A stretch of 64,000 nucleotides of DNA from a virus. The translations under genes and the position numbers were made by a program. The notes beneath the pieces were generated by a model that saw only the letters and a list, made by a program, of their open reading frames with translations, had not been told where the DNA came from and did no database searches. Location of the stretch: the IMG/VR virus record IMGVR_UViG_3300035053_000291; one strand, written 5' to 3'. Numbering within the stretch: the first letter of the stretch is position 1; every line of letters starts with the position of its first letter. Shown piece after piece: positions 1 through 64,000 of the stretch.

Positions 1-344
1 TATCTGGTCACTATCTCCCGGACATTTTCCTGATATTCATTGTTCTCCATCAGTTCTGATACGATGGTGCTGGTCATGGAATAATCCTTGATGTTTTCTG
101 CACTGGCGAACACCAATCCTTTGTATCCGATCAAATTCGTTAACTCGTCGATGAGGTCTTTTGCATCTTCCTGATATGCTGGTTCAGTGTTCTTGACCAC
201 ATGATCAAAATCTGCAGCGCCATGCTGACCGGTATGCTGATAGGATGAACAATTTCCGTTCAGGTCTGCTTTGATGTAGGGAAAAAGAGCGATGTGCTCT
301 CCCTTCGGCCATTTTCTTAATACGACAGTTGTCTGCTCTGCCAT
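1..344 (-). CDS. Hypothetical phage-type protein (runs off window edge), MAEQTTVVLRKWPKGEHIALFP...SYQHTGQHGAA
   Basis: Open frame read manually from ATG 344, GGAGG SD upstream; absent from ORF track. Confidence 0.7.
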   Translation of the reverse strand, partial: MAEQTTVVLRKWPKGEHIALFPYIKADLNGNCSSYQHTGQHGAADFDHVVKNTEPAYQEDAKDLIDELTNLIGYKGLVFASAENIKDYSMTSTIVSELMENNEYQENVREIVTR

Positions 345-346
345 GG

Positions 347-604
347 TTATTCCTCCCACGTTCCTTCATTGATTATGTTTTGTTCTTCCCATGCTTCTTG
401 AGCTTCCTCAAAACTTCGATATCCATTGTCCAGTTCTTCTCCGGTCTTTGCATCTACTATCATGAATATTGACTCTGGAGAAACGACCACTTCTGTGTCT
501 TCTCCTTGATATCCATTTAATTCAACAATTAAAACGTCTTTCATACTGACACTTACAGATAGTTTGCTCTCATTGTGCCAATCTTCCATTATATCTCCTC
601 CCAT
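347..604 (-). CDS. Hypothetical acidic protein
   Basis: ORF track, operon-like packing; true start probably ATG at 589. Confidence 0.65.
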   Translation of the reverse strand: MGGDIMEDWHNESKLSVSVSMKDVLIVELNGYQGEDTEVVVSPESIFMIVDAKTGEELDNGYRSFEEAQEAWEEQNIINEGTWEE

Positions 605-731
605 AAGTATTTCCTAAAAAGGGATCATGTGACGAAGTTAATGTGGCCTGAATGAATAGAAAAAATAATATCAATGCAATGCATAACATTATTGTTTTCA
701 AAAATTTCTTATCCATAATGGCTCTCCTCCA

Positions 732-980
732 TTATTCTTCTAATTCTCTTTTCTTTCGTTCTCTCAATGTCTTGGCAACCTGCATGAGTTTTCCAGCAAG
801 CATCTCTGCTTCTTCCGGAGTGAGTTCGCAATACTGGTTGCCTTCCTCATCCAATCTCAAACAGACGGCATGTAAGTCTGGGTCTGCTTCCACAATGTGG
901 TTAAGATACTTGGTCCAGGAAATAGTTGGTGTAATGCCTATTTCCCGGTCTACCTGTTTCAATCCTCGTATTGCCGTCAT
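732..980 (-). CDS. Hypothetical protein
   Basis: ORF directly downstream of dUTPase. Confidence 0.7.
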   Translation of the reverse strand: MTAIRGLKQVDREIGITPTISWTKYLNHIVEADPDLHAVCLRLDEEGNQYCELTPEEAEMLAGKLMQVAKTLRERKKRELEE

Positions 981-983
981 TTT

Positions 984-1433
984 TCATTCTCCGGTGCTTC
1001 CAATGCCGCCTTTCCTGACAGTTGTCGGTTTGTCATCAAAAGTATAGTATGGTATGATGAATCCTTGAGCAATGCGGTCTCCTCTTTTGATGGAGACTTT
1101 CTTGTGTCCTGTGTTCTTCAGGCAGATAGCGATGTTTCCGCCTGTTTTCTGGTTTGTCTCATCGCTGTAGTCCGGATCTATTTTGCCCTCAGTGTTCGCC
1201 AATTTGATATCTTTTTTTATTCCCATTGATGACCGTGGCACTATTTCCAAATGCAATCCTAACGGCATCACCACTTTGACATCTGTCCAGAAGATGTGTT
1301 TGGCACCTTGGTACAATGTCTTGTCTTCCATCGAGTGGAAATCATATCCTGCTGAACCTGCTGTTTGTCTTTGAGGGAGAATGACCTCTCCCTCGTGCTT
1401 TCTGAATTTTTGGTCCACTACTTCAAATGCCAT
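984..1433 (-). CDS. dut: dUTPase (trimeric)
   Basis: Motifs AGYDF, PRSSMG, GKIDPDY, RIAQG, RKGGIGSTG; start set at ATG 1433 because the upstream gene occupies 1439-1594. Confidence 0.95.
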   Translation of the reverse strand: MAFEVVDQKFRKHEGEVILPQRQTAGSAGYDFHSMEDKTLYQGAKHIFWTDVKVVMPLGLHLEIVPRSSMGIKKDIKLANTEGKIDPDYSDETNQKTGGNIAICLKNTGHKKVSIKRGDRIAQGFIIPYYTFDDKPTTVRKGGIGSTGE

Positions 1434-1438
1434 TGGTA

Positions 1439-1594
1439 TCACGTCCGCATTGGACACCATGTCGGGATGGTATCTTCATAGTATTCTTTCCGGTCTATTA
1501 TGCGATTGTTTGCCTTGCACCAGCACCTGTTTCCCACATCGCTGAAACTGGGGCAACAAGTGCAATTCCTTATGGTCATTGTTGGTTGTTGCAT
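1439..1594 (-). CDS. Small Cys-rich protein (51 aa; CTCCP...CWC...IPTWCP)
   Basis: Manual translation; start overlaps the end of the upstream ORF; below ORF-track cutoff. Confidence 0.65.
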   Translation of the reverse strand: MQQPTMTIRNCTCCPSFSDVGNRCWCKANNRIIDRKEYYEDTIPTWCPMRT

Positions 1595-1878
1595 TGTTCT
1601 TTTTCCTCCAAGAATTTAATCTGGTCTATCTTCTGCTGAGCAAAATACAGGTCTGCAAAGATGTGGTCTGATGCATCTAAGATGTCTTCGATGTTTTCTA
1701 CTTGTTTTCCATCTTCTTCCATGTCAAACCATTTGCCGTCTCGTTCTTCCAGGCCACTGTATTCTTCAAAATTCCTGATCTCGTCTTTCCAGTTATAATC
1801 AATGATTCTATTAACATGGAAATATAACTGGTCCAACAGATTGTTCTTGACGTTCTCTTCCATGATTATTCCTCCCAA
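1576..1878 (-). CDS. Hypothetical protein
   Basis: ORF track, GGAGG SD. Confidence 0.7.
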   Translation of the reverse strand: MGGIIMEENVKNNLLDQLYFHVNRIIDYNWKDEIRNFEEYSGLEERDGKWFDMEEDGKQVENIEDILDASDHIFADLYFAQQKIDQIKFLEEKEQCNNQQ

Positions 1879-1882
1879 AAAA

Positions 1883-2158
1883 TCAGATGAAGGGGAAGTG
1901 CATTCCTTCCTTCTTCATCACTTCTGCCAGTTTCCTACAGGCTTTTCCTGTTGCTTCGTTTCGCCCATCGAAATACTCCTTCTCCGCTTGGATGTGGATG
2001 TATTCGGCAACCAATCGCATGAACGATTGCTGCAAGGTCGGATGGGTGTTGGCCAGCTGTTCGGCGACAGCTGACTCATTAAATCCGTAATTGTTCAACA
2101 CTGATTCGATAGTGTTGAAATCTTTCTTGGCACGGTCTGAAAGTGCCATATGCATCAC
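1883..2158 (-). CDS. Hypothetical protein
   Basis: ORF track, GGTGA SD. Confidence 0.7.
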   Translation of the reverse strand: MMHMALSDRAKKDFNTIESVLNNYGFNESAVAEQLANTHPTLQQSFMRLVAEYIHIQAEKEYFDGRNEATGKACRKLAEVMKKEGMHFPFI

Positions 2159-2162
2159 CTCT

Positions 2163-2936
2163 TCAGTCGTTTCTGATCAGCGGTGCGATGATGTAATCGA
2201 CGGAAAGCTGCTCCTCTTCAAAACTATAGGATATCTTTATTGGATTATCCTTGGAGAATCCCACCGTCACCGTTCCGCTGCTGTCTGCTTCCTTCAATGC
2301 CGACTGGATGAATTCGATACTATACATGGAAATATCTTTTCCTGTGGTATCGTAATACGCCAGCTCATCGTCCTTTCTCATGGTTGCCAGAAAATCACTT
2401 GAATGCTCTTGAGATCTGAGCAACAGTTTCTCCGGTTTCGCCTCGAAGATGATCTTGTCATCCACTTGGTTAGCCGCTTTCAATCCCATGGTCAGCAGGC
2501 TTGCTTTGATGTCCAAGTTGGTGGCCAAAGCAAGTTTTGGCACCCTCGGAGATTTAAAGGATGCTAAATCCAACAGAGGTAATCTTCGTCTGATGATACC
2601 GAATTCGACCTTTAACAAATTCACTCCGTTTTCTTTTGACAAGGTGACGATGTCATCTGCATTCGCCAGTCTCAACACATCCTTCAATCCGTTCTTGACG
2701 GTTCCAAATGATTTCAGGTCCACACCGATCTCTGTCTTTCTGGCCTTGAACTCTTCACACAGTTCCGGCTTCAACACCACTGAAACCACGACATTGAGAC
2801 CGGGGTTGTTCATGTCTGTCTTCAATCCATCTTCGTCGATGATCAATTTCGCATCCTGTGATACTTCTACGATCGAATCGACGATCTTCTTCAAAATACT
2901 GGCTTTTACTTTTATTTCAAATTCGTTTTTGTTCAT
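2163..2936 (-). CDS. pcn: DNA polymerase sliding clamp (PCNA), Thermoplasmata-like, divergent
   Basis: PCNA pattern (KKIVDSI..DAKLIIDEDGL, EIGVDL, DNPIKISY, DYIIAP); ATG 2936 follows GGAGG. Confidence 0.9.
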   Translation of the reverse strand: MNKNEFEIKVKASILKKIVDSIVEVSQDAKLIIDEDGLKTDMNNPGLNVVVSVVLKPELCEEFKARKTEIGVDLKSFGTVKNGLKDVLRLANADDIVTLSKENGVNLLKVEFGIIRRRLPLLDLASFKSPRVPKLALATNLDIKASLLTMGLKAANQVDDKIIFEAKPEKLLLRSQEHSSDFLATMRKDDELAYYDTTGKDISMYSIEFIQSALKEADSSGTVTVGFSKDNPIKISYSFEEEQLSVDYIIAPLIRND

Positions 2937-2974
2937 TGCACATTTTCCTCCTTTTTTTTCTTGCTCTGCCATGC

Positions 2975-3520
2975 TCATGCCAAGAGTCGTTCCCATGAAC
3001 GCTTCTCCTGACTTGCCTTATCTATGTATTGGGTCCACTTCGGTTTGCCCAATTCCATCTCTAATGCCTTTGCCGCCCTCTCGCTGATATCAGCGGGTTG
3101 ACGTTTGAACAGGTTCTTCAATGACCGCTTGGCCTTCACCTGCTCCAATTGCTGTTCTGCGGATTTTAATGCTTCTCGCATCACGGCAACATCCTTCTCC
3201 GCAGCCTCTCTTTTCTCTTCCAGGTCCATTCTGACCCGTTCGACTTCCTCATCACCCTGACTGAATGTCTGAAGGAAATCTTCTACATTTATGTAGAAGT
3301 AATCGGGTAATTTAATGTTTGTGGTCTCAGACACTTTTTCGTAGAATATCTCACAGAACAATATCCCGACCAAAAACGAAACGGTGAACGGCCATGCCTG
3401 GATGAGGAACACCACGAGAGCCATGGCAAATGCGATAGCCGCCAGGATGAATATCAGTTTGAAGATGAAGGCCAAGATGCCTTCTCCCATGTTATTGAAT
3501 GCGTTGATGACGGCTCCCAT
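2975..3520 (-). CDS. Membrane protein with coiled coil
   Basis: Two N-terminal hydrophobic helices and a heptad-rich C-half. Confidence 0.75.
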   Translation of the reverse strand: MGAVINAFNNMGEGILAFIFKLIFILAAIAFAMALVVFLIQAWPFTVSFLVGILFCEIFYEKVSETTNIKLPDYFYINVEDFLQTFSQGDEEVERVRMDLEEKREAAEKDVAVMREALKSAEQQLEQVKAKRSLKNLFKRQPADISERAAKALEMELGKPKWTQYIDKASQEKRSWERLLA

Positions 3521-3765
3521 TATTCTCTAGCCTCCGCTTGCGACTTGTCTATGATCTTTTCTATCTTGATCAGTTTCCTGTTGAACTGCTTCCGATACTT
3601 CTCATGTTCCTTCCGCAGGGATTTGATAGAGTCATTATGCTCCTGCTTCATCTTCTGTATCTCTTGTATCTGCTTGCCTTCCCGGAACTTTAATACCAGA
3701 AGACCTGCAGCATACAGGAGTAAAGGGCCTCCGACGAGACCCAATAATATCCCTGCAATGATCAT
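3520..3765 (-). CDS. Small membrane-anchored coiled-coil protein
   Basis: N-terminal TM helix; coupled to neighbours. Confidence 0.75.
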   Translation of the reverse strand: MIIAGILLGLVGGPLLLYAAGLLVLKFREGKQIQEIQKMKQEHNDSIKSLRKEHEKYRKQFNRKLIKIEKIIDKSQAEARE

Positions 3766-3790
3766 TCCTATGATTTACATACCTCCTTTC

Positions 3791-5455
3791 TCACATCATT
3801 TCTTTTGCTTTCTGCAGACGGGAATCCTCACTGATGGATTGTGCTTCATCGAAGATATCCAATAACCGGTTATCATTGGACAGTTGTCGGGCTTGATTCT
3901 TGATGTGTTCCTGTAATTCAGCATTTGCTTCCTGGTCCACATTGAACGTGGCCAGTATCTCTTCGAAATCCTGCATGGTGATCGGTCTTACTCTCCCGTC
4001 TTTCTGAATGGAATCCTTCATCACATGCTTCGCGGTTCTGATGACCAATTGTTCGATGTCTGAACCACTCCACATGTATGTATGGCTGTTGTTGGCCAAT
4101 GTCTCAAAGGAGATATCGCCAGCCAGCGGCAGATTTCGTTTTATCCTGGTGTGAATCTTGAATATCTCCTTTCGTGCCTCTTCATTCGGATAGGGAACCG
4201 GGGCGATACTGTCGATTCTCCCTGTTCTTCTCATGGCTTCATCGATGTCCTCGATACGATTGGTGCAACCCACGAAGAACCATCTCCGATTCTCATCACC
4301 AAGTTTCTCCAAGAACATGCTGAAGATCTCCCGATGCACCTGTGCGCCACTGTCTCCACCGCCAGATGACCGTTTAGCCATCCGGTCCAGTTCATCTACA
4401 AACACGATTGCAGGAGCTAGACTGTCCGCTATCTTGAACGCTCGCTTCAATGACCGTTCACTTTCACCGACATATTTGCTCATGAAGTTCTCCTGCTTGA
4501 TGGTGAGCACGCTCATGTTCATCTCCCGGCTCATCGCCTTGGTCATGATGGTCTTTCCCGTTCCCGGAGGGCCGAACAGGATGACTCCTCTTGGCTGATC
4601 CATCCCATATTGTTTAGCGATGTCAGGATGCCTCAATGGAAGGATGATGTCATTTCTCAACCGGGTCTTCAATGCATCATAACCGCCAATGGCCTCAAAC
4701 CCGAACTTCGGGCGCTGGATGATGTCCAACACCGGGTCTTTCCCGATCAATTGTTCTTTGGTGTGAGATACTGCATCCAAATCGATCTTGTTGTATCTGA
4801 CCAATGATTCAATGAGTGTAGCATCGATCTGGTCCAGATTCATCCCGGACAGCAACCGCACTGCTGCTTTCTTCTGCTCTTCATCAAGCCGGTTTGCGGT
4901 TCCCATCACCTGTTCATCATCCTCGATCATCCGCTGCCGTTCATCCGGTAATGATTTGGGGACATCGACCACTTTCATCTTACTCCAGACTGATTGCGGA
5001 AGAATGCTGATGTCCTCTGTGAACACCAAAACCGTGGAATCAGCGAAACGCAAGGTATCACTGCTCGACCAGGAAAGCAATGCACTGTTGATGCTGTCAT
5101 TGGTCTTTAACAGGTTCTGGATGACCAAAACCGTGTCTCCTTTTTCTAATTCCTGACTGACTTTTGGAAGGAGTTTCTTGATGCCTCCACCATATTTCTT
5201 GGCATCAGCGATCGGTTCAACCTTCCATCCGTCTCCTGCTGCTTTCTTTACTTCCCTGAGTCCTTCCCAACTATCCAACAACAGCCAACGTTCTCTGGCA
5301 GCACTGCCATTCTTTTTGATGATGATCGGTTTTGGATGATTGGCCTTCATCACTGAAAGGATCTCACTTATCCGTTTGCAGTCATCTGTCTGCACGATGA
5401 TCCCATTGGAATATAGGGATCGCCGCTGAATGCTTACTTCTTCAATCCAATTCAT
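3791..5455 (-). CDS. AAA+ ATPase, Cdc48/Ycf46-like (degenerate N-terminal plus active C-terminal AAA)
   Basis: GPPGTGKT, pore loop KYVGESE, VFVDELD, SRH TNRIEDIDEAMRRTGRID. Confidence 0.9.
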   Translation of the reverse strand: MNWIEEVSIQRRSLYSNGIIVQTDDCKRISEILSVMKANHPKPIIIKKNGSAARERWLLLDSWEGLREVKKAAGDGWKVEPIADAKKYGGGIKKLLPKVSQELEKGDTVLVIQNLLKTNDSINSALLSWSSSDTLRFADSTVLVFTEDISILPQSVWSKMKVVDVPKSLPDERQRMIEDDEQVMGTANRLDEEQKKAAVRLLSGMNLDQIDATLIESLVRYNKIDLDAVSHTKEQLIGKDPVLDIIQRPKFGFEAIGGYDALKTRLRNDIILPLRHPDIAKQYGMDQPRGVILFGPPGTGKTIMTKAMSREMNMSVLTIKQENFMSKYVGESERSLKRAFKIADSLAPAIVFVDELDRMAKRSSGGGDSGAQVHREIFSMFLEKLGDENRRWFFVGCTNRIEDIDEAMRRTGRIDSIAPVPYPNEEARKEIFKIHTRIKRNLPLAGDISFETLANNSHTYMWSGSDIEQLVIRTAKHVMKDSIQKDGRVRPITMQDFEEILATFNVDQEANAELQEHIKNQARQLSNDNRLLDIFDEAQSISEDSRLQKAKEMM

Positions 5456-5458
5456 TGT

Positions 5459-5662
5459 TCATGCCTCCTTTTCATATATTGCTTCAAAGGTGAGACCAGA
5501 GGTTTCTAATCCCCAGACCCATCCTTTTTCCTTCAACTCTTCTTCGGTGAAGACGTCTTGCGGTACTTGACTTTCCATAAGAAAATCTATGATGTCGTCC
5601 TGGTCGCCAAACCATTCATAAGTATCATCATAGGGGTCAGTTATCTTGTAGACAATCACCAT
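5459..5662 (-). CDS. Hypothetical protein
   Basis: ORF track, SD. Confidence 0.65.
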   Translation of the reverse strand: MVIVYKITDPYDDTYEWFGDQDDIIDFLMESQVPQDVFTEEELKEKGWVWGLETSGLTFEAIYEKEA

Positions 5663-5675
5663 TGTCGTTCCTCCT

Positions 5676-6194
5676 CTATCCTAACAGTTTATACTTCTTC
5701 TTAGGATATTTTTGCTTGATGTATTGTTCAACTCGTTCTTTGGTTATCCCTGGTTTCTTCTTTATCACTTGATAATTGTCCGTTCCAATATCATCTCCTA
5801 TCTGGAAGAGATAATTCTTTTTTGTTAATTTTTGAAATTCATATTTGTCTATTAATTCCCCGACAAACATATCAACTGATACTTTCATCTCATGGTCTTT
5901 CCCTCCCAGATCTATTGTTTCTGATGGAAAGGTCTCAACCAATTCATAGAATTTTTTCTCTTCCGGTGTTCCTTTGAAGGTGTGCTTCTCCCCTTGTCGG
6001 GTAATAACATGAATGTCTACCTCTTCTTTATTGCGGTCATTCCATTCATATAAAAAGTCTCCTCCGCTGCCTTCATCGATTACAAAAGCGACTTTCTTGT
6101 TCTTTCTATATAGGCTGGCGTTGAATCCTTCTCCTTCCATTCCTTGGAAGGTTTTGACATTCTTCACGCTATAGTCTTCTTTTTTAACAGTCAT
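5676..6194 (-). CDS. Hypothetical phage-type protein
   Basis: ORF track, GGAGG SD. Confidence 0.75.
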   Translation of the reverse strand: MTVKKEDYSVKNVKTFQGMEGEGFNASLYRKNKKVAFVIDEGSGGDFLYEWNDRNKEEVDIHVITRQGEKHTFKGTPEEKKFYELVETFPSETIDLGGKDHEMKVSVDMFVGELIDKYEFQKLTKKNYLFQIGDDIGTDNYQVIKKKPGITKERVEQYIKQKYPKKKYKLLG

Positions 6195-6239
6195 TTTATT
6201 CCTCCTTAATGCTTCAAAAAATGCTACTGGACAGTTGTC

Positions 6240-6530
6240 CTATTTTTCTTTTTTATCCCATTCTTCTTCCATTCGTCTCACGCCACTTTCATTCCATAAT
6301 TTCCTGGCTTGTACCAACAAAGAATCTATTTTTTCTTTTTCTATCTCATTTAGATGTCTTCCTGCCGTACCGACTGCATCAAGAATGACAAACCATCTTG
6401 ATTCTGGTAAATTACCAGAATCAATTTCTTTGAATATTCTTTTTTTATCTGAGCCAAGTTCTTCATCGTCAATCCCGAAATCAATTGCTTTTTTCAAAAT
6501 TCTTCCCTGTTCCTCACTTATTTTTATCAT
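6240..6530 (-). CDS. Hypothetical protein (AT-rich)
   Basis: ORF track, SD; stop immediately followed by GACAACTGTC. Confidence 0.7.
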   Translation of the reverse strand: MIKISEEQGRILKKAIDFGIDDEELGSDKKRIFKEIDSGNLPESRWFVILDAVGTAGRHLNEIEKEKIDSLLVQARKLWNESGVRRMEEEWDKKEK

Positions 6531-6737
6531 GTTTTTTATACCTCCTATTTTTGGTTTCTTTGAATGTGAACTTATTCTTTGGTTCTCTTTCTTTCTTTCT
6601 TTTTTTCTATGATGATACTGGTGTATGTGCCTGTTTTTTCTTTCAAAAGATCTACTGCATCCCCAAGAATCTGTTCTACTTCCATCTGACTGTCTGTGAA
6701 GACTAATGCATTTACCTTGATCATTCTTTTTTTCATA

Positions 6738-7235
6738 TTATTTCACCTCCGGCAATCCAAATTCTTCGTAGAAGAACTCTAATGCTTCCCGTGCTTTGGC
6801 AAGATTTTCATCTTCCATGATGTTCTCCATGATGCCATCTACATGTTCATAGATATTCTGTCTAAAAGCATCAGTGGCATGGACGATGCCCTTTCTATCG
6901 ACGCAGAAGGGTATCGGTGCCTGGTCCTTCACATGTTGTTCTTGGACAGTTGTCCATATCTTTTTCCTGATGTCTTCTATCTGTTTGTAGAGAAAATCGA
7001 TGGCATCCTGGTATTCCTGGATGTCTTTATCATAGTCACGGTCCTGTTTTATGGACGCAGTGTATTCTTCACCGCATTCCGTGCACTTTCCATCTGCACC
7101 GATCTCTCCTTCTCCACAGACGGAACAGATAGGTGTCATACAGTTGGAACACACAGACCCTGTTGGTGATAATTCCGTGTCTTTCAATGATGCTCTGAGA
7201 TTTGCCCCGCAAACCGGGCATTCGACATATCCCAT
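6738..7235 (-). CDS. Zn-ribbon protein (four CxxC pairs)
   Basis: CPVC, CSNC, CSVC, CTEC. Confidence 0.75.
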   Translation of the reverse strand: MGYVECPVCGANLRASLKDTELSPTGSVCSNCMTPICSVCGEGEIGADGKCTECGEEYTASIKQDRDYDKDIQEYQDAIDFLYKQIEDIRKKIWTTVQEQHVKDQAPIPFCVDRKGIVHATDAFRQNIYEHVDGIMENIMEDENLAKAREALEFFYEEFGLPEVK

Positions 7236-7413
7236 AATTATTCCTCCCTGTACACATATTTCGGGATGGTGCCAGAAATCTTAAATGACACATTCTCTCC
7301 CTTGATCTTATCAATCAAGCGGAATCCTTTTTCCAATGCTTTCTCAAGATAATTCTTAGATCCCGTATGATATATTTCTCCATTTTTTTCTAAAAGATAA
7401 TACATCTTAGTCA

Positions 7414-7797
7414 TTATTCATCGCCTCTTTCTTGAATTTCTATGTCAACTATCTCATGGATATCATTCCATGATGCGCCACAATCCTCGCAGTTAACTGG
7501 CTGATACAGACCTTCCCCTTCATATGGTGAAGCAGAGATGTTCTGCGAACCGCAGAAGGGGCACCTGACGGCACGATGGTCGATGTATTCAAACGATCTT
7601 CGTTCATCGTCTGAAAGGGTATCCAACCATTCGTCACGGCAGAATTCTTTCCATTCATTGTCATAGTATTCGTTGAGGCAGACCGGTTTCCAGCCTTCCT
7701 CATAGCGATCTTCATCATTGGCATCTTGGATGTACTCGTCATAAGATTGGATCAATGCTTCAAATTCCATTCGTGGCAGGTCTTTTGGTATGGGCAT
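7414..7797 (-). CDS. Zn-ribbon protein
   Basis: CPFCGS...CEDCGASW. Confidence 0.75.
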   Translation of the reverse strand: MPIPKDLPRMEFEALIQSYDEYIQDANDEDRYEEGWKPVCLNEYYDNEWKEFCRDEWLDTLSDDERRSFEYIDHRAVRCPFCGSQNISASPYEGEGLYQPVNCEDCGASWNDIHEIVDIEIQERGDE

Positions 7798-7799
7798 GT

Positions 7800-8126
7800 T
7801 CAGTCCTCCGCTTCCTTTTCATCATCGAATTTTTTCATTGATATGTTCGTTTCCATGTGTTTTTTTTCCGTTGCAGATTTCATGAAAGAATCAGTGATCA
7901 ATTCTCTCACCGTTTTGATCCTTTTTTGTGCTTCTTGCGTGTCTAGTTCACTATGTTTTGTTTCTATGGTCCATGTTGTTCCTGCTTTGACTGTTTCAAC
8001 GGTTATCCGCCAATACTCTTCTTCGCATTGTATCTGGTGTATGGTTTCTAATATTTCTTTGAAAGCATAGTAGTTATCTCCGTCCTCATCATCCAATCTA
8101 ATTTTGTATTTTATCTCTGTAAACAT
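7800..8126 (-). CDS. Hypothetical protein
   Basis: ORF track, tight packing. Confidence 0.7.
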   Translation of the reverse strand: MFTEIKYKIRLDDEDGDNYYAFKEILETIHQIQCEEEYWRITVETVKAGTTWTIETKHSELDTQEAQKRIKTVRELITDSFMKSATEKKHMETNISMKKFDDEKEAED

Positions 8127-8128
8127 GT

Positions 8129-8431
8129 TTATCCCTCATATATCTCCCATTCTTTCTGACAGTTGTCGCAATGATAATATGGCGGGTCTTCCGTGTGGGT
8201 CTTTTCTCCACAAGCCGGGCAACACACCGTAGCTGGTGCCATCGCCGTTTCTGGCAATGGATCATCCAGTATCTTCCTGTATTCCATTTCTGTCAGGTTT
8301 CCTTCATTGAGATTGATCTTTGCTTTGATTATGCGGGATAATCGTTCAACCTCGTCTCCATTCAATGGTTCTTCAGTGCCGTCCTTGTATTCATCTATCA
8401 ACGGCTGAATGTGGTCCATCCAATCATTCAT
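8129..8431 (-). CDS. Zn-ribbon protein
   Basis: CPACG...CDNC at C-terminus. Confidence 0.7.
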   Translation of the reverse strand: MNDWMDHIQPLIDEYKDGTEEPLNGDEVERLSRIIKAKINLNEGNLTEMEYRKILDDPLPETAMAPATVCCPACGEKTHTEDPPYYHCDNCQKEWEIYEG

Positions 8432-8447
8432 TGTTTATTCCTCCTAA

Positions 8448-8654
8448 TCAATCATTTTTAATGATCCATTCTCTTTTCTTTCCATTTCTTTTCTGAACGC
8501 CGATGAATGACATCTCCTTCATCAGGCCCCCATACTTATCCAACGCTTGTTTTTTGTACTGATACCGTTTAAGCGCTTCCTCTTTCGGCAACTGTTGCTC
8601 TACCGGATTGCGAAATGCTAAGATCTCACAATAAAAATATGTTGATTCACTCAA
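8448..8654 (-). CDS. Hypothetical protein
   Basis: ORF track. Confidence 0.55.
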   Translation of the reverse strand: MSESTYFYCEILAFRNPVEQQLPKEEALKRYQYKKQALDKYGGLMKEMSFIGVQKRNGKKREWIIKND

Positions 8655-8658
8655 AAAA

Positions 8659-9036
8659 TCATCTCCTTCTTATTTCATTCTTCCAGTTCTTGCCGATTAT
8701 GAATTCAACAGAATCCCACTCTCTCACTGGATAGTTGTCATCAATCATCCTGAAGAATTCATCTTCTTCTTTTGTTGCTTCACTGAGACTATCGGTTGCT
8801 ATATGGTAAAGGAAAAAGGTGCGCTCGTAGGTGACTGGGGACATGTATTCTTCCATGATGAGGACATCTGTCCCCATATGGATTCCATGATATGTGAAGT
8901 AATATTCATCATCCACTTCTGAATCTTCTTTAATTCCTTCTTCCTCTCCTGCGATCAGTTCCGTGTCGAATCCTTCTCTGAATTCTTCCAATTGTTCGAT
9001 CTGTTTCTGTATCTTCTTTCTGAGTTCAGGTTCCAT
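8659..9036 (-). CDS. Hypothetical acidic protein
   Basis: ORF track, SD. Confidence 0.7.
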   Translation of the reverse strand: MEPELRKKIQKQIEQLEEFREGFDTELIAGEEEGIKEDSEVDDEYYFTYHGIHMGTDVLIMEEYMSPVTYERTFFLYHIATDSLSEATKEEDEFFRMIDDNYPVREWDSVEFIIGKNWKNEIRRR

Positions 9037-9046
9037 TTTTTCTCCC

Positions 9047-9229
9047 TCACTCGGTTCCCACTATTCTGACTTCTCCAAATAGATTATATCCGCTGTCCCC
9101 TTGGTTGCTCACTTCTATATGAGAGGCCCAGTAGTTCTCTTTACCATCATCCTTTTCTTGGATGACTCTGACGTCCAGTGTCTTGTCTTCTATTTTTTCT
9201 AATTCTGCTATCATTTCTTCGACATTCAT
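9047..9229 (-). CDS. Hypothetical protein
   Basis: ORF track, GGAGG SD. Confidence 0.7.
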   Translation of the reverse strand: MNVEEMIAELEKIEDKTLDVRVIQEKDDGKENYWASHIEVSNQGDSGYNLFGEVRIVGTE

Positions 9230-9231
9230 TT

Positions 9232-9558
9232 TTATTCCTCCAGATAGTTTTCTTCAAACAATTCTCTTAATGCCATCCAATCAGCATCAGACAGTTCACC
9301 CATCTTGAGTGAAAGATATTCCATCTCATCATCAGTGATGGAATCTAATCGTTCTTTCACTTTCACAAGAATAGGATCATCTCCCCCATATCCATCAATG
9401 AATGCCTGAAGGACATCTTCCTTGCTCCAAGCAATACAATGGTAGAATCCTTCATATCTTTCCAATACTTGCTGGATGAAATACTTCGCTCCTTCTGTAT
9501 CTCCTTTTTCGATTGAGGCTATGGCTGCCGCTAATCGCTTCTTATCTTCGTTATACAA
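9232..9558 (-). CDS. Hypothetical protein
   Basis: ORF track. Confidence 0.7.
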   Translation of the reverse strand: MYNEDKKRLAAAIASIEKGDTEGAKYFIQQVLERYEGFYHCIAWSKEDVLQAFIDGYGGDDPILVKVKERLDSITDDEMEYLSLKMGELSDADWMALRELFEENYLEE

Positions 9559-9573
9559 AAAATCACGCTCCTT

Positions 9574-10023
9574 TCAGTATTGTTCTTCTTTCCAATCCCA
9601 TTTGTCCAGGTCTTCTACGACTTGCTGTTCGATTTCTCTCCATTCTTTTTGGGAAATCCATGCTGGTCTTTCGGAAAGGATATCGCTTCCTTTCCCTCCA
9701 ACGCCATCTTCTTCAATAGAGACCTCATACTGGATGGACAGTGGAATCTTTATGATATAATCTATCTCAGCAATCACGGTTCCTTCCCATTTCTTGTGGA
9801 TACTTCTTCTTCCAAAATCTCGTTCCTCATGGTCGACTGTCATCTCCACATCCTTGTCGATGACGTCTGCAACCTCATGGAAGTCCATATCCTGAATCAT
9901 CTTCTTTTTCTGATACAGGTCTTTCTTCAATTCGACCAATTCCTGGTAGATGACGGCCTCGTCGCCACTTTCCATCAGGTCTTGTACTTCCTGGAGAATG
10001 GTTTTCTCTACTTCAGGTTCCAT
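9574..10023 (-). CDS. Hypothetical acidic protein
   Basis: ORF track, SD. Confidence 0.7.
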   Translation of the reverse strand: MEPEVEKTILQEVQDLMESGDEAVIYQELVELKKDLYQKKKMIQDMDFHEVADVIDKDVEMTVDHEERDFGRRSIHKKWEGTVIAEIDYIIKIPLSIQYEVSIEEDGVGGKGSDILSERPAWISQKEWREIEQQVVEDLDKWDWKEEQY

Positions 10024-10069
10024 TTCTATGCCTCCTAAATCAAGCCAAAATCTATGTTTATTTTAGGTT

Positions 10070-10561
10070 CTAGAAAAATTCTTCCTTGTATTCTTTTTCC
10101 AATTCCTCATCAGTCAACTGTTCATATGGTTTCCAGCCATTTCCACGGATGATATCATATAGAAATGATTCATCGTTGGCCATGATATTTTCTTTAACTA
10201 TCTCAATCGTCCTTTCTGATAATTTATGGATCATCTCTTCTCTTTTTTCTTGTCTCATATTCTTAAATTCCTCCTTGTTGTTTCCTTCTTTTTCTTGCTT
10301 TTTTATTTCTTCAATTTCGGCAATCTTTTCTTTTAAAAATTGGTTGAACTTTTCCAGATCGTTATTATCATATCTCAGCAATTCGTTGTCATTTTCTTCC
10401 ATCTTTCTTTGAATGAAGTCATGCATTGTTGTGTCTTCTGTTGGAAAGACATATGAATCATGATATGACAAGTTCAAGTATTCATTCACAATTTCCCGCA
10501 TTATCTTGTATATCTGGTAAAAATTCAATTTTTCTCCGTTGAATTCTATGTTCTCTTTCAT
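10070..10561 (-). CDS. Hypothetical protein (AT-rich)
   Basis: ORF track. Confidence 0.7.
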   Translation of the reverse strand: MKENIEFNGEKLNFYQIYKIMREIVNEYLNLSYHDSYVFPTEDTTMHDFIQRKMEENDNELLRYDNNDLEKFNQFLKEKIAEIEEIKKQEKEGNNKEEFKNMRQEKREEMIHKLSERTIEIVKENIMANDESFLYDIIRGNGWKPYEQLTDEELEKEYKEEFF

Positions 10562-10845
10562 TGTTTTGCCTCCTTTTTTTCAATGATATATGTTCCTTCT
10601 CCGTTCTCTTCCCATCGGAATTTTCTTTCTTCTTTTTCACTCTCACTCCTGATAGCTATCCATCCTTTTTTCCATGGGTCTTCGTAAGCATGTTCTATAT
10701 TTCGTTTACCAAAATTATATGCCCATTTCTTGTATCTGTCTACTCCAATTCTAACGAAATAATCTTTTTCTTCATCCAAATCAAATTTCTTCAGAATTTC
10801 AGCCAATAGGACTTGTTCTCCAAAATCTTCCAGGTCCCCAGACAT
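10558..10845 (-). CDS. Hypothetical protein (AT-rich)
   Basis: ORF track, ATGA overlap. Confidence 0.7.
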   Translation of the reverse strand: MSGDLEDFGEQVLLAEILKKFDLDEEKDYFVRIGVDRYKKWAYNFGKRNIEHAYEDPWKKGWIAIRSESEKEERKFRWEENGEGTYIIEKKEAKQ

Positions 10846-10847
10846 AT

Positions 10848-11321
10848 TTACTCCTCCTTCTTCCCATACATATTCAGGTAAAACAGGTGTTCTTGGATTT
10901 CTGATCTGTTATTGGTGTCCCAGTGGTCATCACAACAATCCCAGCGTATCTCGTCCTTCATGTCGTGTTCCTTGACAACTGTCTTGGGGAAGTGGACTGT
11001 GTATTCGATACTTCCAAAAATGGAATCATCTTCTTTTATTTCAGCCACTGGCATTTCTTTTTCTATTTTACCCATGAGATCTTCCTTTCGTCTCTTAATC
11101 TCTTCAAACGGAAGGCCACGGGTAAAAGTGTAATATTCTAGACCGTCTATTGTCTTGGTCGTCCCGTGGCTTTCAATGATTTCCAGGTCTTCCTTCAAAA
11201 ACTCCTTACGGTCATATTCTTTTAGATAGACTTGTCTTAGCCAAGGTCCTGACCCTCCTACGATCAAGTCAGAATCGTATTCTTCCTCGACCTCAAGAAA
11301 AATCTTACTTTTGTTCTCCAT
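10848..11321 (-). CDS. Hypothetical protein
   Basis: ORF track, GGAGG SD. Confidence 0.7.
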   Translation of the reverse strand: MENKSKIFLEVEEEYDSDLIVGGSGPWLRQVYLKEYDRKEFLKEDLEIIESHGTTKTIDGLEYYTFTRGLPFEEIKRRKEDLMGKIEKEMPVAEIKEDDSIFGSIEYTVHFPKTVVKEHDMKDEIRWDCCDDHWDTNNRSEIQEHLFYLNMYGKKEE

Positions 11322-11464
11322 TTTTATTCCTCCATCTAATACAAAAACAGATAGTCTTCTATGTACTCTCTTTTTGTTGTTGGTTTTTCTTCCATATTCT
11401 AATTCTCCTTTGTTTTCCCTAACAAGCCTTTATATGCTCTCCTTACGCTCCCTTTACTGATAAC

Positions 11465-11635
11465 ATGGCATACGAAAAAGATGGATACATCCTGTATCAA
11501 AACAAAAAGAATCCGAATCTTCGGTATTTTGCCAAGAAAGGAAATAAAAAAGGTAAACCAATCGACCTCCCAAAAGGATATAAGGTCAAAGTCAACAAAC
11601 GGACTGGTTTGCCTATCTTATCTAAAAAGAAATAA
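11465..11635 (+). CDS. Small basic 56-aa protein, candidate nucleic-acid-binding/chromatin protein
   Basis: MAYEKDGYILYQ...YFAKK...DLPKGYKVKVNKRTGLPILSKKK; TATA box 30 nt upstream (leaderless) and hairpin plus polyT downstream; missed by ORF track. Confidence 0.8.
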   Translation: MAYEKDGYILYQNKKNPNLRYFAKKGNKKGKPIDLPKGYKVKVNKRTGLPILSKKK

Positions 11636-11671
11636 GGAGAGAAAAGGCTTCTCTCATCTTTTTTTTATTTT

Positions 11672-12046
11672 TTAATATCTTTTTTGTTTCACTGCGTCCA
11701 TGATGTCTTGTTCTAATCCTGTGATATCGTATTCGTCTGTCGGGTCTTTCACTTGTTGTATCTTATCGATGATCCAGGCGCAGTTGATGTTCACGTTCTT
11801 GTTGTTGATGATGAAATCCATCAGTTCTTTCTGTTTCTTGATGGTTCGTACCCGTCGCTGGATCTCCTCGAGTTCATGGCTTGCCGCTTTCAGTTTCTCT
11901 TGATGTTCTCGGGCTTTTTCCTCAAGATAAGGGAACCTTTCGGGCAGGTGTCCGCTCTCTTTGTTTTCGATTTCTGTGTCTACGGGCTGATACTTCTTTT
12001 TTCCTATCCCTAATTTCAATGGCATGCTCTCTCCTCCATTATGCAA
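11672..12046 (-). CDS. Hypothetical coiled-coil protein
   Basis: ORF track. Confidence 0.7.
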   Translation of the reverse strand: MHNGGESMPLKLGIGKKKYQPVDTEIENKESGHLPERFPYLEEKAREHQEKLKAASHELEEIQRRVRTIKKQKELMDFIINNKNVNINCAWIIDKIQQVKDPTDEYDITGLEQDIMDAVKQKRY

Positions 12047-12431
12047 TCAGTTTGTTCACATTCTTTATCTGCTTTTTCATCTTCTTGAGTTCTTCTTCCT
12101 TTTCAGCAGTCTTTTCTTTGATGATCTTCTTGATGTTCTTTTTAATGCTATATATGTGAATCGGGCGCCCTTTTCCATTATCTGGTTGTTTTTGGTTCTT
12201 TCTTTTTACCCATCCTTTTTTGATCATCTTGTTCACTGCCGTGCTTACTTCTGGTTGTCTCAGGTCTGCACCAAATTCTATGTCTCTAGAGGTGCATGGT
12301 TGTTTCTTTTGAATGTATACTATTGCTCTTGCTTCTGCCTTTCCTACCCCTAATAGGATAAGAGAGTCTACCAGTTCCCACTCTTTTTCATTCAGTTCTT
12401 CTCTCATGGTTTCGTCACCTTTTTTATTCAA
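12039..12431 (-). CDS. TrmB-like winged-HTH transcription regulator
   Basis: LGVGKAEARAIVYI...SRDIEFGADLRQPEVSTAV...GKGRPIHIY. Confidence 0.85.
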   Translation of the reverse strand: MNKKGDETMREELNEKEWELVDSLILLGVGKAEARAIVYIQKKQPCTSRDIEFGADLRQPEVSTAVNKMIKKGWVKRKNQKQPDNGKGRPIHIYSIKKNIKKIIKEKTAEKEEELKKMKKQIKNVNKLIA

Positions 12432-12807
12432 ATCGTATTATCCAATCTTTTATATCTAAGTGCTTGTATGTTTCTTGTCCGATTAATGGTGGGAGTGGCA
12501 TCTCTCCCTTTAATGAATTCATGTTCTTTACTTGCTTGTTCATCACTACGATGCTTTCCTTATCTTCCCTGATGTAGATGTCAAACCGTGGTTTGACCGG
12601 GACTACTGCATTGCTGAACGGCAGAATGCTTTTTCTTGTGGTAAATACCCTGAACCGATGTGGGTCAGGGTTATACTTGTCTTCCTTGAACGTGAACACA
12701 TGCCATTCCTCATCAGTGTGACCGGTCTTCTGCTGTGTTACTTCAGAAATCTTCTTAGCAAGCCCGATACGGTTGACCGCATCATCAGTAAAATTATTAT
12801 TTCCCAT
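12424..12807 (-). CDS. Hypothetical protein
   Basis: ORF track, coupled. Confidence 0.7.
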   Translation of the reverse strand: MGNNNFTDDAVNRIGLAKKISEVTQQKTGHTDEEWHVFTFKEDKYNPDPHRFRVFTTRKSILPFSNAVVPVKPRFDIYIREDKESIVVMNKQVKNMNSLKGEMPLPPLIGQETYKHLDIKDWIIRFE

Positions 12808-12936
12808 CTTTTCTCACCTACAAATTCTTCATCTTCCCTAATTTTCCTCGTTGATATAATTCTCTTCTTTCCTTGTATTCTTGAAGTCTCTTGTAGAGAT
12901 GTCTGCCCCATTTTGAATTCCAATCAATAGATACGA

Positions 12937-13272
12937 TTACTGACCCTCCTTCTTGATGGTAACGGTCATGACATCCCCATGATGCCAGTTCCTGGCTTTG
13001 AACTCGATGGCATCCTCCAGATGGATGATGGTGCGTGGGACACGTTCATCTGGTTTCTTCATACCCATCTGTTCTGGTAACCCTTGGAACATCTGCATGA
13101 TGCCTTGTGGAGACATGGGCATTTCTTGTGCCATCAAAAGACCATCCTCATTGTGCTCGATCTGTTCTTTTTCTAATTCTTCCACTGGTTCCATGAAGAC
13201 TTCCACTTTTCCCTTTTCTTTTGGGCTGTCTCTGATGCCCGTTATCTGATATTTAATGTTCAATTCACTCAT
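12937..13272 (-). CDS. Hypothetical protein
   Basis: ORF track, SD. Confidence 0.7.
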   Translation of the reverse strand: MSELNIKYQITGIRDSPKEKGKVEVFMEPVEELEKEQIEHNEDGLLMAQEMPMSPQGIMQMFQGLPEQMGMKKPDERVPRTIIHLEDAIEFKARNWHHGDVMTVTIKKEGQ

Positions 13273-13275
13273 TTT

Positions 13276-14022
13276 TCATCTTTCCTCCTTTAATCCCACT
13301 TGTTTCTTCAGTTCCTTCACCCCTCCCCGGATGATCTTTTGGTTGAACTTGTATGTCTTTTTTCTTCCTTCATCCTTCCTTTCGAATATGCCGGATTCAG
13401 CTCCCATCCCAAGCATCTTTCTGACCTGCCCAAACTTCAATGGGATATCCTGAAATTTTCCTTTGTTGATGCCCGTTGCCGTTTGCTCGTTTCCTGCAAA
13501 ATAATCGATCTTATTGGCATCGTTCAACCCGCCACGGAACCGAAGATACCAATAGTAGACTATTGTTGCACCTTCGACTTTCACCCGTCTTTTCCCGGCA
13601 AGCCCATAAAAGTGTTCCTCTTTTATCTCTTCAAGGAACTCTTTCTGTCTTCGGGTCAACGATTTTATTTTCTGGTTTCGTTCATTGATGATGGTTGGTA
13701 TCTCATCTGCATCGAACATCTGCCGATACACATATCCTCGCTTCTTCTGTCCTGTTTTCAGGATAATGCCATAATTCGATAGATAATTCAGTGTTGATCG
13801 TGCCTCATAAGGATCCATATCCAAAGACAACTGTCGGAAAATGAACTCTTCTCTGGAAAAGTTGACGATATGGACCAAAAGAGGAATCATCGTCTCCTTA
13901 TTGGCGGTCATTGGAATGCGGAAATGTTCGTATTTTTTGTTGTATTTCATCTGTTCGATCCATCTGTTCTTCTGTTCTTCATTGTCGAATATAGGGGCGG
14001 TCGTTTGTCTGCTCAAAGCCAT
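13276..14022 (-). CDS. Hypothetical protein with probable wHTH
   Basis: YEARSTLNYLSNYGIILKTGQKKRGYVY helix-wing pattern. Confidence 0.65.
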   Translation of the reverse strand: MALSRQTTAPIFDNEEQKNRWIEQMKYNKKYEHFRIPMTANKETMIPLLVHIVNFSREEFIFRQLSLDMDPYEARSTLNYLSNYGIILKTGQKKRGYVYRQMFDADEIPTIINERNQKIKSLTRRQKEFLEEIKEEHFYGLAGKRRVKVEGATIVYYWYLRFRGGLNDANKIDYFAGNEQTATGINKGKFQDIPLKFGQVRKMLGMGAESGIFERKDEGRKKTYKFNQKIIRGGVKELKKQVGLKEER

Positions 14023-14201
14023 CCATTATCCTCCAATATCTGTTTCATCGCTTCGATTTCTGCATCTGGGAGGACAGGGAAATTTAATTCCCTGAGCCTC
14101 TCATTGAGTTCAACTGCTTCTTTGAGATCCTGTGGATCTCTGTGTTCTACTAATTCGGAAAATATTCCTTCCATGTTTCTTCCACTCCTTTCTGCTCTGC
14201 C

Positions 14202-14648
14202 TTAATGTCCACTTGTGCAGACACCAGTCATGGTCCCAAATTCATTGATGCGGTATCCAGAGAATACTGCATCTCCCTGGGCTATAATCTGATGGTTATT
14301 TCCAAGTGCTAAAATGTGTGTGCATCGGTCGTCGACTAAAGGAAACCGCACTGCGATTTCATATTGGCTGCAATCCATTGGTTCTACAGTCAATGTTTCG
14401 GCTACTTTTCTTGAAGGTTCTTGAAGGTCGTAATGTGTTGCGACCCAGATGAATCCTTTACTGACCAATACTCCATCGTTTCGCTCCCAATTCCGTCCTC
14501 CTTTCCCGGAAAAATGAGATTTTCCCAGAAAGAATTCAACTATTTCTTTGTCATATACCTTAGCTATTTTGCTTTGATATATCTCTTCAAAAGATTTGTC
14601 GAATTGTTTCTCCGCAATCCTTTTTTGTGAGAAAGAGGGGGACGGCAT
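14202..14648 (-). CDS. Hypothetical protein
   Basis: ORF track. Confidence 0.7.
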   Translation of the reverse strand: MPSPSFSQKRIAEKQFDKSFEEIYQSKIAKVYDKEIVEFFLGKSHFSGKGGRNWERNDGVLVSKGFIWVATHYDLQEPSRKVAETLTVEPMDCSQYEIAVRFPLVDDRCTHILALGNNHQIIAQGDAVFSGYRINEFGTMTGVCTSGH

Positions 14649-15976
14649 TAGAATGCCACCCTTCCATTCTTTTTGAGTTGGTCGAGTCGTTTGTCCACCT
14701 GGTTCATGTTCGGTTTGTATCTGCGTTGTCGTGGTTTAGATGCTTGTCGTGGTTTGCGGCGTCCTTCCTTCTTGTTTAAGGTAAGGCATTTGGTTGGTTT
14801 GCAGTATATGTTCCCGTTTCTCACATCCAAGACCTCTAATTTCCAGATGCCTTGCACATGACGGAATTTTCGTTGGAACTTGCTGGGAACAATAACATGC
14901 AGATTGGTGTCATTGGTCTTGATGTTATACCAGTCTTTGCCGGTTCCCTGTTCTTTCACAGGTGTCCCAGTGATGTGTTTTGGATGGTCCTTGATGAACT
15001 TCACTGGTTTGGCGACTACTTTCTCGTTGTCTTCCTTGAGTAATTTCATCTGCCAGACGCCGTCTTTCTTGAGGTCGTTCAAGAATGTTTTTGGAATCCA
15101 GACTTTCTTCTCCGTCCGGTCTGTATGAACCACTCGTTGACCGCCGATCTCTGCCTCAAAGTATGATTCTTCTGGGAGGTATCGGACTGGTGCGCATTTC
15201 ACCTTGTCAGTTGTCTCATCCAAAACTTTCATCTCCCAGACGCCTTCTTCGGTCATCGTATCCTTTCCCTTTACGACCCAGATGTCTTTCTGGGTGGCAT
15301 CAGTATAAATGCCTCGTCCATAGACGGCTTTGAATGTATCTTCTTTGATGGTTCTTCTGCGTTCTTTTTCAGCGAGGAATGCTTCCATGTCTGGTTCTCC
15401 GATGATGCGGTCATCGGTCACTTTGTAGACGTGGAATTTGGCATCGATGTCGTTCCAGTTCAAATCGGTGGTGTGTTTCATTGCATCTTTGACGATCCAG
15501 ACCTTCTTCCCATTGAATGTGGTGTTCATCCCTTGGAAATTGACTGGTATCACCGGATTCCATTCCTTGTCGATCCCTGCATCGGTGTAGTCAAGGTCCA
15601 GCTTGGAAAGTTTTTGATCTAACTGTTCTTTCGGGGACAATGGTTTGTTCTGCACGTTTCTGATGAATGATTGTAATTGATTGGTCATCTGGGTTTCTGG
15701 TTCTATGCGTGGTTCCGTTGTTGCTTTGATGTCGTGTTCGCTGACTTCCTTCCACCGGCGGACGATGTCAAACATCTCCCGTGCCCGTTGGGTCCGGGTG
15801 GCCAGTTGTCCTAAGCGATACAATGCGTTCTCCATGCCGTGAACTTCGACATATTTAGCTGCTTTCTTCTCCTGGAACGTGTTGACTTCGATGTTCATTG
15901 AACCAACCTCCAAGAGATTTTCATTTCCAATTCCTTCTTCATGTTTCCACTCTGCCAATTTTTCTGCTTTATTCAT
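14648..15976 (-). CDS. Protein with about four internal beta-rich repeats and a basic C-tail
   Basis: Repeats KKVWI..K...GVWxMKvLde.d.kv.a.P. Confidence 0.75.
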   Translation of the reverse strand: MNKAEKLAEWKHEEGIGNENLLEVGSMNIEVNTFQEKKAAKYVEVHGMENALYRLGQLATRTQRAREMFDIVRRWKEVSEHDIKATTEPRIEPETQMTNQLQSFIRNVQNKPLSPKEQLDQKLSKLDLDYTDAGIDKEWNPVIPVNFQGMNTTFNGKKVWIVKDAMKHTTDLNWNDIDAKFHVYKVTDDRIIGEPDMEAFLAEKERRRTIKEDTFKAVYGRGIYTDATQKDIWVVKGKDTMTEEGVWEMKVLDETTDKVKCAPVRYLPEESYFEAEIGGQRVVHTDRTEKKVWIPKTFLNDLKKDGVWQMKLLKEDNEKVVAKPVKFIKDHPKHITGTPVKEQGTGKDWYNIKTNDTNLHVIVPSKFQRKFRHVQGIWKLEVLDVRNGNIYCKPTKCLTLNKKEGRRKPRQASKPRQRRYKPNMNQVDKRLDQLKKNGRVAF

Positions 15977-16273
15977 TTAGAACAAGCCTCCTTTGATCAT
16001 TTCTGCCATGCTTACGGTCTTGTCTTCATAGCTAATTCCTGCCTTCTTGAAGGTGGCAAGAACGTCTATCTTTCCGTCTTCATCTCGGACTGGTTTGAAT
16101 CCTGCCACGCAGGCACCAACTGAACTGAATCGTTGGATGTCGTCATAATGCAGGGTGTCCTGCATCCTGCTGGCATATTCTTTGCCGAGGGCTTGTTCCA
16201 ATGCTTCTATTCCAGACTTACGTCCTTTTCTGCTGGCGTCTGGAGTGCCAGCTCTGTTCGTTGCATTTCGCAT
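15977..16273 (-). CDS. Hypothetical protein
   Basis: ORF track, GGAG SD. Confidence 0.65.
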   Translation of the reverse strand: MRNATNRAGTPDASRKGRKSGIEALEQALGKEYASRMQDTLHYDDIQRFSSVGACVAGFKPVRDEDGKIDVLATFKKAGISYEDKTVSMAEMIKGGLF

Positions 16274-16293
16274 ATGCTTTTTCTCCGTTTCTT

Positions 16294-16320
16294 TTCAGCC
16301 TTCGCTTGTTAGAAGGCTGA
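16294..16320 (-). terminator. Hairpin immediately 3' of mini-tRNA element
   Basis: TCAGCCTTC-N8-GAAGGCTGA, 9-bp inverted repeat. Confidence 0.55.
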
Positions 16321-16321
16321 T

Positions 16322-16370
16322 TCCTATGCCGGGGGTCGAACCCGGATCATGCTGCCAACTGGCCATAGGC
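16322..16370 (-). ncRNA. Anticodon-less tRNA-like element 1
   Basis: G-CCTATG...CATAGG-A acceptor-like stem, D-loop-like CAGTTGGC, T-arm CCGGG-TTCGACC-CCCGG; no anticodon arm. Confidence 0.65.
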
Positions 16371-16663
16371 TACGCTCAACAAACTGCGTTCCTCACCGCC
16401 CGTGTTGAGGGGCAAATTTATGGAAAAAGAGGTCTGGTTTTCATAATGAAATGAAAACCTGGAAGCCTCAGTTTTCTACTCTGCCATTCGTTACTCATAC
16501 CGAATAGGATAGATGTATATAATTGTTTTTATAGGCATTGAAAGTATAAAACAAAAGGGTTAAATATAGGAGACAGCATTAATATTCTTGTAAAGGCGAG
16601 GAAGTGTGTTCGTTGCATTTCCTCTGCTTTTTCTCCGTTTTTGAGTAGGGGGAAAAAATATTA

Positions 16664-16903
16664 ATGAATAATGCTATTGCGTCAACTGTCGGCGAGAAAA
16701 TGGCAGGGGACAACACGGAAAAGAAATGGGTTTCCATCTCATTGCATCGGGATCTTATCCATCAGATCGATTCATTTATCGATGATGATCGGTTCTACGG
16801 GTATACCAGCCGTACTGATTTCATCACCGAAGCGGTCAGACTGCGGTTAGAAGAATTGAAAAAACTGTATGATGATACCTTCCCCGAACGAAAAGAAGAC
16901 TAA
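16664..16903 (+). CDS. Ribbon-helix-helix (CopG-like) regulator
   Basis: WVSISLHRDLIHQID...YTSRTDFITEAVRLRL; divergent promoter. Confidence 0.85.
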   Translation: MNNAIASTVGEKMAGDNTEKKWVSISLHRDLIHQIDSFIDDDRFYGYTSRTDFITEAVRLRLEELKKLYDDTFPERKED

Positions 16904-17355
16904 GCAAGCATCTTCTCCAACACGTCTTTTATGTCTAATTTGGGGAATTGCAACAAATGGAAGACCAAGATGGTCACCGATTCATTGTTGAGTCGTTCCA
17001 TCTCCAGTAATGCGTTCTCCAGTTCATCCAGACTTTTTATCGATGTGCTTTGCTTTTTGAAGAACCGGTAATTCATGAGTGCTCCTTTCCGATAGGTGTC
17101 CAGTTCTTCTTCTGGGATGAGGGTCACTGGCTTCATCACGGTTTCTATATATTGGTAGAATGCTTCAATGGTCTGCCCTTCTTCCTTTGCTTTTCTTATA
17201 TGATTTATTAAGAATGCTGCAAAGTATACTGCCCCAGTGAGCCGTTCAATAGGGCATTCATCCTTGAGTGCAGACTTATAGATCCTTTTGGTGTTACTGA
17301 GGAAGTATTCCCTCAACTGTTCTTTCTTCATCATGTTCTGTCCCCTATTAAACAA
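16900..17355 (-). CDS. Hypothetical helical protein
   Basis: ORF track. Confidence 0.7.
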   Translation of the reverse strand: MFNRGQNMMKKEQLREYFLSNTKRIYKSALKDECPIERLTGAVYFAAFLINHIRKAKEEGQTIEAFYQYIETVMKPVTLIPEEELDTYRKGALMNYRFFKKQSTSIKSLDELENALLEMERLNNESVTILVFHLLQFPKLDIKDVLEKMLA

Positions 17356-17496
17356 TTATTTATATTTTGTTCTATATAAATATGTTTTGGCGAATATTTT
17401 TCACAGGCCTTTAAGTCTTGCAATGCCTTATAATTAAAAAGAAAGGAAGAGAAGGGAATTTTTTTGTTTTTTGCCCCCCTCTCCTCCTTGCCTCCC

Positions 17497-17649
17497 TTAT
17501 CTCGTGCGTTTGAGGTCTGTTCTGCCCTGTAGAACCAGTTCTCTTGCCTGATCCTCACCGACAAATACCTTATGCAGATGATCCGTCCAAAAATACCAGA
17601 TCGGTCGTTTGGCGGACCCTGCCTTTCTCACCGTTCCCTTAGTTGTCAT
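17497..17649 (-). CDS. Small hypothetical protein (MTTKGTVRK...)
   Basis: 3' part of the track ORF; start reassigned because the upstream Zn-finger gene overlaps. Confidence 0.55.
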   Translation of the reverse strand: MTTKGTVRKAGSAKRPIWYFWTDHLHKVFVGEDQARELVLQGRTDLKRTR

Positions 17650-17776
17650 GGGTACACGCTCCCATGGCATAAAAACAGCGCAGGCAGACCCAACGCATGG
17701 TTCCTTTGTCGTCCAGTTTCGTTCGCAACTGCTTGTGTGCCTCCCCACACGTACTACAGTGCTTTCTTTCGCTCAT
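17639..17776 (-). CDS. Small Zn-finger protein (45 aa, CSTC...CLRC)
   Basis: Manual translation, AGGAG SD. Confidence 0.65.
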   Translation of the reverse strand: MSERKHCSTCGEAHKQLRTKLDDKGTMRWVCLRCFYAMGACTHDN

Positions 17777-17998
17777 ATTGTTGTTTTCTCCTTTGTTCTT
17801 TTGTGGTCCTTTCCGGAACTGAACCGGTCTGGACCATGATGAAAAAAATGATGTTTTTATGAAAATTTAAATAGAAGAAAAAAGATTGAGGAGGTGTTGT
17901 TTTCTCCTTTGTTGGTCCTTTCCGGACCATCACTGGAGATTCGAATACTGAAAAGGGAAAGAAAGGACGTTTTAGTCCTTCTTTCCTACACCACCTAT

Positions 17999-18301
17999 CT
18001 ATTGGTAGATGTCCCGGATGTATGCCGGGTTTCCCCAACTTGTTTTTAGTTCCTTGAACTCCTCTTCTTTTGGTTGTTCTTCTGGTTCCTCTAGATCGAT
18101 GGTCTCCTGTATGTGGTCGAAATGCCCTTCTGCTGTAGTCTCTTCCCGGTCTTCCAACCGGATCGTTTCAGCTAGGTCTTTGTTTTCCTGCTCGAACTTG
18201 TCGAATTCCTGTTCCAACTCATCACAGAACGCATCAAATTCCCGTTCTAACTCATCGATTCGTTTGCCTTCTTCAACTTTTACTGTAAAATCTATATCCA
18301 T
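17999..18301 (-). CDS. Hypothetical acidic protein, C-terminus IYQ
   Basis: ORF track, GGAGG SD. Confidence 0.7.
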   Translation of the reverse strand: MDIDFTVKVEEGKRIDELEREFDAFCDELEQEFDKFEQENKDLAETIRLEDREETTAEGHFDHIQETIDLEEPEEQPKEEEFKELKTSWGNPAYIRDIYQ

Positions 18302-18357
18302 TGTTTATTCCTCCAAAAAATAAGTGGAAAATGGGACAGGTGTCCCATCCTTCCCTC

Positions 18358-18651
18358 TTAGTATGCTCGGGCTCCTCCATTGGCAATGGCATCTTCGATG
18401 AGTTGCTGGCGTCGGTAGATCTTTTCAGTCACATTTGCTGCCTTTTTCTGTTCGACCTCTTGCTGCCACATCCTGACAACTGTCTCTGGGACGGTCTTTT
18501 CGATCATTTCCAAGGCTTCTTCTTTCCTCATCAGGTCGTCAAAAGACATTGTTTCTGTCTTTGCTGCTGCCTGATAGATCTCTTTTGCCTCTTCGTATTT
18601 GATATGTTCGTCGTTTCCTGCGTTTCCTTTATATATCTCTTTTCTATTCAT
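18358..18651 (-). CDS. Hypothetical protein
   Basis: ORF track, AGGAG SD. Confidence 0.7.
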   Translation of the reverse strand: MNRKEIYKGNAGNDEHIKYEEAKEIYQAAAKTETMSFDDLMRKEEALEMIEKTVPETVVRMWQQEVEQKKAANVTEKIYRRQQLIEDAIANGGARAY

Positions 18652-18815
18652 GTTATGTCGCTCCTATTGTGCCCGGTTTTTCGCACCTCAATTTATTTTG
18701 CATTTGCCGGGCATGGTGGGGGTTGCTTCTCAAACCCCTTTTTCGCCCCATTCTGGATCTGAACCAGGCTGGGACATAGTGAAAAAATAGAAGAAAAAGG
18801 GAGAATGGTGTTGGT

Positions 18816-19118
18816 TTACTGCACCCTTCTTTCGATTGTTCTTTGGATTTCCCATCTGATCTTCATGCACATCTCAAAGACGAGGGCTATTCCATCCAGA
18901 TACGTTCCATATCTTTCTTTTATTGATTGGAAACAGAAGAAAAGCGCCACCAGATTCAGGGAAAAAAGCGCTATGAATCCTTGAAAATGCTGCTGTTGCC
19001 ATTTGAATATGAATCCAAAGGCGATTCCTGTTATCTGAAATGCAAGAGAGATGGATAACCAGCCATATACTCGAAATTTTTCTGCATCCTTCTGTTCTTT
19101 GTTTCCTAAATATCTCAT
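18816..19118 (-). CDS. Small membrane protein (2 TM)
   Basis: Two hydrophobic segments, SD. Confidence 0.7.
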   Translation of the reverse strand: MRYLGNKEQKDAEKFRVYGWLSISLAFQITGIAFGFIFKWQQQHFQGFIALFSLNLVALFFCFQSIKERYGTYLDGIALVFEMCMKIRWEIQRTIERRVQ

Positions 19119-19130
19119 GTTTCTTCCTCT

Positions 19131-19253
19131 TTATTGATGATGTTTCTGCTCCAATACCCTGATATATGCCTCTTCGAGCATACTGCAAGGGACGATTTCT
19201 TCTGCTGCTGCCACTTCTGCCTCAATTTGTTCTATTTCCTTTTCTGTATACAT
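19131..19253 (-). CDS. Small acidic protein (40 aa, MYTEKEIEQIEAEV...)
   Basis: Manual translation, AGGAG SD. Confidence 0.6.
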   Translation of the reverse strand: MYTEKEIEQIEAEVAAAEEIVPCSMLEEAYIRVLEQKHHQ

Positions 19254-19369
19254 GTTGTTTTTCTCCTATATCAGCCAGACAACCGCTTCTCAGGCTGTCA
19301 GCTGTCTTGTTTTTTTCAAAAAATGTGGTCCTTTCCGGAATTGAACCGGTCTGGACCATGGTGAAAAGG

Positions 19370-20239
19370 TGTAACGAGGGGGAATGCTTGGGTGTCAAAC
19401 CTCACATCCCCCCTTATAATAGGGCGTCATCGGCCTATTTTCAAATGGTTCGCAACTATCCTGGATGCTGCCAGGCTCATTTTACCCATGAGGATTTTCA
19501 GGTACACTAAGAACCACATGAAAACAGTTTTAAAAACCGAGTCTCAAGGGAAATGATCACATATGTGAAGGGCTAAAAGTCCCCCTGCAAAGCAAGGATC
19601 AAACCCATTGGGCCTATCACATCTGCTATTCCCCCAGTGTGCTTTAGACACTGGTTCGATGAACCATCACATCAGCCGCTATCAAGCGAGCCTTTTACCT
19701 CTCTTGGGTGTGATGGAAGTAGGATACCATACACGTCATTGTGTATGCACTTCAAACCGTTGCACAGTGCATTTCTCAGCCACTTTATCATAGGAACTCC
19801 ATTATTCTCAACCAACCATCTGGATGATATGTAAATAATGGGCGTTGGGTTACCAAAAGTTGTGAGGCGAACCTCTCATACGAGAGGAATCTGTCAACAC
19901 TTGTCTCCTTTCGGAGAATCGATTTTAGTCTCCTGTTGTGTCCTTTGCTGTTCCCGTAACTGATATCATCAAGGCGCCTTACGCCCCTATTACCAGGTGT
20001 CATCAGTCCCTTTCAGACATCTTCCCAGGTTGCCTCTCCCATCGGGAAGGGAGAGAAGAATAAGGGGAGTCAACCACCCTATGAGATATTCTCTCAAGGG
20101 GCAGATGTCTTACCGTATGGGTGTTTCTCAGGACCTCCGGCTTCTTTTTACTTTCAACCAGTCTTAGGAAACGCACCCGAAACAAAGGATGTGTTTGCCT
20201 ACCTGTGGTATTTTTTACGCCCCGTCCACTTAGGGCGAG
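19370..20239 (-). ncRNA. Candidate large structured ncRNA (~870 nt)
   Basis: No credible ORF; at least 12 perfect stems, GNRA and UGAGAA loops on the minus strand; preceded by mini-tRNA element. Confidence 0.65.
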
Positions 20240-20283
20240 TCCCAAGCAGAGGAATCGAACCTCTGGGAAGGCCATTCTTGGGC
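20240..20283 (-). ncRNA. Anticodon-less tRNA-like element 2
   Basis: G-CCCAAG-AATGGCCTTCC-CAGAGG-TTCGATT-CCTCTG-CTTGGG-A; 6+6 bp coaxial stack. Confidence 0.7.
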
Positions 20284-20810
20284 AGTTGTTTTTTTTCTTT
20301 TTTTTTCACAGGTGTTTTATTGCGTTCTTTTCCTGTGAGTTTTTTCTTTGTGTGGGGATTTTTTTTGTTTATGAAAATGTTTTTTGATTTAATTTTTTCA
20401 TGTTTTTTGCTTTTTTTTTCTCCTTATGTATCTCCACCCTATCCGTCCCATTTTTCACGAAAAAAAAAAATATTTTGAAAAAGAAAAAAAATTGGAACAA
20501 AAAAATAAATTGGAAAAAAAATTCGCAACAAAAAAAGAAAAAAAAGAAAAAATAAAAAAAGCAACAAAAGGAAAACAGGTCATCTAGGCATCTTGAGGCA
20601 GGAGGAGGAGGGGAGGGGCGGAGTGTGGGTTGCGGGGCAAAAATTTATTTTTGGCAGGGGTTCAGGGTGCCATAATGGGTCTCAAAATGTCTCTCAAAAA
20701 AGGTCTCATTCTCGGTCCCGAAATCTCTCTCAAATCGGGAACCTGTTTCTCCCTTAGAATGGACAGCTGTCCCCTTAGAAGAAAAAAAATTTAAAAAAAA
20801 TTTTTTTAGA
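20284..20810. other. Poly(T)/poly(A) tract region with G-rich run and short TCTCAAA repeats; possible origin or control region
   Basis: T-tracts 20284-20420 mirror A-tracts 20460-20580; G-runs 20601-20637; GGACAGCTGTCC flanked by CCCTTAGAA direct repeats. Confidence 0.4.
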
Positions 20811-20931
20811 GGTTTTTCTCTTTAGGTAGGTATGCCAGGATATTTTCCCCTCCTGGCTGGGTTGGATGCATCCCTTCCAGGTTATTTCTTTATTTTATAG
20901 GGGAATATGGCAGAAAAAGGCTTGTTTTGAA

Positions 20932-21006
20932 TAGCGGGAGATGGACTCGAACCACCGATCTGGAGGATATGGGCCTTCCGGGATGACCAGGCTTCCCCAT
21001 CCCGCT
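20932..21006 (-). tRNA. tRNA-Met(CAT), archaeal initiator-type, altered anticodon arm
   Basis: 75-nt cloverleaf AGCGGGA/TCCCGCT, A1:U72, D-stem GGGA/TCCC, TTCGAGT T-loop; CCA not encoded. Confidence 0.9.
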
Positions 21007-21329
21007 AAAAGGAGTATGGTTGCAGGAAAAAAAGCATTCATTTAGGGGACAAAAGCCATACGAAAGATCCTGCAACCATGGTTTACCTATGGCAAGCAAT
21101 ATCACAAATTGAATCTAGAGGTAAAAAGGCTTGTTTCGGGAGGGAGAAAAAGGGAGAAAGAAATGCAAAAAAAGCCCTTCTTCTCCCCGGTGATATGTAT
21201 GAATGGCAGAGATGAGGGGCATTTGAACAAAAAATCTCTATGTATTGGCAGATACGAGGAATAAATAATGCACTCTGCCCCTCATTACAATTCTACAGGA
21301 GTATATTGGGAGGTAAAAAGGCTTGTGTT

Positions 21330-21611
21330 CTACAAAGAATCGATGACTTTGAGTGCTTCCATGATCTTATCTTCAGGGATATGGTAAAAGGTGTGTTTCT
21401 TATTGTCTTTTTTCTTCTCTATTATTCCTATCTTTTTTAAGTGTATATGATAAATGTGTGACATCTCTATCGGTGGAAGGTTGGTTTTCTTACCCAGATC
21501 GCTCTGTTCTATCTTCCGTGGTGCGATCTGAATCAGAACATTGATGATCTTTCTCGTCTGACGGGGCTTATTTTCTTCCATCTCATCACATAAAACGATA
21601 TCTGTTGACAA
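21330..21611 (-). CDS. ArsR-like wHTH regulator
   Basis: IEQSDLGKKTNLPPIEMSHIYHIHLKKIGIIE...HTFY; probable leaderless start ATG 21581. Confidence 0.7.
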   Translation of the reverse strand: MSTDIVLCDEMEENKPRQTRKIINVLIQIAPRKIEQSDLGKKTNLPPIEMSHIYHIHLKKIGIIEKKKDNKKHTFYHIPEDKIMEALKVIDSL

Positions 21612-21656
21612 AAAGGCTTGTTCTCAAAAGAAAAAAAGAAAGGGTGTTGATTCCCT

Positions 21657-22559
21657 TTAGTTTGGCATTAACCAAGTTTGCATCGTATAGTCGCCTTCTG
21701 TTATCAACATATCAAATTCGTACTTGACTATCGTAGTATAGAAACTGTTTTCAGGTAAAATGAATTCAGTTCCTGGTGCAGGTTGAATACAAACATCAAA
21801 GAGACTTGATGAATCACCAGTTGATTTTCCTGGGATATATGCTTGTTGACCGTAACTTGTTTCGATATCGCCCATTACTTTGATTTTTTCTCCGAGTTTT
21901 TCGGCTGGAACAGTGATTGTATGTTGACCATCAAAACCAATACCATCATGGGTTATGGTGTAATCTGGTTCACTTCCAGTTTTGTATTCAAATTCATGAA
22001 TCCATCCAGAGCTGGTATAATACCATAAATCTGGAATTTCTGATGACATTACGTCCATTTGCCAATTATACCATCCATTACCATCGGTATCAATTGCGAG
22101 TAGATATGCTTGGGATGGGAATTCGAATCTGTACTCATCATTTTCACAATCATATACAATGTCGAATTTTCTGGTGTCATCCCCACCATAATAATCTTCT
22201 GTATCTTCACCTGCATCATACCATTCGATGTCATGCAAATCCATATTGGTTAAATGATATGACGTAGTTACACCATTTGGAATACTTTCCGATAAATACA
22301 CTGGTGCTTCCTGTGAAGCTCTGTTTTTAATGTAGAATGTTTTGCATACTGTGTCTCCACCAGTTACATCACCAATAGACATATCAACTACATCATCGTA
22401 TGGTTTCCATTCGCCACCAGCCTTTTTAATAACGACTGATTGTTTCACGTTTGCGGTTGTTTCAACTTTTCCATAGTATGTTAGCAATCCTGCTGATACA
22501 ACAACAGCTGATATTGCGAGAACTGCTAATATACCTAGTACTTTTCTTCCGATTTTCAT
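21657..22559 (-). CDS. Secreted/surface protein with TasA/camelysin-like (SipW-type) N-terminus
   Basis: Basic plus hydrophobic signal followed by AGLLTYYG..TANVKQSV. Confidence 0.65.
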   Translation of the reverse strand: MKIGRKVLGILAVLAISAVVVSAGLLTYYGKVETTANVKQSVVIKKAGGEWKPYDDVVDMSIGDVTGGDTVCKTFYIKNRASQEAPVYLSESIPNGVTTSYHLTNMDLHDIEWYDAGEDTEDYYGGDDTRKFDIVYDCENDEYRFEFPSQAYLLAIDTDGNGWYNWQMDVMSSEIPDLWYYTSSGWIHEFEYKTGSEPDYTITHDGIGFDGQHTITVPAEKLGEKIKVMGDIETSYGQQAYIPGKSTGDSSSLFDVCIQPAPGTEFILPENSFYTTIVKYEFDMLITEGDYTMQTWLMPN

Positions 22560-22575
22560 AGTTTTTGTTCTCCTT

Positions 22576-22598
22576 GACCCCTCTTTCTTTTTGGGGTC
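22576..22598 (-). terminator. Hairpin 3' of mini-tRNA element 3
   Basis: GACCCC-N-GGGGTC inverted repeat. Confidence 0.5.
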
Positions 22599-22600
22599 TA

Positions 22601-22656
22601 TACATCAGGACAGGACTCGAACCTGTTCTCTTTTATTGAGGGCCATTGCTGATGTC
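22601..22656 (-). ncRNA. tRNA-like element 3 (vestigial 3-bp central hairpin)
   Basis: G-ACATCAG-CAATGGCC-CTCAATAAAAGAG-A-ACAGG-TTCGAGT-CCTGT-C-CTGATGT-A. Confidence 0.65.
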
Positions 22657-23279
22657 TATTCTTCTTTCTTCTCTCTTCTTTTGAATATGACAATAATTAT
22701 GAATAAAAGTGAAAAGATGCTTATCCAGGCCAGTGTTCCAATGATATTATTCTCTTTTTTTGATGTTCCTGAAGAGAATGTGATTGTTCCTTGTTGTATT
22801 CGTGCCTCAGATGGTGGTTCTTCATCTGTGGGTTCTTCATCTGTGGGTTCTTCATCTGTGGTTTCTTCAGTGTCTTCTGTATCTTCGGGTGCTGATGGTG
22901 CTCTTGTTCTTGATCTATATGCTGGCCCATCGTCTTGTATTGGTGATTCTTCTTCTTTTATGATATATTTATAATCTATTTGTATGGTGTATTCTTCTGG
23001 CATCAGTGCAGGAGAGGTCTGTATTGTGGCTTCTACGGTCTTTGTTCCTTTGAAGGTGAATGATTCTTCTGAAAAAGAGATGGTCATTCCTTCGCCTGAT
23101 GGTTGTATATTATATGACATCCATACTGTGGTTTTTTCATCTGATCTGAATGTTATCTCTATTAGTTCATCGCATCCTGCTATCAGGTCCGGGGTTTCTT
23201 CTATTTCTGCAGTGAGTGTTGCTTGCGCTGCTGATGAGGTGCATATGATGAATAATATTCCTATTGCTTCCTTTTTCAT
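22656..23279 (-). CDS. Surface protein: signal peptide, Ig-like domain, acidic DEEPT repeats, C-terminal TM anchor
   Basis: 15-nt tandem repeat x3 at ~22815-22860; TM followed by KRREKK. Confidence 0.8.
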   Translation of the reverse strand: MKKEAIGILFIICTSSAAQATLTAEIEETPDLIAGCDELIEITFRSDEKTTVWMSYNIQPSGEGMTISFSEESFTFKGTKTVEATIQTSPALMPEEYTIQIDYKYIIKEEESPIQDDGPAYRSRTRAPSAPEDTEDTEETTDEEPTDEEPTDEEPPSEARIQQGTITFSSGTSKKENNIIGTLAWISIFSLLFIIIVIFKRREKKEE

Positions 23280-23526
23280 TTTTTATTCCCTTTTATCCCA
23301 AAAGGGAGGTTACTTCTCCCCCCCATACTTTCACAATTCACCTTTTTCGCTTAAAGGCGTGGTTGCAAAATCAGGTTTTTGTCATACAATTTTCTCATTT
23401 CGCCTCCCTTTTGGCGATAGTTTAATATACTTCAAAATATATAAATGTTATGTATCAAATACCTTTTTATTAGGTATCGGACAACTGTCCATGGAAAATT
23501 ACATATATAATTGGGAGGTATTCGTT

Positions 23527-23661
23527 ATGCCAATGTCATACGAAAAGATCACTATTTCTTTACCGCCAGATTTGAAAAGGAAGCTGGAAAAAACAGCAAA
23601 AAAAGAGAGAAGGAGCCAATCGAATTTGATCGCTTGGCTTATTGAACGGTATGATCCCTAG
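23527..23661 (+). CDS. Ribbon-helix-helix regulator (44 aa)
   Basis: EKITISLPPDLKRKLEKTAKKERRSQSNLIAWLIE; GGAGG SD; 3' end of track ORF 22984..23661. Confidence 0.85.
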   Translation: MPMSYEKITISLPPDLKRKLEKTAKKERRSQSNLIAWLIERYDP

Positions 23662-24211
23662 ATTCGCTCTCTCTGTTTTCTACAAGTCGCCAATTGAATG
23701 AGGTTGTGTACTGGCCATGTGATCCATATGCATAATCTATTTCTATCCAGATGTAATGTCTTTCGTTTTCATTGAACCGTATGGGTTTTTCCGATGGGTA
23801 GATTATCAATGCATCCTCATCTATTTGGGTATACCATCCCTCTTCTATTGCATCGTAGTATGGTCCTCGATCGATAGAAACCCGTATTGCATCAAAATCT
23901 TCTATGGTTAGGTATGGTTCAGATTTTATGATCAACTCAGGGTTTGCCCTGCATGCTCTTTTAGCAGTTCCTTCAACATGGAATTTTGCTGATCCGCCTG
24001 TCTTTATCTTCTCGAAATCGATGTGTTCATTGTTTTTTATTTCTATTCTTCTTCCATCTTTGAATATCTCTGTTCTGATCTGTTGTGGCATCACTACATT
24101 CATATCCGCTGTTACCTCATTGCTCACATAATGTGACACATATGCTGATGATAGGGTAGCAGATGCAATCACAACGAGCAAAAAGATAGGTGCTATCCTC
24201 TTTGCTTTCAT
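23639..24211 (-). CDS. Secreted/surface protein with TasA/camelysin-like signal
   Basis: MKAKRIAPIFLLVVIASATLSSAYVSHYVSNEV; start reassigned to ATG 24211. Confidence 0.65.
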   Translation of the reverse strand: MKAKRIAPIFLLVVIASATLSSAYVSHYVSNEVTADMNVVMPQQIRTEIFKDGRRIEIKNNEHIDFEKIKTGGSAKFHVEGTAKRACRANPELIIKSEPYLTIEDFDAIRVSIDRGPYYDAIEEGWYTQIDEDALIIYPSEKPIRFNENERHYIWIEIDYAYGSHGQYTTSFNWRLVENRESESRDHTVQ

Positions 24212-24236
24212 GGTATAATCCAATCTTTCTATTGTC

Positions 24237-24917
24237 TTAAGTCTGTGTCTCGATTTCCTGTCTGCAGATGTCCCGTGCTGCAGGCAACGCTCTGAACAAG
24301 TCGACATTGCAAGGCAAAGAACGGTATTCAAAACGATACAGGTCTCCAAATTTGCTTGTTTCCTTTGGTTCCCATTCACCAGGGAATCTTCCAGCGTACA
24401 TGATCTCACGATCGTATAGTGTGTCCATGCGTCTTATGATGTTTTTTATGGTCATCTCTGGGATGATGAGTTTGTCTTTTGTCTCCGGGTCATGTACAGA
24501 GAGATGGATATGCAATCCGCTATGGAGCATATATCCTCCATTGTGCTTTGAGAAACCGAGGTGTAAACTTTCATTTGTCCCATAGATGTTCTCTGTTTTA
24601 TCCTCAAAATCATAGACATGGTATTTCTCTGCCAAGGCATCTATCCAGTCTTTATGATAATAGATCCGGTCGTTCATCAACAGTTTCATCCCATTCTCAT
24701 GGGCTTGATTTTTCGCATCGATCAATTGCGCATAGATCGATTTGATAACTGTCGCAATGTCTGTACTTGGTGTACTTCTGAACTCGATAAGAAAACCCAT
24801 CTCATCATTGGGATATCCCAACGGTTTTGGTTCTACCAGTTCGATATCTTTACTCCCATTGTCTTTTGCTAAAAAAGCCTCAACTTCACATCCTACAACA
24901 ATCTCTTTTTCTTGCAT
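24237..24917 (-). CDS. COOH-NH2 ligase (glutamate-cysteine ligase fold, phiEco32-like amidoligase)
   Basis: VGCEVEAFL, LIEFRSTP, GLHIHLS, FEYRSLP. Confidence 0.75.
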   Translation of the reverse strand: MQEKEIVVGCEVEAFLAKDNGSKDIELVEPKPLGYPNDEMGFLIEFRSTPSTDIATVIKSIYAQLIDAKNQAHENGMKLLMNDRIYYHKDWIDALAEKYHVYDFEDKTENIYGTNESLHLGFSKHNGGYMLHSGLHIHLSVHDPETKDKLIIPEMTIKNIIRRMDTLYDREIMYAGRFPGEWEPKETSKFGDLYRFEYRSLPCNVDLFRALPAARDICRQEIETQT

Positions 24918-24941
24918 AGGATAAGAAGTCTTATTATCACC

Positions 24942-25178
24942 TTAAGGTTGTGTTCCGATTGGTCCCGTGATGCTTTCTACTTTTCTTATTTCCTTTGAGA
25001 GTTTTCTATTTTTTTCGTAAAGGCTCTTGAGATGTTCCAAGTCTTCGAACAATTCTACGACTAATGTTCCCTCTTCCACTTCTTCTATTTCCGCCCGATG
25101 GATCATATCTTGCAGTTTCTTTCGTTCTTCAATGAGTTGTTTTCCTCTTTCTATTGCTGCTTCTTTCATTGTATTCAT
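24942..25178 (-). CDS. Hypothetical coiled-coil protein
   Basis: ORF track. Confidence 0.65.
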   Translation of the reverse strand: MNTMKEAAIERGKQLIEERKKLQDMIHRAEIEEVEEGTLVVELFEDLEHLKSLYEKNRKLSKEIRKVESITGPIGTQP

Positions 25179-25609
25179 CTGATGTTCTCCTTGAAAATAC
25201 TATACTTGTCACAATTCCTAAGATGTCTTAAGAGCTTGTTCTCAAAAGAGTTCGTCGTATTGTTGGTTATCAGGATGATATCTATCTCCCCATTCGGGCC
25301 AAGGATGCGTTTTTCCATGAGATACTCTATGTTGTTCTTGTCTGCGACCTGTTTGATCTGCTCTGCCACATGGTCCTCATATTTCCTCCCGCCAAGGATA
25401 TGGAAATTACCGTTGTTGTTATCTCTTATCTCTGCAGTGAGAAGATAGTCGACTCTCAATTGCCCATTGAATGCATTCCGTATCTCCTCCACTTTATTCT
25501 TATGAATCTTATTAGAATTGATAAGGAGTGATCTGACCTGGACATTTCCTGTTGCTTCTTGTTTGATGTGTTCTACTTTGGGATTGAACTTGTTTATCTT
25601 TTCCATCAT
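25175..25609 (-). CDS. Hypothetical protein
   Basis: ORF track, ATGA overlap. Confidence 0.65.
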   Translation of the reverse strand: MMEKINKFNPKVEHIKQEATGNVQVRSLLINSNKIHKNKVEEIRNAFNGQLRVDYLLTAEIRDNNNGNFHILGGRKYEDHVAEQIKQVADKNNIEYLMEKRILGPNGEIDIILITNNTTNSFENKLLRHLRNCDKYSIFKENIR

Positions 25610-25738
25610 AAATTTATTATGCTTTGCGGTGGTCTCAAAGACAAACCATTTCGCCCCGCCATTGTTGCTCCAGCCTTTCTTCTTCTCTTCGGTGAAGAGA
25701 TTATTGATCCTGATGTGTTTCTTTTTGATAATATCACA

Positions 25739-25984
25739 TCATTTTTTCTTTTTCTGGCACTCAGTGCAAATGAATCTTCCCGTGGTGGTGTCAAGTGTTC
25801 CCTCTTCCTTGTTCTCCAGACAACTGTCGCAGACATATCTGATCTTCTTTTTTTTGGTCACTTTGATGTGTTCTCCTCGTTCTTTCATGGTAGTTGTTTC
25901 AATCTTCTTTTTCTTTCCCAGGTCTTTGAACAGCGAAAACGCATCTTCAAAATCCGGGACGATAGCGGTTATCAGATAACTCAT
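25739..25984 (-). CDS. Zn-finger protein
   Basis: CDSC...CTEC. Confidence 0.7.
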   Translation of the reverse strand: MSYLITAIVPDFEDAFSLFKDLGKKKKIETTTMKERGEHIKVTKKKKIRYVCDSCLENKEEGTLDTTTGRFICTECQKKKK

Positions 25985-28200
25985 TTTGTTTCCTCCTTTG
26001 GTTTTTGAAAAAAGAATTGGTTTGCCTGTGATGGTGAAAAGGTGAGTTTCGGCGGCATCTCCGCTGAGGTGTTGTAGGTGTAGATCACCATCATATGTGG
26101 TATCTTGATGTTCACGAACAAGACCATGATGCGGGATTTCTTTCCTTCTTCGGAGAGTTTATTATGATAAGCGATCTCCGGGCCGATCTCCTCTTTCTTC
26201 AAGGTCTCACTCCGTGGACTGATGTAACACTTGACAGATAAGACTGTGTATGATTCATCCTCATGTTGTAGGACGAAATCTGGTTTTCCATGGGTATCTG
26301 AGTAATCAGAATGCTGGATGTATTCCACCTTTTCCAGCACATTAGGAATGATGTATCCTTCCTCAAGGATGTTCTCTATCCAATCTTCGAACAATCCACC
26401 CAGTACATAACTCATGGTCCCCCGGAATTGTTTCTTCCGATACTTGACCGCTTCAATGCTGGTGTATTCTATGGGGATGTTCAATTTATTACGCTGGTCC
26501 TCACTCTGTGATATCTCATAGATCTGCCTGTTGGTGTAGATATCATAGTTTCCAATGCCTTCTCCCATCATGTAGACCACTGCACGTTCCTGTTGTGAGG
26601 GGTCACTTTCCAAGATGGTGTTGATGAGTTCCTCTTCAGATATCTGGAATTCGATGATATTGTCTGATGTATGGGTTGCCTTCTCCACCAGTTCCTTATC
26701 CTGTTCCTTGGTAGTTATCTTCTTTGTCGCTGTTTTCCCGGATTTCTGTTCCTCTGGATGCATCTGATGCCACAGGTAGAGCAGATGGTCGTAGATCTTC
26801 CTGAAATTAGCTGGTTTTTCTATCAATTGCCGATGAGAGGAGATCTTTCTTCGGGCAAGGTCTTTGATGATGTTTCTTCCTTTGGCCATGTGTGGTGATA
26901 TCTGTTCATCTTCACAGATCTGGATAAGTCGTTGTGCGACCCGTTCGATATTATCCCGTTCATCCATGTTGCTATAATGATATTTGATGATACGGTCATC
27001 CAATGATTTTATTTTATTATTCAATATCTTCTTGAAGAATGAGCGGACATGTGGTTTCAACGGTTCGAAATCCCGTGGGTCCTGGTCCTTTGCCAGGACA
27101 TCTGTCAGGAAATTGATCAGTGACCGTCTCCGGTCTTCTTGCTTGGCGAATGGATCATACGGGGGCATCAGCAGGTCTTTGTTGCTGTAGATGAACTGTG
27201 CCCACTGGTCCAGTGTCTCCGTGTCTGCCTTTATCTTCTTCTGAAATCCTTTTCCGCCGATGACATGTTTGACCACGTTCTTTGGTGCTGGAGGAGCATA
27301 CAACCAACCGATCTCTTTGGTGTACATGTCCTTGACCACAGACCATGATTTCGCATCCATGTCCTTTCCCCGTCTCCACTTGGCTTCCTTTTCCCCCAGT
27401 TTCTTCAGCCAGTATGAAGTGATCCGTTTACGGATGGTCTGTTCCCGTTTCTCATCCATGGCGCTGAGTCCTTTGTATATCTCAAATAACTTGTTCTGAT
27501 GGAATGTCTGGTCAATGGTCGGTAACTGCGGACCCCAGACGATGAAGAGTAATGCAGAAACAGTTGCGATGTTCTCCGGTAAGAATTGTTTCAGTGCATC
27601 CGGGTCTTTATGATGCCTGTCGATGAGTTCGATGATCTTATCCGGTATTGGTTTTCCATAGGTCTTTTCCGCCCGATGAAGTAATACTCTCTTTCGGTAG
27701 ATGTGACGGATAGCATTGTATTTCTCAATGGCCTCCATCATGGCATCAGATGTTCCCCTTCGGGCATGTTGGCTGCCATCTTCATCTCCTCCGCCCATCG
27801 GATCGTCGATGCTCATGTAGATGACATCACATTCTGGATCAATCTCACTTAATACATTGGGAAAAAATGAGGCTTCCAAACACTGACACCTGTCGCCATA
27901 GAATTCCTTAAGATGATAGCCGATAGCACGGCTGAGTGTCGACTTTCCGGTAGAAGGCCCCCCGTAGATGTGGATGCTCATCAGTTCGATCTTTGCATCC
28001 GGTATCGGCATCTCGATGGTCTTGAAAAATTTCTCCGTGAGGTTCTTCTCATGTTTCTTCCACTGCGGCAGTCCTGCTTTCGTGGAACGGAACATATCCG
28101 AATTGTGCCTGATCCCTGTCTCTTTCGACGTCCCGATGTTACACGGGTCGATCAGGCTGGAAAGGTCACCGTCGCATCCAAGGGAGTTTTGACTTCCCAC
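25981..28200 (-). CDS. P-loop ATPase fused to C-terminal PD-(D/E)xK-like nuclease
   Basis: IHIYGGPSTGKST, YMSIDD; C-terminal GLFE..GKPDFVL..SVKC. Confidence 0.7.
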   Translation of the reverse strand: MGSQNSLGCDGDLSSLIDPCNIGTSKETGIRHNSDMFRSTKAGLPQWKKHEKNLTEKFFKTIEMPIPDAKIELMSIHIYGGPSTGKSTLSRAIGYHLKEFYGDRCQCLEASFFPNVLSEIDPECDVIYMSIDDPMGGGDEDGSQHARRGTSDAMMEAIEKYNAIRHIYRKRVLLHRAEKTYGKPIPDKIIELIDRHHKDPDALKQFLPENIATVSALLFIVWGPQLPTIDQTFHQNKLFEIYKGLSAMDEKREQTIRKRITSYWLKKLGEKEAKWRRGKDMDAKSWSVVKDMYTKEIGWLYAPPAPKNVVKHVIGGKGFQKKIKADTETLDQWAQFIYSNKDLLMPPYDPFAKQEDRRRSLINFLTDVLAKDQDPRDFEPLKPHVRSFFKKILNNKIKSLDDRIIKYHYSNMDERDNIERVAQRLIQICEDEQISPHMAKGRNIIKDLARRKISSHRQLIEKPANFRKIYDHLLYLWHQMHPEEQKSGKTATKKITTKEQDKELVEKATHTSDNIIEFQISEEELINTILESDPSQQERAVVYMMGEGIGNYDIYTNRQIYEISQSEDQRNKLNIPIEYTSIEAVKYRKKQFRGTMSYVLGGLFEDWIENILEEGYIIPNVLEKVEYIQHSDYSDTHGKPDFVLQHEDESYTVLSVKCYISPRSETLKKEEIGPEIAYHNKLSEEGKKSRIMVLFVNIKIPHMMVIYTYNTSAEMPPKLTFSPSQANQFFFQKPKEETK

Positions 28201-28825
28201 GAGGTCTCCCTCCTGGATGTTTTTTTAATGGTGGTGGTGACGGTTCTTCTTTTAACGGTGGTGTCTCTTCACGACTTTCCTTTAACTTCTGATGCATGAA
28301 GGCTTCTTCGCCATCCATCTTGGATGGTTCTGATTCCTGTCCTGGGATCAATGGGTCGTTTCGCCGTTCTTCAAAATTATGGAATTCAGGGATGAGTTCC
28401 TTGGCCTGTTTGTTGTCTAATCCCAGCCGGTTCTTCCGAGTGATCTTCAGACTGCCGTCATCTGTCTCCTGGACCAATGCAATGGCTGATCCTGTGCCTA
28501 CTAACGAGTTGGGTGCCGACTGTCCTTGCAACAAGACATGGCCATACTGATGGGCAACACCTTGGTCTGCTACTTTCCTTGCATTGCTGTAGATAGCGTG
28601 GTCGCGGATGAACTTAGCCGTTTCCAGGTCCATGGCCCGTATCTCTCGGTCAATGCCCAGCCATGAGAGGCTTCGGGGAATGGTCAGACTGGCAAGATAT
28701 TCCAGTCGTTCCATCACCTGCTTCCCTGCTTTCTCGCCCGTCTGGACGAAAAACTTCTGCATGGGCTGCAGTTCGAAACTCTTGTAGAATATCTCTCTTC
28801 CTTCATCTAAGTCAAGGGTTTTCAT
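28166..28825 (-). CDS. Hypothetical protein with C-terminal AT-hook-like GGRPRG
   Basis: ORF track; KKHPGGRPRGKSK. Confidence 0.65.
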   Translation of the reverse strand: MKTLDLDEGREIFYKSFELQPMQKFFVQTGEKAGKQVMERLEYLASLTIPRSLSWLGIDREIRAMDLETAKFIRDHAIYSNARKVADQGVAHQYGHVLLQGQSAPNSLVGTGSAIALVQETDDGSLKITRKNRLGLDNKQAKELIPEFHNFEERRNDPLIPGQESEPSKMDGEEAFMHQKLKESREETPPLKEEPSPPPLKKHPGGRPRGKSKLPWMRR

Positions 28826-28885
28826 GGTTTGGTCGCCTTTTTTAAACTGTCCGGTGGACAGTTGTCAACATGATGTTTTTTTTAA

Positions 28886-29779
28886 TCAAACGATGATGTA
28901 TATTACTTGTTTTCCAGCATTCTCACGTTCCAATACTTGTTTTTTTATCTCTCCTTTTTTCTCAAGTCTCTTTATTGTTTCTTCGATCTCTCGTAGATTC
29001 GTATTGAGTGCATTGTCTAATTTTGCTGAGGTGAGAATGCCCATCGGTCTGATCTCGTTGTTGTGTTTCCTTCCCCAGTCCAGAATGTAGTCTTCGATTT
29101 CCTTTTCTGGTTCGTCTTCAGACACGATATTTTGTTTAGCATATGTTACTCCCTCTTTTGATTGGATCGGGGTCCTCTCATATATCAGATCTTGATCTGT
29201 GAAATATTCTTTGTATTTGGTCGCATAGACTCTGGCCGATTGTATAGAAAGTTTTCTTCCTTTTTCTTTGTATATCTTATGAATCTCATTGATCAGTTGT
29301 TCATAATTGAAGATGTCAGGTAATCGTTCGAATATCGTATCAGCTATTAAACCATAGATGGATACTGTTCCTTTTCTATCGACGATGTCTTCTCTATCGA
29401 ATGCATATTGTTTCACTGGTTGTTTCTTCGGTTGTTCTTCTTTCTTCTGTTCTGGTTCGCTTTGAATCGGTTTCTTTTCTTCTGTTGGAGGTCGTTCTTT
29501 CTTTTCCTTTGATTCTATGTCTACTCGATACCTTTCCTGTTCTTCGATGAAGCGGTCTATCTTTATCATAGCGGAAAGGACACCTATCAGGTCATCAGGT
29601 TCTTTGATCAGATTGCAGGTTTCTTCCAGCAGTATCTTGGTCTGTTCATGGATCCCTGGTTGTTCTCCCATCTTTTTTACTTCTTCGATGGCTCTCTCGA
29701 ATGCTTCTTCATCGTCGAATTCTTCTTCAAGTGATGAGGTGAGCATCTTTTCCAATATTCTGCGATAGTTGTCAAACAT
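28886..29779 (-). CDS. Hypothetical protein with wHTH-like C-terminal domains
   Basis: ORF track; LREIEETIKRLEKKGEI. Confidence 0.7.
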   Translation of the reverse strand: MFDNYRRILEKMLTSSLEEEFDDEEAFERAIEEVKKMGEQPGIHEQTKILLEETCNLIKEPDDLIGVLSAMIKIDRFIEEQERYRVDIESKEKKERPPTEEKKPIQSEPEQKKEEQPKKQPVKQYAFDREDIVDRKGTVSIYGLIADTIFERLPDIFNYEQLINEIHKIYKEKGRKLSIQSARVYATKYKEYFTDQDLIYERTPIQSKEGVTYAKQNIVSEDEPEKEIEDYILDWGRKHNNEIRPMGILTSAKLDNALNTNLREIEETIKRLEKKGEIKKQVLERENAGKQVIYIIV

Positions 29780-29831
29780 GTCTTCTGTTTCTCCATTATT
29801 TTTATTGATTATAGTGGTTTAAAGGCGTGTT

Positions 29832-30833
29832 CTAATGCCGTTTCTTCTGTTTTCTTATGGTGGGCAACCCGATGAGTTTATACAGTGTGTTATGGTCGTT
29901 TCTGATCTCTTCTGGCATCGGTCTGTTGATGGTCTGATAGATCCCTTTTGCTGCGATGAAATCAGCCAAGAGGAATATCGAGTTGGATATCTCCTGCAGT
30001 TTCTCACGGAGTTCAGGGATGGTCGCCTGTAGTTCAAAGAAGATATCTCTTCTTGTCTTGCTTGTCGGGCTCATCAATGCCCGTTGGCGTACCTTTATCG
30101 GCCTGAGCATCTTTGCTGCTGAATTTCCATCCAGTTCTCCCATGCTGTATGCTGCCTTGATGGTGCTTTCTGTTTCTTTATCCAGGAGGATCTGTTCTCC
30201 GACATCCTGCATCTTCTGGGCAACCATCGGATTCGCATTCGTTGGCAAGGCGATATTTGCCACATCCATATCTCGTGGCAGGACACAGGTCCGATTGATG
30301 CGGTCAAAGTAGTCCACGAATTTTACATGGTCTGAACCAGGCAACGCTGATGATCCTTGTTCTCCTGGTTGTTTGAACAGGCCGTGGGCGATAAGCGTAT
30401 TGGGGACCGCCCATACAGCAAATTGCTTGGTCACAGTGTAGAACGGTTCTGAATACGGGGAAAAATCTGATGGTTCGATGAGTTGGCCTGGTAACCGCAT
30501 CTCCACGTAGATGGTCATATCCTTTGACTGCGACCGTTTCTGCAGCCAATAGGAAATCCCTGCGATAAATGCGAATAAAATGACCGCTGACGCAACTGCA
30601 TCCCAACCGACAAAGAACCATAAGGCAGCCATGACACCGATCGAACCGATTATCTTCAACAAGGGTTTCAGTTCATACTGCATCAGGAAGGTGATGGTTC
30701 CCGGTATCTTGGTGATGACCTCACGCTGCACTACATCATGTTCAGTGAGCAACTGTTGGTCAGATACCATCCCATATTCTTCATCAGTGAGTTTCTCATC
30801 AACTGGTTTGTTCGTTTGGTTTCTCACCGCCAT
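29832..30833 (-). CDS. Membrane protein (2 TM) with large soluble domain
   Basis: Start reassigned to MAVRNQ (ATG 30833). Confidence 0.75.
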   Translation of the reverse strand: MAVRNQTNKPVDEKLTDEEYGMVSDQQLLTEHDVVQREVITKIPGTITFLMQYELKPLLKIIGSIGVMAALWFFVGWDAVASAVILFAFIAGISYWLQKRSQSKDMTIYVEMRLPGQLIEPSDFSPYSEPFYTVTKQFAVWAVPNTLIAHGLFKQPGEQGSSALPGSDHVKFVDYFDRINRTCVLPRDMDVANIALPTNANPMVAQKMQDVGEQILLDKETESTIKAAYSMGELDGNSAAKMLRPIKVRQRALMSPTSKTRRDIFFELQATIPELREKLQEISNSIFLLADFIAAKGIYQTINRPMPEEIRNDHNTLYKLIGLPTIRKQKKRH

Positions 30834-31114
30834 ATGACTGGAATCACCCCTGGAAAGAGAATGGGCATCACAACTTTTGCACACCACATGATCACAAAAT
30901 AGATCCCTATCGCACAGACAACAAACGCACCAATCCAGAACAGGGCATAGACAAGAAGGACATCCCATCTTCCCTTTCTGATTACCTCTAATTGCCAGGG
31001 CATCCTGGTCTTCTGATACTGTCGATTGAATGGTTGGCTTGGGTCATGCGGAGGAGTGAATTCTTCCTCTCGCTGTTTCTTCACCCGTTTGAAGGTTTTC
31101 CCTGGTTTCTCCAT
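30824..31114 (-). CDS. Small membrane protein
   Basis: C-terminal hydrophobic hairpin. Confidence 0.7.
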   Translation of the reverse strand: MEKPGKTFKRVKKQREEEFTPPHDPSQPFNRQYQKTRMPWQLEVIRKGRWDVLLVYALFWIGAFVVCAIGIYFVIMWCAKVVMPILFPGVIPVIWR

Positions 31115-31821
31115 TATATAATCCTCTGAATTCCCATTGCATCAGCTGCCATTGCAGCCATCGATGTTCCAACAACGACTCCTAAAAAGACAAAAACGAC
31201 ATCCACGATGATCCGGGTGGCGATGAATATGTTGAACTCCCCACGACTCATCCGAATCCATTCATCGACACTTGTCTCCTCTTCTTCTTCGCCGCCTCCT
31301 TCTTTTTCCCATGGCGAGTCTAACAAGTGAAGGTTGTCAAAAGTAAAGGCAGGAAGGGTGACATTGGTCTCATTGACCAGCGTGACCTCCACATCCATCC
31401 GTGAATAATCCGATGTTGCTTTCACGGTGCTCTTCCATTCGTTGAACCCTCTGCTATGGACCTGGTCATCTATCTTCACTTCATAATAACAGGGTTGATT
31501 GCTGAAGATATAGATCTTGATGTCCCGGTAGACGTTTGCCTGCTGGTCAGGGAGGGCGAACAAATGCAGTTTATGGCTCTTGACTTCCGTTGCCGATCCG
31601 ATGACCACGAATCCTTCGAACTTCTCAAAATACTCTGAGTAGTTGCTCCGGTTCCCATCGATAGATCCATTCTCCTCAAATGGGTTGGTGTATTCAGCGG
31701 ACAGTTGGTCGGTAAATACCAGTTGAGGGTTGTCAATGTAGACTGCCGATAGAAACAGCATGATGAACATGTATACTGGAATACAAATGGCAAGTATCCG
31801 GAAGAACGATGTTTTTTTCAC
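31114..31821 (-). CDS. Membrane protein, N- and C-terminal TM, beta-rich ectodomain
   Basis: ORF track. Confidence 0.75.
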   Translation of the reverse strand: MKKTSFFRILAICIPVYMFIMLFLSAVYIDNPQLVFTDQLSAEYTNPFEENGSIDGNRSNYSEYFEKFEGFVVIGSATEVKSHKLHLFALPDQQANVYRDIKIYIFSNQPCYYEVKIDDQVHSRGFNEWKSTVKATSDYSRMDVEVTLVNETNVTLPAFTFDNLHLLDSPWEKEGGGEEEEETSVDEWIRMSRGEFNIFIATRIIVDVVFVFLGVVVGTSMAAMAADAMGIQRII

Positions 31822-31853
31822 GGTCGCTTTTCACCTTTTTCTGCTCTGCCGAT

Positions 31854-32573
31854 TTAATCTTTGATTTCTGATCGTTTCTTCATCTGCCGGTATTCGATCA
31901 TCTTATTTCCTGATGAATTGTCCGTTATCTTGATAGCCTCTGTTGGTTCTCCATCCAGGAACTTATCGATCTCATCGGATAATTCCGGGTGTTTCTTTCG
32001 GAGTTTTTCATCAAGGAACTTTGAAATGTTCTCTTCTTTGACATTTCGTAAGTATTTCATCCATCCGCCATGAGGGATGAGTTCATCAGGGTCTTCTGAT
32101 GATTCTTTAGATTCTTTTTCATCGTCATCATCATTCTCATGGAAGGTATAGTTTATCTTTGGTTTCTTCACTTTTTTCACGGGTGCATCGATGTCTTCTG
32201 ATTCTTTGAATATCTGCACTTTTTTCTGGCTTTCGATCAATTGCTTGAGCATGTCTTGGGTGTCTTCGATCTTGTCTTCTAAGTGTTTCATACGTTTTTC
32301 TTGTTCTTGTCTCTCTTTCTCACGGATGACATCTCTTGCTCTTTCCTCGATCTGTGCTTTGCATTTTTCTGCTTCCGGCTTTAATTGAGAGAACAGTTGT
32401 CTTTTTTCAAATCCGAATTTTTCAATGTCCAGGCCATATTCCTTTTTGAAATAGGCAAGTGTTTCATTGATCTCCTTGACTACTTGATATGGACATTTGT
32501 TTATTTGAAAGTCTGTTCCATAACATTCCGCGCAGTTTTCCGGTATGGCTATTGTATCAGTCATTTTTACCAC
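31854..32573 (-). CDS. Coiled-coil protein with N-terminal Cys cluster
   Basis: CAEC..CP...C. Confidence 0.7.
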   Translation of the reverse strand: MVKMTDTIAIPENCAECYGTDFQINKCPYQVVKEINETLAYFKKEYGLDIEKFGFEKRQLFSQLKPEAEKCKAQIEERARDVIREKERQEQEKRMKHLEDKIEDTQDMLKQLIESQKKVQIFKESEDIDAPVKKVKKPKINYTFHENDDDDEKESKESSEDPDELIPHGGWMKYLRNVKEENISKFLDEKLRKKHPELSDEIDKFLDGEPTEAIKITDNSSGNKMIEYRQMKKRSEIKD

Positions 32574-33835
32574 CTCTCGATATCTTCGATATCCTCATTT
32601 TCTGGTTCTGGCTCTGCTTCGATCTGGTCCATCATGGATTGTTGTTCTTGTGCGTCTCTGGATATTTTCGCCTGAGCGCATTCGTCCTTATAGGGGCAGG
32701 CTGCACAGTTTGGATTGTTCATGATATCATAGGTTGTCCCGTCTTTGTAACACGGCGGTTTTCCTTGTCCTTTCTTCATGCCGCCAAGGATGTTTCGTTC
32801 CGGTCCTGCCTGCTGTGGTGGTTCTTCATAGTATTCCTCTTGCATCGGTGATGGGCGTGGTCCTGGTGTTGGTTGTGCATTAGGAAAAATATTCGGTAAA
32901 AAGCCTGGTTTCAACCAGAGGATAAGAATATACAGTACGAACAAGATCAAAATAAGAGCCGCAATAAGTGCCCACGGGCCTCCGACCGCATCGACGACAG
33001 CTGTCGCTTCTGATGATATTCTGCTCATGATGTCATCTGATTCTTCACGCACCAGATTACGTGTGGCATTTGCCTGGTTCACTGTGGTATTGAGTAATGT
33101 CTGCTGATTCTGTGACGTATCATCAAATGCACTGATCAAAAAGTTAGACAGGATAACGAAACTAGAGGTGCCTTCACTATCTTTTAAAATCGGGTTGTTA
33201 TTGTTGTCGTAGAGTGCATTGACCACATATCCCATATCTGTATATATTGATGAATCATTATCGTAGCCAAGCATGTCCTCGATGGTGTTTAATTTTCCCA
33301 ATATTGTTGATTCGTTCAATCCGGTCATGTCGATATCGTCAACTGAGACAGACAGGTTCATCTCTGACACATTGAACATCTCTTCAAGTTCAGAAGATAA
33401 TGATGTGTTGTCGCTGATGTTTGTCGTGCCGAAAATTAACATTGAGGTATTGTCATTTATTGAGACTACTGCTGCATCTATTCTTTCTGCTAATTCATTA
33501 TATGATTGATTGAAGTCTTCGCTGAGCTGGGTCTGATTCTCAAGTATCGCTGATTGATTCGCTAAAATCTCATTGAGCAGGTCGTCGAAGTCATCTGCAC
33601 CGTTTTCGATATCATCAAGTGATGTTTCAATGTCACTCATATGATTGCTGATATAATCGATCCAGAACCATTCGAAAATGTCTTTGAGATCTCCCACTGT
33701 GATGTTGCCGACTCCTTCGCTGTCATCAGGTATTTCTGCTTTCAGTGCTAATGTCTGCGTCTCGTCTATTGTAATTAAAGTAATGTTTGCTGATAGCAAC
33801 AGCATCATTACTATGAAAATTTTCCATGTCCGCAT
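32567..33835 (-). CDS. Type I membrane protein: signal peptide, long acidic helical ectodomain, TM, Cys4 tail
   Basis: Many N-x-S/T sequons; tail CYK...CAAC...C. Confidence 0.8.
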   Translation of the reverse strand: MRTWKIFIVMMLLLSANITLITIDETQTLALKAEIPDDSEGVGNITVGDLKDIFEWFWIDYISNHMSDIETSLDDIENGADDFDDLLNEILANQSAILENQTQLSEDFNQSYNELAERIDAAVVSINDNTSMLIFGTTNISDNTSLSSELEEMFNVSEMNLSVSVDDIDMTGLNESTILGKLNTIEDMLGYDNDSSIYTDMGYVVNALYDNNNNPILKDSEGTSSFVILSNFLISAFDDTSQNQQTLLNTTVNQANATRNLVREESDDIMSRISSEATAVVDAVGGPWALIAALILILFVLYILILWLKPGFLPNIFPNAQPTPGPRPSPMQEEYYEEPPQQAGPERNILGGMKKGQGKPPCYKDGTTYDIMNNPNCAACPYKDECAQAKISRDAQEQQSMMDQIEAEPEPENEDIEDIERW

Positions 33836-33915
33836 GTTTAAGTTTATTTGTTTTAATGCACTTAAATGCGTGTTTGAAAAAAAGAGAAAGAGGACAGTTA
33901 TCTGCCTTCAATACC

Positions 33916-34284
33916 TCACATGTTCGTTTTCTGTTTCAACTGTCTTTCTGGGATCAACTTCATCTTGAAGTCTTTGATCTGATTCTTGAGTTTTACCGCT
34001 CGCTTATGCAGTTCAACATGACTGGGATAGTTGTCATTGACCTTCCAGCCATCGGTCATGATCCTGACGATGTATTCGTTGTCAGAAAAGACGACTGCTT
34101 GTTCTGCTCGTTCAGTTGTCAACACGCTTAATGCCTGTATGAGTGCATTGAACTTTGCCTGCACTTCCGTTGCCTTACCGATCTTCTTTGTTGATTTCAT
34201 GGTCATATACTCTTCGAAGACCACACAGATCTCGGCGTTTTCTCCCTCTTTGCCATCTATCCAGATAGCTGTCATCAGTAGCAC
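33916..34284 (-). CDS. RNase HI-fold protein, probably inactive
   Basis: WIDG, QAKFNALIQAL (Glu replaced by Lys), FSDNEYIV, GWKV. Confidence 0.7.
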   Translation of the reverse strand: MLLMTAIWIDGKEGENAEICVVFEEYMTMKSTKKIGKATEVQAKFNALIQALSVLTTERAEQAVVFSDNEYIVRIMTDGWKVNDNYPSHVELHKRAVKLKNQIKDFKMKLIPERQLKQKTNM

Positions 34285-34571
34285 CTCTTGAAATGTTTGT
34301 CAACCATGTTGTCAACCTCATCGAATATCTCTTCTCTCAACTTGAACCGTTGATTGCGCAGTATTTCCAATTCCCTTTGAAAATCCATCACTGCAGTTCT
34401 CATCTGCTCTTCTTTTGCTTCTATGATGTAATGCAATATATCCGCAAAACGGGGGTTGATGTGAAACTCATGCAGTGCTTCCTCCACCATCTTCTTTTTT
34501 CTGATGATGTTCTTCTGTTCTTCTATTTCCTTCTTTTCTTTTTCTGCCTCTTCGATTGCGTTCACGGCCAT
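34275..34571 (-). CDS. Hypothetical coiled-coil protein
   Basis: ORF track. Confidence 0.7.
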   Translation of the reverse strand: MAVNAIEEAEKEKKEIEEQKNIIRKKKMVEEALHEFHINPRFADILHYIIEAKEEQMRTAVMDFQRELEILRNQRFKLREEIFDEVDNMVDKHFKRCY

Positions 34572-35068
34572 TCGTCAACCACCTTCCAACTTCTCTCATG
34601 TCCTAACACCGATTCAATAGTGAATGATTCTTCCGTTCCTACTGTTTCCCCTTCGTTGTTCTGATAGATCAAATAAAAAAAGATTTTATGATATCCATCT
34701 GGTATTTTTGTGATGTTCTCCAATATAATCTCTCCATCCGTCACATTTACTCTATTCGTCTCTAATGAGATGTTTGTCCAATTCCCCCGATATAATTCAG
34801 ATACCATCGCATAACAACGTAATCCTAGTTTCTCTGAATCGTCCTGATTAACATCCAGCTTCACTGAAAGGTTGTGGTCTTCTAGATGGTATTTGTTCAC
34901 TGAAAAAGTGATGTTCTCTGTAGGAATATACTCCGGCGTTGCTATCTCTTCTGTTTCTTGTGGATTTGAATTTATTATGTTGTATGCCATTGCACCGGCT
35001 AATGTTATACCGGTTATTGCTATCAAAACGATAGCAGCATTTGTTGCTTTATCGTTCATTTTTATCAC
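34562..35068 (-). CDS. Membrane-anchored beta-sandwich protein
   Basis: N-terminal TM helix. Confidence 0.7.
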   Translation of the reverse strand: MIKMNDKATNAAIVLIAITGITLAGAMAYNIINSNPQETEEIATPEYIPTENITFSVNKYHLEDHNLSVKLDVNQDDSEKLGLRCYAMVSELYRGNWTNISLETNRVNVTDGEIILENITKIPDGYHKIFFYLIYQNNEGETVGTEESFTIESVLGHERSWKVVDEWP

Positions 35069-35859
35069 CTGTGCATGGGGACTTTCAAAAATTTGTGCCC
35101 GATGTATCTTTTTTCACCTTTCTCCACCTTCACAATACGTGGTTTTATCCTGAAATGCCATCTTTTTGTTCCCTCTATCCGTTCTTTTTCTACAATATAA
35201 TGTAACTTATTTTCTATGTAGTGCATATATTCGTTCCGTAGTGCACCGATCGTACTGTCCTTGACATCATAATATCGTTTCAAAATGTTTTCAAAAGATG
35301 ACGTGGTCGCCCAATGTCCATTTGCAAACTTCTCGAGAAGTTCATTCAGAGGGTTCTCATATATTGCATGATGGAATTTTCCCTTCCCCACCCTATTTCC
35401 TTTTTCTTTTTTCTCGCTTGTCTCTTCTTTCGTTGGTTTGTTCTCATATCTCCTTGGTTCCGGTTCTTCTCTGTTTGCTTTCTTTTTTTCTTTTTTAAGC
35501 TTTCTTATCGTACCTAACTGCTTTTCAATCGTTGTCTCTTTTTCTTTATTGTCTTCTACTTTTTCTCTGATTATCTCATGCTGTTTACTGATTATCTTTG
35601 CATCTTCTCTTGACCGCTTGATCTTTTCTAGATTGTCCTCTTTTATGATTACGAGTTCGTTTTTTAGTTCGTCAATGATCTTTTCTTTTTCCTCTAACTG
35701 TTGAATCAATCCCTCGATCTTTTCGCTTTCTTTTTGATTCAAATAAAATACTTTATCTAATGATTTGTTTTTGAATGCGGTGGGCTCCCCATCCTTCTTT
35801 TCCCACACTATCCATTCACTGTTTCCAAAAATACTCATGTTACTCTTCCTCCTTTTCAA
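35065..35859 (-). CDS. Coiled-coil protein with C-terminal wHTH-like domain
   Basis: ORF track; similar to 36295 ORF. Confidence 0.7.
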   Translation of the reverse strand: MKRRKSNMSIFGNSEWIVWEKKDGEPTAFKNKSLDKVFYLNQKESEKIEGLIQQLEEKEKIIDELKNELVIIKEDNLEKIKRSREDAKIISKQHEIIREKVEDNKEKETTIEKQLGTIRKLKKEKKKANREEPEPRRYENKPTKEETSEKKEKGNRVGKGKFHHAIYENPLNELLEKFANGHWATTSSFENILKRYYDVKDSTIGALRNEYMHYIENKLHYIVEKERIEGTKRWHFRIKPRIVKVEKGEKRYIGHKFLKVPMHR

Positions 35860-36295
35860 AAATATAGACTTCCGGTAACCGTCTCACCATGGTCTTGGTC
35901 ACCAGTCGTGATTCTATCATGTAATGGTCAGCTGTCGGGACGATGTTCTCAAAGGTCACCGACAGGTTCTCTTGTCCCTTGTCAACTTCTATGTCAACCA
36001 TGTCAACTGAATTCACTGTCTGGTTGACAACCGTCCTGTTCTCTACGCTTAGGATGAAGCCTTGCGCTTCGATATGGCCCTCAATATCAGCGGTGACATT
36101 GCTAAAAAGATAATTGACATGAAGGTCTGCATCGATGAGATCATATGACTCTACCTCCGCCTGTAAATGCTGTACTGCTTGCTGTTCTTCAACTACTGCA
36201 TTTATCTGCATTCCTATAGCTAATGCAAAGATAACTGTGGTTATTCCAAGAGCTATCACTAATTTAGGAGAGGGGAATTTCTCTTCCCTCTGCAT
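35840..36295 (-). CDS. Membrane-anchored beta-sandwich protein
   Basis: N-terminal TM helix. Confidence 0.7.
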   Translation of the reverse strand: MQREEKFPSPKLVIALGITTVIFALAIGMQINAVVEEQQAVQHLQAEVESYDLIDADLHVNYLFSNVTADIEGHIEAQGFILSVENRTVVNQTVNSVDMVDIEVDKGQENLSVTFENIVPTADHYMIESRLVTKTMVRRLPEVYIFEKEEE

Positions 36296-37110
36296 CAGTC
36301 ATCACGTCGGGTCTCGATGGTGACAAACACCTGTCCTTTGTCTTTGTCTCCAGAGGTATAGATCTTATACCCCAGTTCATAGAAATAACTGCGGTATGCT
36401 TTTTCAATTCGTTTCAACCGTTCTGAATTTACTTTGTAATACTGGCGGAGGAAGTTTAATATCCGGATATATTCCACGGGTCCCTTGTCCAGATATTTTC
36501 GGTTCATCTCCTTGAATGGATTGTCATGGATCTCAGTGCCCTTGATAGTTGTCAGGATTTCTCCGACTGGCTGGGCTGGTTCTTCCTTTTCAATGATCCA
36601 GTAATAGGTGTGTTGTTTCCTTTTCTTGCGTTTTATGGTCTTATAGAGAGCATGATTGTTTTCTATGTATTGTAGATAATAGGTCAGATATGAATTGATG
36701 GTGGTGTCCTTGTATTGTTTCTTTGGCATCAGACCTTGTTTCAATTCCCAGATAAGGTCTTGTCTTTCCTGCGGCATGGAACCATCTTTCTTGATAAGGG
36801 CATCCACGAGGTCGTTGTAAGGGTGTTCGTAGATCTCTACATTATTGATGATGTCGACGACGGGGCCTACGGTCTGCACTGGGACCAATTCTTGTGATTC
36901 TTCCTCTTCTGTCTCCTCTTCATCTTCTTCATCGTTGTACTGTTCCTTCTCTTGTGTTTCCTTTTGTTCTTCATGCTGGACAACTGTCGAGTGTATCCAG
37001 TCGATGATTCCTTTCTTATCGTGAAATTCCGGTTTCCTTCCTTCTTCCTGTGCAAGAAATCCATATCCTTCTATCTTAACGATCTCGAATTTTTGTGCAT
37101 TCATATTCAT
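36295..37110 (-). CDS. Protein with two wHTH-like repeats
   Basis: YEHPYNDL... and HDNPFKEM... repeats. Confidence 0.7.
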   Translation of the reverse strand: MNMNAQKFEIVKIEGYGFLAQEEGRKPEFHDKKGIIDWIHSTVVQHEEQKETQEKEQYNDEEDEEETEEEESQELVPVQTVGPVVDIINNVEIYEHPYNDLVDALIKKDGSMPQERQDLIWELKQGLMPKKQYKDTTINSYLTYYLQYIENNHALYKTIKRKKRKQHTYYWIIEKEEPAQPVGEILTTIKGTEIHDNPFKEMNRKYLDKGPVEYIRILNFLRQYYKVNSERLKRIEKAYRSYFYELGYKIYTSGDKDKGQVFVTIETRRDD

Positions 37111-37124
37111 GTTTTATCAAATCC

Positions 37125-38012
37125 TTATTTTGCTCTGCCAATTTCTTCGAGACAGAAATCTGTCTCATCGAATTCTTTTTTTGTTCTCTTCCAGCGGTTC
37201 CCGAATGATCTGATGTATCCTTTTCTTTTTAGTTCACGGGTCGCTGATGCTCTTCTTCCTACTCTTAATTCACTGAGGACTCTGGTCTTGAAAAACTTGT
37301 TTGAGGTGTTCGGCTTATCAAGATATTCATCTATCTGGTTGAGTGCTGCCAGTGTGATCAACTGGGATGGAAGGATGATGCGTTTCTTCTTATTGAGTGC
37401 GTTTTCTGTTCTTTTAAGGATCAGTTCCAATTGTTTGTTGGTGAGATTGTGTTTTCCGAATGGATATTTTAACGAATCTAAAATGTTCTTGGGGCGTTTG
37501 TTCTCCTCCCGTAGCTGTTTTTCCAGCTTGAATACCATCTTCTCTGGTGGTTCATACAGCTTTAGATATCCTCCTTTGTTCAGCATCTCCTCTCTGATCT
37601 CAAAAATGTCTATTACTTTTCGTTCTACGCTTCCTTTTTTAAAGGATTTTTCGTTCATCAGGACGAGTCTTGTCTCTTCTTCTTTCTCCTGTTGATCCCT
37701 GCGTTCTAAATATCCTTTTTTGTAGAACGATTCGTTCATCACGACTAATTCTTTAGTTTGTGATGGTTTCTTTTCTTCGGGGATCTGCAATTCAAGTGTT
37801 TGTTGTGTGAGAGAGATGGTCTTTCCTTTGTTGTTTCTTGCTGTTGTTTTTGCTTTTGGTCTTTCCTCTTCTCTGAATTCAACGCCAAGTTTTTCTTGTT
37901 TCAACTCGATTATCTTCATCTCACAGCTTTCCAATCGACCTTGTGTTGCAACTCTCTTATTCTGGGTGATTCTACCCTCCATCTTTTCATCCACTCTGCC
38001 AATTCTTAACAA
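37125..38012 (-). CDS. Hypothetical basic protein, possible wHTH DNA-binding
   Basis: ASATRELKRKGYIRSFG. Confidence 0.65.
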   Translation of the reverse strand: MLRIGRVDEKMEGRITQNKRVATQGRLESCEMKIIELKQEKLGVEFREEERPKAKTTARNNKGKTISLTQQTLELQIPEEKKPSQTKELVVMNESFYKKGYLERRDQQEKEEETRLVLMNEKSFKKGSVERKVIDIFEIREEMLNKGGYLKLYEPPEKMVFKLEKQLREENKRPKNILDSLKYPFGKHNLTNKQLELILKRTENALNKKKRIILPSQLITLAALNQIDEYLDKPNTSNKFFKTRVLSELRVGRRASATRELKRKGYIRSFGNRWKRTKKEFDETDFCLEEIGRAK

Positions 38013-38051
38013 GATATAATAGGTATTAAGTATATAACATTAACGTATTCT

Positions 38052-38381
38052 TTACTTTATTTCTCCTTTTTCTACTTCAAACCGTTTCATGTCGTTCTTT
38101 TCCGGGTCCGGGATCTTCAGGTCCTCTTTTCTGGTTATCCTGATGAGGTCTCCTGGTTCATGCAGTTCCATCCATTTGTTGAGATTGCTGCTCCCATTCA
38201 ACTTGATGATCTCTCCATCTAATCTCTCAATAACATAATAGAGACCGAAAAGTCCGTTGTTCTTTGCAGCCAATGTCCCTGCGATCGATTCTCCTACCTT
38301 AAGATCAATGAATGATTCATCTCTCTCCAATTCTTCCTTCTTCCAAACAATATTCTCTTCTTTCACTTTTGGTATCGGCAT
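38052..38381 (-). CDS. OB-fold ssDNA-binding protein candidate
   Basis: W...GESIAG...YVI...G...L...M...GDLIRI...MKRFEV pattern of viral SSBs. Confidence 0.55.
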   Translation of the reverse strand: MPIPKVKEENIVWKKEELERDESFIDLKVGESIAGTLAAKNNGLFGLYYVIERLDGEIIKLNGSSNLNKWMELHEPGDLIRITRKEDLKIPDPEKNDMKRFEVEKGEIK

Positions 38382-38393
38382 TCTTTTTTCCTC

Positions 38394-38576
38394 CTACAAT
38401 GTAGATTGTTTGTTCTTTTTCTTTTTCGTGATGATCACCGTATCTTTGTTTACGACAACTGTCACGTTGTCCTTGTCCTCAAAAGGGAATGCTGAATCTC
38501 TCCATACCTTTGCCTGAATGGATAACACTCCCTTACTGCCATAGATGTGGAAGGTGCCTTTTCCTTCACTGGTCAC
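38394..38576 (-). CDS. AbrB/SpoVT-like DNA-binding protein
   Basis: GSKGVLSIQAKVW...FEDKDNVTVVVNKDTVIITK. Confidence 0.6.
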   Translation of the reverse strand: MTSEGKGTFHIYGSKGVLSIQAKVWRDSAFPFEDKDNVTVVVNKDTVIITKKKKNKQSTL

Positions 38577-38652
38577 TTCAGCACCCTCCGATTGTCCGCA
38601 CTGCTTTAAACATCATAACTTCTACTGGGAAAAGACATATAAAGGCTTGTTA

Positions 38653-38691
38653 GAAAGGTTCTCGTTTTGAGACTCGTTTCGAGAACCTTTC
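38653..38691. promoter_or_regulatory. 12-bp inverted repeat upstream of promoter (operator or terminator)
   Basis: GAAAGGTTCTCG-N15-CGAGAACCTTTC. Confidence 0.45.
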
Positions 38692-38886
38692 AGTTTTAGC
38701 CAGGCTGAAAGAAAAGTTGCTGTTCTTGCTTCTTCTAAAAAAAGATGTTGGTTGTTCTTGCGCTGGGAATGTTTCAGTTTTGTTGCAGGCTATTTTTTGG
38801 ACAATGCCTCTAACAATCTCCAATTCCTCTTGAGAAACTTTGCGAGCGGTCGTCCCAAATCAAAAGATTTTTCTTTCATGATTATG

Positions 38887-39108
38887 CTATTTCAACAATT
38901 CTTCAAATTCAGTTATAATTCTATCTATTGGACTTACTAACCAAGTATCTCTCCAAAGTTCTGTTGCTTCTTTAATAAAATAATCAGGTATCTCTCTACC
39001 AAAATACACATTATTGCTAAAATCAGCATGTTTCATGGTAGCAGTATCTTTTACTTCATTAAGCATACTGACATATTCTTCCAATTTCTTTTTACCCACA
39101 TATGGCAT
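38887..39108 (-). CDS. Cassette ORF, 73 aa
   Basis: ORF track; stop TAG is part of the motif. Confidence 0.7.
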   Translation of the reverse strand: MPYVGKKKLEEYVSMLNEVKDTATMKHADFSNNVYFGREIPDYFIKEATELWRDTWLVSPIDRIITEFEELLK

Positions 39109-39111
39109 TTT

Positions 39112-39261
39112 TCATTCACCTCGGTAGTTTCCTTTTTTATCAACTGGTGCACCACACTTATCACAAAAAAGAAAATCATCTAAATCAAATGTAATCTCAA
39201 TTTTTCTTCTTTTAGAATAGCCTCTTTTCCTTGCTTCCTTCTCAAACTCATCATCATTCAT
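39112..39261 (-). CDS. Cassette ORF, 49 aa with CDKC
   Basis: Manual translation, GGTGA SD. Confidence 0.7.
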   Translation of the reverse strand: MNDDEFEKEARKRGYSKRRKIEITFDLDDFLFCDKCGAPVDKKGNYRGE

Positions 39262-39278
39262 AATCTTGTCACCTTATG

Positions 39279-39440
39279 CTATAACTTATCCAATAAATGT
39301 TGAAAATGATGATATAGAAAATTCAAAGACTCCATCTCGAACTTTAATTTATCAATTTCTTTCTGTTTTTCATCAATCAAATTTTTAATCTCAATTTGAC
39401 GTTGAATCATATCATCTTCATCATTCACAATCCATTGCAT
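39279..39440 (-). CDS. Cassette ORF, 53 aa coiled coil
   Basis: Manual translation. Confidence 0.7.
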   Translation of the reverse strand: MQWIVNDEDDMIQRQIEIKNLIDEKQKEIDKLKFEMESLNFLYHHFQHLLDKL

Positions 39441-39457
39441 AATCTTGTCACCTTATG

Positions 39458-39586
39458 CTAGATTGTGAATCTCTCGTAGTAATCCTCTGGTTTCAATGTA
39501 CCTGCCCTCTTGTATAATTCCCATGAGCGTCTTATTGCTTCCGGGTCATTGAATGCCTCTTCAATATTCACTCTTTTCTTCTTCAT
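39458..39586 (-). CDS. Cassette ORF, 42 aa
   Basis: Manual translation. Confidence 0.7.
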   Translation of the reverse strand: MKKKRVNIEEAFNDPEAIRRSWELYKRAGTLKPEDYYERFTI

Positions 39587-39598
39587 AATCTTGTCACC

Positions 39599-39799
39599 TT
39601 ATGCTAATTTTTCAACTACATTTTCTAATAACTTTTTCAATTCATCAAAAGACAAACGCACCATATCAACGCTATCCTCATTATCTGAATGATGCCTTTC
39701 CCAAATATCAACATATTTCTTATCTACAAAAACAGTAGCCATCTTAAAAGACTCTGATGACTTCCCAAGTTCAATTGTTTCCCTATTATTCTTATCCAT
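39599..39799 (-). CDS. Cassette ORF, 66 aa
   Basis: ORF track; start reassigned to the ATG after GGTGA. Confidence 0.7.
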   Translation of the reverse strand: MDKNNRETIELGKSSESFKMATVFVDKKYVDIWERHHSDNEDSVDMVRLSFDELKKLLENVVEKLA

Positions 39800-39824
39800 T
39801 ATATTCACCAATTATGCTATCTTA

Positions 39825-40040
39825 TCAACTTGCTCGTTTCATCTCAGTTGAAAAATGGTCACTATATTCAAAACATTTAATCAATAATGTATCTGGAAAA
39901 AATGCTACTGCTTTCTCGACATAATCATCAAAATCTTTGAATGATGACTTATCATCTGTTTTCCAAATACCATCTCTCAACTTTTTAGTAAAATCATCAG
40001 CATCAGTATTTTGACCTTTCAACCAATCTGTTTTTTTCAC
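39825..40040 (-). CDS. Cassette ORF, 71 aa
   Basis: ORF track, GGAGG SD, GTG start. Confidence 0.7.
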   Translation of the reverse strand: MKKTDWLKGQNTDADDFTKKLRDGIWKTDDKSSFKDFDDYVEKAVAFFPDTLLIKCFEYSDHFSTEMKRAS

Positions 40041-40061
40041 CTGAAATCCTCCATTTTTATG

Positions 40062-40214
40062 CTATAACTTATTCCTACAATCCTCACAAATTCTTCTAAA
40101 TGAACCATCTTCTTTTTGTTCATCTGCAAGAAATTGAGCAAAACAGATAGGATTATTACAGAGAAATATCGGATAGGTTTCGTATTTCTTTCCACAAATT
40201 TCACAAACACTCAT
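40062..40214 (-). CDS. Cassette ORF, 50 aa Zn finger (CEIC, C-x4-C, CEDC)
   Basis: Manual translation. Confidence 0.7.
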   Translation of the reverse strand: MSVCEICGKKYETYPIFLCNNPICFAQFLADEQKEDGSFRRICEDCRNKL

Positions 40215-40239
40215 TCAATCACCTTTTCAAATTATGCTA

Positions 40240-40311
40240 TTATTGAGTTCTTGATATTAAATATTCAATGAAACTCTTCCATTCTTCTTTTTCTTTTTTA
40301 GTAAATTCCAT
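40240..40311 (-). CDS. Cassette ORF, 23 aa
   Basis: Manual translation between two motifs. Confidence 0.5.
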   Translation of the reverse strand: MEFTKKEKEEWKSFIEYLISRTQ

Positions 40312-40325
40312 ATTTCATCACTATG

Positions 40326-40496
40326 CTAAGATTGTGTTTTTTCCTTTATGGGTTCATACCCAAAATTCATAGACTCCAAATCTTCTTCAATCCTTGAACA
40401 ATCATCAACAAAAGGCAACGCAAATTTTTTACAAAGTCTCAATCCACGAAGTAACTCTCTCTTCTCACTTGCTGTTCTAATTTCTAAATATGGCAT
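40326..40496 (-). CDS. Cassette ORF, 56 aa (MPYLEIR...)
   Basis: Manual translation; shares a 23-nt start context with the 39108 ORF. Confidence 0.7.
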   Translation of the reverse strand: MPYLEIRTASEKRELLRGLRLCKKFALPFVDDCSRIEEDLESMNFGYEPIKEKTQS

Positions 40497-40514
40497 TTTT
40501 CATTCACCTCTATG

Positions 40515-40670
40515 CTATCCAATAAACGGATTGTGTTCTCTTCCTTCTCTCTGTGACTGTTTGAAACTTCTACTATGACAATCGGCACAAAGACCAAGAT
40601 AGATCGGAACATTCTTCGCACCACATCCCTTGCACTTTCCAATTTTATAATCTACTTTATGTCTCATCAT
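40515..40670 (-). CDS. Cassette ORF, 51 aa Zn finger (CKGC, CADC)
   Basis: Manual translation. Confidence 0.7.
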   Translation of the reverse strand: MMRHKVDYKIGKCKGCGAKNVPIYLGLCADCHSRSFKQSQREGREHNPFIG

Positions 40671-40772
40671 TATCACTAGATTTTATGATATTACTGAACT
40701 CGTAGTCCAATAGAATCTTACCTGCTTTTTATTTGGTTGACACAAATCACAATTGCACATTTTTATCTGCCT

Positions 40773-41105
40773 TCAATTTTCCATGTGTATCGTGTACATC
40801 TCATACTTCTGGAGGCTTTTCAATAGTGGTTCAAATCTTTCTGCCATCTCTTCGTCCTGCATCTCTTCTAGATGGTCTTTGACCCCTTCGACGAATCTTT
40901 TTACTTCAAAGAAGGCCAGACCCCAATCGAAATCCACGGCGATACCAAACTTGAAATACGCTTCCTCCGGGTCGTCAAGGATGTCGCAATACTCTACTGT
41001 TTCCTGCAACAACGATTCGTCAATATCCTGGACAGGTATCACATGGTTTTTGATGATCTCAAATTCCCGTTCCCTCCTGACACTGATGTTCTTTTTGGCA
41101 AACAT
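40773..41105 (-). CDS. Hypothetical protein
   Basis: ORF track, GAGG SD. Confidence 0.7.
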   Translation of the reverse strand: MFAKKNISVRREREFEIIKNHVIPVQDIDESLLQETVEYCDILDDPEEAYFKFGIAVDFDWGLAFFEVKRFVEGVKDHLEEMQDEEMAERFEPLLKSLQKYEMYTIHMEN

Positions 41106-41114
41106 GTTTTGACC

Positions 41115-41345
41115 TCACGCATACATCGGATTGAATTCTTTTGAAGGCTTGTTGAACTTCTCTGGGTCGGTGACCACGTCCAGAAACTGGGATTCGATGA
41201 TCTCCAACTGTTTTTTATTCAATCCTTTCTCGTTCATCCTGATGTTGCCGTGTTTGTCTTTTGCGACAACTGTCCCGTTTTCCCGGTCCACGATGACCGT
41301 CAAATATGATCCATCGGTCTGTTCCCACTTGTATTCTTTACTCAT
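41115..41345 (-). CDS. Hypothetical protein, C-terminus MYA
   Basis: Start reassigned to MSKEYK after GGAGG. Confidence 0.7.
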   Translation of the reverse strand: MSKEYKWEQTDGSYLTVIVDRENGTVVAKDKHGNIRMNEKGLNKKQLEIIESQFLDVVTDPEKFNKPSKEFNPMYA

Positions 41346-41844
41346 TTTGTTTCCTCCCATGTTCTTTATGGTATTCTTCCACACGTTCCTCTTCCATGGC
41401 TCTAAAATATGCTTCTAATCTGTTTGATTTTCTTTTTTCCATTTCTTTCCCTCATTTTCTGCTCTGCCGAATAGATTGGGGATGGGCTGAAGATGGATTC
41501 TTTTGGGATGGTGAGGAAAGATAGATAAAATATAGTCAGCCCATCCAATCCGTACAAGCACTTAAACCATCTTAAACGCTTGTTCATCTATGGAACTTAA
41601 TCGCCGTTTTTATGGCACCTTCATCCACTATGTGCTGTTGCCTGTTCTTTTGGTCGGCTCTGATCTTCTCATCGGTTTTCTGGGTCATTATATCGGGAGT
41701 ACCGAACAGTGGCTTTCTCCTGACACGCTTCTTGATTATATTGTTCATGTCAATCTCTCTGAACTCGCTCTTGTCCTTTTAATCTCTTTTGTGGTCGTGA
41801 TCATTGTTGAGATGGTCGTCCGATTGAAACGCTAATTTGGGTGC

Positions 41845-42069
41845 TCATGATTCTCTTTTGAAAAGGGTTTTTCTGTTTGTCAAGGATCTGTTATCAATCA
41901 TCTCAAAATATTGGACAGGTTTTAAAATTTCGATGACTAACCCACTTTCTTTTGCTATTTTTAAAATTTGTCTATTTGCTCTTTTCTTTTCCTTTTTTGA
42001 ATATGGCATTTCTAGATCCTCCTGACTAAAAACATGGAGATCACTGCAAATATGAGTGCTCCCCACCAT
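41845..42069 (-). CDS. Hypothetical small protein (probable start MPYSKK)
   Basis: ORF track; AT-rich. Confidence 0.5.
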   Translation of the reverse strand: MVGSTHICSDLHVFSQEDLEMPYSKKEKKRANRQILKIAKESGLVIEILKPVQYFEMIDNRSLTNRKTLFKRES

Positions 42070-42300
42070 AATACTAATAGCACGACAACTGTCCGTGCGA
42101 ATAATCTTTTCCAGCTGATATTTTTTCTAATGATCTCTTTGATCATTCAAGAAACCTAGCCTATACAACAAAACGAATGTTCGTTTTCTCATTCTGTCAC
42201 CTCTTTTTTTCTTCAAAGGAATCGGTAGGGAGCAGCAGACAAACGACGACAGGGAAAAGCCATTACTGCCCCCTTGTTTTTTGTAAAATCCCTTCTACCA

Positions 42301-42684
42301 TCAATCTAATTTCTTCTGGACGTTTAAACCCGTGTCTAACAGATTCGCTAACCGGTCCAGTTTCTCTTCCTTCTTCTTTTCCACTCTGCCTTTTATTTTG
42401 TGCATGGTCTTCATCTGTTCCAGCATGATCTCGACGTCCGCAATCTCTTCCACCAGATTGTCAGAAACGGTGTATGACAGGTTCCGCAGATCATTTGACA
42501 CGTATCCATTTCTTATTGATTTGCACTGCTCAAACTGCTTTTCTGCCACTCTGTGCATTAACGGCATCTTGAGGATGCGGGTCAGTTCCATGGACAGTTC
42601 TGCAGTCTCTTCCAAGACCATCAACGACTGGAAGAACATCCCCCATTTCTGCTCTGCCCTTCTGTATAATCGTTCCTTTTCCAT
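42301..42684 (-). CDS. mazG: MazG-like NTP pyrophosphohydrolase
   Basis: VLEETAEL...LVEEIADVEIMLEQM...KKEEKLDRL. Confidence 0.85.
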   Translation of the reverse strand: MEKERLYRRAEQKWGMFFQSLMVLEETAELSMELTRILKMPLMHRVAEKQFEQCKSIRNGYVSNDLRNLSYTVSDNLVEEIADVEIMLEQMKTMHKIKGRVEKKKEEKLDRLANLLDTGLNVQKKLD

Positions 42685-42687
42685 GTC

Positions 42688-43086
42688 TTAGTTTCCCCGG
42701 TCTTCTTCATCAGTCACTCCTCGTGCATCCAGGTATGTCTGATAGTCGTCATATCTGGTGATGCTATACTGATACTCTGAAATCTTTGGATAATACGGAA
42801 GAAGATACACGCTGTCGATCGTTATCCCATTGATCTCCACCCACATATGTCCTGAACGGTTGTCTCCATGGGTCTGATTCACTGGTTCAGGTCTGTCTTT
42901 CCCTACAACGCATACAACATCAAACCCAATTGGTTCAAGAATGTCCTCAATATCCCGGGCCATATGTCTGCATACATATTTTTCATTGCTGTATTGTATG
43001 GATCGTGTCGTAAGAACAATAAGGATAATGAGACAAACAGTAAACAACATCTTTCCTATCTTTCTGCTGATCTTCAGCTGATACAT
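42688..43086 (-). CDS. Membrane-anchored transglutaminase/papain-like protein
   Basis: TM followed by VCRHMA...GHMWVEI..IDS (Cys-His-Asp/Glu). Confidence 0.65.
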   Translation of the reverse strand: MYQLKISRKIGKMLFTVCLIILIVLTTRSIQYSNEKYVCRHMARDIEDILEPIGFDVVCVVGKDRPEPVNQTHGDNRSGHMWVEINGITIDSVYLLPYYPKISEYQYSITRYDDYQTYLDARGVTDEEDRGN

Positions 43087-43126
43087 GATTTATCCCGTTG
43101 TTCATATTCCCCAGCAGCCGACGTAT

Positions 43127-43549
43127 CTATCGTACAGCAACTGGCTTACTTTGTCTTTTTTTTCTTTGATTTCTTTGACGTGTTGTGAACCCATCCGTCT
43201 TTCCTCCTTTCACCACGAACAATGGTGTTGGCACCTTGTGCTGCTCAACATCTAATTCCACCAATTCCCCTTTCTTGTATGGACAGCTGTCCAGTGCAAC
43301 ACGGTAAAATACTCCTTCTTCTCGTGCTTTCTTCCGATGAGTGAAGTTTGCATAAATAAAACGGCGCAGGCTCCCAAACGGGACACCTGGCTTTACGATG
43401 GTCACATGCCACTTTCCCGGTATGAATCCAAACCAGGGTTCTACATACCACTGTAATCGTTTCGGCGGTATCTTCTGGATGATGCGGCCACGAATGGTTA
43501 CACTCATAGCATTTACCCATACATCAATTCGTTTTGCTGTGCTTCCCAA
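43127..43549 (-). CDS. Hypothetical protein
   Basis: ORF track. Confidence 0.6.
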   Translation of the reverse strand: MGSTAKRIDVWVNAMSVTIRGRIIQKIPPKRLQWYVEPWFGFIPGKWHVTIVKPGVPFGSLRRFIYANFTHRKKAREEGVFYRVALDSCPYKKGELVELDVEQHKVPTPLFVVKGGKTDGFTTRQRNQRKKRQSKPVAVR

Positions 43550-43788
43550 CGGTCTTGGTTAAGGTCCACTTCGATGGTTCCTTTTGGCCCAAGTGTCTTC
43601 TCTAACCGTTCAGTGATGTCTGCTTTGACGCTCTCCGGGATCTGTTTTCCGGTAACGATCTGGAAGAATTCAGTTACCTGATACAAAGCGATGATCGCTT
43701 CGTTCTTACTGTCAACATAGCGGCTGGCTATCATTTTGATTATGCTGTCCGCTATCTCTTTTCGTTTTTTGTCATCGTATGACTTCAT
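43513..43788 (-). CDS. Hypothetical protein, C-terminus MYG
   Basis: ORF track, GGAGG SD. Confidence 0.7.
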   Translation of the reverse strand: MKSYDDKKRKEIADSIIKMIASRYVDSKNEAIIALYQVTEFFQIVTGKQIPESVKADITERLEKTLGPKGTIEVDLNQDRWEAQQNELMYG

Positions 43789-43953
43789 AAAAACACGCCT
43801 CCGTTCTGGTGCTTCTTTCTACTCTGCCGTTCTTTGCGCTTTTTCTTGCGCTTCTTTTCTTCCTTTTATCATATGTCTTAAACCCTATTTAATAATTTCG
43901 GCTAATTGAGACAATTATATCATTTGGACAGTTGTCTGCTTGATTATTATTGA

Positions 43954-44226
43954 CTATTGATACATTATTTGTTGTGATTCAGACAGTTGTCGCAAATTCT
44001 GTATCTCTTCTTCAATCTTTTCTCTGACTATTTCCCTCATCTCTTTGATGTCTTCATCTGGAATGTAAACTCTGATGATTTCCTGAATGGCTATTGATGA
44101 TTTCTGCAACGCCATAGCTACTTCTTCCGGGTTCTTTGGGAATTTTTCCTTTATCGTCTTCATAATGATCTCTTCGACTTCCAAGACGAGTTCCTCGTCA
44201 ATATCTATTTCAGGATCTTCTTCCAT
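43954..44226 (-). CDS. Hypothetical protein, C-terminus MYQ
   Basis: ORF track, GGAGG SD. Confidence 0.7.
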   Translation of the reverse strand: MEEDPEIDIDEELVLEVEEIIMKTIKEKFPKNPEEVAMALQKSSIAIQEIIRVYIPDEDIKEMREIVREKIEEEIQNLRQLSESQQIMYQ

Positions 44227-44801
44227 GAGATTCCTCCACTTGTTTCCTTATTCATTCGATATGCATATGCTAATACCAAAAACCCGACCGCAAAGAATAT
44301 AACGGTTTCAGCCAAGGCGACACCTGTCACAAACATGAACAAAAAGACCGAACTCAATCCAATTGCCAGCACTAACCCAGACAGGTTTGCATACTGCCAA
44401 TCATCATAACGCAAGGACAACGTGATCAATGCAATAGCAACAGCCAGCAGCATGAAACAGACAAAAAAGATATGAGGAAACCCATGAGGAAAAACCCCAA
44501 TACCTATCATGCCAATGCCCGCTAAGATGAACCCTTTTGCGGCAATGACTGCTTTCTTCTTCAGATATGATTCCAATCCGATGCCGAATCCTGCCATGAA
44601 GATACCAGTCAATACGACACCTATCCGGAAGACATAGGTATGATCCCCAAAAATTCCAAGATCCGATAAGGCCATGTCGGTCCAGACGAACCAAGGATTC
44701 AGCAGGATGGCTAAACCGACTGAAATGAAAAACGTGGCAAAGGCCAGTGCACCACAGGTTGCTCCGGCTGCTATGCGACTGTTGTCGGGTTTCTTAATCA
44801 T
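44205..44801 (-). CDS. DUF998-like multi-pass membrane protein
   Basis: NPWFVWTDMALSDLG..., GIGMIGIGVFP..HIFF. Confidence 0.75.
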   Translation of the reverse strand: MIKKPDNSRIAAGATCGALAFATFFISVGLAILLNPWFVWTDMALSDLGIFGDHTYVFRIGVVLTGIFMAGFGIGLESYLKKKAVIAAKGFILAGIGMIGIGVFPHGFPHIFFVCFMLLAVAIALITLSLRYDDWQYANLSGLVLAIGLSSVFLFMFVTGVALAETVIFFAVGFLVLAYAYRMNKETSGGISWKKILK

Positions 44802-44908
44802 CAGCCCTATTTATATTATTCTCAGGGCTTGAAGGCTTGTTCTGTTTTTCGTTATTCTATTTTCCTTTTTAGCGAATCGAACGTCTACCTGATTGCAAGC
44901 CAACGACT

Positions 44909-45610
44909 TCAGTCGTTGGTAGTTGACGAGATCACCTCAAAATAGTCTTCCATGAATCTGTCAACCACATTTCTTGCCCACCAGAGAAGGCACTGATGTT
45001 GCCATCTAATCTGTTGTGTGTATTCTCTGGGATCTAATTCCCACAGGTCGTACAGATCACAGTTATGCTCAAGGTCTTGGATTGTTTGGTAATACTCATG
45101 TTCGTTTTCAAGAGAAGAATATTGTGCCTGGTCCATTATTGAATCTATCTTTTCAAATTTTTCTTCTGGATAACTGTCTGGATGGCAATCCTCGCAGATG
45201 GCTAGGTTCTCACGGAGTTCTTCCGGATCATAGTCCCATCCTGCAAGAGTCTCTTTGAACCATTCTTTCATGGTGTCGTCAAGATCAAAGCGCATGCATA
45301 TATCAGAGGCAATCTCCTCTCTTGCTTTCTCTTCATCATATTCTTTTATCTGGTGATTCTGATTACCAAGAGATACTTTCTCTGTGAAATACGATAAGGA
45401 TGTTGCTCCTGCCATCCAGTTAATGGTTTGTAGATTGCCCTTGGTATATGGCATGACGATACAGCCGTCATAATCTCCAGACATGCATAACCCTCCAGGA
45501 ATCAATGTCACGAAGAAGGATTCCATCGAACTGTCCTTCTCTTTCTGGACATACCAGGTCTTTGCGTCAATCTTGGTGAAATATTTTAATTCTTTAACCA
45601 TTTCTTTCAT
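44909..45610 (-). CDS. Conserved phage-type hypothetical protein
   Basis: TLIPGGLCMSGDYDG...YFTEKV. Confidence 0.7.
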   Translation of the reverse strand: MKEMVKELKYFTKIDAKTWYVQKEKDSSMESFFVTLIPGGLCMSGDYDGCIVMPYTKGNLQTINWMAGATSLSYFTEKVSLGNQNHQIKEYDEEKAREEIASDICMRFDLDDTMKEWFKETLAGWDYDPEELRENLAICEDCHPDSYPEEKFEKIDSIMDQAQYSSLENEHEYYQTIQDLEHNCDLYDLWELDPREYTQQIRWQHQCLLWWARNVVDRFMEDYFEVISSTTND

Positions 45611-46086
45611 AGCCTTCTCTCCTCTTCTCCTGTCTTCATTTCTTTTTTAGAATTCCATCTAATCACTTGAAAGAATTTGTGGTCAAACGGGTCGTTAAAC
45701 GGGCCGTTAAACACATCTCCATACATCTTCACGAATTGCTGATACATGTCTGGAAAGTCTTTGAAGCCGTCCATTTTTGCTATAGCCTCTGCAAGTTCAT
45801 CGTCAAGATAATGTTCCGGTTCCGGTATGACAATGCCATCTGGTTTAATGCAGATGTCAAATACCTCTGTTATCTTCCAATATAGTGTTCTCCAACTCCA
45901 TTTTGATTGGTATGGTTCTTCCTCCCATCCATGGAACATGATCCAATCTCCAGGTTCTTTCTGTTTTGATGGGTTAAGCGTTCGTATTGTTTGTGTGCAT
46001 CGGTCAGATCTTACTGCGTCTATCTTTGGTTCGTAGGTTAAGGCCAGGATATGTTTCTTAATGATTTTATTGTCTTTTGTTATCAT
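45607..46086 (-). CDS. ASCH-domain protein
   Basis: CTQTIR...PGD...AIAKMDGF. Confidence 0.75.
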   Translation of the reverse strand: MITKDNKIIKKHILALTYEPKIDAVRSDRCTQTIRTLNPSKQKEPGDWIMFHGWEEEPYQSKWSWRTLYWKITEVFDICIKPDGIVIPEPEHYLDDELAEAIAKMDGFKDFPDMYQQFVKMYGDVFNGPFNDPFDHKFFQVIRWNSKKEMKTGEEERRL

Positions 46087-46104
46087 TTTTTCTCCTCCTT
46101 CTGC

Positions 46105-46575
46105 TCAAAATGATTTGATCTTCACTTCTTTTTTCTTATATATCGGTGGCAGTTCTTCCATCTTATCCGCAAATTCCTGGACTGTCTCTTCTGGAACATC
46201 ATGTGTTTGCCTTTCTACTGCAATCTCGACAGGTGTCACCATGTGTACGAAAAAAACCTCGTATTGTTTTTCCATTGCTTCCTCAATGTAAAAAGACATG
46301 GCACGCATGGACAGATTGGTATTGTCCACAACGATAAGTTGGTCCCCGTAGGCAAGTGCCTCTTCAAACTGGTCCCGGCAGTATTGATGTGCTTCACCAA
46401 TCAAATCGATGTCGAACTCATAGTTTCCTTCCCCATCAACAAAATAATGGTCTGCTGAACAAACCGTGGCATGACTATAGTTCTGGCGGACAAATGTTGA
46501 CTTCCCCGATCCAGGAATACCTCGCATGATGATCACTGCTCCGTTCAATTTTTTCAAGAGAGACACCTCAATCAT
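46105..46575 (-). CDS. AAA_33/N4BP2-like polynucleotide kinase
   Basis: MRGIPGSGKST, SADHYF, IVVDNTN, HDVPEE. Confidence 0.85.
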   Translation of the reverse strand: MIEVSLLKKLNGAVIIMRGIPGSGKSTFVRQNYSHATVCSADHYFVDGEGNYEFDIDLIGEAHQYCRDQFEEALAYGDQLIVVDNTNLSMRAMSFYIEEAMEKQYEVFFVHMVTPVEIAVERQTHDVPEETVQEFADKMEELPPIYKKKEVKIKSF

Positions 46576-46753
46576 CTAAACTTCTTTTTTTCTTGGCCAG
46601 CACAGGTCGTGGGCCTCCCCGTTCTTTGATGACGTTCTGGGCCATCTTTCCATCTGGACAGGTATGCCAGCAGATCTCTCGACCGTTGATCTCCCATATT
46701 CTGTTTGGGGTGAACGTTTCGCTGCATCGGTAGCAACGGAATTCTTTTTTCAT
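46568..46753 (-). CDS. Small Zn-finger protein
   Basis: CYRC...CWHTC. Confidence 0.6.
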   Translation of the reverse strand: MKKEFRCYRCSETFTPNRIWEINGREICWHTCPDGKMAQNVIKERGGPRPVLAKKKRSLDD

Positions 46754-47022
46754 CGTATGAACTCTCTCAGTTCTTCTTCGTTCGTGGGCTTTCCAATCAA
46801 CTTGCTGGCGTGAATGGACAATTTCTTGTGCTTCTTTTTATGGTGCTCATCGAACGGATAGTTGTCCGTATACAAGTCCACAACAAGAGTGAGGTCATTG
46901 ATGGTGTTTGACAATTCGTACAGTAGATCTGCAAGAATCCCACAATCTTTATGGTCTAATTCGGGGAGGTGGTTCTCTTCCATTTTTCCCAGTTTTCGAA
47001 TCCATTTTTCAATTTCGCTCAT
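46750..47022 (-). CDS. Hypothetical protein
   Basis: ORF track. Confidence 0.65.
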   Translation of the reverse strand: MSEIEKWIRKLGKMEENHLPELDHKDCGILADLLYELSNTINDLTLVVDLYTDNYPFDEHHKKKHKKLSIHASKLIGKPTNEEELREFIR

Positions 47023-47027
47023 GGTAT

Positions 47028-47189
47028 CTACTCGTCAGCTGTCTGCATTATTTCTTTTAGGCAATATTTCTCAAAAATAATGATATCCAATATTGTATAC
47101 CAATCGATATGTGGCTTGAATTTTCTTATGACAAACAAGGGATATCCTATCATGTCTTTTATCACGCATTTTTTATAATATCTCGACAT
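47028..47189 (-). CDS. 53-aa AT-rich ORF flanked by 27-nt direct repeats
   Basis: Manual translation MSRYYKK...QTADE. Confidence 0.6.
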   Translation of the reverse strand: MSRYYKKCVIKDMIGYPLFVIRKFKPHIDWYTILDIIIFEKYCLKEIMQTADE

Positions 47190-47194
47190 GGTAT

Positions 47195-47494
47195 CTACTC
47201 GACAGTTGTCTGCTGTATTTCTTCTCTTGTTTTCCTGTCAAACTGTTTGAAGTAGTCATCTATTTCCTGGTCTACTTTCTCTTTGACAGTTGTCGGGATT
47301 TCAGTATCCAAGATGTTCTTCAAATATTCCTCATGGTATCTATTTATGATGTAATATGCGATGGTGGCCCGTGCTAATTCTCCCGGGTATCTTTTATCGA
47401 TCATCGTGGTGATATCGTCAACCATCTGCTTCACATCTGCCTTGTTCTTCTCTAATTCATATCTTAATTTTTGTTCCATTTCTATTTCCTCCAT
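47195..47494 (-). CDS. Hypothetical helical protein
   Basis: ORF track, GGAGG SD. Confidence 0.7.
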   Translation of the reverse strand: MEEIEMEQKLRYELEKNKADVKQMVDDITTMIDKRYPGELARATIAYYIINRYHEEYLKNILDTEIPTTVKEKVDQEIDDYFKQFDRKTREEIQQTTVE

Positions 47495-47511
47495 TTTTCT
47501 GCTCTGCCATT

Positions 47512-48597
47512 CTATTGATACATAATTCTATCATATTCATCAATCTTCTTTGTTTTTCCTTCTTTCTTCTTGACAGTTGTCGGAATCTCTTCCAACATGG
47601 TCTTGACCTTTGATATATTATCTTCTATGATGTTGATATGTTTCAACAACCCTTTCTGTTTCTTTTCCAATTGTGCTACTCGATCTTCTATGTTTTCGTC
47701 AACTGTCGGCTGTTTTCTGAATTCGTTGATTTCTTTTCTGACCTGTTTGAATTCATTTTCCACATAACCCATCAAATCCCATGATTCCAATGCATCCACT
47801 GCATCATAGAGATCATTATCCAGTAGTGTCTGTTCAAAGTCTGCATTTCCTGAAGACATGTCCAGCATCTTTCCATCGATGTTTAATGAGAATCCTGCCG
47901 CCACTCGCTTTGCTTTTGGCGATAATGCTTTTTTTGTGACGTGTGGTTTCTGGATGCAGTGTAGGTCTTTCCATGATATCCTGATGTGTGCTTTTTTCTG
48001 GAACCATTTGAGCGCTTCGTAGACAATAGAGAATATGGCTACTCTTGCCGAGTCTAATGATTCTTTTGCAAATGGCATTTCTGGAATTATAATAATCAGA
48101 TTATCTTTACCGTGTTTTTCGAACGTCCATGCATCGAATTCATCGAAGATTTTGACCTTGTATTTGCGGACTGCACAATTTCCTCTATCATATTTGTTAC
48201 ATTTCTCGAAGAAACTACTGTACTCTCTCTCAATCTTGGTTTGATACCTCGCCTTCTGTAGAACGATTTCACGTCTAGGTCGTGGTTTGGTTGACAACTT
48301 TTTTTGGTCGTCTTCATCGTCTTTTTTCAGTTTGTAGACATCGTCAAACTCAATATATGTTGCTTCGTAGAATTTGATTCTTTCTTCAGGATTGATACAT
48401 TTGATTAAGTTATTTTTTTGGAATTCTTTAATTGTTTTTGAAACATATTGTCTACTAATACCGACGTATTTGGCAACTTTTGACTGTGTTAGCTGGTATC
48501 CTTTTCCATCCTTATGTTGCCCGGTTAACAGTTCATAGATCTCTTTTTTCTTATTGTTAGCCGATTTCACACCATCCCTCGTTTCTGCTCTGCCCAT
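47512..48597 (-). CDS. N-terminal wHTH protein, possible replication or regulatory protein; C-terminus MYQ
   Basis: LTQSKVAKYVGISRQYVSKTIKEFQKNNLI; probable GTG start near 48571. Confidence 0.7.
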   Translation of the reverse strand: MGRAETRDGVKSANNKKKEIYELLTGQHKDGKGYQLTQSKVAKYVGISRQYVSKTIKEFQKNNLIKCINPEERIKFYEATYIEFDDVYKLKKDDEDDQKKLSTKPRPRREIVLQKARYQTKIEREYSSFFEKCNKYDRGNCAVRKYKVKIFDEFDAWTFEKHGKDNLIIIIPEMPFAKESLDSARVAIFSIVYEALKWFQKKAHIRISWKDLHCIQKPHVTKKALSPKAKRVAAGFSLNIDGKMLDMSSGNADFEQTLLDNDLYDAVDALESWDLMGYVENEFKQVRKEINEFRKQPTVDENIEDRVAQLEKKQKGLLKHINIIEDNISKVKTMLEEIPTTVKKKEGKTKKIDEYDRIMYQ

Positions 48598-50224
48598 TTG
48601 TTTTTAATCCACTAAACCACCCTATTGTCAACCAAGTTGTCAACCAAGCTGACAAGGCGGTTTTCATTGCGTCTTTCCTCACCATTTTGCTAGTCCCATC
48701 CAGCAGAAACTTTGGTGAGATTCTAAAATAATATAATTGCTTTGATAAAAATATATTCGTTGTTGGTTTACCACCTCCAAAAAAAAGAAAGAAAAAGGGG
48801 ATCACAATGCATTCAAAACTGGGCCGAAATCGAAAAGTTTCGAACAGAATCTCTCCCGTTGGCCATTCCTGGGCCTCGGCGGGCCCATACTCGCTTCTCG
48901 AAGGGATTCCATTCGAAACAGGGGTTTTTGGCCCTTGTTTCGATTTTAGCGTACTTTCCTCTCTCCATTTTTTTGGAAATTTGAGGGCACGCTTGACCCA
49001 GTCAAAATGATGTCGATAATAATATTCTTCAGCATGTTGAAGATACCGTTCTTCAGTTGTTTTGATGGTATCGTGTCCTAAGAATGTGCTTACCCATCGT
49101 ATCGGATCTGGGTGTTTTTCTTCCCATTTATGTGTGATCCACATGATTGCTGCTGTATGCCGCATACAATATGGGTGATATCTCTCATCAACCAATTTCC
49201 CTTTCAGCCTGAGATTTTTTCCAAATGTTTTCAGAGTCCATGGTTTTCCAGTATATGGTGAAATAAACAGTCTGTCCCCTTTGTAATTTGGCGACACGAA
49301 CTTCGGTCTGATTCGGTAGTAGAAATTAGAGAAACTTTTTCTTGTCTTTGCATGCAACAATGAGTCAATAAGATACAACGGTCTTGTGGAATAGTGCTTT
49401 TTCTTTTCCACAACTCGGATATATGGTCTTTTCAGATCGTAAAGGTGGTTTGTCCGCATCATCCAGAGTTCGCTTGGCGGTCTAACACCCAACATAAATC
49501 CAAAGAAGAAAATGTATTGCCAGTACCTGTTTATTTCACGATCGTCATCGTATCCATCAAAGTGAAAAAACTTCGTGAATGTTTTAGGTTCCAACACCAA
49601 TACTTCTTTTCTTTCTGGTTTTGGCGGTAGACGATACTTATTCCATGGGTGATCTGGTAGGCCATATGCTTGTCTAAATGCTTCAGTTACATCTTTCCGA
49701 TGTTTGAGTCCGTAAAAGTTTTTTCCTGTTTCAGCGTCATAATAGTTTTGCTTATACCATTTCATGTGGTACCTGAATTGAGCGTAGTTTAGATTGAAAA
49801 AATCTATTGGAAAGGGATTCTCCTTTTCTGATGTTGCCATCAATCTTGCATATCGGCGGTAATGATTTATTGTTTCTTCTGACCGGTATAATTCTTCATC
49901 TGCATATTGTAAAACTGCATTGAGTAGTTCTTCAAATGTCTCATACGCTGAAGGATCTATAGCAAAAGGGTCTGCATTGTGATTGTTAATTATCTTGCTT
50001 ACATTTTTATGTTCCACCTGCCCCCCAACCTTTGTGGTTGATCTTCGGTCGACAAGTGGGCGTCCAAAATTGTTTTCTTTGCATTCTTCTTTTGTACCTC
50101 CCCCGTCTGCTTCTCGAGACGGTGGGAGTATATTGTTCTCTTTCTCTTTATTATTTTCCCTATTATCTAAATTAAATGAAAACGAAATGTTTTGGTTTGA
50201 TTCGTGTTCTTTTTCCCATCTCAT
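48557..50224 (-). CDS. int: Tyrosine recombinase/integrase
   Basis: GVRPPSEL (Arg), HPYCMRHT, FLGHDTIKTTEERY; low-complexity C-terminal extension after YGPAE. Confidence 0.9.
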   Translation of the reverse strand: MRWEKEHESNQNISFSFNLDNRENNKEKENNILPPSREADGGGTKEECKENNFGRPLVDRRSTTKVGGQVEHKNVSKIINNHNADPFAIDPSAYETFEELLNAVLQYADEELYRSEETINHYRRYARLMATSEKENPFPIDFFNLNYAQFRYHMKWYKQNYYDAETGKNFYGLKHRKDVTEAFRQAYGLPDHPWNKYRLPPKPERKEVLVLEPKTFTKFFHFDGYDDDREINRYWQYIFFFGFMLGVRPPSELWMMRTNHLYDLKRPYIRVVEKKKHYSTRPLYLIDSLLHAKTRKSFSNFYYRIRPKFVSPNYKGDRLFISPYTGKPWTLKTFGKNLRLKGKLVDERYHPYCMRHTAAIMWITHKWEEKHPDPIRWVSTFLGHDTIKTTEERYLQHAEEYYYRHHFDWVKRALKFPKKWREESTLKSKQGPKTPVSNGIPSRSEYGPAEAQEWPTGEILFETFRFRPSFECIVIPFFFLFFGGGKPTTNIFLSKQLYYFRISPKFLLDGTSKMVRKDAMKTALSAWLTTWLTIGWFSGLKTNGQSRNEGWCEIG

Positions 50225-50610
50225 CCGCTATTTCCTACACGGAAGTGCGGGAGCAATTGAGAGCAAATACTCTCACCAAATAGTTGTGCAAATGCAAAAT
50301 GCACATCTTTCCTACTTCTGCTCTGCCCGCACCATCAAGGTGCAAACCCCTATAATGGAATAAGATGTATATTAATGTGTTTTTATTTTTACAGGATAGC
50401 GACAGGTGTCAGCTGAAAAAAAGAGAGGAAATAATGGCGCCAACGACGATGCCACACATAGTACAAACAGTGTAGAACATCAGTTTGACTGCCAACATTC
50501 TTCGTTCCCATGGATTGAGATTCACGTCAGCACCACCGTCAAAATTATCAGGACAATTCCATAGGCAGAAACACCAGAGGACACAAGCAACGCTTCCTTC
50601 TGTTCTTTGT

Positions 50611-50700
50611 TCATGGTCTGACCTTCCCGCAGTGGATGCAGGTCATGGCCCTTCCCGAATTTCGTTTGTTGCAGCCGGGGCACACCCATTTTTCCATCAT
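50611..50700 (-). CDS. RanBP2-type Zn-finger micro-protein (29 aa)
   Basis: WVCPGCNKRNSGRAMTCIHCG; ATGA overlaps on both sides. Confidence 0.7.
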   Translation of the reverse strand: MMEKWVCPGCNKRNSGRAMTCIHCGKVRP

Positions 50701-50963
50701 ATTTTCGCCTCCTCTATATTCTCCACAATCTGGTACCTGTCCTGACTGATCTTCTTGAGGATTCCTTTTTGACTAAGGATTCTGGTTCCCTGCGCCAGTT
50801 TTCTGGGTGAGAGATCAAGGCCGTACATGCGGTTGAGTTTCTGGACGTCCCATTTCGACTTGAAGAATCTCAACCCTTTCTTCTCCTTGAGATATTGCAG
50901 GAGGAGTTCTGCTGTCTCTTGTTGGTTCACTATTCCACCCGGATCCCGCGTTTCTTCCCGCAA
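50697..50963 (-). CDS. wHTH-like hypothetical protein
   Basis: LSPRKLAQGTRILSQKGIL. Confidence 0.6.
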   Translation of the reverse strand: MREETRDPGGIVNQQETAELLLQYLKEKKGLRFFKSKWDVQKLNRMYGLDLSPRKLAQGTRILSQKGILKKISQDRYQIVENIEEAKI

Positions 50964-51265
50964 AAGGGGCAGACCATCTTCCGGCTCTTGTCACTACTTG
51001 CCACTACAAAAGACCTGCCGCATTCATCACAGGCAACAATACGGTTTCGTTCCGGTAATCTGAATGAATTCACTTTGATCAGATGTTTGTCCTGCAGGGT
51101 TTTCATGCCCTGTCCCTTAGCTACTTGTTCTGATTCTGCTAACAGTTCATCCAATACGGCTTCTATCGTGCTCTTTGCCTCCTCAACAAATGAAGGGCTT
51201 ACCTTCAACTCAGTATTCTTTCTGATAAAATTACCAATATTATAGACATTTGATACTTTGCTCAA
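50930..51265 (-). CDS. Histone-fold protein fused to a Zn ribbon
   Basis: IGNFIRK..KVSPSFVEE...AESEQVAKGQGMKTLQDKHL, then CDEC...CPFC. Confidence 0.75.
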   Translation of the reverse strand: MSKVSNVYNIGNFIRKNTELKVSPSFVEEAKSTIEAVLDELLAESEQVAKGQGMKTLQDKHLIKVNSFRLPERNRIVACDECGRSFVVASSDKSRKMVCPFCGKKRGIRVE

Positions 51266-51267
51266 TC

Positions 51268-51807
51268 TTATTCCTCCTCGATCTGTTCTTTAATAAACTC
51301 TAATCGTTCTTCCGTGGTCGTCATTCGTTTGACGTCCAGATTCATCTTGTGAATATAATCATAAATAATAACGTCGATGTGATGCTGAAATGTCCTGTTC
51401 GTGCTTCTCCTGCCATCATCAACCAGATATTCTGGCTCCCCCATCGGTGAAAGATAAAAAACGACGTCGTAAGTCATTTTGATGTATCCCCGAATGAAAT
51501 TTTGCAGTGTTTCTGATACGATTTTGTCCAATCTTTTGGTATATGCCAACACATCCAGCAACGTGCGGTCACTGATCGTTATCTGTGAGGTGGATTCTAT
51601 TTCTTCTTTCATCATCGTTGCAAGAATCCATAATTGCGATCTGACCGTTGATTTCTCATTGATGGGAAGCGGACATCTTCTGGCAACATTGGATTTGATC
51701 GAAACATCGTATCCTTCTTTTTTCAAGGCCGTTGCCAGCTCAAATACTGCGGTCGTCTTCCCGGTTCCATGTGTTCCGGTGAATCCGATGTGCATCAAAT
51801 CACCCAA
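51268..51807 (-). CDS. AAA_28/NadR-Ttd14-like nucleotide kinase
   Basis: IGFTGTHGTGKTT, ISDRTLLDVLAY, YDVVFYL. Confidence 0.8.
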   Translation of the reverse strand: MGDLMHIGFTGTHGTGKTTAVFELATALKKEGYDVSIKSNVARRCPLPINEKSTVRSQLWILATMMKEEIESTSQITISDRTLLDVLAYTKRLDKIVSETLQNFIRGYIKMTYDVVFYLSPMGEPEYLVDDGRRSTNRTFQHHIDVIIYDYIHKMNLDVKRMTTTEERLEFIKEQIEEE

Positions 51808-51972
51808 ACATTTCTAAAATGGTCTGTTCTTCTGGCTGTTCTTTGTCTCCCGGTCGTTTTCCTTTGTAGAATTCTTTGATGAGATCCTCTGATGTGTCCC
51901 ATTCTAGTTCCCGTTTTTCCATGTCGTTCCAGACAGGTGTCTTGCCGGGAAGGTTAAGAAATACTTTCGATT

Positions 51973-52158
51973 TCATTTTTTCCTCACCACTGCTAACGCT
52001 TTGTTGACTTCTTCCAGTCTTGCTTCGATTAACTGGTTAGCCTTGTACACAAGTTCTTCTGGGACTCCTTTGGTATTTTTGTTTGCCTCTTCTCTCATCT
52101 CTTCTAATTCTCTCTTTCTTTTCTGCAAGTATGCATTTAGAAAAAAATCACTTGGCAT
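51973..52158 (-). CDS. Hypothetical coiled-coil protein
   Basis: ORF track, GGAGG SD. Confidence 0.65.
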   Translation of the reverse strand: MPSDFFLNAYLQKRKRELEEMREEANKNTKGVPEELVYKANQLIEARLEEVNKALAVVRKK

Positions 52159-52161
52159 TTT

Positions 52162-52674
52162 CTATTCCTCCTTTTTTCTGCTCTGCCTTTTTTCCGTCAG
52201 CAAACGGATCAGGTCGTCACCTGTCCGCTCGTTGAGTTCTTGAATTCCCGTAAGATGGATGTAGGTTTCTGCCAGTGCTTTCCCATGGCTTCCCTCGCCG
52301 GAATAATCTGTTGCTCCTCCGCAGATGATGTGATGGATCTGCTGAGTCTGGTCACCTTCTTTCAGCATCTCCGCACCAAAATAGATGTGGTTCTGATTGT
52401 CACCCATAGGAATCTTCCACTGCTCGAATCCGATGATATAATATCCTTCTCTCCTTAATTCCTGCACCTTTCTGATCCACTGGCCGATACTTGACGTGTA
52501 GCCATCCATGCCGATCCAGAGAACGGTATCGCTGATGGGAATCAGTTCAATCTCTATGGTGCCGTAGACCGGATATTTACCCGATAAAATCTTGGTGACA
52601 TCCTCCATCAGATCTCCTTTATTGTATTGTTGCATGGTGGGTCCTCCCTTTCTGCTTTGCCAGATCGAATGCAT
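52162..52674 (-). CDS. Hypothetical protein
   Basis: ORF track; probable start MQQYNK. Confidence 0.65.
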   Translation of the reverse strand: MHSIWQSRKGGPTMQQYNKGDLMEDVTKILSGKYPVYGTIEIELIPISDTVLWIGMDGYTSSIGQWIRKVQELRREGYYIIGFEQWKIPMGDNQNHIYFGAEMLKEGDQTQQIHHIICGGATDYSGEGSHGKALAETYIHLTGIQELNERTGDDLIRLLTEKRQSRKKEE

Positions 52675-53149
52675 CTTTCATCTTCTTGAAGAACGGGTCT
52701 TTGAATACTTTTCCCACAGCCCATTCTGTGAATTCCTCTCCTTCCTCTTCGATCATCTTCTTTCGGAGTCTTAATGCCTCATAGGGATTGCTTTTTATGA
52801 GGTCATATAATTCCTTTCTCAACCATCTAACCTGATTATAGAGATAATACCGTTCAATGTCCTTTTTGCTGTATTTGCGGGGTTTTTTCTGGTATGCTTT
52901 CTGTTTGCACGAATCTTTGCAATAAATCTGAGTGGGGGTGTTCTTGGTGAATCTTTTCTTGCATATGGGGCATACTGCCATTCCGAATTTTTCTCTCAGT
53001 TCGATATTGTTTTCTCTTAGTTGTGTTCTGATAAGATATGGTGAAACATTGAACAATCTACTGATCTTTCTCACGGACCATTTCTTCTGCTGATAAAGAT
53101 ATCTGATCAGTTCTATTTCCTCACTTTTGAATGTTTTTTTTCTCGCCAT
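52619..53149 (-). CDS. HTH plus Zn-finger DNA-binding protein
   Basis: WSVRKISRLFNVSPYLI; CPIC...YCKDSC. Confidence 0.75.
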   Translation of the reverse strand: MARKKTFKSEEIELIRYLYQQKKWSVRKISRLFNVSPYLIRTQLRENNIELREKFGMAVCPICKKRFTKNTPTQIYCKDSCKQKAYQKKPRKYSKKDIERYYLYNQVRWLRKELYDLIKSNPYEALRLRKKMIEEEGEEFTEWAVGKVFKDPFFKKMKDAFDLAKQKGRTHHATIQ

Positions 53150-53313
53150 CTTTCCTCACTTTTTTCTGCTCTGCCATTATTATGCGATGCTTCCTTCTGA
53201 AAACACCTCAAGAACCTTAAAAATTGTTTTTTCATATTTTTTATTGATCAGGTAGGTGGTTTCAGTGTTTCCTTCTTTTATGATTACTTCCATTTATTTT
53301 TCCTCCAGTTTTT

Positions 53314-53634
53314 TTATCTCTCTGCTTTTTTCACTAATTCAACAAACTCCTCAGCATCCATGATAGCTATCCATTTCTTGTTGTTCCTTCGGTGGACAAC
53401 AACCGGGGTTTGGTCTTTTCTTGCATCTTCTTCTGCTTGCTCTAGCGATTGATATAGTCGTAATTGTTCCACTCGTTTCACTTCAAAATGAATCTTGTCA
53501 AAATCTGAAATAATGTCAGGACTATCGGGAGTTCCTTTGAATTGTTGCCCTCTTCTTGCATTAATATCATGTTCTTTCAGGAAATGGACAAATTCCAGTT
53601 CGCCCTTTTTCCCTTTTCTGCAACTGTTTACCAT
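53314..53634 (-). CDS. Holliday junction resolvase-like PD-(D/E)xK nuclease
   Basis: KGKKGELE...PDII...HFEVKR. Confidence 0.8.
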   Translation of the reverse strand: MVNSCRKGKKGELEFVHFLKEHDINARRGQQFKGTPDSPDIISDFDKIHFEVKRVEQLRLYQSLEQAEEDARKDQTPVVVHRRNNKKWIAIMDAEEFVELVKKAER

Positions 53635-53742
53635 GTCATTTCTCTCCTCTTTGGAGGGAGGGAAGGCGAGGAAAAATGGTTATATACGAAAAACAGGAAA
53701 CATGATCCCTCGCCTATGATATTACTAATTCTCTTCTTGGTC

Positions 53743-53952
53743 TTAAACTCCTGTTTTGATTCTTCTCAATTTCTTCGTCGAAACCGTTATCTCTTGGTTC
53801 TTTCCCATAATCCTTACTACTGATTTTACTCCGTTCACTCGCTTTATTAACATTGCTTTCTGAATCTTTCCATCGACAAAAACACCGCAGGTGTCTCCGA
53901 TGGTCAACTGGTCTTTGTACATTTTTTCCTCCTTTTTTTCTTGCTCTGCCAT
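53743..53952 (-). CDS. Small beta (SH3-like) protein
   Basis: ORF track; probable start MYKDQ. Confidence 0.55.
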   Translation of the reverse strand: MAEQEKKEEKMYKDQLTIGDTCGVFVDGKIQKAMLIKRVNGVKSVVRIMGKNQEITVSTKKLRRIKTGV

Positions 53953-53954
53953 TT

Positions 53955-56642
53955 TCAGTTTTCAAGCAATTCCTGTTGGAATGCTTTACTGAATGTTTCT
54001 TCCGTCTCTTTGTTGTAGAATGGAAGACCAATAATCCTTATTTTTTTGTCCGTGTAGACAGGAATTGCTTTTTCTTTGATTTCATTTAGAAAGTGTTGCT
54101 TCCATGCTTCTTTTCCCTCCTCGAATGTTTCATCATCTCCTTTCCATTGGTCGCCCTTTGGTTCGATGAAGAGCTGATACAACACCTGTTTCTTTTTGTT
54201 TTTGTCTGATAGAGTGAGGATGAAATCTGGCTGGAATGTTCTTCCATCTTTGAAACTATATATGTTTACTTTCTGTTCATTTCTAATCAGGTAGATATTG
54301 TCATAATGTTCTCTCAATCGTTGTTGCATTCTATCAAAATATCTGAGGAAGTGTTTTTCTTCTGATGTCCCATGATTCTCTTCAAATATATACCAGTCTT
54401 TCTTCTCCAAATCCATTCTAAGCTCCCTATTTGTCTCTCTGCTCATGGGAATGCCGTGCCCCGTCTGTTTGATCAATTTCACCTTGTAAACCAGGTCGTT
54501 GAAGATGTCTTTAATGCTAACTGCATAGAATTCTTCAGTTCCCTTGTATACTGTTGAGTTTGCCAAGGTCTTTTCCTGGATTTTAGAGAGAACGTGGTAA
54601 GCGACCTGTAGTTTTTCCTGTTGGTTAATCTGTTGCATCTGCTGGTAGGTTCCCGCAATAGTAATCTTCATATCTCCAAGATAATCTGATGAGGTGATGA
54701 ATTCCTGTTTTGACTTGATGTGCGGATAGTATCTTTTCAACCATTCAAATTTGAAGAAGCGCATCTTCTGCATAGCATAACGGATGACGTGTTCATCTAC
54801 ATCTTTTAGTTTGATTTCTTTTGTCTGTGTGCCGTTTTCCTGTTTGAATTCTCCGTTTTCCATGATTTTTATATCTTCCTGTTTCCCTGTTGGTAATTGC
54901 ACTGTGATGTTTACCTCTTTAATTCCCTCTCGCAATGAATGGATCTCTGTTCTAGGATGTGGGATTCTTTTATTGACCATGATCTTTCCTCGTTTGTACA
55001 TGGCAGTCCGTTTGAATGATGGTTTCATCTTTTCAATTATTTTTGTTGGTTTTTCCTCATCCAAAATACCTGTCCTGATCAATTCAGATCGAAGTGCTTT
55101 GATGTATGTTGGAATTCTTTTGCAGTGAAAATGCAAAGTTTCCAAGCAGCGTAACTCATTGGCTTGATCACCATCATATTTTCGTTTATTCATTGGTTGT
55201 TCTTCTGATATCCGATACGGGTAATTCCTGGCACCACGTCCAATGAGCTGTGCTTCCTTGACCGTGGTCTTTCCTGGTTTATCTTCCGATTCTGCCTTAG
55301 TATCATACAATCGGACGATGTCATATAGATTCAAAACATCCCATCCCTCGTTCAGTTTGTCCACAACAAATATTGCTCTGATCTCATTAGATGGTTCCTC
55401 CAGGTTGTTCACCAACACCTGATTTTCTTCTGTTTCTTCTTTGGAATTGACTGCGATACAACGCTCTGGTGAAAAATCAACCTGCAATTCCTTGATCAAT
55501 GAATCATATGATATCCCTTTTCTTTTGAAATAATTGAATGCATCAGCAACGATGTGTCTTGCATGTTGTTCAATGTTCTGCAACTCTTCTTTGGACAATT
55601 GTCGCAATTTTTCGTGGAATTCTTCTTCTATCTCTTCTGATACCACGGCATTTTTATGACGGTTCTTCGGCGGATTCACATAATTTGATTTGAATAGAAC
55701 CACTGGTTTTACATACAAATCATGATCGATGGCTACCTTCTTCCGATATTGACTGACAATAATGGCCTGAAGTATACGTTCCCATGCATCTGTATCGGAA
55801 TCATGGACCATGACATCTTTTGAATATTTGTCTTTTCTGAATTGGCGAAGATCATACTGATAGATTAGTTTGTCATGATATTTTTCTCTTACATTCTTGT
55901 TGTTCAATTTCGCTGTTGCAGTGAATTCCATCAATATGTTTTCCTTATTAGCAAAAAGAATGTTTGCAATGGTGTCCTCCCAAGTCTTTTCCTCTCTTTT
56001 TTCTGCTATTGTGGTAGCATTGGTATGATGTGCCTCATCAGATAACATGACGATCTTCAAATCTTCAAAATCAGCATAGGTGATCATATTCTCCTTTGGC
56101 GTGTTCATCCGTGAGTGTAGTCCTTGGATAGTGGTAAATAAAATGTTGATGTCGTTTTCATTTGCCTCCTCAAAAGATTGCACTTCATTGACTTCGACGA
56201 CTTGGCCATCAATAAGGATCTCATCAGCAAACAGATATTTCTTCTTGGTCTTATCCGTGAAATTGATACGGGTTTTATCGATGACTGTGGTGCTATTCAC
56301 GAAAAACAGGAAGTTTCGATAGCCTTGTTTGTACAGATAGATCATCAATTCTGCCATCAAGGGAGTTTTTCCTGAACCTGTGGCCATTTCATACAACACA
56401 TGAACGGGTTTTTTGTTGGCCATCTCATACTCTTCGATGAACAATCTGGTGATGTTGAATGCTTCTGTTTGATAATATCGTTCTTCGAACCTGCGAGACA
56501 TGTTCTCCATTACATAGGTTGGCAATAGCATCTCCCGAATGGTCTTTGCACCAAATTCATTGATGACCCAGTCCTGCAGGAAATCCTCACTGGTCGTTCC
56601 ACCGCCAAAAGTCGTCTGGCGTAATGCAGTCACCTTACTCAC
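53955..56642 (-). CDS. res: Type III restriction enzyme Res subunit
   Basis: MATGSGKT, SDEAHH, LNEGWDV, QLIGRGAR, PDF...FIEPKG. Confidence 0.93.
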   Translation of the reverse strand: MSKVTALRQTTFGGGTTSEDFLQDWVINEFGAKTIREMLLPTYVMENMSRRFEERYYQTEAFNITRLFIEEYEMANKKPVHVLYEMATGSGKTPLMAELMIYLYKQGYRNFLFFVNSTTVIDKTRINFTDKTKKKYLFADEILIDGQVVEVNEVQSFEEANENDINILFTTIQGLHSRMNTPKENMITYADFEDLKIVMLSDEAHHTNATTIAEKREEKTWEDTIANILFANKENILMEFTATAKLNNKNVREKYHDKLIYQYDLRQFRKDKYSKDVMVHDSDTDAWERILQAIIVSQYRKKVAIDHDLYVKPVVLFKSNYVNPPKNRHKNAVVSEEIEEEFHEKLRQLSKEELQNIEQHARHIVADAFNYFKRKGISYDSLIKELQVDFSPERCIAVNSKEETEENQVLVNNLEEPSNEIRAIFVVDKLNEGWDVLNLYDIVRLYDTKAESEDKPGKTTVKEAQLIGRGARNYPYRISEEQPMNKRKYDGDQANELRCLETLHFHCKRIPTYIKALRSELIRTGILDEEKPTKIIEKMKPSFKRTAMYKRGKIMVNKRIPHPRTEIHSLREGIKEVNITVQLPTGKQEDIKIMENGEFKQENGTQTKEIKLKDVDEHVIRYAMQKMRFFKFEWLKRYYPHIKSKQEFITSSDYLGDMKITIAGTYQQMQQINQQEKLQVAYHVLSKIQEKTLANSTVYKGTEEFYAVSIKDIFNDLVYKVKLIKQTGHGIPMSRETNRELRMDLEKKDWYIFEENHGTSEEKHFLRYFDRMQQRLREHYDNIYLIRNEQKVNIYSFKDGRTFQPDFILTLSDKNKKKQVLYQLFIEPKGDQWKGDDETFEEGKEAWKQHFLNEIKEKAIPVYTDKKIRIIGLPFYNKETEETFSKAFQQELLEN

Positions 56643-58599
56643 CCCAGAATAGTCTATTCAGTTTCTTTTCCTCATCACTTATGTTGTATGTTTCATCATC
56701 TATTTCTGATGCATTAACATACAATTGATTCATATCAAGTGTCTCAAGAAGGAAGGTCTTTTGTTCTTCAATGGACAACTGTCGGAAATCATCAATGTGT
56801 TCGTTGACCTTTTTGATGTCGACTTTGTAATTGAGGAAAGCGTTTTCCTGAAGATTGTTCCACAAGTCTAACAGTTCTTCACTGGTTTCTGCGGATTCTA
56901 TCTTTTCCACCCATTTCTGATTCCATTTTGCGAGTTCACAGTAAACCAAGTCTCCTCCACCTTGCCAGTTTACTTTTTTTGATATCCCTGTTGTGTAACC
57001 ATTAACAACGTTCTTCAGGCGGGCGACGCTGTCGTTTTTACCATAGTCTAATTGTTCAATACCAATATATTGTCTCCCCAGCTTATGTGCTACCGCTGCA
57101 GTTGTTCCAGAACCTAAAAAGAAATCTAAGACAATATCCTCTTTCTTTGTATTCATCTCGATTATTCGACGCAAGAGTTTTTCTGGTTTTTTACCATTCT
57201 TTAATTTTACTCCTCCTTCAGGAGCGATTCCCTGCCATGATATATCCGTCCACAGTGAACCCAATTCTGTTCCAATTATTTTGTTGCCATCTATGTCTTT
57301 TTTAAGGTTCTTTGAATAGAATCTAACCATCTCTCCTTTATAGCAAATGATGTCTTCTTTCTCTTCTCTTTCGTATACGGCCCATGTATCTTCTTTAGAC
57401 TTGTTCATTGCTTGTTTTAACCCTGCGCCAGCCCCTTTTGGAGAAATAGTTCGAAATATTCTGTTCAAGTTCTTAAAAACAAAATCATAAAGTAGTTTTT
57501 CATTTTTCTTATTCTCTTCTCCTTTTTCTGCAACAAATTCATCTAATACTCTCCCAATTTCCCATTTTCTAAAATCTTTTTCTTCAGGATTCAAAATTAT
57601 TTTATTATATGCTTTGTCAACATCTGACTTCACCCAAAGAGGTTTGTACTCTCTCATATCATAATTTTTTGCATATATCAATCCATATTCACAATTTTTT
57701 GGCATAAATGGATTTTGGTATTCATTTGCCGCTCCGACATTTGCTTTTATTTCAACATACTGAACAAAATTATCTTTTCCTTTTGGAGATTTTTTGAATA
57801 CCTCATCCGCTAATATTTTTAGATAAGATAATTCATTATCATCACAATGAATAAATATTGTTCCTTTTTCATCCAATAACTCTTTTGCTATCTCCAATCT
57901 ATTTTTCATAAATGTTAGCCATGTTGAATGATTAAAACGATCGTTGTAAAATGCCTCCGCATCTATATTGAATGGAACATCAATGTAGATGAGTTTTACT
58001 CTTCCAAGATATTTTTTCTTTAGAGTGTGTAATGCTAACAGGTTGTTTCCTTTTATGATGAGATTATCTTCATCGTTCAAATCCTTGACCTTATGCTCTC
58101 CATGCTGATCTATCCGTTTGAAATTGGTCAGTACCTTTGGTTCCAATAATGTCAGCACTTCATCTGGCGCTAATGTTTTATTGTAGAATATCTCATCCCG
58201 TTTCTGATCTTCCTTGGTCATTCCCCCAGCCAATACGCAATCTTTGTACGGCCAGACCAGAGAAACTTCTTTGTTCTTCCGTAAGAGTTCTCCACCAATA
58301 GAGAGTCCTATCTTCTGACCAAATGCAGTATAGGAATCCTGCAGGAATTCCTTATTCTTCATGAAATTGATGAATTTGTCTTTATCAAAGACAACTGTCT
58401 GCCCATCCTTTGTTGGTATGTCACTAAAAAAGTGTTTTTTCAGTGCTTCCTCTTCTAATAATAATTTCAATAAGGTCTGATCGTTCTTCAAGGCCAACTC
58501 CACGGCCTTTTCTTTCAATATTCTTTTCTCAGAATCTGACAGATCCTGATGTGAACGTAAAACTGATACTAAGTCTTCCTCAAAATGTTTTTGATTCAT
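56635..58599 (-). CDS. mod: Type III DNA methyltransferase Mod subunit
   Basis: IKGNNL, IYIDVPFN (motif IV variant), GKKPEKLL, LDFFLGSGTT; adjacent to Res. Confidence 0.93.
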   Translation of the reverse strand: MNQKHFEEDLVSVLRSHQDLSDSEKRILKEKAVELALKNDQTLLKLLLEEEALKKHFFSDIPTKDGQTVVFDKDKFINFMKNKEFLQDSYTAFGQKIGLSIGGELLRKNKEVSLVWPYKDCVLAGGMTKEDQKRDEIFYNKTLAPDEVLTLLEPKVLTNFKRIDQHGEHKVKDLNDEDNLIIKGNNLLALHTLKKKYLGRVKLIYIDVPFNIDAEAFYNDRFNHSTWLTFMKNRLEIAKELLDEKGTIFIHCDDNELSYLKILADEVFKKSPKGKDNFVQYVEIKANVGAANEYQNPFMPKNCEYGLIYAKNYDMREYKPLWVKSDVDKAYNKIILNPEEKDFRKWEIGRVLDEFVAEKGEENKKNEKLLYDFVFKNLNRIFRTISPKGAGAGLKQAMNKSKEDTWAVYEREEKEDIICYKGEMVRFYSKNLKKDIDGNKIIGTELGSLWTDISWQGIAPEGGVKLKNGKKPEKLLRRIIEMNTKKEDIVLDFFLGSGTTAAVAHKLGRQYIGIEQLDYGKNDSVARLKNVVNGYTTGISKKVNWQGGGDLVYCELAKWNQKWVEKIESAETSEELLDLWNNLQENAFLNYKVDIKKVNEHIDDFRQLSIEEQKTFLLETLDMNQLYVNASEIDDETYNISDEEKKLNRLFWGE

Positions 58600-58615
58600 G
58601 CTATTTCCTCCTTTC

Positions 58616-59200
58616 TTAATGCAACTCTACTTCAATCATTCGTTCCTTTTTTACCTTGCACATGCTACACACACGGCAATTACCCGGGCACTTGTATTCT
58701 GCGTCCTCTGAATATGAGTCAACAGTCATAAACATGTTGTCCAACATGAATCCAGAACCAGTGACCACCATGTTCTTTGGTCTGTTGCTGAAGTCCAGGT
58801 CATGTCTTGCGGTGTAGCCGTAGACGATCACATCCGTGTTGTCAACTAACATGGTTGAGATGTCAACCATTTTGTCAACATCCTCTTGTGCTTCGAAGTC
58901 ACCTGACTCGCTGAACCGGAGATATTTGATATCTGCAGGTACCAGCCGCATCTGTGCCATTAAGTCCTGTGCGATGTTCTCTGCATCAGTTGCTTTCCAG
59001 TATGCCTCCTGTTTCCTCCGATAGGGCAACACCTGTGGATATAAGCGTTCCGCTTTCAGTGCATAACATCGTTTCGGGTTTTCCAACGGACACAATCCCC
59101 GTTTCCTGGACGGGCAATCCATTGCTGCATTCATGTTCAGGATCAGTGTGTCCTCACCGATCTTTCTGTTCCCATTCGACACTTTAAGTGTCGGATGCAT
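58616..59200 (-). CDS. Phage Gp88-like protein
   Basis: GNRKIG...CPS...C..CYA...RFSESGDF...YGYT. Confidence 0.75.
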   Translation of the reverse strand: MHPTLKVSNGNRKIGEDTLILNMNAAMDCPSRKRGLCPLENPKRCYALKAERLYPQVLPYRRKQEAYWKATDAENIAQDLMAQMRLVPADIKYLRFSESGDFEAQEDVDKMVDISTMLVDNTDVIVYGYTARHDLDFSNRPKNMVVTGSGFMLDNMFMTVDSYSEDAEYKCPGNCRVCSMCKVKKERMIEVELH

Positions 59201-59241
59201 CTCTGCACCTGTCCGTTGTTCTGCTCTGCCGTTCTAAGATT

Positions 59242-59733
59242 TCAGGATATTCTGCTTACATTAATCCGTTCTTCTTCAACTCCCTTATTGATTAATACTT
59301 TTTTAACTCTTTGCCTGATCTCTTTTTTCATGGTGTTTCTTGTCACATTAACCACCTCTGGTTCTCCTTCTATTCCATGTCGTTTTCTCATGTGTCTTTT
59401 GCCATGATAAATGGCTTTGCTTCTTCGCATGGGCTTGTTCCCATGTCCCTTACATCCTTCCACCGGGCAGACCCAGATGGCTTTTCTAAACGAAGTCGAT
59501 ACTTGCAGTACCTTGTCCTTCTTGACGACGATGGGTTTGATGCCATCAGTGGATAAGATGCCATGCTGTGCCCGCAAGTGGTCTTTCCCGTTTTCCATTG
59601 CTCTCCCTTTGGTCGTTGCTTTTCCTCCTCTGGAGAGACAGTTGTCCATCGGGCATTGCCAAATCCATTCTTTTTTGTTCTTTTTGTCACTCATTTCTTT
59701 ATTCCTCCTCAAAAAACTACGTTTACGCAACAA
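59242..59733 (-). CDS. Tandem C2H2-type Zn-finger protein
   Basis: WQCPMDNC...HLRAQH and WVCPVEGC...HMRKRH. Confidence 0.75.
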   Translation of the reverse strand: MLRKRSFLRRNKEMSDKKNKKEWIWQCPMDNCLSRGGKATTKGRAMENGKDHLRAQHGILSTDGIKPIVVKKDKVLQVSTSFRKAIWVCPVEGCKGHGNKPMRRSKAIYHGKRHMRKRHGIEGEPEVVNVTRNTMKKEIRQRVKKVLINKGVEEERINVSRIS

Positions 59734-59989
59734 TCTTTTCTGTTACTTTCAATATCTTTTACTATGTAATTTATATAAAAACAAATATATTCGATACATT
59801 TTTATACTACTTACTGATTAACGATTGACTAGGCAGATACAGGGTCTGTCTCCATGTTTTTTAATAACCTGGAACCTCCTTGTTTCTGCTCTGCCAATTA
59901 AGGTGGGGGTGCAATTCCCCTGCCTTTTCTTATCACTTTTCTAAAAGACTTTTTATCTCTTAAAGGCTTGTCAGGCGTTATTGAAAGTA

Positions 59990-60484
59990 TTACAATTTTC
60001 CGATGATCCACTCTGGTAGATCCCATAATCCTATTGCTTTGAAGAAACCGGCTAAGGTGCTCACATCTAAAATATTATGCACAAGCAATGCCTCGATCGT
60101 GAAATAGATCAGCCCTACAATAGCGCCATACCAGATCAACCAATAGTAGATCCCTTTTCTATCCATACAATAGAGATACAGTAATATCCCTGTTATCTTC
60201 AGTGGAGCAGCAAGGGGATGCCAACTTTCCATGATCTCATTGCTTTCAAAATGGGAAAAACGAATGATGTATATGATCCGGATATAAACAGATATGAACG
60301 CAGAAAGTAATGCTGCAATAGAAACATATAATGCTTCCTTCCTTGTCATCTCTTTTTTGTATTCTCCATGTGTTGCTTCATACATGGTCTTTCGTTCTTC
60401 TTTTTCAAGTAACCGTAATGGGCTATATTTTGCGTGTTTTATCTTGTATTTGAGTTTGTTTAGTGTTTTTCCCATCTTTTCCAC
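59990..60484 (-). CDS. Multi-pass membrane protein
   Basis: Three hydrophobic helices. Confidence 0.7.
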   Translation of the reverse strand: MEKMGKTLNKLKYKIKHAKYSPLRLLEKEERKTMYEATHGEYKKEMTRKEALYVSIAALLSAFISVYIRIIYIIRFSHFESNEIMESWHPLAAPLKITGILLYLYCMDRKGIYYWLIWYGAIVGLIYFTIEALLVHNILDVSTLAGFFKAIGLWDLPEWIIGKL

Positions 60485-60485
60485 C

Positions 60486-61472
60486 TCAGTATCGTTTGAT
60501 GACCAGGTCTCCTGGCCGGTATTTCTTTTTCTTCTTGCTCCAGAAGTTCAACAACGACTTCTTTCCTTCTTTCTTCCGTTTCAACAACCAGATATTGATA
60601 ACTATCAGCAGGATGATCAACCCCAGCCAGACAACTAACGGAACGCCTGCCACGGTGTTTCTCAGCATGTTCTCGAACGTGGAGAACACCGGGTTAGTCG
60701 ACTGATATAATGGATTGTTGCTGATGATGCCTTGCACTTCATTCTCCAGGTCGTAATACCATTGACCGATGTCTCCCATGACCCCTGACGGAATCGTGTA
60801 TGAAACCAGGTTGTTCGCCTTGTTGGCATATTCTGATTCCATTCCTTCGCTTCTCAGTTCGATGATGTTCTTAATATCTGGATCTATCTCTACCACATAG
60901 ACGAGTTCATTGGTGAGGTAATCATAATGCTTGACTTCCTTGACCACATCGTTCACATATAAGGTACAGGTCCAATCCAGGTTCACTGCATCCTGACAAC
61001 TGGTCGGTGTGGCAATGATCTTTATTTGACTGTCGGTCAGCCATTTCACGCCGACATCTGACACGCCGACATCCGGTTGATAGGGATTGAACCGCATGCT
61101 GTCCATCGGTTCGTAGATATCAGCGACATAATCCTCGTCAGCGTCATGGTCATAACTGTTCTTGATGCCATCATAATCAAAATCGTCATCCGGTCCAGTG
61201 CCTCCCCATGATTCTTTGATATATGGGCTGTATCCACCTTGATTCCATCCCAAGAGGATGGCTAAGGTCGCTTCATTCTGCTCCCCAGTCATCATCGCGA
61301 TCTCACGAGTCTTAGCATCCACATACAAAAAAGAGGCCGAGAGGACGATGATCATAGCCAACAGTACCGCTAGATACTTCTTGGTCTTATCTTCATCATA
61401 ATCCTTCTTGTAAATATAATAGATGCCTGCAATAGACAAGATGCCGATGAACAACAGGAACAGTCCACTCAT
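60486..61472 (-). CDS. Membrane protein with Ca-binding (TSP3-like) acidic repeat and beta ectodomain
   Basis: DDDFDYDGIKNSYDHDADED; TMs at both ends. Confidence 0.75.
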   Translation of the reverse strand: MSGLFLLFIGILSIAGIYYIYKKDYDEDKTKKYLAVLLAMIIVLSASFLYVDAKTREIAMMTGEQNEATLAILLGWNQGGYSPYIKESWGGTGPDDDFDYDGIKNSYDHDADEDYVADIYEPMDSMRFNPYQPDVGVSDVGVKWLTDSQIKIIATPTSCQDAVNLDWTCTLYVNDVVKEVKHYDYLTNELVYVVEIDPDIKNIIELRSEGMESEYANKANNLVSYTIPSGVMGDIGQWYYDLENEVQGIISNNPLYQSTNPVFSTFENMLRNTVAGVPLVVWLGLIILLIVINIWLLKRKKEGKKSLLNFWSKKKKKYRPGDLVIKRY

Positions 61473-61477
61473 AGATA

Positions 61478-62194
61478 TTACCTGAATTCATTTCGATAGT
61501 TCACATGATTCTGATAGCCTTTTCTTGCATAATTATATGGAACGTATGCTGTTCGGTACGCTGCTTTCTTTCCCAGTTTCCCTTTCTTTCGTAGCCGAAG
61601 GATAAGCAGGATCACAATGATAATGAACACGATGATAGCGATCCAATAAGCCAATGGGAGTTCATCTAGGAAGGCGAACATGCCGTCCATCGTATTCCTG
61701 GTCGACTGCGTCCAGAAGTATTGAATAGACCCATACATCTCGATCAGGTCAGCGAATTTTGCATCCTGTGTCCCGAAGACCAGACTGAGTTCATTGTCTG
61801 CTTTGTTATCATGTGATACTTCATCTAACGTATCTTCATCGAAGACAACGATCAAGGTATGCATTCCTTCAGGATAAGTCTCGATCGGCCAGGTGATGGT
61901 CTTTTCTGTTTTAGTGCCATAAATAGTGATGTTGGTCAATTCATGGGATGCGTCCTTCTTATCGACCCATACATCCGCAACGATGCCGCCTTCGTTCTCA
62001 GCAGCATTATCATTCACATAGATGGTTATCGTCGCTAAAGTTTCTTCACCCTCACCGGTGAATTCAATAGATAAGCCAGTGATGGCTTCATTGGTTGCAT
62101 CATCTGCCAGTGCTGTCGTCGGGGCAAGCATGGCGAATAAAACCAGCGTCATTAACATCATAGTTGTTCTTTTCATTTTGTTCTCGACCTCCAA
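61478..62194 (-). CDS. Surface protein with CARDB-like domain and C-terminal TM
   Basis: Signal peptide; GMHTLIVVFD...DNKADN. Confidence 0.7.
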   Translation of the reverse strand: MEVENKMKRTTMMLMTLVLFAMLAPTTALADDATNEAITGLSIEFTGEGEETLATITIYVNDNAAENEGGIVADVWVDKKDASHELTNITIYGTKTEKTITWPIETYPEGMHTLIVVFDEDTLDEVSHDNKADNELSLVFGTQDAKFADLIEMYGSIQYFWTQSTRNTMDGMFAFLDELPLAYWIAIIVFIIIVILLILRLRKKGKLGKKAAYRTAYVPYNYARKGYQNHVNYRNEFR

Positions 62195-62493
62195 ATATGG
62201 AAATATAAGACCAGCAACACAAGTGCTGGAATGACAATCACGGTAATGCCTGGTCCACGACCGAACAGTCGGGCTACACAGGCATATAAGAGTAAGAGTT
62301 TGGCGATACCGCCAACCAATAATTCATTTCTGGTCAACTGTCTGCCTTTGTTCATGATCAGATAACTCATGGTCAGCATGAAGAACAATGGTTCCCAGAA
62401 TAGATTGAACAAGTAAATAGTGGCAAGCATGACTCCGAGATTTATCATCATCAGGTTCATCTGCATGTCCTTAGTGAGTTTGATGGCTACCAT
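62173..62493 (-). CDS. Small multi-pass membrane protein
   Basis: Hydrophobic throughout. Confidence 0.7.
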   Translation of the reverse strand: MVAIKLTKDMQMNLMMINLGVMLATIYLFNLFWEPLFFMLTMSYLIMNKGRQLTRNELLVGGIAKLLLLYACVARLFGRGPGITVIVIPALVLLVLYFHIWRSRTK

Positions 62494-62996
62494 TTCCGAT
62501 CACCCTCCAGCATCTTCTCATAGGTGACCTCATCCACCGCTGGTCGGTCATGTCCCGGTTGTGCTCTGAACGTTGAGAACTTTAACAATAGGACACCTAC
62601 TGCCGTCATCCCGCTGGTGAACAATCTGGTTCCTATCCCGCCTTCCAGTCCGGTATCCGTGCCAAAATCAAAGGTGGTTTCCAATCCGGATACATTGGCT
62701 AACCATAAGGGAAGACCGGTGAACCATGCTAATGAGATCACTATGACTCCAGCGATGATGAGGGCTGGTCTGAATCTGAGTTTGCCTTCCTTCTTCTTCT
62801 TTTCTTCTCCACGTTTCTTGAAGAACCCCCAGACAAAACCCATCCCGCAAAGCAACGTGAGAAAACCGATGGTCGCTTTGATCACATAGATGTTATCCAT
62901 GCCGTAATGATGAAGCATCACCGGGACGATAGGGGTGAAGGCAACAATAGCGAAGCTGACCAATGAGATGACCGCGATGATATTTCGTTCATCCAT
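62487..62996 (-). CDS. Multi-pass membrane protein
   Basis: Four hydrophobic segments. Confidence 0.7.
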   Translation of the reverse strand: MDERNIIAVISLVSFAIVAFTPIVPVMLHHYGMDNIYVIKATIGFLTLLCGMGFVWGFFKKRGEEKKKKEGKLRFRPALIIAGVIVISLAWFTGLPLWLANVSGLETTFDFGTDTGLEGGIGTRLFTSGMTAVGVLLLKFSTFRAQPGHDRPAVDEVTYEKMLEGDRKW

Positions 62997-62999
62997 TCC

Positions 63000-63404
63000 T
63001 TAGTCATTCCCCCTGATCACGATCTCTACTTCCGCATCACTCTTCGATACACCTGACAGTTCATTGACTGATTTGTTAGCGACTTCTTCAAGTTTCTTTA
63101 TGCGTCGTTTCTCAAGATATTTGTAGAGGTAGAATGCTCCTATCATGGCAAATATGGTGAATAAAAACCACGAAGTCAATGTAAATATAGATATGCCTAT
63201 TATGAATGAAAAAACTCCCCATGGTGTGTAGTGGTAGAAAATAGCTATTGCTATAAGAGCTGTTGCTACCAAATCCATTATTGCTATTCCAAAAATAAAT
63301 TTGAATATGAAGAATCCTATGAGGATATATGTGTTCCGTCTCATCCCTCCATCACTATTGACTCGTATCCACCATTCATTTACTATATCGAATTTGTTCA
63401 TCAT
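63000..63404 (-). CDS. Membrane protein
   Basis: Hydrophobic core, charged C-tail. Confidence 0.7.
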   Translation of the reverse strand: MMNKFDIVNEWWIRVNSDGGMRRNTYILIGFFIFKFIFGIAIMDLVATALIAIAIFYHYTPWGVFSFIIGISIFTLTSWFLFTIFAMIGAFYLYKYLEKRRIKKLEEVANKSVNELSGVSKSDAEVEIVIRGND

Positions 63405-63934
63405 TTACCCCACATCTCCCAGAATATTTTTGCACCAGGTGTCGGTGTCCAGACTTGCACGGGTTCTCCAGATTCCGGATTGGTTATCGTTGTTGAAAAA
63501 CTGGAACCTAATCCTTGTGTGAAGAAACCTGCTATCTCTTCCCCTATAAATGTAAAGAAATCTTTGGTGTCTATCAATACATCTGTTATTGATTTGATAT
63601 GTTCAACATAGCTTCCAGCTGTATATCTGACGAATGATCCAGAATTGTCTATATTGGAGATCCATCCATCCGGTGCGATTGCTGCTTGATTGTATGTCGG
63701 TGCCCATACACTTGCACCATTATGGACTCCTGCCAATACATACGTTGTATCTCCAACTTCTGCTCCCTCTAGAATTGCTTGCATTTGCGCCGCAGTTACA
63801 ATGTTTTCCACGCTCTCAATTAATCCTGGTGGCAGGTTGACGATCGGATGGGAATTTATAGTATCTAATGTGGAGACTATCCATGGTGTATTATATACAT
63901 CGAATCCAGGCTTAACCCAAATGTATGTTGTCAT
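63401..63934 (-). CDS. Hypothetical protein, possibly structural
   Basis: ORF track, ATGA coupling. Confidence 0.65.
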   Translation of the reverse strand: MTTYIWVKPGFDVYNTPWIVSTLDTINSHPIVNLPPGLIESVENIVTAAQMQAILEGAEVGDTTYVLAGVHNGASVWAPTYNQAAIAPDGWISNIDNSGSFVRYTAGSYVEHIKSITDVLIDTKDFFTFIGEEIAGFFTQGLGSSFSTTITNPESGEPVQVWTPTPGAKIFWEMWGK

Positions 63935-64000
63935 TGAATTCCAATCTCCCCAGAACGCTGGTTTAGGGTAAACATAAGATAATGCTGAAGAGGGGATGGC

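Follow-up and report, generated by a model that had tools for sequence, protein, structure and literature searches.

Gene content of the element and the iterated motif

The window, that is, the whole 64-kb stretch of DNA that was analysed, derives from oil-field metagenomes and belongs to a virus-like archaeal element, probably a virus whose hosts are anaerobic archaea associated with hydrocarbons. Nearly all of its genes lie on the minus strand and are packed wall to wall. The encoded proteins include an AAA ATPase, PCNA, Type III Res, Type III Mod and a 361-aa protein that begins with a winged helix at its N terminus. A Zn-ribbon protein, which had previously been labelled a histone, is encoded as well. 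One of the few plus-strand genes encodes a 44-aa ribbon-helix-helix (RHH) protein (Pfam RHH_5, 29.3 bits), the sole RHH in the window; it lies, on this opposite strand, in an AT-rich divergent region.

An earlier note on this DNA had described GACARYTGTC as a hyper-iterated word. This was borne out: over the whole window, 28 exact matches were found versus 0.20 expected from dinucleotide shuffles (shuffle maximum 2), and GACANNTGTC was matched 38 times versus 1.03 expected. All 27 positions listed for GACARYTGTC were correct, with one site, at 38454, having been omitted; the five GG/CC-centred positions were likewise recovered, the one at 46228 having been passed over, and sites with TC (1278, 8863 and 27097) and CT (31267) centres were also found (Table 1). 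One-mismatch variants were indeed numerous (34 versus 3.5 expected). In a Markov k-mer check, the top-enriched 10-mer of the window was GACAGTTGTC, counted together with its reverse complement (24 sites versus an order-2 expectation of 0.11).

The true consensus was found to be GACAG-N-TGTC. The centre is the asymmetric GT/AC in 24 of the 38 sites, and the perfect palindrome GACAGCTGTC, with a GC centre, accounts for just 3. G at position 5 or C at position 6 was present in 59 of 63 sites of the motif-bearing relatives (P = 4e-17). The edges of the site are sharp: there was no flanking information outside the 10 bases, and the flanks were not shared between copies, which speaks against gene-conversion tracts and against a mobile mini-element.

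Table 1. Motif sites and candidate reader genes in the window (L020, L021 and L205 are related elements)
Feature	Coordinates	Strand	Remarks
Motif GACAGTTGTC	324-333	.	ORF codons 4-7; overlaps GGCAGAGCAGA word
Motif GACAGTTGTC	1017-1026	.	37 nt upstream of next gene start; retained in L021, 9/10 in L020
Variant GACATCTGTC, TC centre	1278-1287	.	Same in L020 and L021
Motif	3879-3888	.	3' end of AAA ATPase gene; K>R and T>S origin; retained in L020
Motif GACAGTTGTC	6230-6239	.	36 nt upstream of gene start
Motif GACAGTTGTC	6945-6954	.	Mid-gene
Motif GACAGTTGTC	8158-8167	.	32 nt upstream of gene start; same in L020 and L021
Variant GACATCTGTC, TC centre	8863-8872	.	Same in L021
Motif GACAACTGTC	10974-10983	.
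Motif GACAACTGTC	13826-13835	.
Variant GACAGGTGTC	18335-18344	.	L205 ortholog GACAATTGTC
Motif GACAACTGTC	18475-18484	.	L205 GATAACTGTC
Perfect palindrome GACAGCTGTC	20762-20771	.	Intergenic; L205 counterpart GACAGTTGTC
Motif GACAACTGTC	23480-23489	.	38 nt upstream of RHH start codon; candidate autoregulatory operator
RHH gene, 44 aa	23527-23661	+	Sole RHH in window; candidate motif reader
Motif GACAACTGTC	25819-25828	.	L205 GACAGCTGTC
Variant GACATCTGTC, TC centre	27097-27106	.	Not retained in L205
Variant GACACCTGTC	27885-27894	.	Same in L205
Motif GACAGTTGTC	28857-28866	.	Intergenic; 32 nt upstream of gene start
Variant GACACTTGTC, CT centre	31267-31276	.
Perfect palindrome GACAGCTGTC	32996-33005	.
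Motif GACAACTGTC	36979-36988	.
Motif GACAACTGTC	38454-38463	.	Absent from earlier list
Motif GACAACTGTC	41265-41274	.
Motif GACAACTGTC	42084-42093	.	Intergenic; 15 nt upstream of gene start
Perfect palindrome GACAGCTGTC	43282-43291	.
Motif GACAGTTGTC	43927-43936	.	Intergenic; opens densest cluster (43.9-47.6 kb)
Motif GACAGTTGTC	43982-43991	.
Variant GACACCTGTC	44319-44328	.
Variant GACAGGTGTC	46228-46237	.	Absent from earlier GG/CC list
Motif	47201-47210	.	Gene end; within 37-nt junction repeat 47187-47223 (other copy 47020-47056)
Motif GACAGTTGTC	47285-47294	.
Winged-helix gene, 361 aa	47512-48597	-	Adjoins densest cluster; second candidate reader
Motif	47572-47581	.	3' end of winged-helix gene; 78 nt upstream of next start
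Variant GACAGGTGTC	50401-50410	.
Variant GACAGGTGTC	51932-51941	.
Variant GACAATTGTC	55594-55603	.	Within Type III Res gene
Motif GACAACTGTC	56774-56783	.	Within Type III Mod gene
Motif GACAACTGTC	58390-58399	.	Within Type III Mod gene
Motif GACAGTTGTC	59637-59646	.

Sites occur once per ~1.7 kb and are mostly intragenic. Of the sites, 48% were found within 150 nt upstream of gene starts, versus 24% of random positions (P = 0.009), and roughly half are mid-gene. The motif had been thought to be absent from AT-rich recent inserts. This did not hold, since bins with GC < 0.40 (22 kb) contained 10 sites and the remaining bins (42 kb) 28 sites, which is not a significant difference (P = 0.39).

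Maintenance of the motif and its distribution among relatives

All three reading frames are used, the encoded peptides including DNC, TTV/TVV and RQLS. The enrichment persisted under a codon-aware null model, which the note had named as a possible refutation: after synonymous-codon shuffling of the minus-strand ORFs, ~1.7 of 16 in-ORF sites remained, and over 200 rounds the total reached a maximum of 13 versus the 24 sites observed. In comparison with the relative L020, 39 of 40 site bases were identical within blocks of ~75% identity (P = 1.4e-4), and the comparative evidence that the sites are under purifying selection is clear. At orthologous sites, GACA..TGTC was kept while the centre drifted (GG/AT, AC/GC, GC/GT). 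The site in the AAA ATPase gene was created by K>R and T>S at residues that are otherwise conserved. Because all frames are used, the codon-aware null was survived, orthologous positions are conserved and one site arose from amino acid changes, the earlier claim of DNA-level maintenance is supported.

The nearest relatives were grouped by their common AAA ATPase. The word was enriched in L020, L021, L205, L006 and L143, and in the AAA tree the motif-bearing relatives formed a supported clade (92/92). It was absent from the more distant relatives L016, L018, L008 and L009 (P(0) < 1e-3 at the density of the window). Among 898 archaeal genomes (401 of Halobacteriota, 401 of Thermoproteota and those of all 96 species in the class where distant family members occur), a set outside which the host may lie, none showed host-wide enrichment; the maximum per genome was 17 copies versus ~800 expected at the density of the element. 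Among the sequences searched, the word is restricted to the lineage of the element.

Candidate readers and alternative explanations

The RHH gene was considered the best candidate for encoding the reader of the motif, and the winged-helix gene the second. A single RHH dimer in a single major groove fits a short palindromic site of 8-10 bp. In front of the RHH gene, a conserved TATA box (23437-23444) is followed first by the copy of GACAACTGTC, ~10-20 nt past the predicted transcription start, and then by the SD/ATG at 23527. In L205, the beta-strand KITISLP of the RHH ortholog is identical and GAAAACTGTC is present at the matching place with 9 of 10 bases kept; since the entire RHH promoter is ~80% conserved in L205, this retention is unexceptional there. 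For any one 100-nt upstream region, the probability of containing one of the 38 sites is ~6%, and about five DNA-binding candidates were examined. The link between the RHH and the motif is circumstantial.

The best explanation, to which a probability of about 0.4 was assigned, is that the GACAG-N-TGTC sites are dispersed, stoperator-like operators of a small dimeric DNA binder or repressor encoded by the element, most plausibly the 44-aa RHH. We infer that a protein reads the word, that this protein may be the RHH and that the effect may be silencing. Each site would consist of two inverted GACA half-sites, one with an extra G, and would need no flanking context. Repressor dimers would be bound every 1.7-2.7 kb along a one-directional genome; bound RHH dimers would shut off the RHH promoter itself and neighbouring promoters and would act as roadblocks against read-through transcription, so that the whole element would be silenced, as in the stoperator systems of Cluster A mycobacteriophages. 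The more complete scenario, in which ~40 mostly intragenic near-palindromes are read by the 44-aa RHH, silence or mark the whole genome and evolved by rewriting of coding sequence, including amino acid changes, is somewhat less likely. As to the three roles suggested earlier, a protein-binding site fitted best, and methylation and a recombination hotspot, for which a single junction duplication was found, received little support. The motif may have a partition or genome-organising role, but no ParB-like gene was seen.

Among the alternatives, the one that survived best, although it is unlikely, is that the word is read not by a transcriptional repressor but by other machinery of the element or host, as a self-mark against a nuclease or defence system, a signal for packaging or segregation loading or condensation, or a replication-linked signal. 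The inter-site spacing was more regular than random (CV 0.70, P = 0.013), which favours the operator reading as well, most sites are intragenic and the word belongs to the lineage of the element; moreover, PCNA, the AAA ATPase, the Zn-ribbon protein and the winged-helix protein beside the densest cluster are all encoded. However, no ParB, SMC or nuclease-inhibitor genes were recognised in the window, and no strand-composition flip was found at the sites. The 24 exact sites were divided 13 versus 11 between the two orientations, which, with genes nearly all on the minus strand, gives no bias relative to transcription and no polarity of the Chi or KOPS type; the 7 orientation runs (P = 0.009) blurred when variants were included. 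Regulation provides a better fit, because half of the sites cluster a short distance ahead of gene starts.

A host-wide signal of the uptake or HIP1 type, mirrored by the element, is improbable. Such a signal would have to belong to an unsampled host clade, and the genome search did cover only part of archaeal diversity. L006 and L143 carry the enriched word at differing positions, as a shared drive within one host would give, and presence or absence among the relatives could track host switches. Yet a HIP1-like signal of the host is unlikely because no enrichment was found in the archaeal genomes searched, none of which came near the expected copy number. In addition, the supported clade in the AAA tree fits vertical inheritance with the element, and a literature search gave the word in no relevant context.

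It is far less probable that the motif is a methylation mark or that, as Elhai's model proposes for HIP1, methylation-linked repair creates and preserves it. In the one-mismatch variants, the ratio of C>T changes at the inner C/G (positions 3 and 8) to those at the outer C/G was 8 to 1 (P = 0.04), the window is depleted in AGCT (0.45), the perfect palindrome that contains this word is rare (3 of 38), and a Type III Mod methylase is encoded. However, AGCT is likewise depleted in L020, where 2 of 6 GC centres are nevertheless kept, and the AGCT idea is therefore weak. A fully specified 10-bp target is beyond the usual range of methyltransferases, the Type III class reads short asymmetric words, and no sub-words of the motif were enriched outside the full motif. 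Pfam scans of the window, in which several large ORFs are without a family match, gave no methyltransferase other than the Type III Mod, and no repair gene was recognised there.

An equally remote explanation is that related elements shuffle their genes at the motif, which would then be a site of recombination or a cassette junction. This would account for the motif-bearing 37-nt junction (stop codon, spacer, start codon) that is duplicated, with 89% identity, around a small AT-rich ORF and for the enrichment of sites near gene ends, but this junction is the single one of its kind, half of the sites are mid-gene, and the flanks of the copies were no more alike than expected to any meaningful extent (8.2 versus 7.7 of 30). 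A 10-bp site with a 2-bp centre is also unlike a tyrosine-recombinase core. An integrase-like gene, with a weak match below the Pfam cut-off, lies nearby, and no serine recombinase was found in the window.

Comparison with known systems

Known RHH operators are one group of comparable sites. Factors of the aCcr1 type recognise a short palindromic box, and archaeal viruses and plasmids encode such factors too. In Sulfolobales, RHH factors of this type regulate transcription (PMC13199686). The MetJ met-box (AGACGTCT), the CopG and Arc operators and the archaeal aCcr1 box resemble the present case in having a short palindromic site with a copy in the promoter of the RHH gene; however, known RHH regulons comprise few promoters, whereas ~40 mostly intragenic sites are present here.

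The uptake sequences DUS of Neisseriaceae and USS of Pasteurellaceae are words of 9-12 bp that occur in both orientations within genes, about once per 1-3 kb, and are maintained at the DNA level. The present motif shares their word length, use of both orientations, intragenic density and DNA-level maintenance. In contrast, uptake words are host-wide and accompanied by competence machinery, and here none of the archaeal genomes searched was enriched in the word. We know of no uptake-sequence system in archaea.

For HIP1 (GCGATCGC) and the alternate highly iterated palindromes of cyanobacteria, one-off variants are positionally biased (PMC4390886). The motif resembles HIP1 in this bias and in being a short, GC-containing, palindrome-like word found in coding DNA, in all frames and far above chance. 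The likeness drawn earlier nevertheless proved superficial. HIP1 is a perfect palindrome, extends over the host chromosome and is associated with orphan methyltransferases specific for its inner bases, whereas the word described here has an asymmetric centre, with GC in only 3 of 38 sites, belongs to the lineage of the element among the sequences searched, without host-wide enrichment in ~900 genomes, and has no methyltransferase of matching specificity among those found.

Rarely does DNA-level selection or drive prevail over protein coding; HIP1, uptake sequences and stoperators are examples, and for most such words the reader has yet to be identified. The present case is useful because it combines an uncultured lineage of archaeal mobile elements with a sharply defined site, purifying selection and a concrete candidate reader. 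If the proposed reading is correct, it would show how the wall-to-wall, one-strand genome of a large archaeal element is controlled or labelled, and the word would be a sequence tag for the detection of relatives in metagenomes.

The stoperators of the Cluster A mycobacteriophages L5 and Bxb1 are 13-bp repressor sites distributed across the genome, one of them upstream of the repressor gene (PMC6550527, PMC9283540). In both cases, a mobile-element genome of ~50-65 kb carries a single short word in tens of copies, one of which precedes the repressor gene, here a candidate, while the others are scattered. The word is specific to the element, as judged here from 898 archaeal genomes among which the host may not be included, and the effect is genome-wide roadblock silencing, here as a proposal. 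Stoperators differ in being asymmetric, mostly one-way relative to transcription and bound by a monomeric two-domain repressor, whereas the motif of this archaeal element is a mostly intragenic 10-bp near-palindrome, equally frequent in both orientations, with a 44-aa RHH as its candidate reader. To our knowledge, such a stoperator-like, genome-wide roadblock system would be the first in Archaea.

Enrichment and conservation of the word

Dinucleotide-preserving shuffles of the 64-kb window predicted 0.20 copies of GACARYTGTC and 1.03 copies of the wider pattern GACANNTGTC, which allows any centre, while 28 and 38 copies, respectively, were found, as expected from the enrichment over chance claimed in the earlier note. 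In an unbiased k-mer scan with an order-2 expectation, the top enriched 10-mer was GACAGTTGTC with its reverse complement (24 sites versus 0.11), oriented 13 times one way and 11 times the other. One-mismatch variants were in approximately 10-fold excess (34 versus 3.5 expected). After masking of the full sites, shorter sub-words, for example GACAG, CAGTTG and TGTC, were not enriched in the window, and no position outside the ten bases carried information among the window copies. The coordinates in the earlier note were correct, but two sites had been overlooked (see the table).

A codon-aware null model had been named as the test that could refute the enrichment. Synonymous codons were shuffled inside each minus-strand ORF, preserving protein sequence and codon usage; none of 200 shuffles approached the observed site count, and approximately 1.7 of the 16 in-ORF sites remained. 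Sites occurred in all three reading frames (peptides DNC/DSC, TTV/TVV and xQLS), in agreement with the initial observation. A site in the AAA ATPase gene, common to the window and its closest relative, arose via K>R, x>Q and T>S changes beside an otherwise conserved ND. Because the enrichment survived the codon-aware null, sites used all frames and one was created in the AAA gene by residue changes, the word is maintained as DNA and can take precedence over the protein sequence. The supposed absence of the word from AT-rich inserts was not significant (P = 0.39). The 38 sites were spaced more evenly than random (CV 0.70, P = 0.013), and 48% of sites, versus 24%, lay within 150 nt upstream of a gene start (P = 0.009).

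The exact-word orientations were arranged in blocks along the window, despite all genes pointing one way; these blocks blurred once centre variants were added. The densest motif stretch was located directly downstream of two genes, those for the 361-aa winged-helix protein and the integrase-like protein.

The centres in the window were GT/AC (24), GG/CC (6), GA/TC (3), GC (3), AT (1) and CT/AG (1). Of the 63 sites in the window and the relatives that carry the motif, 59 had a G at position 5 or a C at position 6 (44% expected, P = 4e-17), and the site consensus was GACAG-N-TGTC. In the related locus L205 (~70% nucleotide identity), the outer GACA..TGTC was retained at orthologous positions, and the centre varied. 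Comparison with the relative L020 revealed identity at 39 of 40 site bases in blocks of ~75% identity (P = 1.4e-4), and four of five sites were identical in L021, two TC-centre variants among them. This is how a putative protein site of the dimer type, made up of two short half-sites and subject to purifying selection, would behave.

Copy-paste spread was rejected, as flank identity between copies was 8.2 versus 7.7 of 30, a negligible difference; because the flanks of different copies were not meaningfully alike, the word was not spreading within a longer unit. No significant strand-composition flip was found at the window sites. That avoidance of AGCT explains the asymmetry of the centre was a weak idea: AGCT was depleted in the window (0.45) and not in the MLSed relative, but L020 depletes AGCT yet has GC centres.

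Coordinates of the features discussed (in the window unless another locus is named)
Feature	Coordinates	Strand	Description
Exact-word orientation blocks	324-59646		24 sites: GGGGGG AAAAA G AAAA GGGGG AA G; 7 runs, P = 0.009
Sites missing from the earlier note	38454, 46228
Site	18335		centre GG; AT in L205
Site	20762		centre GC; GT in L205
Site	25819		centre AC; GC in L205
Site	27885		identical in L205
TATA box	23437-23444		upstream of GACAACTGTC; conserved in relative
GACAACTGTC	23480-23489		38 nt ahead of RHH ATG
RHH gene	23527-23661	+	44-aa CopG-like protein; Pfam RHH_5, 29.3 bits (cut-off 26)
Densest motif stretch	43927-47581		3.7 kb; five exact copies, two centre variants, three one-mismatch copies
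37-nt junction, two copies	47020-47056, 47187-47223		gene end, stop codon, 5-nt spacer, ATG; copies 89% identical
361-aa winged-helix gene	47512-48597	-
GGCAGAGCA(G)AAA	342-59895	- (coding)	16 copies, e.g. 47508, 53950, 52187, 2970; those at 342, 25367 and 42658 at or inside coding start
AAA ATPase gene of L143	7115-9241 (L143)		split by intein, 708 aa; faint Pfam Intein_splicing match
TTGTGACAGGTGTCACAA copies	702-9136 (L170)		also in L187; IMGVR_UViG_3300030041_000092, 3300030011_000047
AAA N-domain homolog	G137:C11:94541-95206		L211, L214
Cluster of GACANNTGTC	G819:C25:17811-29249		L220, L221; six copies in 11 kb

A candidate reader encoded by the element

The sole ribbon-helix-helix (RHH) gene of the window was found in an AT-rich region, divergent from minus-strand genes, with GACAACTGTC in its promoter region. 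Relative to the predicted start of the RHH transcript, GACAACTGTC would occupy positions of roughly +10 to +20. The ortholog in L205, P0246, was 66% identical with an identical beta-strand, KITISLP, and had GAAAACTGTC at the position matching GACAACTGTC. RHH homologs in IMG/VR contigs had other beta-strands and did not have the motif. A word-index search for homologs of the RHH protein returned only that protein, and the back-translated KITISLP..DLK pattern was absent from IMG/VR.

RHH dimers, such as those of MetJ and CopG, recognise short palindromes of 8-10 bp, and a winged-helix dimer would need a longer site. RHH regulators of the aCcr1 type recognise a short palindromic box and are also carried by viruses. 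Archaeal regulators of this type appear in PMC13199686. The case for RHH as the candidate reader is circumstantial: any given 100-nt region had a prior chance of ~6% of containing a site, about five candidate readers were inspected, and the whole RHH promoter was ~80% conserved.

In the proposed mechanism, repressor dimers would bind scattered sites across the element, and the bound dimers would shut off the repressor's own and neighbouring promoters and block read-through transcription along the one-directional genome. Overall, the sites may be dispersed stoperator-like operators of an element-encoded candidate repressor, a tentative reading with a probability of roughly 40%. That the word instead serves a non-regulatory reader, as a self-mark or a packaging or segregation signal, seems rather unlikely.

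The element, its relatives and possible hosts

The minus strand carried nearly all window genes, in a tightly packed arrangement. Genes for PCNA, an AAA ATPase, dUTPase and an RNase H-like protein were recognised, along with a Type III Mod/Res pair, a MarR-type winged helix (12039-12431), the 361-aa winged-helix protein, a resolvase-type HTH, a Zn-ribbon protein and one initiator-like tRNA; matches to an integrase-like protein and a scaffold protein were weak. Most large ORFs had no match in Pfam or PHROGs, the 361-aa and 555-aa proteins had none in a PDB sequence search, and the window had none in Rfam. The same DNA was found in many oil-field metagenome runs, and no RNA runs carrying the element were among the matches listed. 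These features suggest that the element is an archaeal virus or is virus-like.

Several short palindromes were strongly avoided (observed versus expected: CGCG, 6 versus 39; CTAG, 31 versus 82; AGCT, 57 versus 127; AAGCTT, 1 versus 18; GGATCC, 3 versus 22; GAGCTC and CACGTG, 0). This is apparently the footprint of host restriction, as expected for exposed DNA, and the avoided set could help identify the host. The Type III Res gave no host clue, because its homologs were distant (<=48% identical) and the few with organism names were almost all bacterial.

Another repeat, GGCAGAGCA(G)AAA, was mostly found a few bases ahead of a Shine-Dalgarno sequence and start codon, with no consistent upstream TATA box; its copy at 342 overlaps a palindrome copy. 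This repeat resembles a signal that acts in the RNA or marks transcript starts.

The AAA ATPase defines an uncharacterised family known purely from metagenomes; when it was used as the query, IMG/VR yielded no relative, and the matches in genome contigs were all distant AAA proteins. Several relatives had an excess of GACANNTGTC, with P values from 1e-9 to 6e-5. These were L020 (AAA 86% identical to that of the window; 6 sites in 8 kb), L021 and L205 (79%; 9 sites in 20.6 kb), which came from the same sample and are probably one element, L143 (69%; 4 sites in 19 kb, GG centre) and L006 (62%; 6 sites in 14.5 kb, at other positions). No site was found in L016 (67%), L018 (60%), L008 or L009 (both 48%), with P(0) < 1e-3 at the window's density. 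In the AAA tree, the window, L020, L021 and L006 formed a supported clade (92/92), and L143, L016 and L018 were not resolved. Considering the distribution of sites on this tree, the trait follows an element lineage, with no more than one or two gains or losses. In L143, an RFC-like small AAA protein follows PCNA.

In scans for two copies 45-75 nt apart, the matches listed for metagenome contigs were dominated by tandem-repeat proteins, and those in IMG/VR consisted largely of tandem repeats, with a single unrelated phage of high GC content. In an unrelated GC-rich (58%) viral contig, L170/L187, an 18-bp palindrome, TTGTGACAGGTGTCACAA, was present in nine copies in 10 kb, ~1 kb apart and mostly at gene starts or intergenic; with the core GACAGGTGTC in common, these look like a dispersed operator set.

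That the word is host-wide in an unsampled host is unlikely. A host chromosome at the element's density would hold ~800 copies. Among 401 evenly drawn Halobacteriota genomes, the exact word reached <=17 copies per genome, and among 401 Thermoproteota genomes <=10. The AAA protein has an N-terminal domain specific to its family, and distant homologs of this domain (23-29% identity, family-size ORFs) were found in six genomes of a Halobacteriota class with 96 genomes (one is given in the table; five further genomes belong to the same class) and in none of the remaining Halobacteriota sample. One homolog shares a 213-kb contig with mcrA, which hints that the wider AAA family may infect or integrate into methane- or alkane-metabolising archaea. 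All 96 genomes of this class held <=6 copies each. Because counts were <=17 per genome versus ~800 expected, a HIP1-like or uptake-like host-wide signal is disfavoured; this argues against it without being proof, as the sampled genomes may not include the host's clade.

When 20 kb of window DNA was searched against the 96 genomes of this class, the only matches were of low complexity, in a coding stretch for poly-acidic sequence, and neither a tRNA nor an att site was found. The G819:C25 cluster was rejected as a second element, since all six copies lay within three giant ORFs (1184, 1466 and 1577 aa) with repeated segments common to two and no likeness to the window; it is probably a repeat-protein effect.

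Improbable explanations and comparison with known systems

Methylation-linked repair appears very improbable: its sole hints were that C>T decay was in excess at the inner C (8 versus 1, P = 0.04) and that AGCT was depleted. Equally doubtful is a recombination or cassette junction, which rests on a single duplicated 37-nt junction; its copies flank a small AT-rich ORF, one with the exact motif and the other with GACAGCTGAC, and resemble the trace that would be left if a gene had been inserted or duplicated at a gene boundary.

The preferred reading, that of dispersed operators, was compared with known systems. The stoperators of Cluster A mycobacteriophages comprise a site upstream of the repressor gene and many sites genome-wide (PMC6550527, PMC9283540). 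The window likewise has a copy upstream of the candidate repressor gene and many copies across the genome. Unlike stoperators, however, its word is a near-palindrome, its sites show no orientation bias and are mostly intragenic, and its candidate reader has a different protein fold. The window sites may work like stoperators without being members of that group. No description of the word, or of an iterated word in archaeal viruses, was found in the literature. Dispersed element-specific sites and iterated palindromes are of a known kind; what is new is their occurrence in an archaeal element together with a testable candidate reader.

Follow-up and report, generated by a model that had tools for sequence, protein, structure and literature searches.

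Why does a short purine-rich sequence recur directly ahead of ribosome-binding sites in the 64,000-nt stretch of DNA analysed here (the window), which belongs to a virus- or plasmid-like element that is archaeal on the basis of its PCNA and TrmB? The earlier note had proposed either an RNA-level signal, namely a binding site for an antitermination, translation or processing factor, or a polar DNA signal such as a KOPS- or Chi-like sequence or a co-oriented type III site.

Occurrence and orientation of the motif

The motif is the 13-base purine-rich sequence GGCAGAGCAGAAA on the minus strand of the window; all genes of the element are on that strand, and GGCAGAGCAGAAA is thus in the coding orientation. 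Its plus-strand reading, taken as the 9-mer TGCTCTGCC, occurs 16 times on the plus strand, at exactly the positions listed in the earlier note, and not once on the other strand of the whole window, as had also been claimed; dinucleotide shuffles gave a mean of 0.32 copies and a maximum of 3. The 7-base core GGCAGAG has 24 coding-strand copies and a single copy on the opposite strand, versus 5.7 expected for both strands pooled. Two GGCAGAGTAG variants had been reported, and the one near 43817 is where it was placed (43819-43828), but that given as ~16457 lies about 20 nt away, at 16476-16485. With additional variants (GGCAAAGCAGAAA and GGCAGAGTGGATG once each, GGCAGAGTGGAAA twice), exact copies and variants amount to about 22 sites, listed below with positions (+) counted from the first G of the motif; C19 is a colinear relative.

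59883..59895, minus: GGCAGAGCAGAAA; orphan in a 295-nt gap, GGAGG at +16, no ORF; position conserved in C19 (site 1593)
59218..59230, minus: GGCAGAGCAGAAC; 3 nt past a stop codon; ATG 59200, 30 nt from the first G, of the GP88-like gene heading the type III R-M operon; orthologous C19 site 1883 is GGCAGAACGAGAC
53938..53950, minus: GGCAGAGCAAGAA; 4 nt past the Res stop codon; ATG 53922 (59 aa) at +28
53163..53175, minus: GGCAGAGCAGAAA; adjoins the Shine-Dalgarno sequence (SD) of the HTH_7 gene (ATG 53149, +26); orthologous C19 site 6314
52649..52661, minus: GGCAAAGCAGAAA variant; lies within the preceding ORF, at its 3' end; ATG 52635 at +26
52175..52187, minus: GGCAGAGCAGAAA; lies within the preceding ORF, at its 3' end; ATG 52158 at +29
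50315..50327, minus: GGCAGAGCAGAAG; orphan, with the integrase ORF about 100 nt downstream; a TATA-like TTAATATA precedes the motif by 48 nt; ortholog in C19 is site 7742
48582..48594, minus: GGCAGAGCAGAAA; precedes a wHTH gene (GTG 48570, +24); core present at this junction in L208, L211, L209/C19 and L227
47496..47508, minus: GGCAGAGCAGAAA; 3 nt past the wHTH gene stop codon; ATG 47479 at +29, of a gene not in C19; L208 has GCAGAGCAGAAAA at this junction
43816..43828, minus: GGCAGAGTAGAAA variant; ATG 43788 at 40 nt; orthologous C19 site 11313 has an equally long spacer
42646..42658, minus: GGCAGAGCAGAAA; 26 nt into annotated ORF 42684..42301, whose true start may be downstream
42378..42390, minus: GGCAGAGTGGAAA variant; intragenic
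41456..41468, minus: GGCAGAGCAGAAA; ATG 41442 (34-aa ORF) at +26
37988..38000, minus: GGCAGAGTGGATG variant; precedes a 285-aa gene (ATG 37982); a TATA-like GTTATATA precedes the motif by 38 nt; ortholog in C19 is site 13743
37127..37139, minus: GGCAGAGCAAAAT; overlaps the preceding stop codon; ATG 37110 at +29; junction without the motif in C19/L124
31838..31850, minus: GGCAGAGCAGAAA; 3 nt past a stop codon; GTG 31821 at +29
25355..25367, minus: GGCAGAGCAGATC; intragenic, without the GAAA tail, probably non-functional
16473..16485, minus: GGCAGAGTAGAAA variant; orphan heading the ORF-poor 16.3-21.3 kb region; GAGG at +16; TATA-like ATTATATA 38 nt upstream
15944..15956, minus: GGCAGAGTGGAAA variant; 20 nt into a 442-aa ORF
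14189..14201, minus: GGCAGAGCAGAAA; immediately 3' of a TAA stop codon; ATG 14174 at +27, of the first gene in a tightly packed block down to ~3 kb
2958..2970, minus: GGCAGAGCAAGAA; 4 nt past a stop codon; precedes the PCNA gene (ATG 2936); GGCAGAGCAGAAA in relative L184 (~93% identical)
330..342, minus: GGCAGAGCAGACA; overlaps an ATG (345) with its own SD; atypical copy

Position relative to stop codons, SDs and starts

About 15 genes are preceded by the motif just 5' of the ribosome-binding site, and at 12 or 13 of the 19 best sites it lies between a stop codon and the next SD. Eleven of the 16 exact copies are at a junction with the start codon 24-34 nt past the first G, two (59895 and 50327) occupy longer intergenic gaps and lack an ORF behind them, and three (42658, 25367 and 342) are intragenic or overlap a start codon, so that the earlier count of twelve copies in gaps or last codons was about right. 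The reported A-run with an SD a few nucleotides later is also real: the SD begins 15-19 nt past the first G, and +16 is a G in 14 of 19 sites. When curated starts were used, the start codon was 24-30 nt past the first G at 11-12 of 19 sites; with the automatic gene list, from which the background was taken, 6 of 19 sites had a gene start 24-32 nt downstream versus 1.7% of positions (binomial P = 5e-7). The spurious MAEQ starts attributed to the motif are present at 2970 and 48594 (MAEQ/MGRA pseudo-starts), but the ATG at 342 has its own SD and may be genuine.

An SD-like run is still found at +14 to +16 of the three orphan copies that have no ORF. The SD-adjacent spacing is kept despite a free spacer (139 nt upstream at 53175, and also at 38000 and 41468), and it is kept where the motif must overlap the upstream ORF (52661, 52187, 48594 and 37139); because the spacing is held under both circumstances, it appears to be selected and not forced. 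Spacers at the motif junctions are expanded to about 30-40 nt, whereas the remaining junctions of the window are much tighter.

Conservation in relatives

C19 and the window share 60-75% amino-acid identity, and the heptamer is kept at seven orthologous junctions, where the flanks have diverged past alignment. The 3' extension is uniform in each genome and differs by lineage (CAGAAA in the window, and AGRGTA, CGGAG or ACGA in others), the pattern expected if the sites co-evolve with an element-encoded reader. Given that the core is kept at the same junctions of diverged relatives, we conclude that the motif is a real gene-expression signal. It is not a signal of the host: in the 2.2-Mb genome bin of a relative, five of the 12 GGCAGAGAG copies are on a 28.7-kb element contig and the other seven are off junctions; as a junction motif it is confined to this contig.

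Promoters and predicted RNA structure

When the upstream regions were scanned, no BRE/TATA element was detected at promoter distance at most motif sites. At three sites the motif is preceded by a near-perfect TATA-like box, at distances of 38, 38 and 48 nt (comparable boxes occur in 1.4% of random windows), and the predicted boxes at these three sites would place the motif near +9 of the transcript, within the transcribed leader. TATA-type promoters without the motif are located at 59779 and 23445. Predicted unpairedness was 0.66 in the motif leaders versus 0.53 (P = 0.002), a difference that may be a mere effect of purine composition. A second enriched motif, GTTGACAA, is present in tandem pairs and in both orientations, and behaves like a classical DNA operator, in contrast to the GGCAGAG motif of the same element.

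Discussion

The start-associated sequences (SAS) of Cluster K mycobacteriophages (PMC3203893), the function of which was still unverified in 2025 (PMC12699233), resemble the motif in being 13-nt, asymmetric, present in 11-19 copies nearly all in one orientation, and immediately upstream of starts. Both cluster in the non-structural genome region, frequently overlap the preceding stop codon, are missing from the host genome, and are conserved across sub-lineages before unrelated genes. However, SAS (GGGATAGGAGCCC) includes the SD and is 3-7 bp from the start, whereas the motif is 5' of a separate SD and 24-30 nt from the start; the two have no sequence similarity, and the motif has no ESAS-like inverted repeats. 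Unlike SAS, the motif has an archaeal host and consists of an invariant heptamer with a lineage-specific tail.

The polar DNA signal could be invoked because of the complete strand bias and the type III Mod/Res pair in the window, but it is already largely refuted and we regard it as scarcely credible. Chi or KOPS would spread through coding sequence, while the copies cluster at ribosome-binding sites; when the copies were masked, all motif 5- and 6-mers were found on both strands at Markov-expected frequency (CAGAG 76 versus 19, GCAGA 133 versus 37), and since each sub-motif of this length is also present on the other strand, none of the type III, Chi and KOPS readings holds. C19, moreover, keeps the GGCAGAG core yet has an MmeI-like R-M system, unlike the type III system of the window. 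The main rival, although we consider it unlikely, deserves more attention: an element-encoded repressor would occupy the asymmetric 13-bp site in double-stranded DNA and block RNA polymerase in an orientation-dependent manner, at promoters and inside operons, silencing the integrated element. Every positional fact also fits a DNA-bound protein that blocks elongation, and because all genes are co-directional, orientation relative to transcription is inseparable from orientation relative to replication. Stoperators, the sites of L5 gp71-type repressors in Cluster A mycobacteriophages (PMC6550527, PMC9283540), are likewise 13-bp and asymmetric, number about two dozen per genome, and occupy intergenic positions in temperate elements, all oriented the same way relative to transcription, with a consensus that drifts between lineages as it tracks the repressor (PMC6550527). 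The approximately 20 sites of the motif lie in short intergenic spaces, three of them just past predicted TATA boxes, a usual position for archaeal repressors; orphan sites between transcription units are conserved, and the element encodes an integrase and several HTH proteins. Stoperators, however, are bound on DNA by a demonstrated monomeric repressor and have no tie to the SD, whereas the motif has a putative binder and a tight SD tie, and a roadblock needs neither SD adjacency where there is room elsewhere nor forced overlap with coding sequence. In the single HTH protein that was examined, the recognition helix is invariant, even in the motif-poor L224, and this protein appears to have the GTTGACAA repeats as its own. 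That the motif is an unconventional promoter or initiator, recognised by a transcription factor or polymerase which the element encodes, seems quite improbable. The distance to the start codon approximates the TATA position for a leaderless mRNA, a pyrimidine immediately precedes the motif in 14 of 19 sites, and virus-specific regulatory sequences upstream of archaeal-virus early and anti-defence genes (PMC11065993) and the intergenic repeats of halovirus HF2 (PMC8707807) are, like the motif, genome-specific, conserved, and located before many small accessory genes; but those sequences are built on a BRE/TATA core promoter, which the motif lacks, being predicted downstream of the transcription start. 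RNA polymerase, TBP and TFB domains are absent from the top 25 of 32 Pfam families among the window ORFs, three sites carry their own upstream TATA-like box, and an SD located past such a promoter but ahead of the start codon would stay untranscribed. We hold in similarly low regard a recombination linker, a short shared junction (integron- or PeSL-like) for gene gain, loss or swap with secondary effects on expression. The copies at 53950, 52661, 52187, 47508, 42658 and 41468 precede genes not in C19, similarity to L184 drops sharply about 90 nt beyond the 2970 copy, and the window has further junction repeats (the TAGCATAA array). On the other hand, inserted blocks do not have the motif on both flanks (the right end of the 47.5-kb insertion has none), many variable-region junctions are without it, inverted-repeat structure is absent, a sequence of 7-13 nt offers very little length for homologous exchange, and the SD tie is left unaccounted for.

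The translational operators of phage T4 RegA and the STAB-SD elements that stabilise Bacillus mRNAs are short stretches of single-stranded RNA, located at or next to the ribosome-binding site, and they set the translation or stability of several mRNAs. The motif would resemble them in its putative RNA role, but the sequences are unrelated. A factor-free version of such a role, in which the purine tract and SD would form an unstructured ribosome standby site or a STAB-SD-like 5' stabiliser, uncoupling the gene from upstream translation or protecting the RNA from 5'-3' decay, is an improbable explanation in our view. It agrees with a predicted unpaired purine tract, with an SD-like run that always follows, even without an ORF, and with the expanded spacers; however, it needs neither an invariant heptamer across 50-90% protein divergence nor a genome-uniform extension, and the motif is not used by the host bin. 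It is very unlikely that the motif is the seed target of a trans-acting antisense RNA from the element: the invariant 7-nt core resembles an sRNA seed, and the sole CUCUGCC on the transcribed strand, at 21211, falls in a region that is poor in ORFs and strongly structured (z = -4.1), but a single 7-mer match is the chance expectation, complementarity ends after the core, and the 21211 region has no counterpart in the bin of the relative.

The best reading, which we hold tentatively with a probability of roughly 0.36, is an RNA-level operator adjoining the ribosome-binding site and read by an element-encoded factor. It is preferred because of the SD tie, the absence of promoters from most sites, the predicted leader position and single-strandedness, and the conservation of the core. 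The RNA-level proposal of the earlier note agrees with all tests as far as a translation or processing factor is concerned, but antitermination is unlikely with about 20 dispersed sites. No RNA-binding protein was identified for the element, which counts against the RNA reading, and the orphans at 59895 and 50327, conserved in C19 without an ORF, are awkward for a purely translational role. We infer that GGCAGAG and its lineage-specific extension would act as a transcribed cis-element of intercistronic spacers and 5' leaders, immediately ahead of the SD, where the unpaired purine tract would be bound sequence-specifically by the putative element-encoded factor. This factor would control ribosome access, mRNA stability, or both, by either repression or activation, at about 15-20 genes, most of them non-structural; the set would comprise PCNA, two HTH regulators, small accessory genes, the leader of the R-M operon, and the integrase region.

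A one-orientation motif beside ribosome-binding sites

The earlier note on this DNA had placed TGCTCTGCC at 16 positions of the + strand and at none of the other strand, and our recount agreed exactly (16:0; shuffle mean, 0.32). Composition skews and the ORF map indicated that essentially all genes in the window lie on the minus strand, and the motif therefore reads GGCAGAGCA on the coding strand. Alignment of the copies lengthened it to GGCAGAGCAGAAA, in which the core heptamer GGCAGAG is followed by a 3' extension (the tail); sites are named here by the coordinate of the first G on the minus strand. On the 5' side lies a short A/T-rich patch, often the stop codon of the upstream gene. The A-run and Shine-Dalgarno (SD) sequence that had been described on the 3' side were also seen in the aligned copies, and 14 of the 19 sites carry G at +16. 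No dyad is present in the motif, and the Rfam covariance models gave zero matches at the gathering threshold across the entire window. The GGCAGAG heptamer has a strand ratio of 24:1, with 5.7 occurrences expected on both strands summed. When variants are included, the family comprises approximately 22 sites; the variants are as follows.

52661, minus strand: variant GGCAAAGCAGAAA
43828 and 16485, minus strand: variant GGCAGAGTAGAAA
38000, minus strand: variant GGCAGAGTGGATG
42390 and 15956, minus strand: variant GGCAGAGTGGAAA

Thirteen of the 16 exact copies lie in gene junctions, and at 11-12 of the 19 best sites the start codon of a real ORF is found 24-30 nt past the first G, which bears out the bias toward gene starts that the earlier note had claimed. 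In the automatic gene list, a gene start falls in the 24-30 nt range for just 1.7% of positions, and 6 sites were captured (P = 5e-7). The spurious MAEQ starts that had been attributed to the motif were recovered as well, in that it exposes false MAEQ/MGRA starts. The distance from the end of the motif to the separate SD is 2-6 nt. A stop codon often lies 0-4 nt ahead of the motif (59230, 53950, 47508, 31850, 14201, and 2970), and in more crowded stretches (52661, 52187, 48594, and 37139) it extends over the end of the preceding ORF. Free spacer is available at 53175, 38000, and 41468, yet the motif adjoins the SD there. Three copies (59895, 50327, and 16485) have no ORF behind them, yet all three keep a run resembling an SD at +14 to +16. 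Twelve of the 19 sites are in the 41-60 kb accessory region, which carries the integrase, HTH proteins, type III R-M, and numerous small genes; the dense 3-14 kb block is bounded by one copy at the head and another at the end and has none in between.

The element that carries the motif

Pfam searches of the window identified PCNA (the gene behind 2970), TrmB/MarR-type regulators, dUTPase, RNase H, a tyrosine integrase, a CDC48-like AAA ATPase, and type III Mod/Res. PHROGs added resolvase and nucleotide-metabolism families, ARAGORN detected one tRNA-Met, and inteins are present in homologues of the 739-aa NTPase. Based on this content, we conclude that the element is an archaeal, integrative, virus- or plasmid-like element. 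A 12-kb megablast query of a public phage collection returned no match, scans of IMG/VR proteins that used the 739-aa NTPase and an alignment of the wHTH protein (a conserved 352-aa product of the gene just behind site 48594) gave no relatives, and an IMG/VR 14-mer scan produced single chance matches only. At 38880-40700 on the minus strand, about ten very small genes form an array joined by another junction motif, (A)TAGCATAA, which usually provides the stop codon; GGTGA/GGAGG comes after it, ahead of the start of the following gene.

Conservation of the motif among relatives

Protein searches of metagenomic contigs uncovered approximately 25 NTPase homologues and 12 wHTH homologues. In the closely related contig L184 (~93% DNA identity upstream of the junction), GGCAGAGCAGAAA is kept at the ortholog of the 2970 junction, and the surrounding spacer carries indels. 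In the comparison of window 2163-2936 with L184, identity drops from the ~93% of the genes that precede the 2970 junction to ~50-60% at ~90 nt into the PCNA gene, which reflects either a breakpoint in a mosaic or rapid evolution of PCNA. At the two junctions that flank the wHTH gene, the motif is retained in contig L208 (84% amino-acid identity) as GGCAGAGCAG and GCAGAGCAGAAAA; the wHTH junction of L211 and of L227 carries GGCAGAACGA.

C19, a contig of an NCBI genome bin, shows 60-75% amino-acid identity and is colinear with the window from 61.4 to 21.4 kb. Its first 19.4 kb (L209) contain six GGCAGAG copies, all on the coding strand, where 1.55 are expected, and these six have the consensus GGCAGAGAG(R)GTA. 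Seven window sites (59895, 59230, 53175, 50327, 48594, 43828, and 38000) have a C19 site at the orthologous junction, at which the flanking bases are unalignable. The window copies that lack a C19 counterpart are mostly ahead of genes absent from C19. Contig L225 has five copies of consensus GGCAGAGCGGAG (expected, 0.74). Because the cores are conserved and the tails differ among these relatives, the heptamer is old and fixed, and tails are alike throughout any one genome and vary between lineages. The distant relatives L120-L123 (~50% identity) have no motif; their contigs span the core module only, which is motif-poor in the window too.

The 2.2-Mb bin that holds C19 has 12 GGCAGAGAG matches, five of them on the 28.7-kb C19 contig and the remaining seven outside junctions. 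The junction copies in this bin are thus confined to the C19 contig, which for this relative indicates that the motif is the element's signal rather than the host's. Neither mcrA nor a 16S rRNA gene was found in the bin.

Several observations on these contigs are recorded separately. The ~4-kb block of the small-gene array at 38880-40700 is missing from C19. The 555-aa integrase ORF (window 48557-50224) and the 182-aa ORF at G002:C19:7843-8391 have in common the N-terminal ~85 aa and the C-terminal ~38 aa, so the catalytic core is missing from the C19 ORF; this may be a deletion, or int may be interrupted as in elements with the att site inside int. In L225:5420-9159, a gene for cofactor-independent phosphoglycerate mutase immediately follows a motif variant, GGCAGAGCGGAGT, and PALP and PAPS-reductase genes come next; the element either carries these as auxiliary metabolic genes or is an integrated copy with host DNA on that flank. 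The repeats CGATAAAGA (L124) and TATGTTGA (L120) proved to be coding-sequence artefacts. A GTDB scan with a 20-nt pattern gave mostly single chance matches and one repeat family, on 15 contigs of a 700-kb bacterial bin, where a 15-mer of the motif lies inside an unrelated MITE-like ~200-nt repeat; this was judged a coincidence of scanning 1.2e12 positions. The bin concerned (G001; contigs L126, L134, L137, and L159-L173) has a bacterial 23S rRNA gene and carries the repeat on at least 15 contigs, with the 15-mer GGCAGAGCAGAAAAA adjoining CTCGCTCGCTTAC; the repeat appears unrelated to the archaeal motif.

The motif as a probable transcribed leader element

The aligned copies showed no conservation between -45 and -8 of the motif, and a TATA-like box within 2 mismatches was absent at 16 of the 23 scanned sites. 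A BRE/TATA core promoter is therefore not supported at most sites, as there is no box at promoter distance. An unconventional promoter is improbable. Boxes with at most 1 mismatch from TTTATATA, which occur in 1.4% of random windows, were found at 38000, 16485, and 50327, at 38, 38, and 48 nt upstream, respectively. The A/T-rich TATA box of archaeal promoters, which has a purine-rich BRE ahead of it, is usually centred near -26, which would put the motif at about +9 of the predicted transcript. Good TATA boxes without the motif lie at 59779 and 23445. A conserved AGTATAAAAA...ATATATTT block, likely a BRE/TATA promoter, is found at window 59690-59800 and L209:1680-1790, ~100 nt downstream of an orphan motif copy in both. 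Given that most sites lack a promoter box and that three have one upstream, the motif is most simply interpreted as a transcribed leader or intercistronic element.

Predicted folding indicated that motif leaders are more unpaired than other SD-bearing leaders (0.66 vs 0.53, P = 0.002), and no complement of 8 nt or longer to the motif exists on the transcribed strand in the window, so the motif would be presented single-stranded. One 7-nt complement occurs, at 21211; that the motif is the target of an antisense-RNA seed is highly improbable. The ORF-poor stretch at 21000-21330 (minus strand), upstream of tRNA-Met, has a much stronger predicted fold than its shuffles (z = -4.1) and contains GGCAGAG at 21279, with the sole CUCUGCC of the window 68 nt downstream, at 21211.

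A second enriched motif, (G)GTTGACAA, has 13 copies versus 3.2 expected and includes the following locations.

48625-48644: (G)GTTGACAA
34297-34316: (G)GTTGACAA
58839-58879: (G)GTTGACAA

In the window, and likewise in L208, L211, L209, and L225, tandem pairs of GTTGACAA, 12 nt apart and in both orientations, precede the wHTH gene. In this GTTGACAA behaves like a conventional DNA operator, and it is probably the wHTH protein's operator or a set of iterons. Lineages whose motif tails differ, and the motif-poor L224 too, share an unchanged recognition helix in the wHTH protein, so its target is probably GTTGACAA rather than GGCAGAG. The 352-aa wHTH protein is thus an unlikely reader of the motif, both because its helix is invariant despite the tail differences and because GTTGACAA looks like its own site.

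Which molecule is read

The earlier note had offered two families of explanation, an RNA-level signal and a polar DNA signal, and the former is the one that we favour. In this reading, a factor encoded by the element would recognise the motif on RNA beside the SD, and we assign it a probability of about 0.36 on the grounds of selected SD adjacency, strict single orientation, and predicted single-stranded presentation. The polar-DNA family did not hold up and has next to no chance of being right. With the copies masked, every 5- and 6-mer sub-motif occurred at the Markov expectation on both strands, which eliminates a co-oriented type III site, and C19 retains the motif core though its R-M system differs. 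A Chi- or KOPS-like signal would be spread regardless of gene starts, whereas these copies are tied to ribosome-binding sites, 13 of 16 in junctions. An orientation-dependent DNA roadblock, of the type formed by the stoperators of Cluster A mycobacteriophages, fits the same site map and is the reading toward which the conserved orphan sites lean; we consider it somewhat unlikely. Since all genes are co-directional, orientation relative to transcription is inseparable from orientation relative to replication.

A standby site or stabiliser that acts without any factor is a rather doubtful alternative to RNA-level recognition. A recombination linker is equally as improbable as an unconventional promoter, and an integron attC or cassette array, which has a structured imperfect inverted repeat at each cassette boundary, was rejected because the motif lacks a dyad, many junctions are motif-free, and inserted blocks are not flanked on both sides. 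RNA-level recognition could also take a more specific form, which we regard as quite unlikely: the GGCAGAG leaders would be the address labels of a private, element-encoded archaeal translation control, in which a reader that recognises the sequence on single-stranded RNA would dock beside the SD. Either a protein or a structured RNA of the element could serve as this reader, perhaps together with the element's unusual initiator tRNA.

Discussion

Among described signals, the nearest is the start-associated sequence (SAS) of Cluster K mycobacteriophages, an asymmetric 13-nt motif whose 11-19 copies, in one orientation, adjoin start codons of the non-structural arm; the host lacks it, and its function is unknown (PMC3203893), still unverified in a later account (PMC12699233). 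The present motif resembles it in layout and is not a member of it. Both are 13-nt, asymmetric, and in a single orientation (here 16 exact copies plus variants, 16:0). With regard to the absence of SAS from its host, the junction signal of the relative C19 is confined to the element contig within the 2.2-Mb bin. In contrast, SAS incorporates the SD core and is separated from the start by 3-7 bp, whereas our motif precedes a separate SD with the start 24-30 nt from the first G; the sequences also differ (SAS consensus, GGGATAGGAGCCC), as do the carriers, a mycobacteriophage and an archaeal element. The Cluster A stoperators are likewise asymmetric 13-bp intergenic sites in one orientation relative to transcription, at which the immunity repressor binds dsDNA and blocks elongation (PMC6550527, PMC9283540). 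With regard to stoperator-type co-variation with a repressor, the tail differs by lineage, and the recognition helix is invariant in the one HTH protein aligned. Regulatory motifs of archaeal viruses (PMC11065993, PMC8707807) are built around BRE/TATA, unlike the present motif, which has neither.

Strand-specific motifs attached to gene starts were already known from mycobacteriophages, in which stoperators revealed a new mode of repression and the SAS class is unexplained 15 years after its description. The present motif is an archaeal counterpart whose anatomy is clear: the 7-nt core is invariant, the tail is genome-uniform and lineage-variable, and the place beside the ribosome-binding site is fixed, with no promoter. 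This pattern of core, tail, and position points to a co-evolving reader in the archaeal element family, the proteins of which are almost all orphans. The motif is useful for gene calling and marks a co-regulated gene set. If the private translation control is real, the element would have its own switch over ~20 genes and some non-coding RNAs, independent of host transcription, and SAS-type signals would gain a first mechanistic handle. The identity of the reader would show how the element regulates its accessory genes and could provide a portable expression tag for archaeal genetics.

Follow-up and report, generated by a model that had tools for sequence, protein, structure and literature searches.

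Three anticodon-less mimics of the tRNA top half in an archaeal mobile element are candidate RNA-processing signals

In an uncultured archaeal mobile element, we identified three short tRNA-like RNA folds that occupy non-coding gaps, all on the minus (coding) strand of the 64-kb stretch of DNA analysed here (the window). Each fold copies the acceptor stem, the T arm and the elbow of a tRNA and is without an anticodon arm (Table 1). A distant relative retains two of them, which suggests that the elements most likely direct host tRNA-trimming enzymes to cut sites, and we lean towards the view that elements 1-3 are t-element-type processing signals for host RNase P and tRNase Z.

Table 1. Positions and make-up of the tRNA-like elements and of the structures around them.
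Feature	Position	Strand	Description
Element 1	16322..16370	-	G-CCTATG, 18-nt linker GCCAGTTGGCAGCATGAT, CCGGG-TTCGACC-CCCGG-CATAGG-A
Element 2	20240..20283	-	G-CCCAAG, linker AATGGCCTTC, CAGAGG-TTCGATT-CCTCTG-CTTGGG-A
Element 3	22601..22656	-	G-ACATCAG, 22-nt linker CAATGGCCC..., ACAGG-TTCGAGT-CCTGT-C-CTGATGT-A
Hairpin 1	16295..16320	-	9-bp stem, loop UAACAAGC; 2 nt past element 1
Hairpin 5' of element 1	16375..16409	-	CUCAAC/GUUGAG; within a conserved structured leader of ~130 nt
Hairpin 2	20218..20237	-	6-bp G+C-rich stem, 8-nt loop; 3 nt past element 2
Hairpin 3	22576..22598	-	GACCCC/GGGGTC; 3 nt past element 3
Structured stretch, candidate ~0.9-kb non-coding RNA	19359..20217	-	No credible gene
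Class-2 hairpin (family D2)	19326..19358	-	6-bp outer stem, 3x3 internal loop, CCGG-TTCAATT-CCGG
tRNA-Met(CAT)	20931..21007	-	ARAGORN; RF00005 match at 20932-21006; the window's only canonical tRNA

The folds share one plan: a G, a 6-7 bp stem, a linker of 10-22 nt with TGGC, a 5-6 bp stem bearing a GGTTCGAnnCC loop, the first stem again, and an A, with the G on one side of the helix and the A on the other in all three. All 34 base pairs are Watson-Crick, the T loops are canonical (G53, T54, T55, C56, R57, A58 and C61), and the linkers hold a D-loop-like YGGY motif that could close the elbow. The acceptor/T-stem stack measures 11-12 bp in every one of five copies (the three elements and two homologs). 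Minimum-free-energy folding returned the acceptor/T-arm architecture of all three elements together with the downstream hairpins, which are stable and begin 2-3 nt past each element. Element 1 has a 6-bp, G.A-capped acceptor-like stem and a 3-bp D-like hairpin (GCC/GGC); in element 2, CCCAAG/CTTGGG stacks on the T arm CAGAGG-TTCGATT-CCTCTG to give 12 continuous bp; element 3, whose linker includes AATGGCCC, has one bulged C between the T stem and the acceptor-like stem, and its start directly abuts the TAG stop of a 207-aa gene. The 6-bp G.A-capped acceptor stems and the bulge of element 3 are off the canonical 7+5 bp ruler. The first-pass annotation had described such an architecture at these three minus-strand sites, and the sequences agree with it: the intergenic placement is real, TGGC supplies the described GG in all three D-loop-like linkers, the anticodon arm is absent, the stem sequences differ wholly among the elements despite the shared architecture, and folding places a hairpin after each.

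A descriptor scan of the 64 kb returned precisely these three elements and none on the plus strand. The role of chance depends on the definition. With a Watson-Crick-only search, a definition picked after the elements had been seen, 0.011 elements were expected per window versus three present, and none of 1000 shuffles reached three; with a looser search that allowed G-U pairs and linkers of 0-40 nt, 0.93 matches were expected per window, and three elements are therefore not significant under that definition. The motif GGTTCRANNCC occurred six times in the window, all on the minus strand, versus 0.85 expected, and the empirical, post hoc probability of TGGC in all three linkers was ~7e-5. A covariance model made from element 3 picked up element 2 at E 0.006.

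ARAGORN, a check that the first-pass annotation had proposed, called a tRNA at none of the three sites, consistent with non-decoding elements; its sole call in the window was the tRNA-Met gene at 20931-21007. Canonical tRNA genes (RF00005: cloverleaf, 7-nt anticodon loop) were considered for the elements and rejected, the sole RF00005 match being at 20932-21006. At none of the three sites did an Rfam family match, even with the E-value limit raised to 5; across the window, no family other than tRNA reached threshold, and the mascRNA-menRNA model was not matched. Elements 1-3 cannot serve as decoding tRNAs.

Elements 1 and 3 lie at the same positions in the relative, whose flanking proteins are just 48-53% identical to those of the window. 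[quoted passage not shown] The homolog of element 1 has the same location in L001 and L002 (the relative with a 53% identical 442-aa protein): GCCTATG/CATAGGA is identical, the T loop is the same, a single compensatory change (C:G to U:A) marks the T stem, and 20-odd nt of the middle part are different. The L002 copy carries a D arm and an aberrant anticodon-like arm (6-nt loop), without a variable region, and ARAGORN called no tRNA on this four-armed copy. The homolog of element 3, in L004 (48% identical 207-aa protein), is again found directly behind the stop codon; the acceptor stem agrees at 6 of 7 positions on each strand, the bulge is present here too, the linker is divergent, and the T arm is identical over 17 nt, whereas the end of the gene just upstream aligns poorly. 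The stems of elements 1 and 3 are kept in L001, L002 and L004, conservation in homologous loci being one of the points on which the first-pass annotation had staked its claim. Within the tRNA-like part, one pair changed in a compensatory way and another was lost to A.A, a thin covariation signal that reflects the comparison of a single relative lineage. The neighbouring hairpins also covary: hairpin 1 has three compensatory pair changes in L002, where its loop is UAAGAAGC; the hairpin 5' of element 1 has an A:U to U:A change there (CUCUAC/GUAGAG); and hairpin 3 has one C:G to U:A change in L004. The spacing of 2-3 nt between element and hairpin is preserved in the relative.

The D arm and the anticodon-like arm of the relative's element 1 copy point to a tRNA gene origin, and in structure this copy stands between a tRNA and the form seen in the window. 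We counted it in favour of a reading in which the elements are decaying tRNA pseudogenes, functionless relics of an earlier tRNA cluster that surrounded the tRNA-Met gene still present today (archaeal initiator-type, with A1:U72 and an AGCGGG start), from which all three lie within 6.4 kb. Decay would, however, have had to remove the anticodon arm three times independently while leaving the acceptor and T stems flawlessly Watson-Crick. It also sits poorly with the 17-nt identity of the element 3 T arm beside a poorly aligning gene end, with the compensatory change, and with the fact that the G/A flanks, TGGC and the covarying hairpin alongside are all conserved, and we regard it as very unlikely. 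Still harder to credit, to the point of being nearly negligible, is an origin as recombination (att-like) sites or as footprints of integrase action at tRNA genes. Archaeal elements often integrate in tRNA genes, and a tyrosine-recombinase-like protein is encoded in the window at 48557-50224; but an att site copies one contiguous part of a tRNA gene, and it usually adjoins the integrase gene and recurs at the opposite junction, whereas the elements have both acceptor strands and miss the interior. Moreover, the bulge of element 3 is found in no tRNA 3' half, the integrase-like gene is 26 kb distant, and no element sequence has a second copy within the window. Scans with the 3' half of element 2 against a metagenome collection and with that of element 3 against a viral collection gave no match, and no homolog of element 2 was found.

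We reasoned that the elements are tRNA-derived folds reduced to what host tRNA end-processing enzymes read, and that they would be transcribed within minus-strand RNAs of the mobile element. Host RNase P would then cut at the 5' side of an element and tRNase Z after its 3' A. Excision would free a mini-tRNA of 45-55 nt, and the RNA downstream would begin with a 5' monophosphate only 1-2 nt ahead of the stable hairpin, which may shield this new end from 5'-to-3' exonucleases. Two mRNAs and one ~0.9-kb structured RNA would receive hairpin-capped 5' ends in this way. The sequencing runs that contain the stretch (n = 19) are all DNA. The earlier proposal of processing signals stood in part: in elements 1 and 3, conservation falls exactly on what RNase P and tRNase Z recognise (acceptor stem, T arm and GG-containing linker), and the middle part is free to change or to be deleted. 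Most of the Haloferax tRNA-like elements predicted in the genome-wide screen of Holzle and colleagues in 2012 reportedly stayed uncleaved in vitro. In Haloferax, RNase P and tRNase Z cleave t-elements in vivo (PMC4326828), and methanomicrobial RNase Z cleaves pre-tRNAs without an anticodon, D or T arm given an acceptor stem and a mature 5' end (PMC7479834).

The settings of the three elements differ. Element 1 belongs to a promoter-proximal 5' leader at a divergent gene pair; hairpin 1 is followed by the SD GGAG and the ATG of a 98-aa gene at 16273; cleavage here would remove a ~130-nt leader from the operon that contains both this gene and the 442-aa gene. Element 3 lies between the 207-aa and 300-aa cistrons, where hairpin 3 leads into the SD AGGAG and then into the 300-aa gene, with its ATG at 22559, and cleavage would part the two cistrons exactly at the stop codon. 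The upstream mRNA would then end at its stop codon, which we counted against a processing role. Element 2 lies behind an AT-rich block and ahead of the candidate non-coding RNA, and its cleavage, judging by position alone, could set the 5' end of that ~0.9-kb RNA. Taken strictly, the description of the elements as punctuating the transcript suits element 3 alone, between two cistrons, and not element 1, in its divergent leader, or element 2. Hairpin 2 lies at the 5' edge of this ORF-free structured stretch (minimum-free-energy z-score of -3.5 for 19320-20285), and a class-2 hairpin followed by T6 lies at its 3' edge. We found no Rfam family in the stretch and no Pfam match for its 90-aa and 71-aa ORFs. 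Further copies of the class-2 hairpin occur at 17804-17836 and 18744-18776, and the outer stem covaries between copies.

The position of element 1 inside a larger conserved structured leader could mean a regulatory instead of a processing role. The elements might be cis-acting structural or regulatory leader modules, uncut by RNase P or tRNase Z, whose elbow and flanking hairpins bind a protein or the ribosome or stabilise the RNA; one leader family would then take in both these modules and the class-2 T-arm-like hairpins that precede the small genes. Consistent with this, element 1 sits between two more conserved, covarying hairpins, and the hairpin after it, with its U-R-A-S-A-A-G-C loop, recurs past two class-2 hairpins whose shape is not that of a tRNA. 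The class-2 loops read GGUUCARNUCC, although A58 is missing in two of three. A generic protein-binding hairpin, however, would not need all the enzyme-read tRNA features that the elements mimic precisely (the 11-12 bp stack, the full T-loop consensus including A58, the YGGY linker and the unpaired 3' purine), and no candidate binding protein was identified. We consider such a role unlikely, while giving it some weight.

Less weight still goes to the idea that the freed mini-tRNAs are themselves the functional product, as stable, perhaps CCA-tailed, trans-acting small RNAs that, in the manner of a sponge or decoy, might occupy host enzymes binding tRNA or defence nucleases directed at it. Precedents of the mascRNA type exist, and an unusual initiator tRNA is also present on the element. 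The elements also keep an elbow-forming linker that methanomicrobial tRNase Zs could do without in vitro with Co2+ (PMC7479834). On the other hand, the three stems are entirely different and hence mimic no sequence-specific target in common; none of the three is flanked by a promoter or terminator of its own; and every copy is immediately upstream of a hairpin-led RNA, a placement kept in the relative that argues for a role in cis. We found no support for the decoys for tRNA-targeting defences or CCA enzymes that the first reading had put forward: the anticodon loop, where most known tRNA-directed nucleases strike, is absent, CCA is not encoded, and placement is strictly in cis before hairpin, SD and ATG. 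This reading appears quite improbable.

Returning to processing by host enzymes, we tentatively propose a modular punctuation cassette, in which a top-half mimic and a protective hairpin within 2-3 nt would hijack host RNase P and tRNase Z to give defined, exonuclease-resistant 5' ends to selected mRNAs and to the ~0.9-kb RNA; it might be one case of a broad, undescribed class in viruses and mobile elements of archaea and bacteria. In our full-text literature searches, tRNA-like punctuation was not found described in an archaeal virus or plasmid, and the sole natural archaeal t-element found described was that upstream of Haloferax 5S rRNA. How archaea form RNA 5' ends and process their mRNAs is poorly understood. 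Cleavage as proposed would mean that mobile elements recruit the universal tRNA-processing machinery to order their own expression, and it would account for the 5' end of the element's large structured RNA. The elements would also be compact (45-55 nt) natural parts for exact-end RNA release in archaea, as are the engineered t-elements for Haloferax crRNAs, and the relative's four-armed copy of element 1 would be a tRNA gene caught on its way to a pure processing signal.

Several known systems resemble the proposed one. In MALAT1 mascRNA and MEN-beta, a tRNA-like fold in a long transcript is cut by RNase P and RNase Z, yielding a small tRNA-like RNA and an end of the long RNA. These cases are eukaryotic, and the end that they define is the 3' one, on the upstream RNA, where a triple helix protects it, whereas the window's elements would protect the 5' end of the downstream RNA by a hairpin. 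In mitochondrial tRNA punctuation (reviewed in PMC3790967), tRNA-shaped spacers are excised from polycistronic RNA by RNase P and RNase Z, and the element 3 cut would similarly fall right at a stop codon; the mitochondrial spacers, however, are functional tRNAs, and our elements cannot decode. Plant-mitochondrial t-elements (Forner et al., 2007; PMC1920247), which came from the same motif screen as the one used here (GGTTCRANYCC), match mapped mRNA ends, their borders coinciding with ends made by RNase P and RNase Z. They too are non-decoding tRNA-like folds; their GGTTCRANYCC T arm is perfectly preserved, an acceptor-like stem is present, and they are located in 5' leaders or behind coding regions. 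They are organellar and mostly cloverleaf-like, with mapped RNA ends, whereas the window's elements, known from sequence alone, belong to an archaeal mobile element and consist of a top half and a short linker, with a conserved hairpin 2-3 nt downstream. The Haloferax volcanii t-element upstream of 5S rRNA, like the elements as proposed here, is an archaeal tRNA-like signal for tRNase Z and RNase P (PMC4326828, PMC4946936). It sets the 5' end of a downstream non-coding RNA, as we propose for element 2, and has been engineered to release crRNAs. It is a single natural case, on the chromosome of a haloarchaeon and in an rRNA operon, whereas the mobile element carries three unrelated sequences, two of them ahead of protein genes.

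Reading the sequence confirmed that three anticodon-less mimics of the top half of a tRNA (elements 1, 2, and 3) lie on the minus strand at the sites given by the first-pass annotation. The common architecture that it had described was found in all three. Each opens with a G and a 6–7 bp stem, continues with a 10–22 nt linker containing TGGC, which bears out the claimed GG-containing linker, and then enters a T arm with a 5–6 bp, G:C-closed stem and a 7-nt TTCGAnn loop; the 3′ strand of the first stem follows directly or past one bulged base, and then an unpaired A. The GGTTCGAnnCC segment is the tRNA T-arm consensus (T54, T55, C56, R57, A58), all base pairs are Watson-Crick, and the stacked helix measures 11–12 bp, as it does in tRNA (7+5). 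Minimum-free-energy folds gave these acceptor/T-arm structures together with the hairpin claimed after each element, a separate stable structure starting 2–3 nt past the helix (hairpins 1, 2, and 3). A descriptor scan of the 64 kb recovered exactly the three elements, with none on the plus strand. ARAGORN, a check that the annotation had advised, called none of them a tRNA, and Rfam returned no tRNA or other family at the three sites at E-values up to 5. By the tests run here, the elements belong neither to the tRNAs nor to the mascRNA family and do not qualify as att sites; an att-like role is hardly credible.

Under a loose definition (G-U pairs allowed, linker of at most 40 nt), ~0.9 (0.93) matches are expected per window, and three are not significant. 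With Watson-Crick pairs only, a criterion picked after the data had been seen, the expectation was 0.011, and 0 of 1000 shuffles reached three; the case for the elements rests on this stricter post hoc definition and on independent conservation. The probability of TGGC in all three linkers is ~7e-5, and that of G and A flanking all three helices ~6e-4. GGTTCRANNCC occurs six times in the window, always on the minus strand, against 0.85 expected. A covariance model based on the element 3 pair (R1) found element 2 (E 0.006), not element 1; its next match, at 34383–34429, was rejected as coding sequence without a T loop. MAFFT did not bring the three paralogs into structural register.

Among 5.8 billion proteins, relatives of the genes flanking the elements are almost absent; one divergent lineage was found, in two Logan runs, SRR31818009 and SRR29699989. 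In two of its contigs (L001 and L002), the gene pair recurs as a 98-aa and a 437-aa gene (53% identity), again with a divergent RHH gene upstream, and an element 1 homolog lies as far from the start codon as in the window. We observed that its 5′ strand (GCCTATG), 3′ strand (CATAGGA), and T loop (TTCGAC) are all identical, and that its T stem shows a two-sided change at one pair (C:G to U:A) and the loss of another (A.A). The interior differs and is 20-odd nt longer, comprising a D arm (GACC-GGATGGC-GGTC) and, in the place of the anticodon arm, a 6-bp arm with a 6-nt loop, with no variable region; ARAGORN made no tRNA call on this four-armed homolog. A further contig of the lineage (L004) encodes a homolog of the 207-aa protein (48% identical), and an element 3 homolog stands directly after its stop codon. 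There, all 17 nt of the T arm match, each acceptor strand agrees at 6/7 positions, the bulged base is retained (C to A), and the linker has diverged with CGGTCCC still present. The spacing of hairpins 1 and 3 to their elements is unchanged and their stems covary, with three double changes in 8 pairs and a retained loop (UAACAAGC / UAAGAAGC) in hairpin 1 and one double change in hairpin 3.

Acceptor and T stems were thus retained in homologous loci, as the first-pass annotation had proposed to check, for elements 1 and 3 and in one relative lineage. A search of metagenome_contigs with the 3′ half of element 2 found no homolog of it, and the more distant homologs of the N-terminal part of the 300-aa protein (L005–L010) have no such element. 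A conserved stack and hairpin around a diverged interior indicate that selection keeps the acceptor/T-arm stack, the GG-containing linker, and the adjacent hairpin, and that the interior tolerates variation or deletion. Descent from a tRNA gene is suggested by the four-armed relative. Functionless relics of tRNAs would share this descent and would have to be squared with the retained stems; we regard them as improbable. A trans-acting mini-tRNA or decoy would leave the constant placement ahead of the hairpins to be accounted for, and we consider it doubtful.

Of the two tRNA end-processing enzymes, RNase P gauges the stack formed by the acceptor and T stems and also touches the elbow of the T and D loops; tRNase Z binds to the acceptor stem and the T arm, and its cut falls behind the unpaired discriminator. 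What the elements retain is what these enzymes recognize, and we therefore propose that the three elements may well be RNase P/tRNase Z processing signals yielding hairpin-capped downstream RNAs, a reading that sequence and analogy favor by a modest balance. RNase P would cut at the 5′ border of the element and tRNase Z after its 3′ A; the downstream RNA would then start 1–2 nt ahead of the stable hairpin, which, from general knowledge of 5′-terminal stem-loops, would protect the 5′-monophosphate end against 5′-to-3′ exonucleases. The weaknesses that count against processing include the single relative lineage and the non-canonical stems (6 bp plus a G.A cap, and the bulge in element 3), and Holzle in 2012 reportedly found most predicted tRNA-like structures in Haloferax not to be cleaved in vitro. 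RNase P and tRNase Z of Haloferax do cut, in vivo, tRNA-like t-elements that flank an RNA, giving exact ends and leaving the product downstream with a 5′ phosphate (PMC4326828, PMC4946936). Methanomicrobial RNase Z cuts pre-tRNAs without an anticodon, D, or T arm if they have an acceptor stem and a mature 5′ end (PMC7479834), and t-elements of plant mitochondria, identified through the same T-arm motif, match mapped mRNA 5′ and 3′ ends (PMC1920247).

Element 3 occupies a 96-nt gap between two cistrons, starting right after a TAG stop codon (TAA in L004) and followed by its hairpin, AGGAG, and ATG. Element 1 lies in a 390-bp divergent region between the RHH gene and the 98-aa gene, with a TTATATAC box ~130 nt upstream in both lineages, and sits within a conserved structured leader that also has an upstream hairpin with one compensatory change. 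The elements might be a structural or regulatory module of such leaders that is never cut, a reading to which this setting lends itself and against which the retention of the enzyme-recognized parts can be weighed; we judge it unlikely, though not negligible. One copy of GGCAGAGYAG, which occurs 24 times in the whole window (23/24 on the minus strand; 3.8 expected), forms the 5′ strand of a long hairpin in the element 1 leader. A ~35-nt direct repeat (16603–16640 and 16255–16297; 186–230 and 571–612 in L002) comprises the SD of the 98-aa gene and its first codons, and in both lineages the extra copy adjoins the point where the divergent RHH gene begins; within a lineage, the two copies share their lineage-specific letters. 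They may represent a pair of operators for the RHH protein or the footprint of a cassette insertion.

Element 2 is preceded by a T-rich then A-rich low-complexity block and stands at the 5′ flank of a candidate new large structured RNA, whose other end is a class-2 T-arm-like hairpin plus T6. The outer stem of the class-2 hairpins covaries between copies. A conserved TATA-like TTTTTCTTCTATTT box precedes two of the three, which may therefore be stem-loops at the 5′ ends of primary transcripts; the structured RNA ends with the third, before T6. An alternative "mini-tRNA" pairing at 19330–19369 (CCUUU/AAAGG, ending ACCA) was rejected since the covarying extended hairpin fits all copies better. 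Hairpins with a U-R-A-S-A-A-G-C loop are on the coding strand, and an SD and start codon come shortly after each; one of the hairpins follows element 1, and two are downstream of class-2 hairpins, one of those beyond the T6 run. The 6-kb element region is unusually rich in conserved leader structures because the class-2 hairpins and UGAGAAGC-loop hairpins, the latter in front of small SD-led genes, share it.

Coordinates of the elements and of associated features
Feature	Position	Strand	Description
Element 1	16322–16370	minus	before 98-aa and 442-aa genes
Element 2	20240–20283	minus	
Element 3	22601–22656	minus	between 207-aa and 300-aa genes
Hairpins 1, 2, 3	16295–16320, 20218–20237, 22576–22598	minus	2–3 nt 3′ of elements 1, 2, 3
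Candidate large structured RNA	19359–20217	minus	~0.9 kb without credible gene; folds z = -3.5 vs shuffles; no Rfam family
Class-2 hairpins	17804–17836, 18744–18776, 19326–19358	minus	6-bp outer stem, small internal loop, 4-bp stem, GGUUCARNUCC loop
U-R-A-S-A-A-G-C-loop hairpins	16295–16320, 18719–18738, 19278–19299; L002 549–572	minus (window)	conserved 8-nt loop, covarying stems
79-aa ribbon-helix-helix (RHH) protein	16664–16903	plus	divergent from element 1 operon; conserved in L002; exception to minus-strand rule among long ORFs
tRNA-Met(CAT)	20931–21007	minus	sole tRNA in window; archaeal initiator signature AGCGGG, A1:U72; no encoded CCA
PCNA-type sliding clamp	2163–2996		

Nearly all long ORFs of the window are on the minus strand. 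Besides the sliding clamp, recognizable proteins are an AAA ATPase, a type III restriction-modification pair, and a tyrosine-recombinase-like protein; most others had no family match. We read the window as an uncultured archaeal mobile element or virus. A 22-nt pattern from the 3′ end of tRNA-Met matched only three bacterial MAGs among species genomes and is uninformative on the host. At least 19 oil-field metagenome runs contain window DNA at low depth, with no RNA run among them, and Logan contigs from four oil-field runs gave the identical strain only, with no informative variants. No match was found in viral_contigs with the 300-aa and 442-aa proteins or the 3′ half of element 3, in metagenome_contigs and genome_contigs with the 442-aa protein alignment, or in phage records by blastn of 15900–23000. 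Stop-codon reassignment (TAG=Q, table 4) was rejected, as it opens no long frames in 16.3–21.7 kb; this interval instead contains small SD-led genes, RNA structures, and, on the plus strand, one RHH gene. Four copies of AACAAGCCTTTTT occur in 20290–21625 (minus) and none elsewhere, after the 300-aa gene, a wHTH gene, and tRNA-Met. Close by lie three repeats resembling GGTCTCAAAATGTCTCTCAAA and a low-complexity block that is first T-rich, then A-rich; the GC skew is reversed locally, and the stretch may be an origin-like region or a promoter/terminator cluster.

By structure, the three elements fall within the definition of t-elements; as to function, they are candidate t-elements. The literature searched contained no description of such hairpin-coupled top-half elements in an archaeal mobile element. 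Compared with described t-elements, those reported here reside in an archaeal mobile element, are cut down to the top half plus a short linker, occur three times with unrelated stems, and are coupled to a conserved downstream hairpin.
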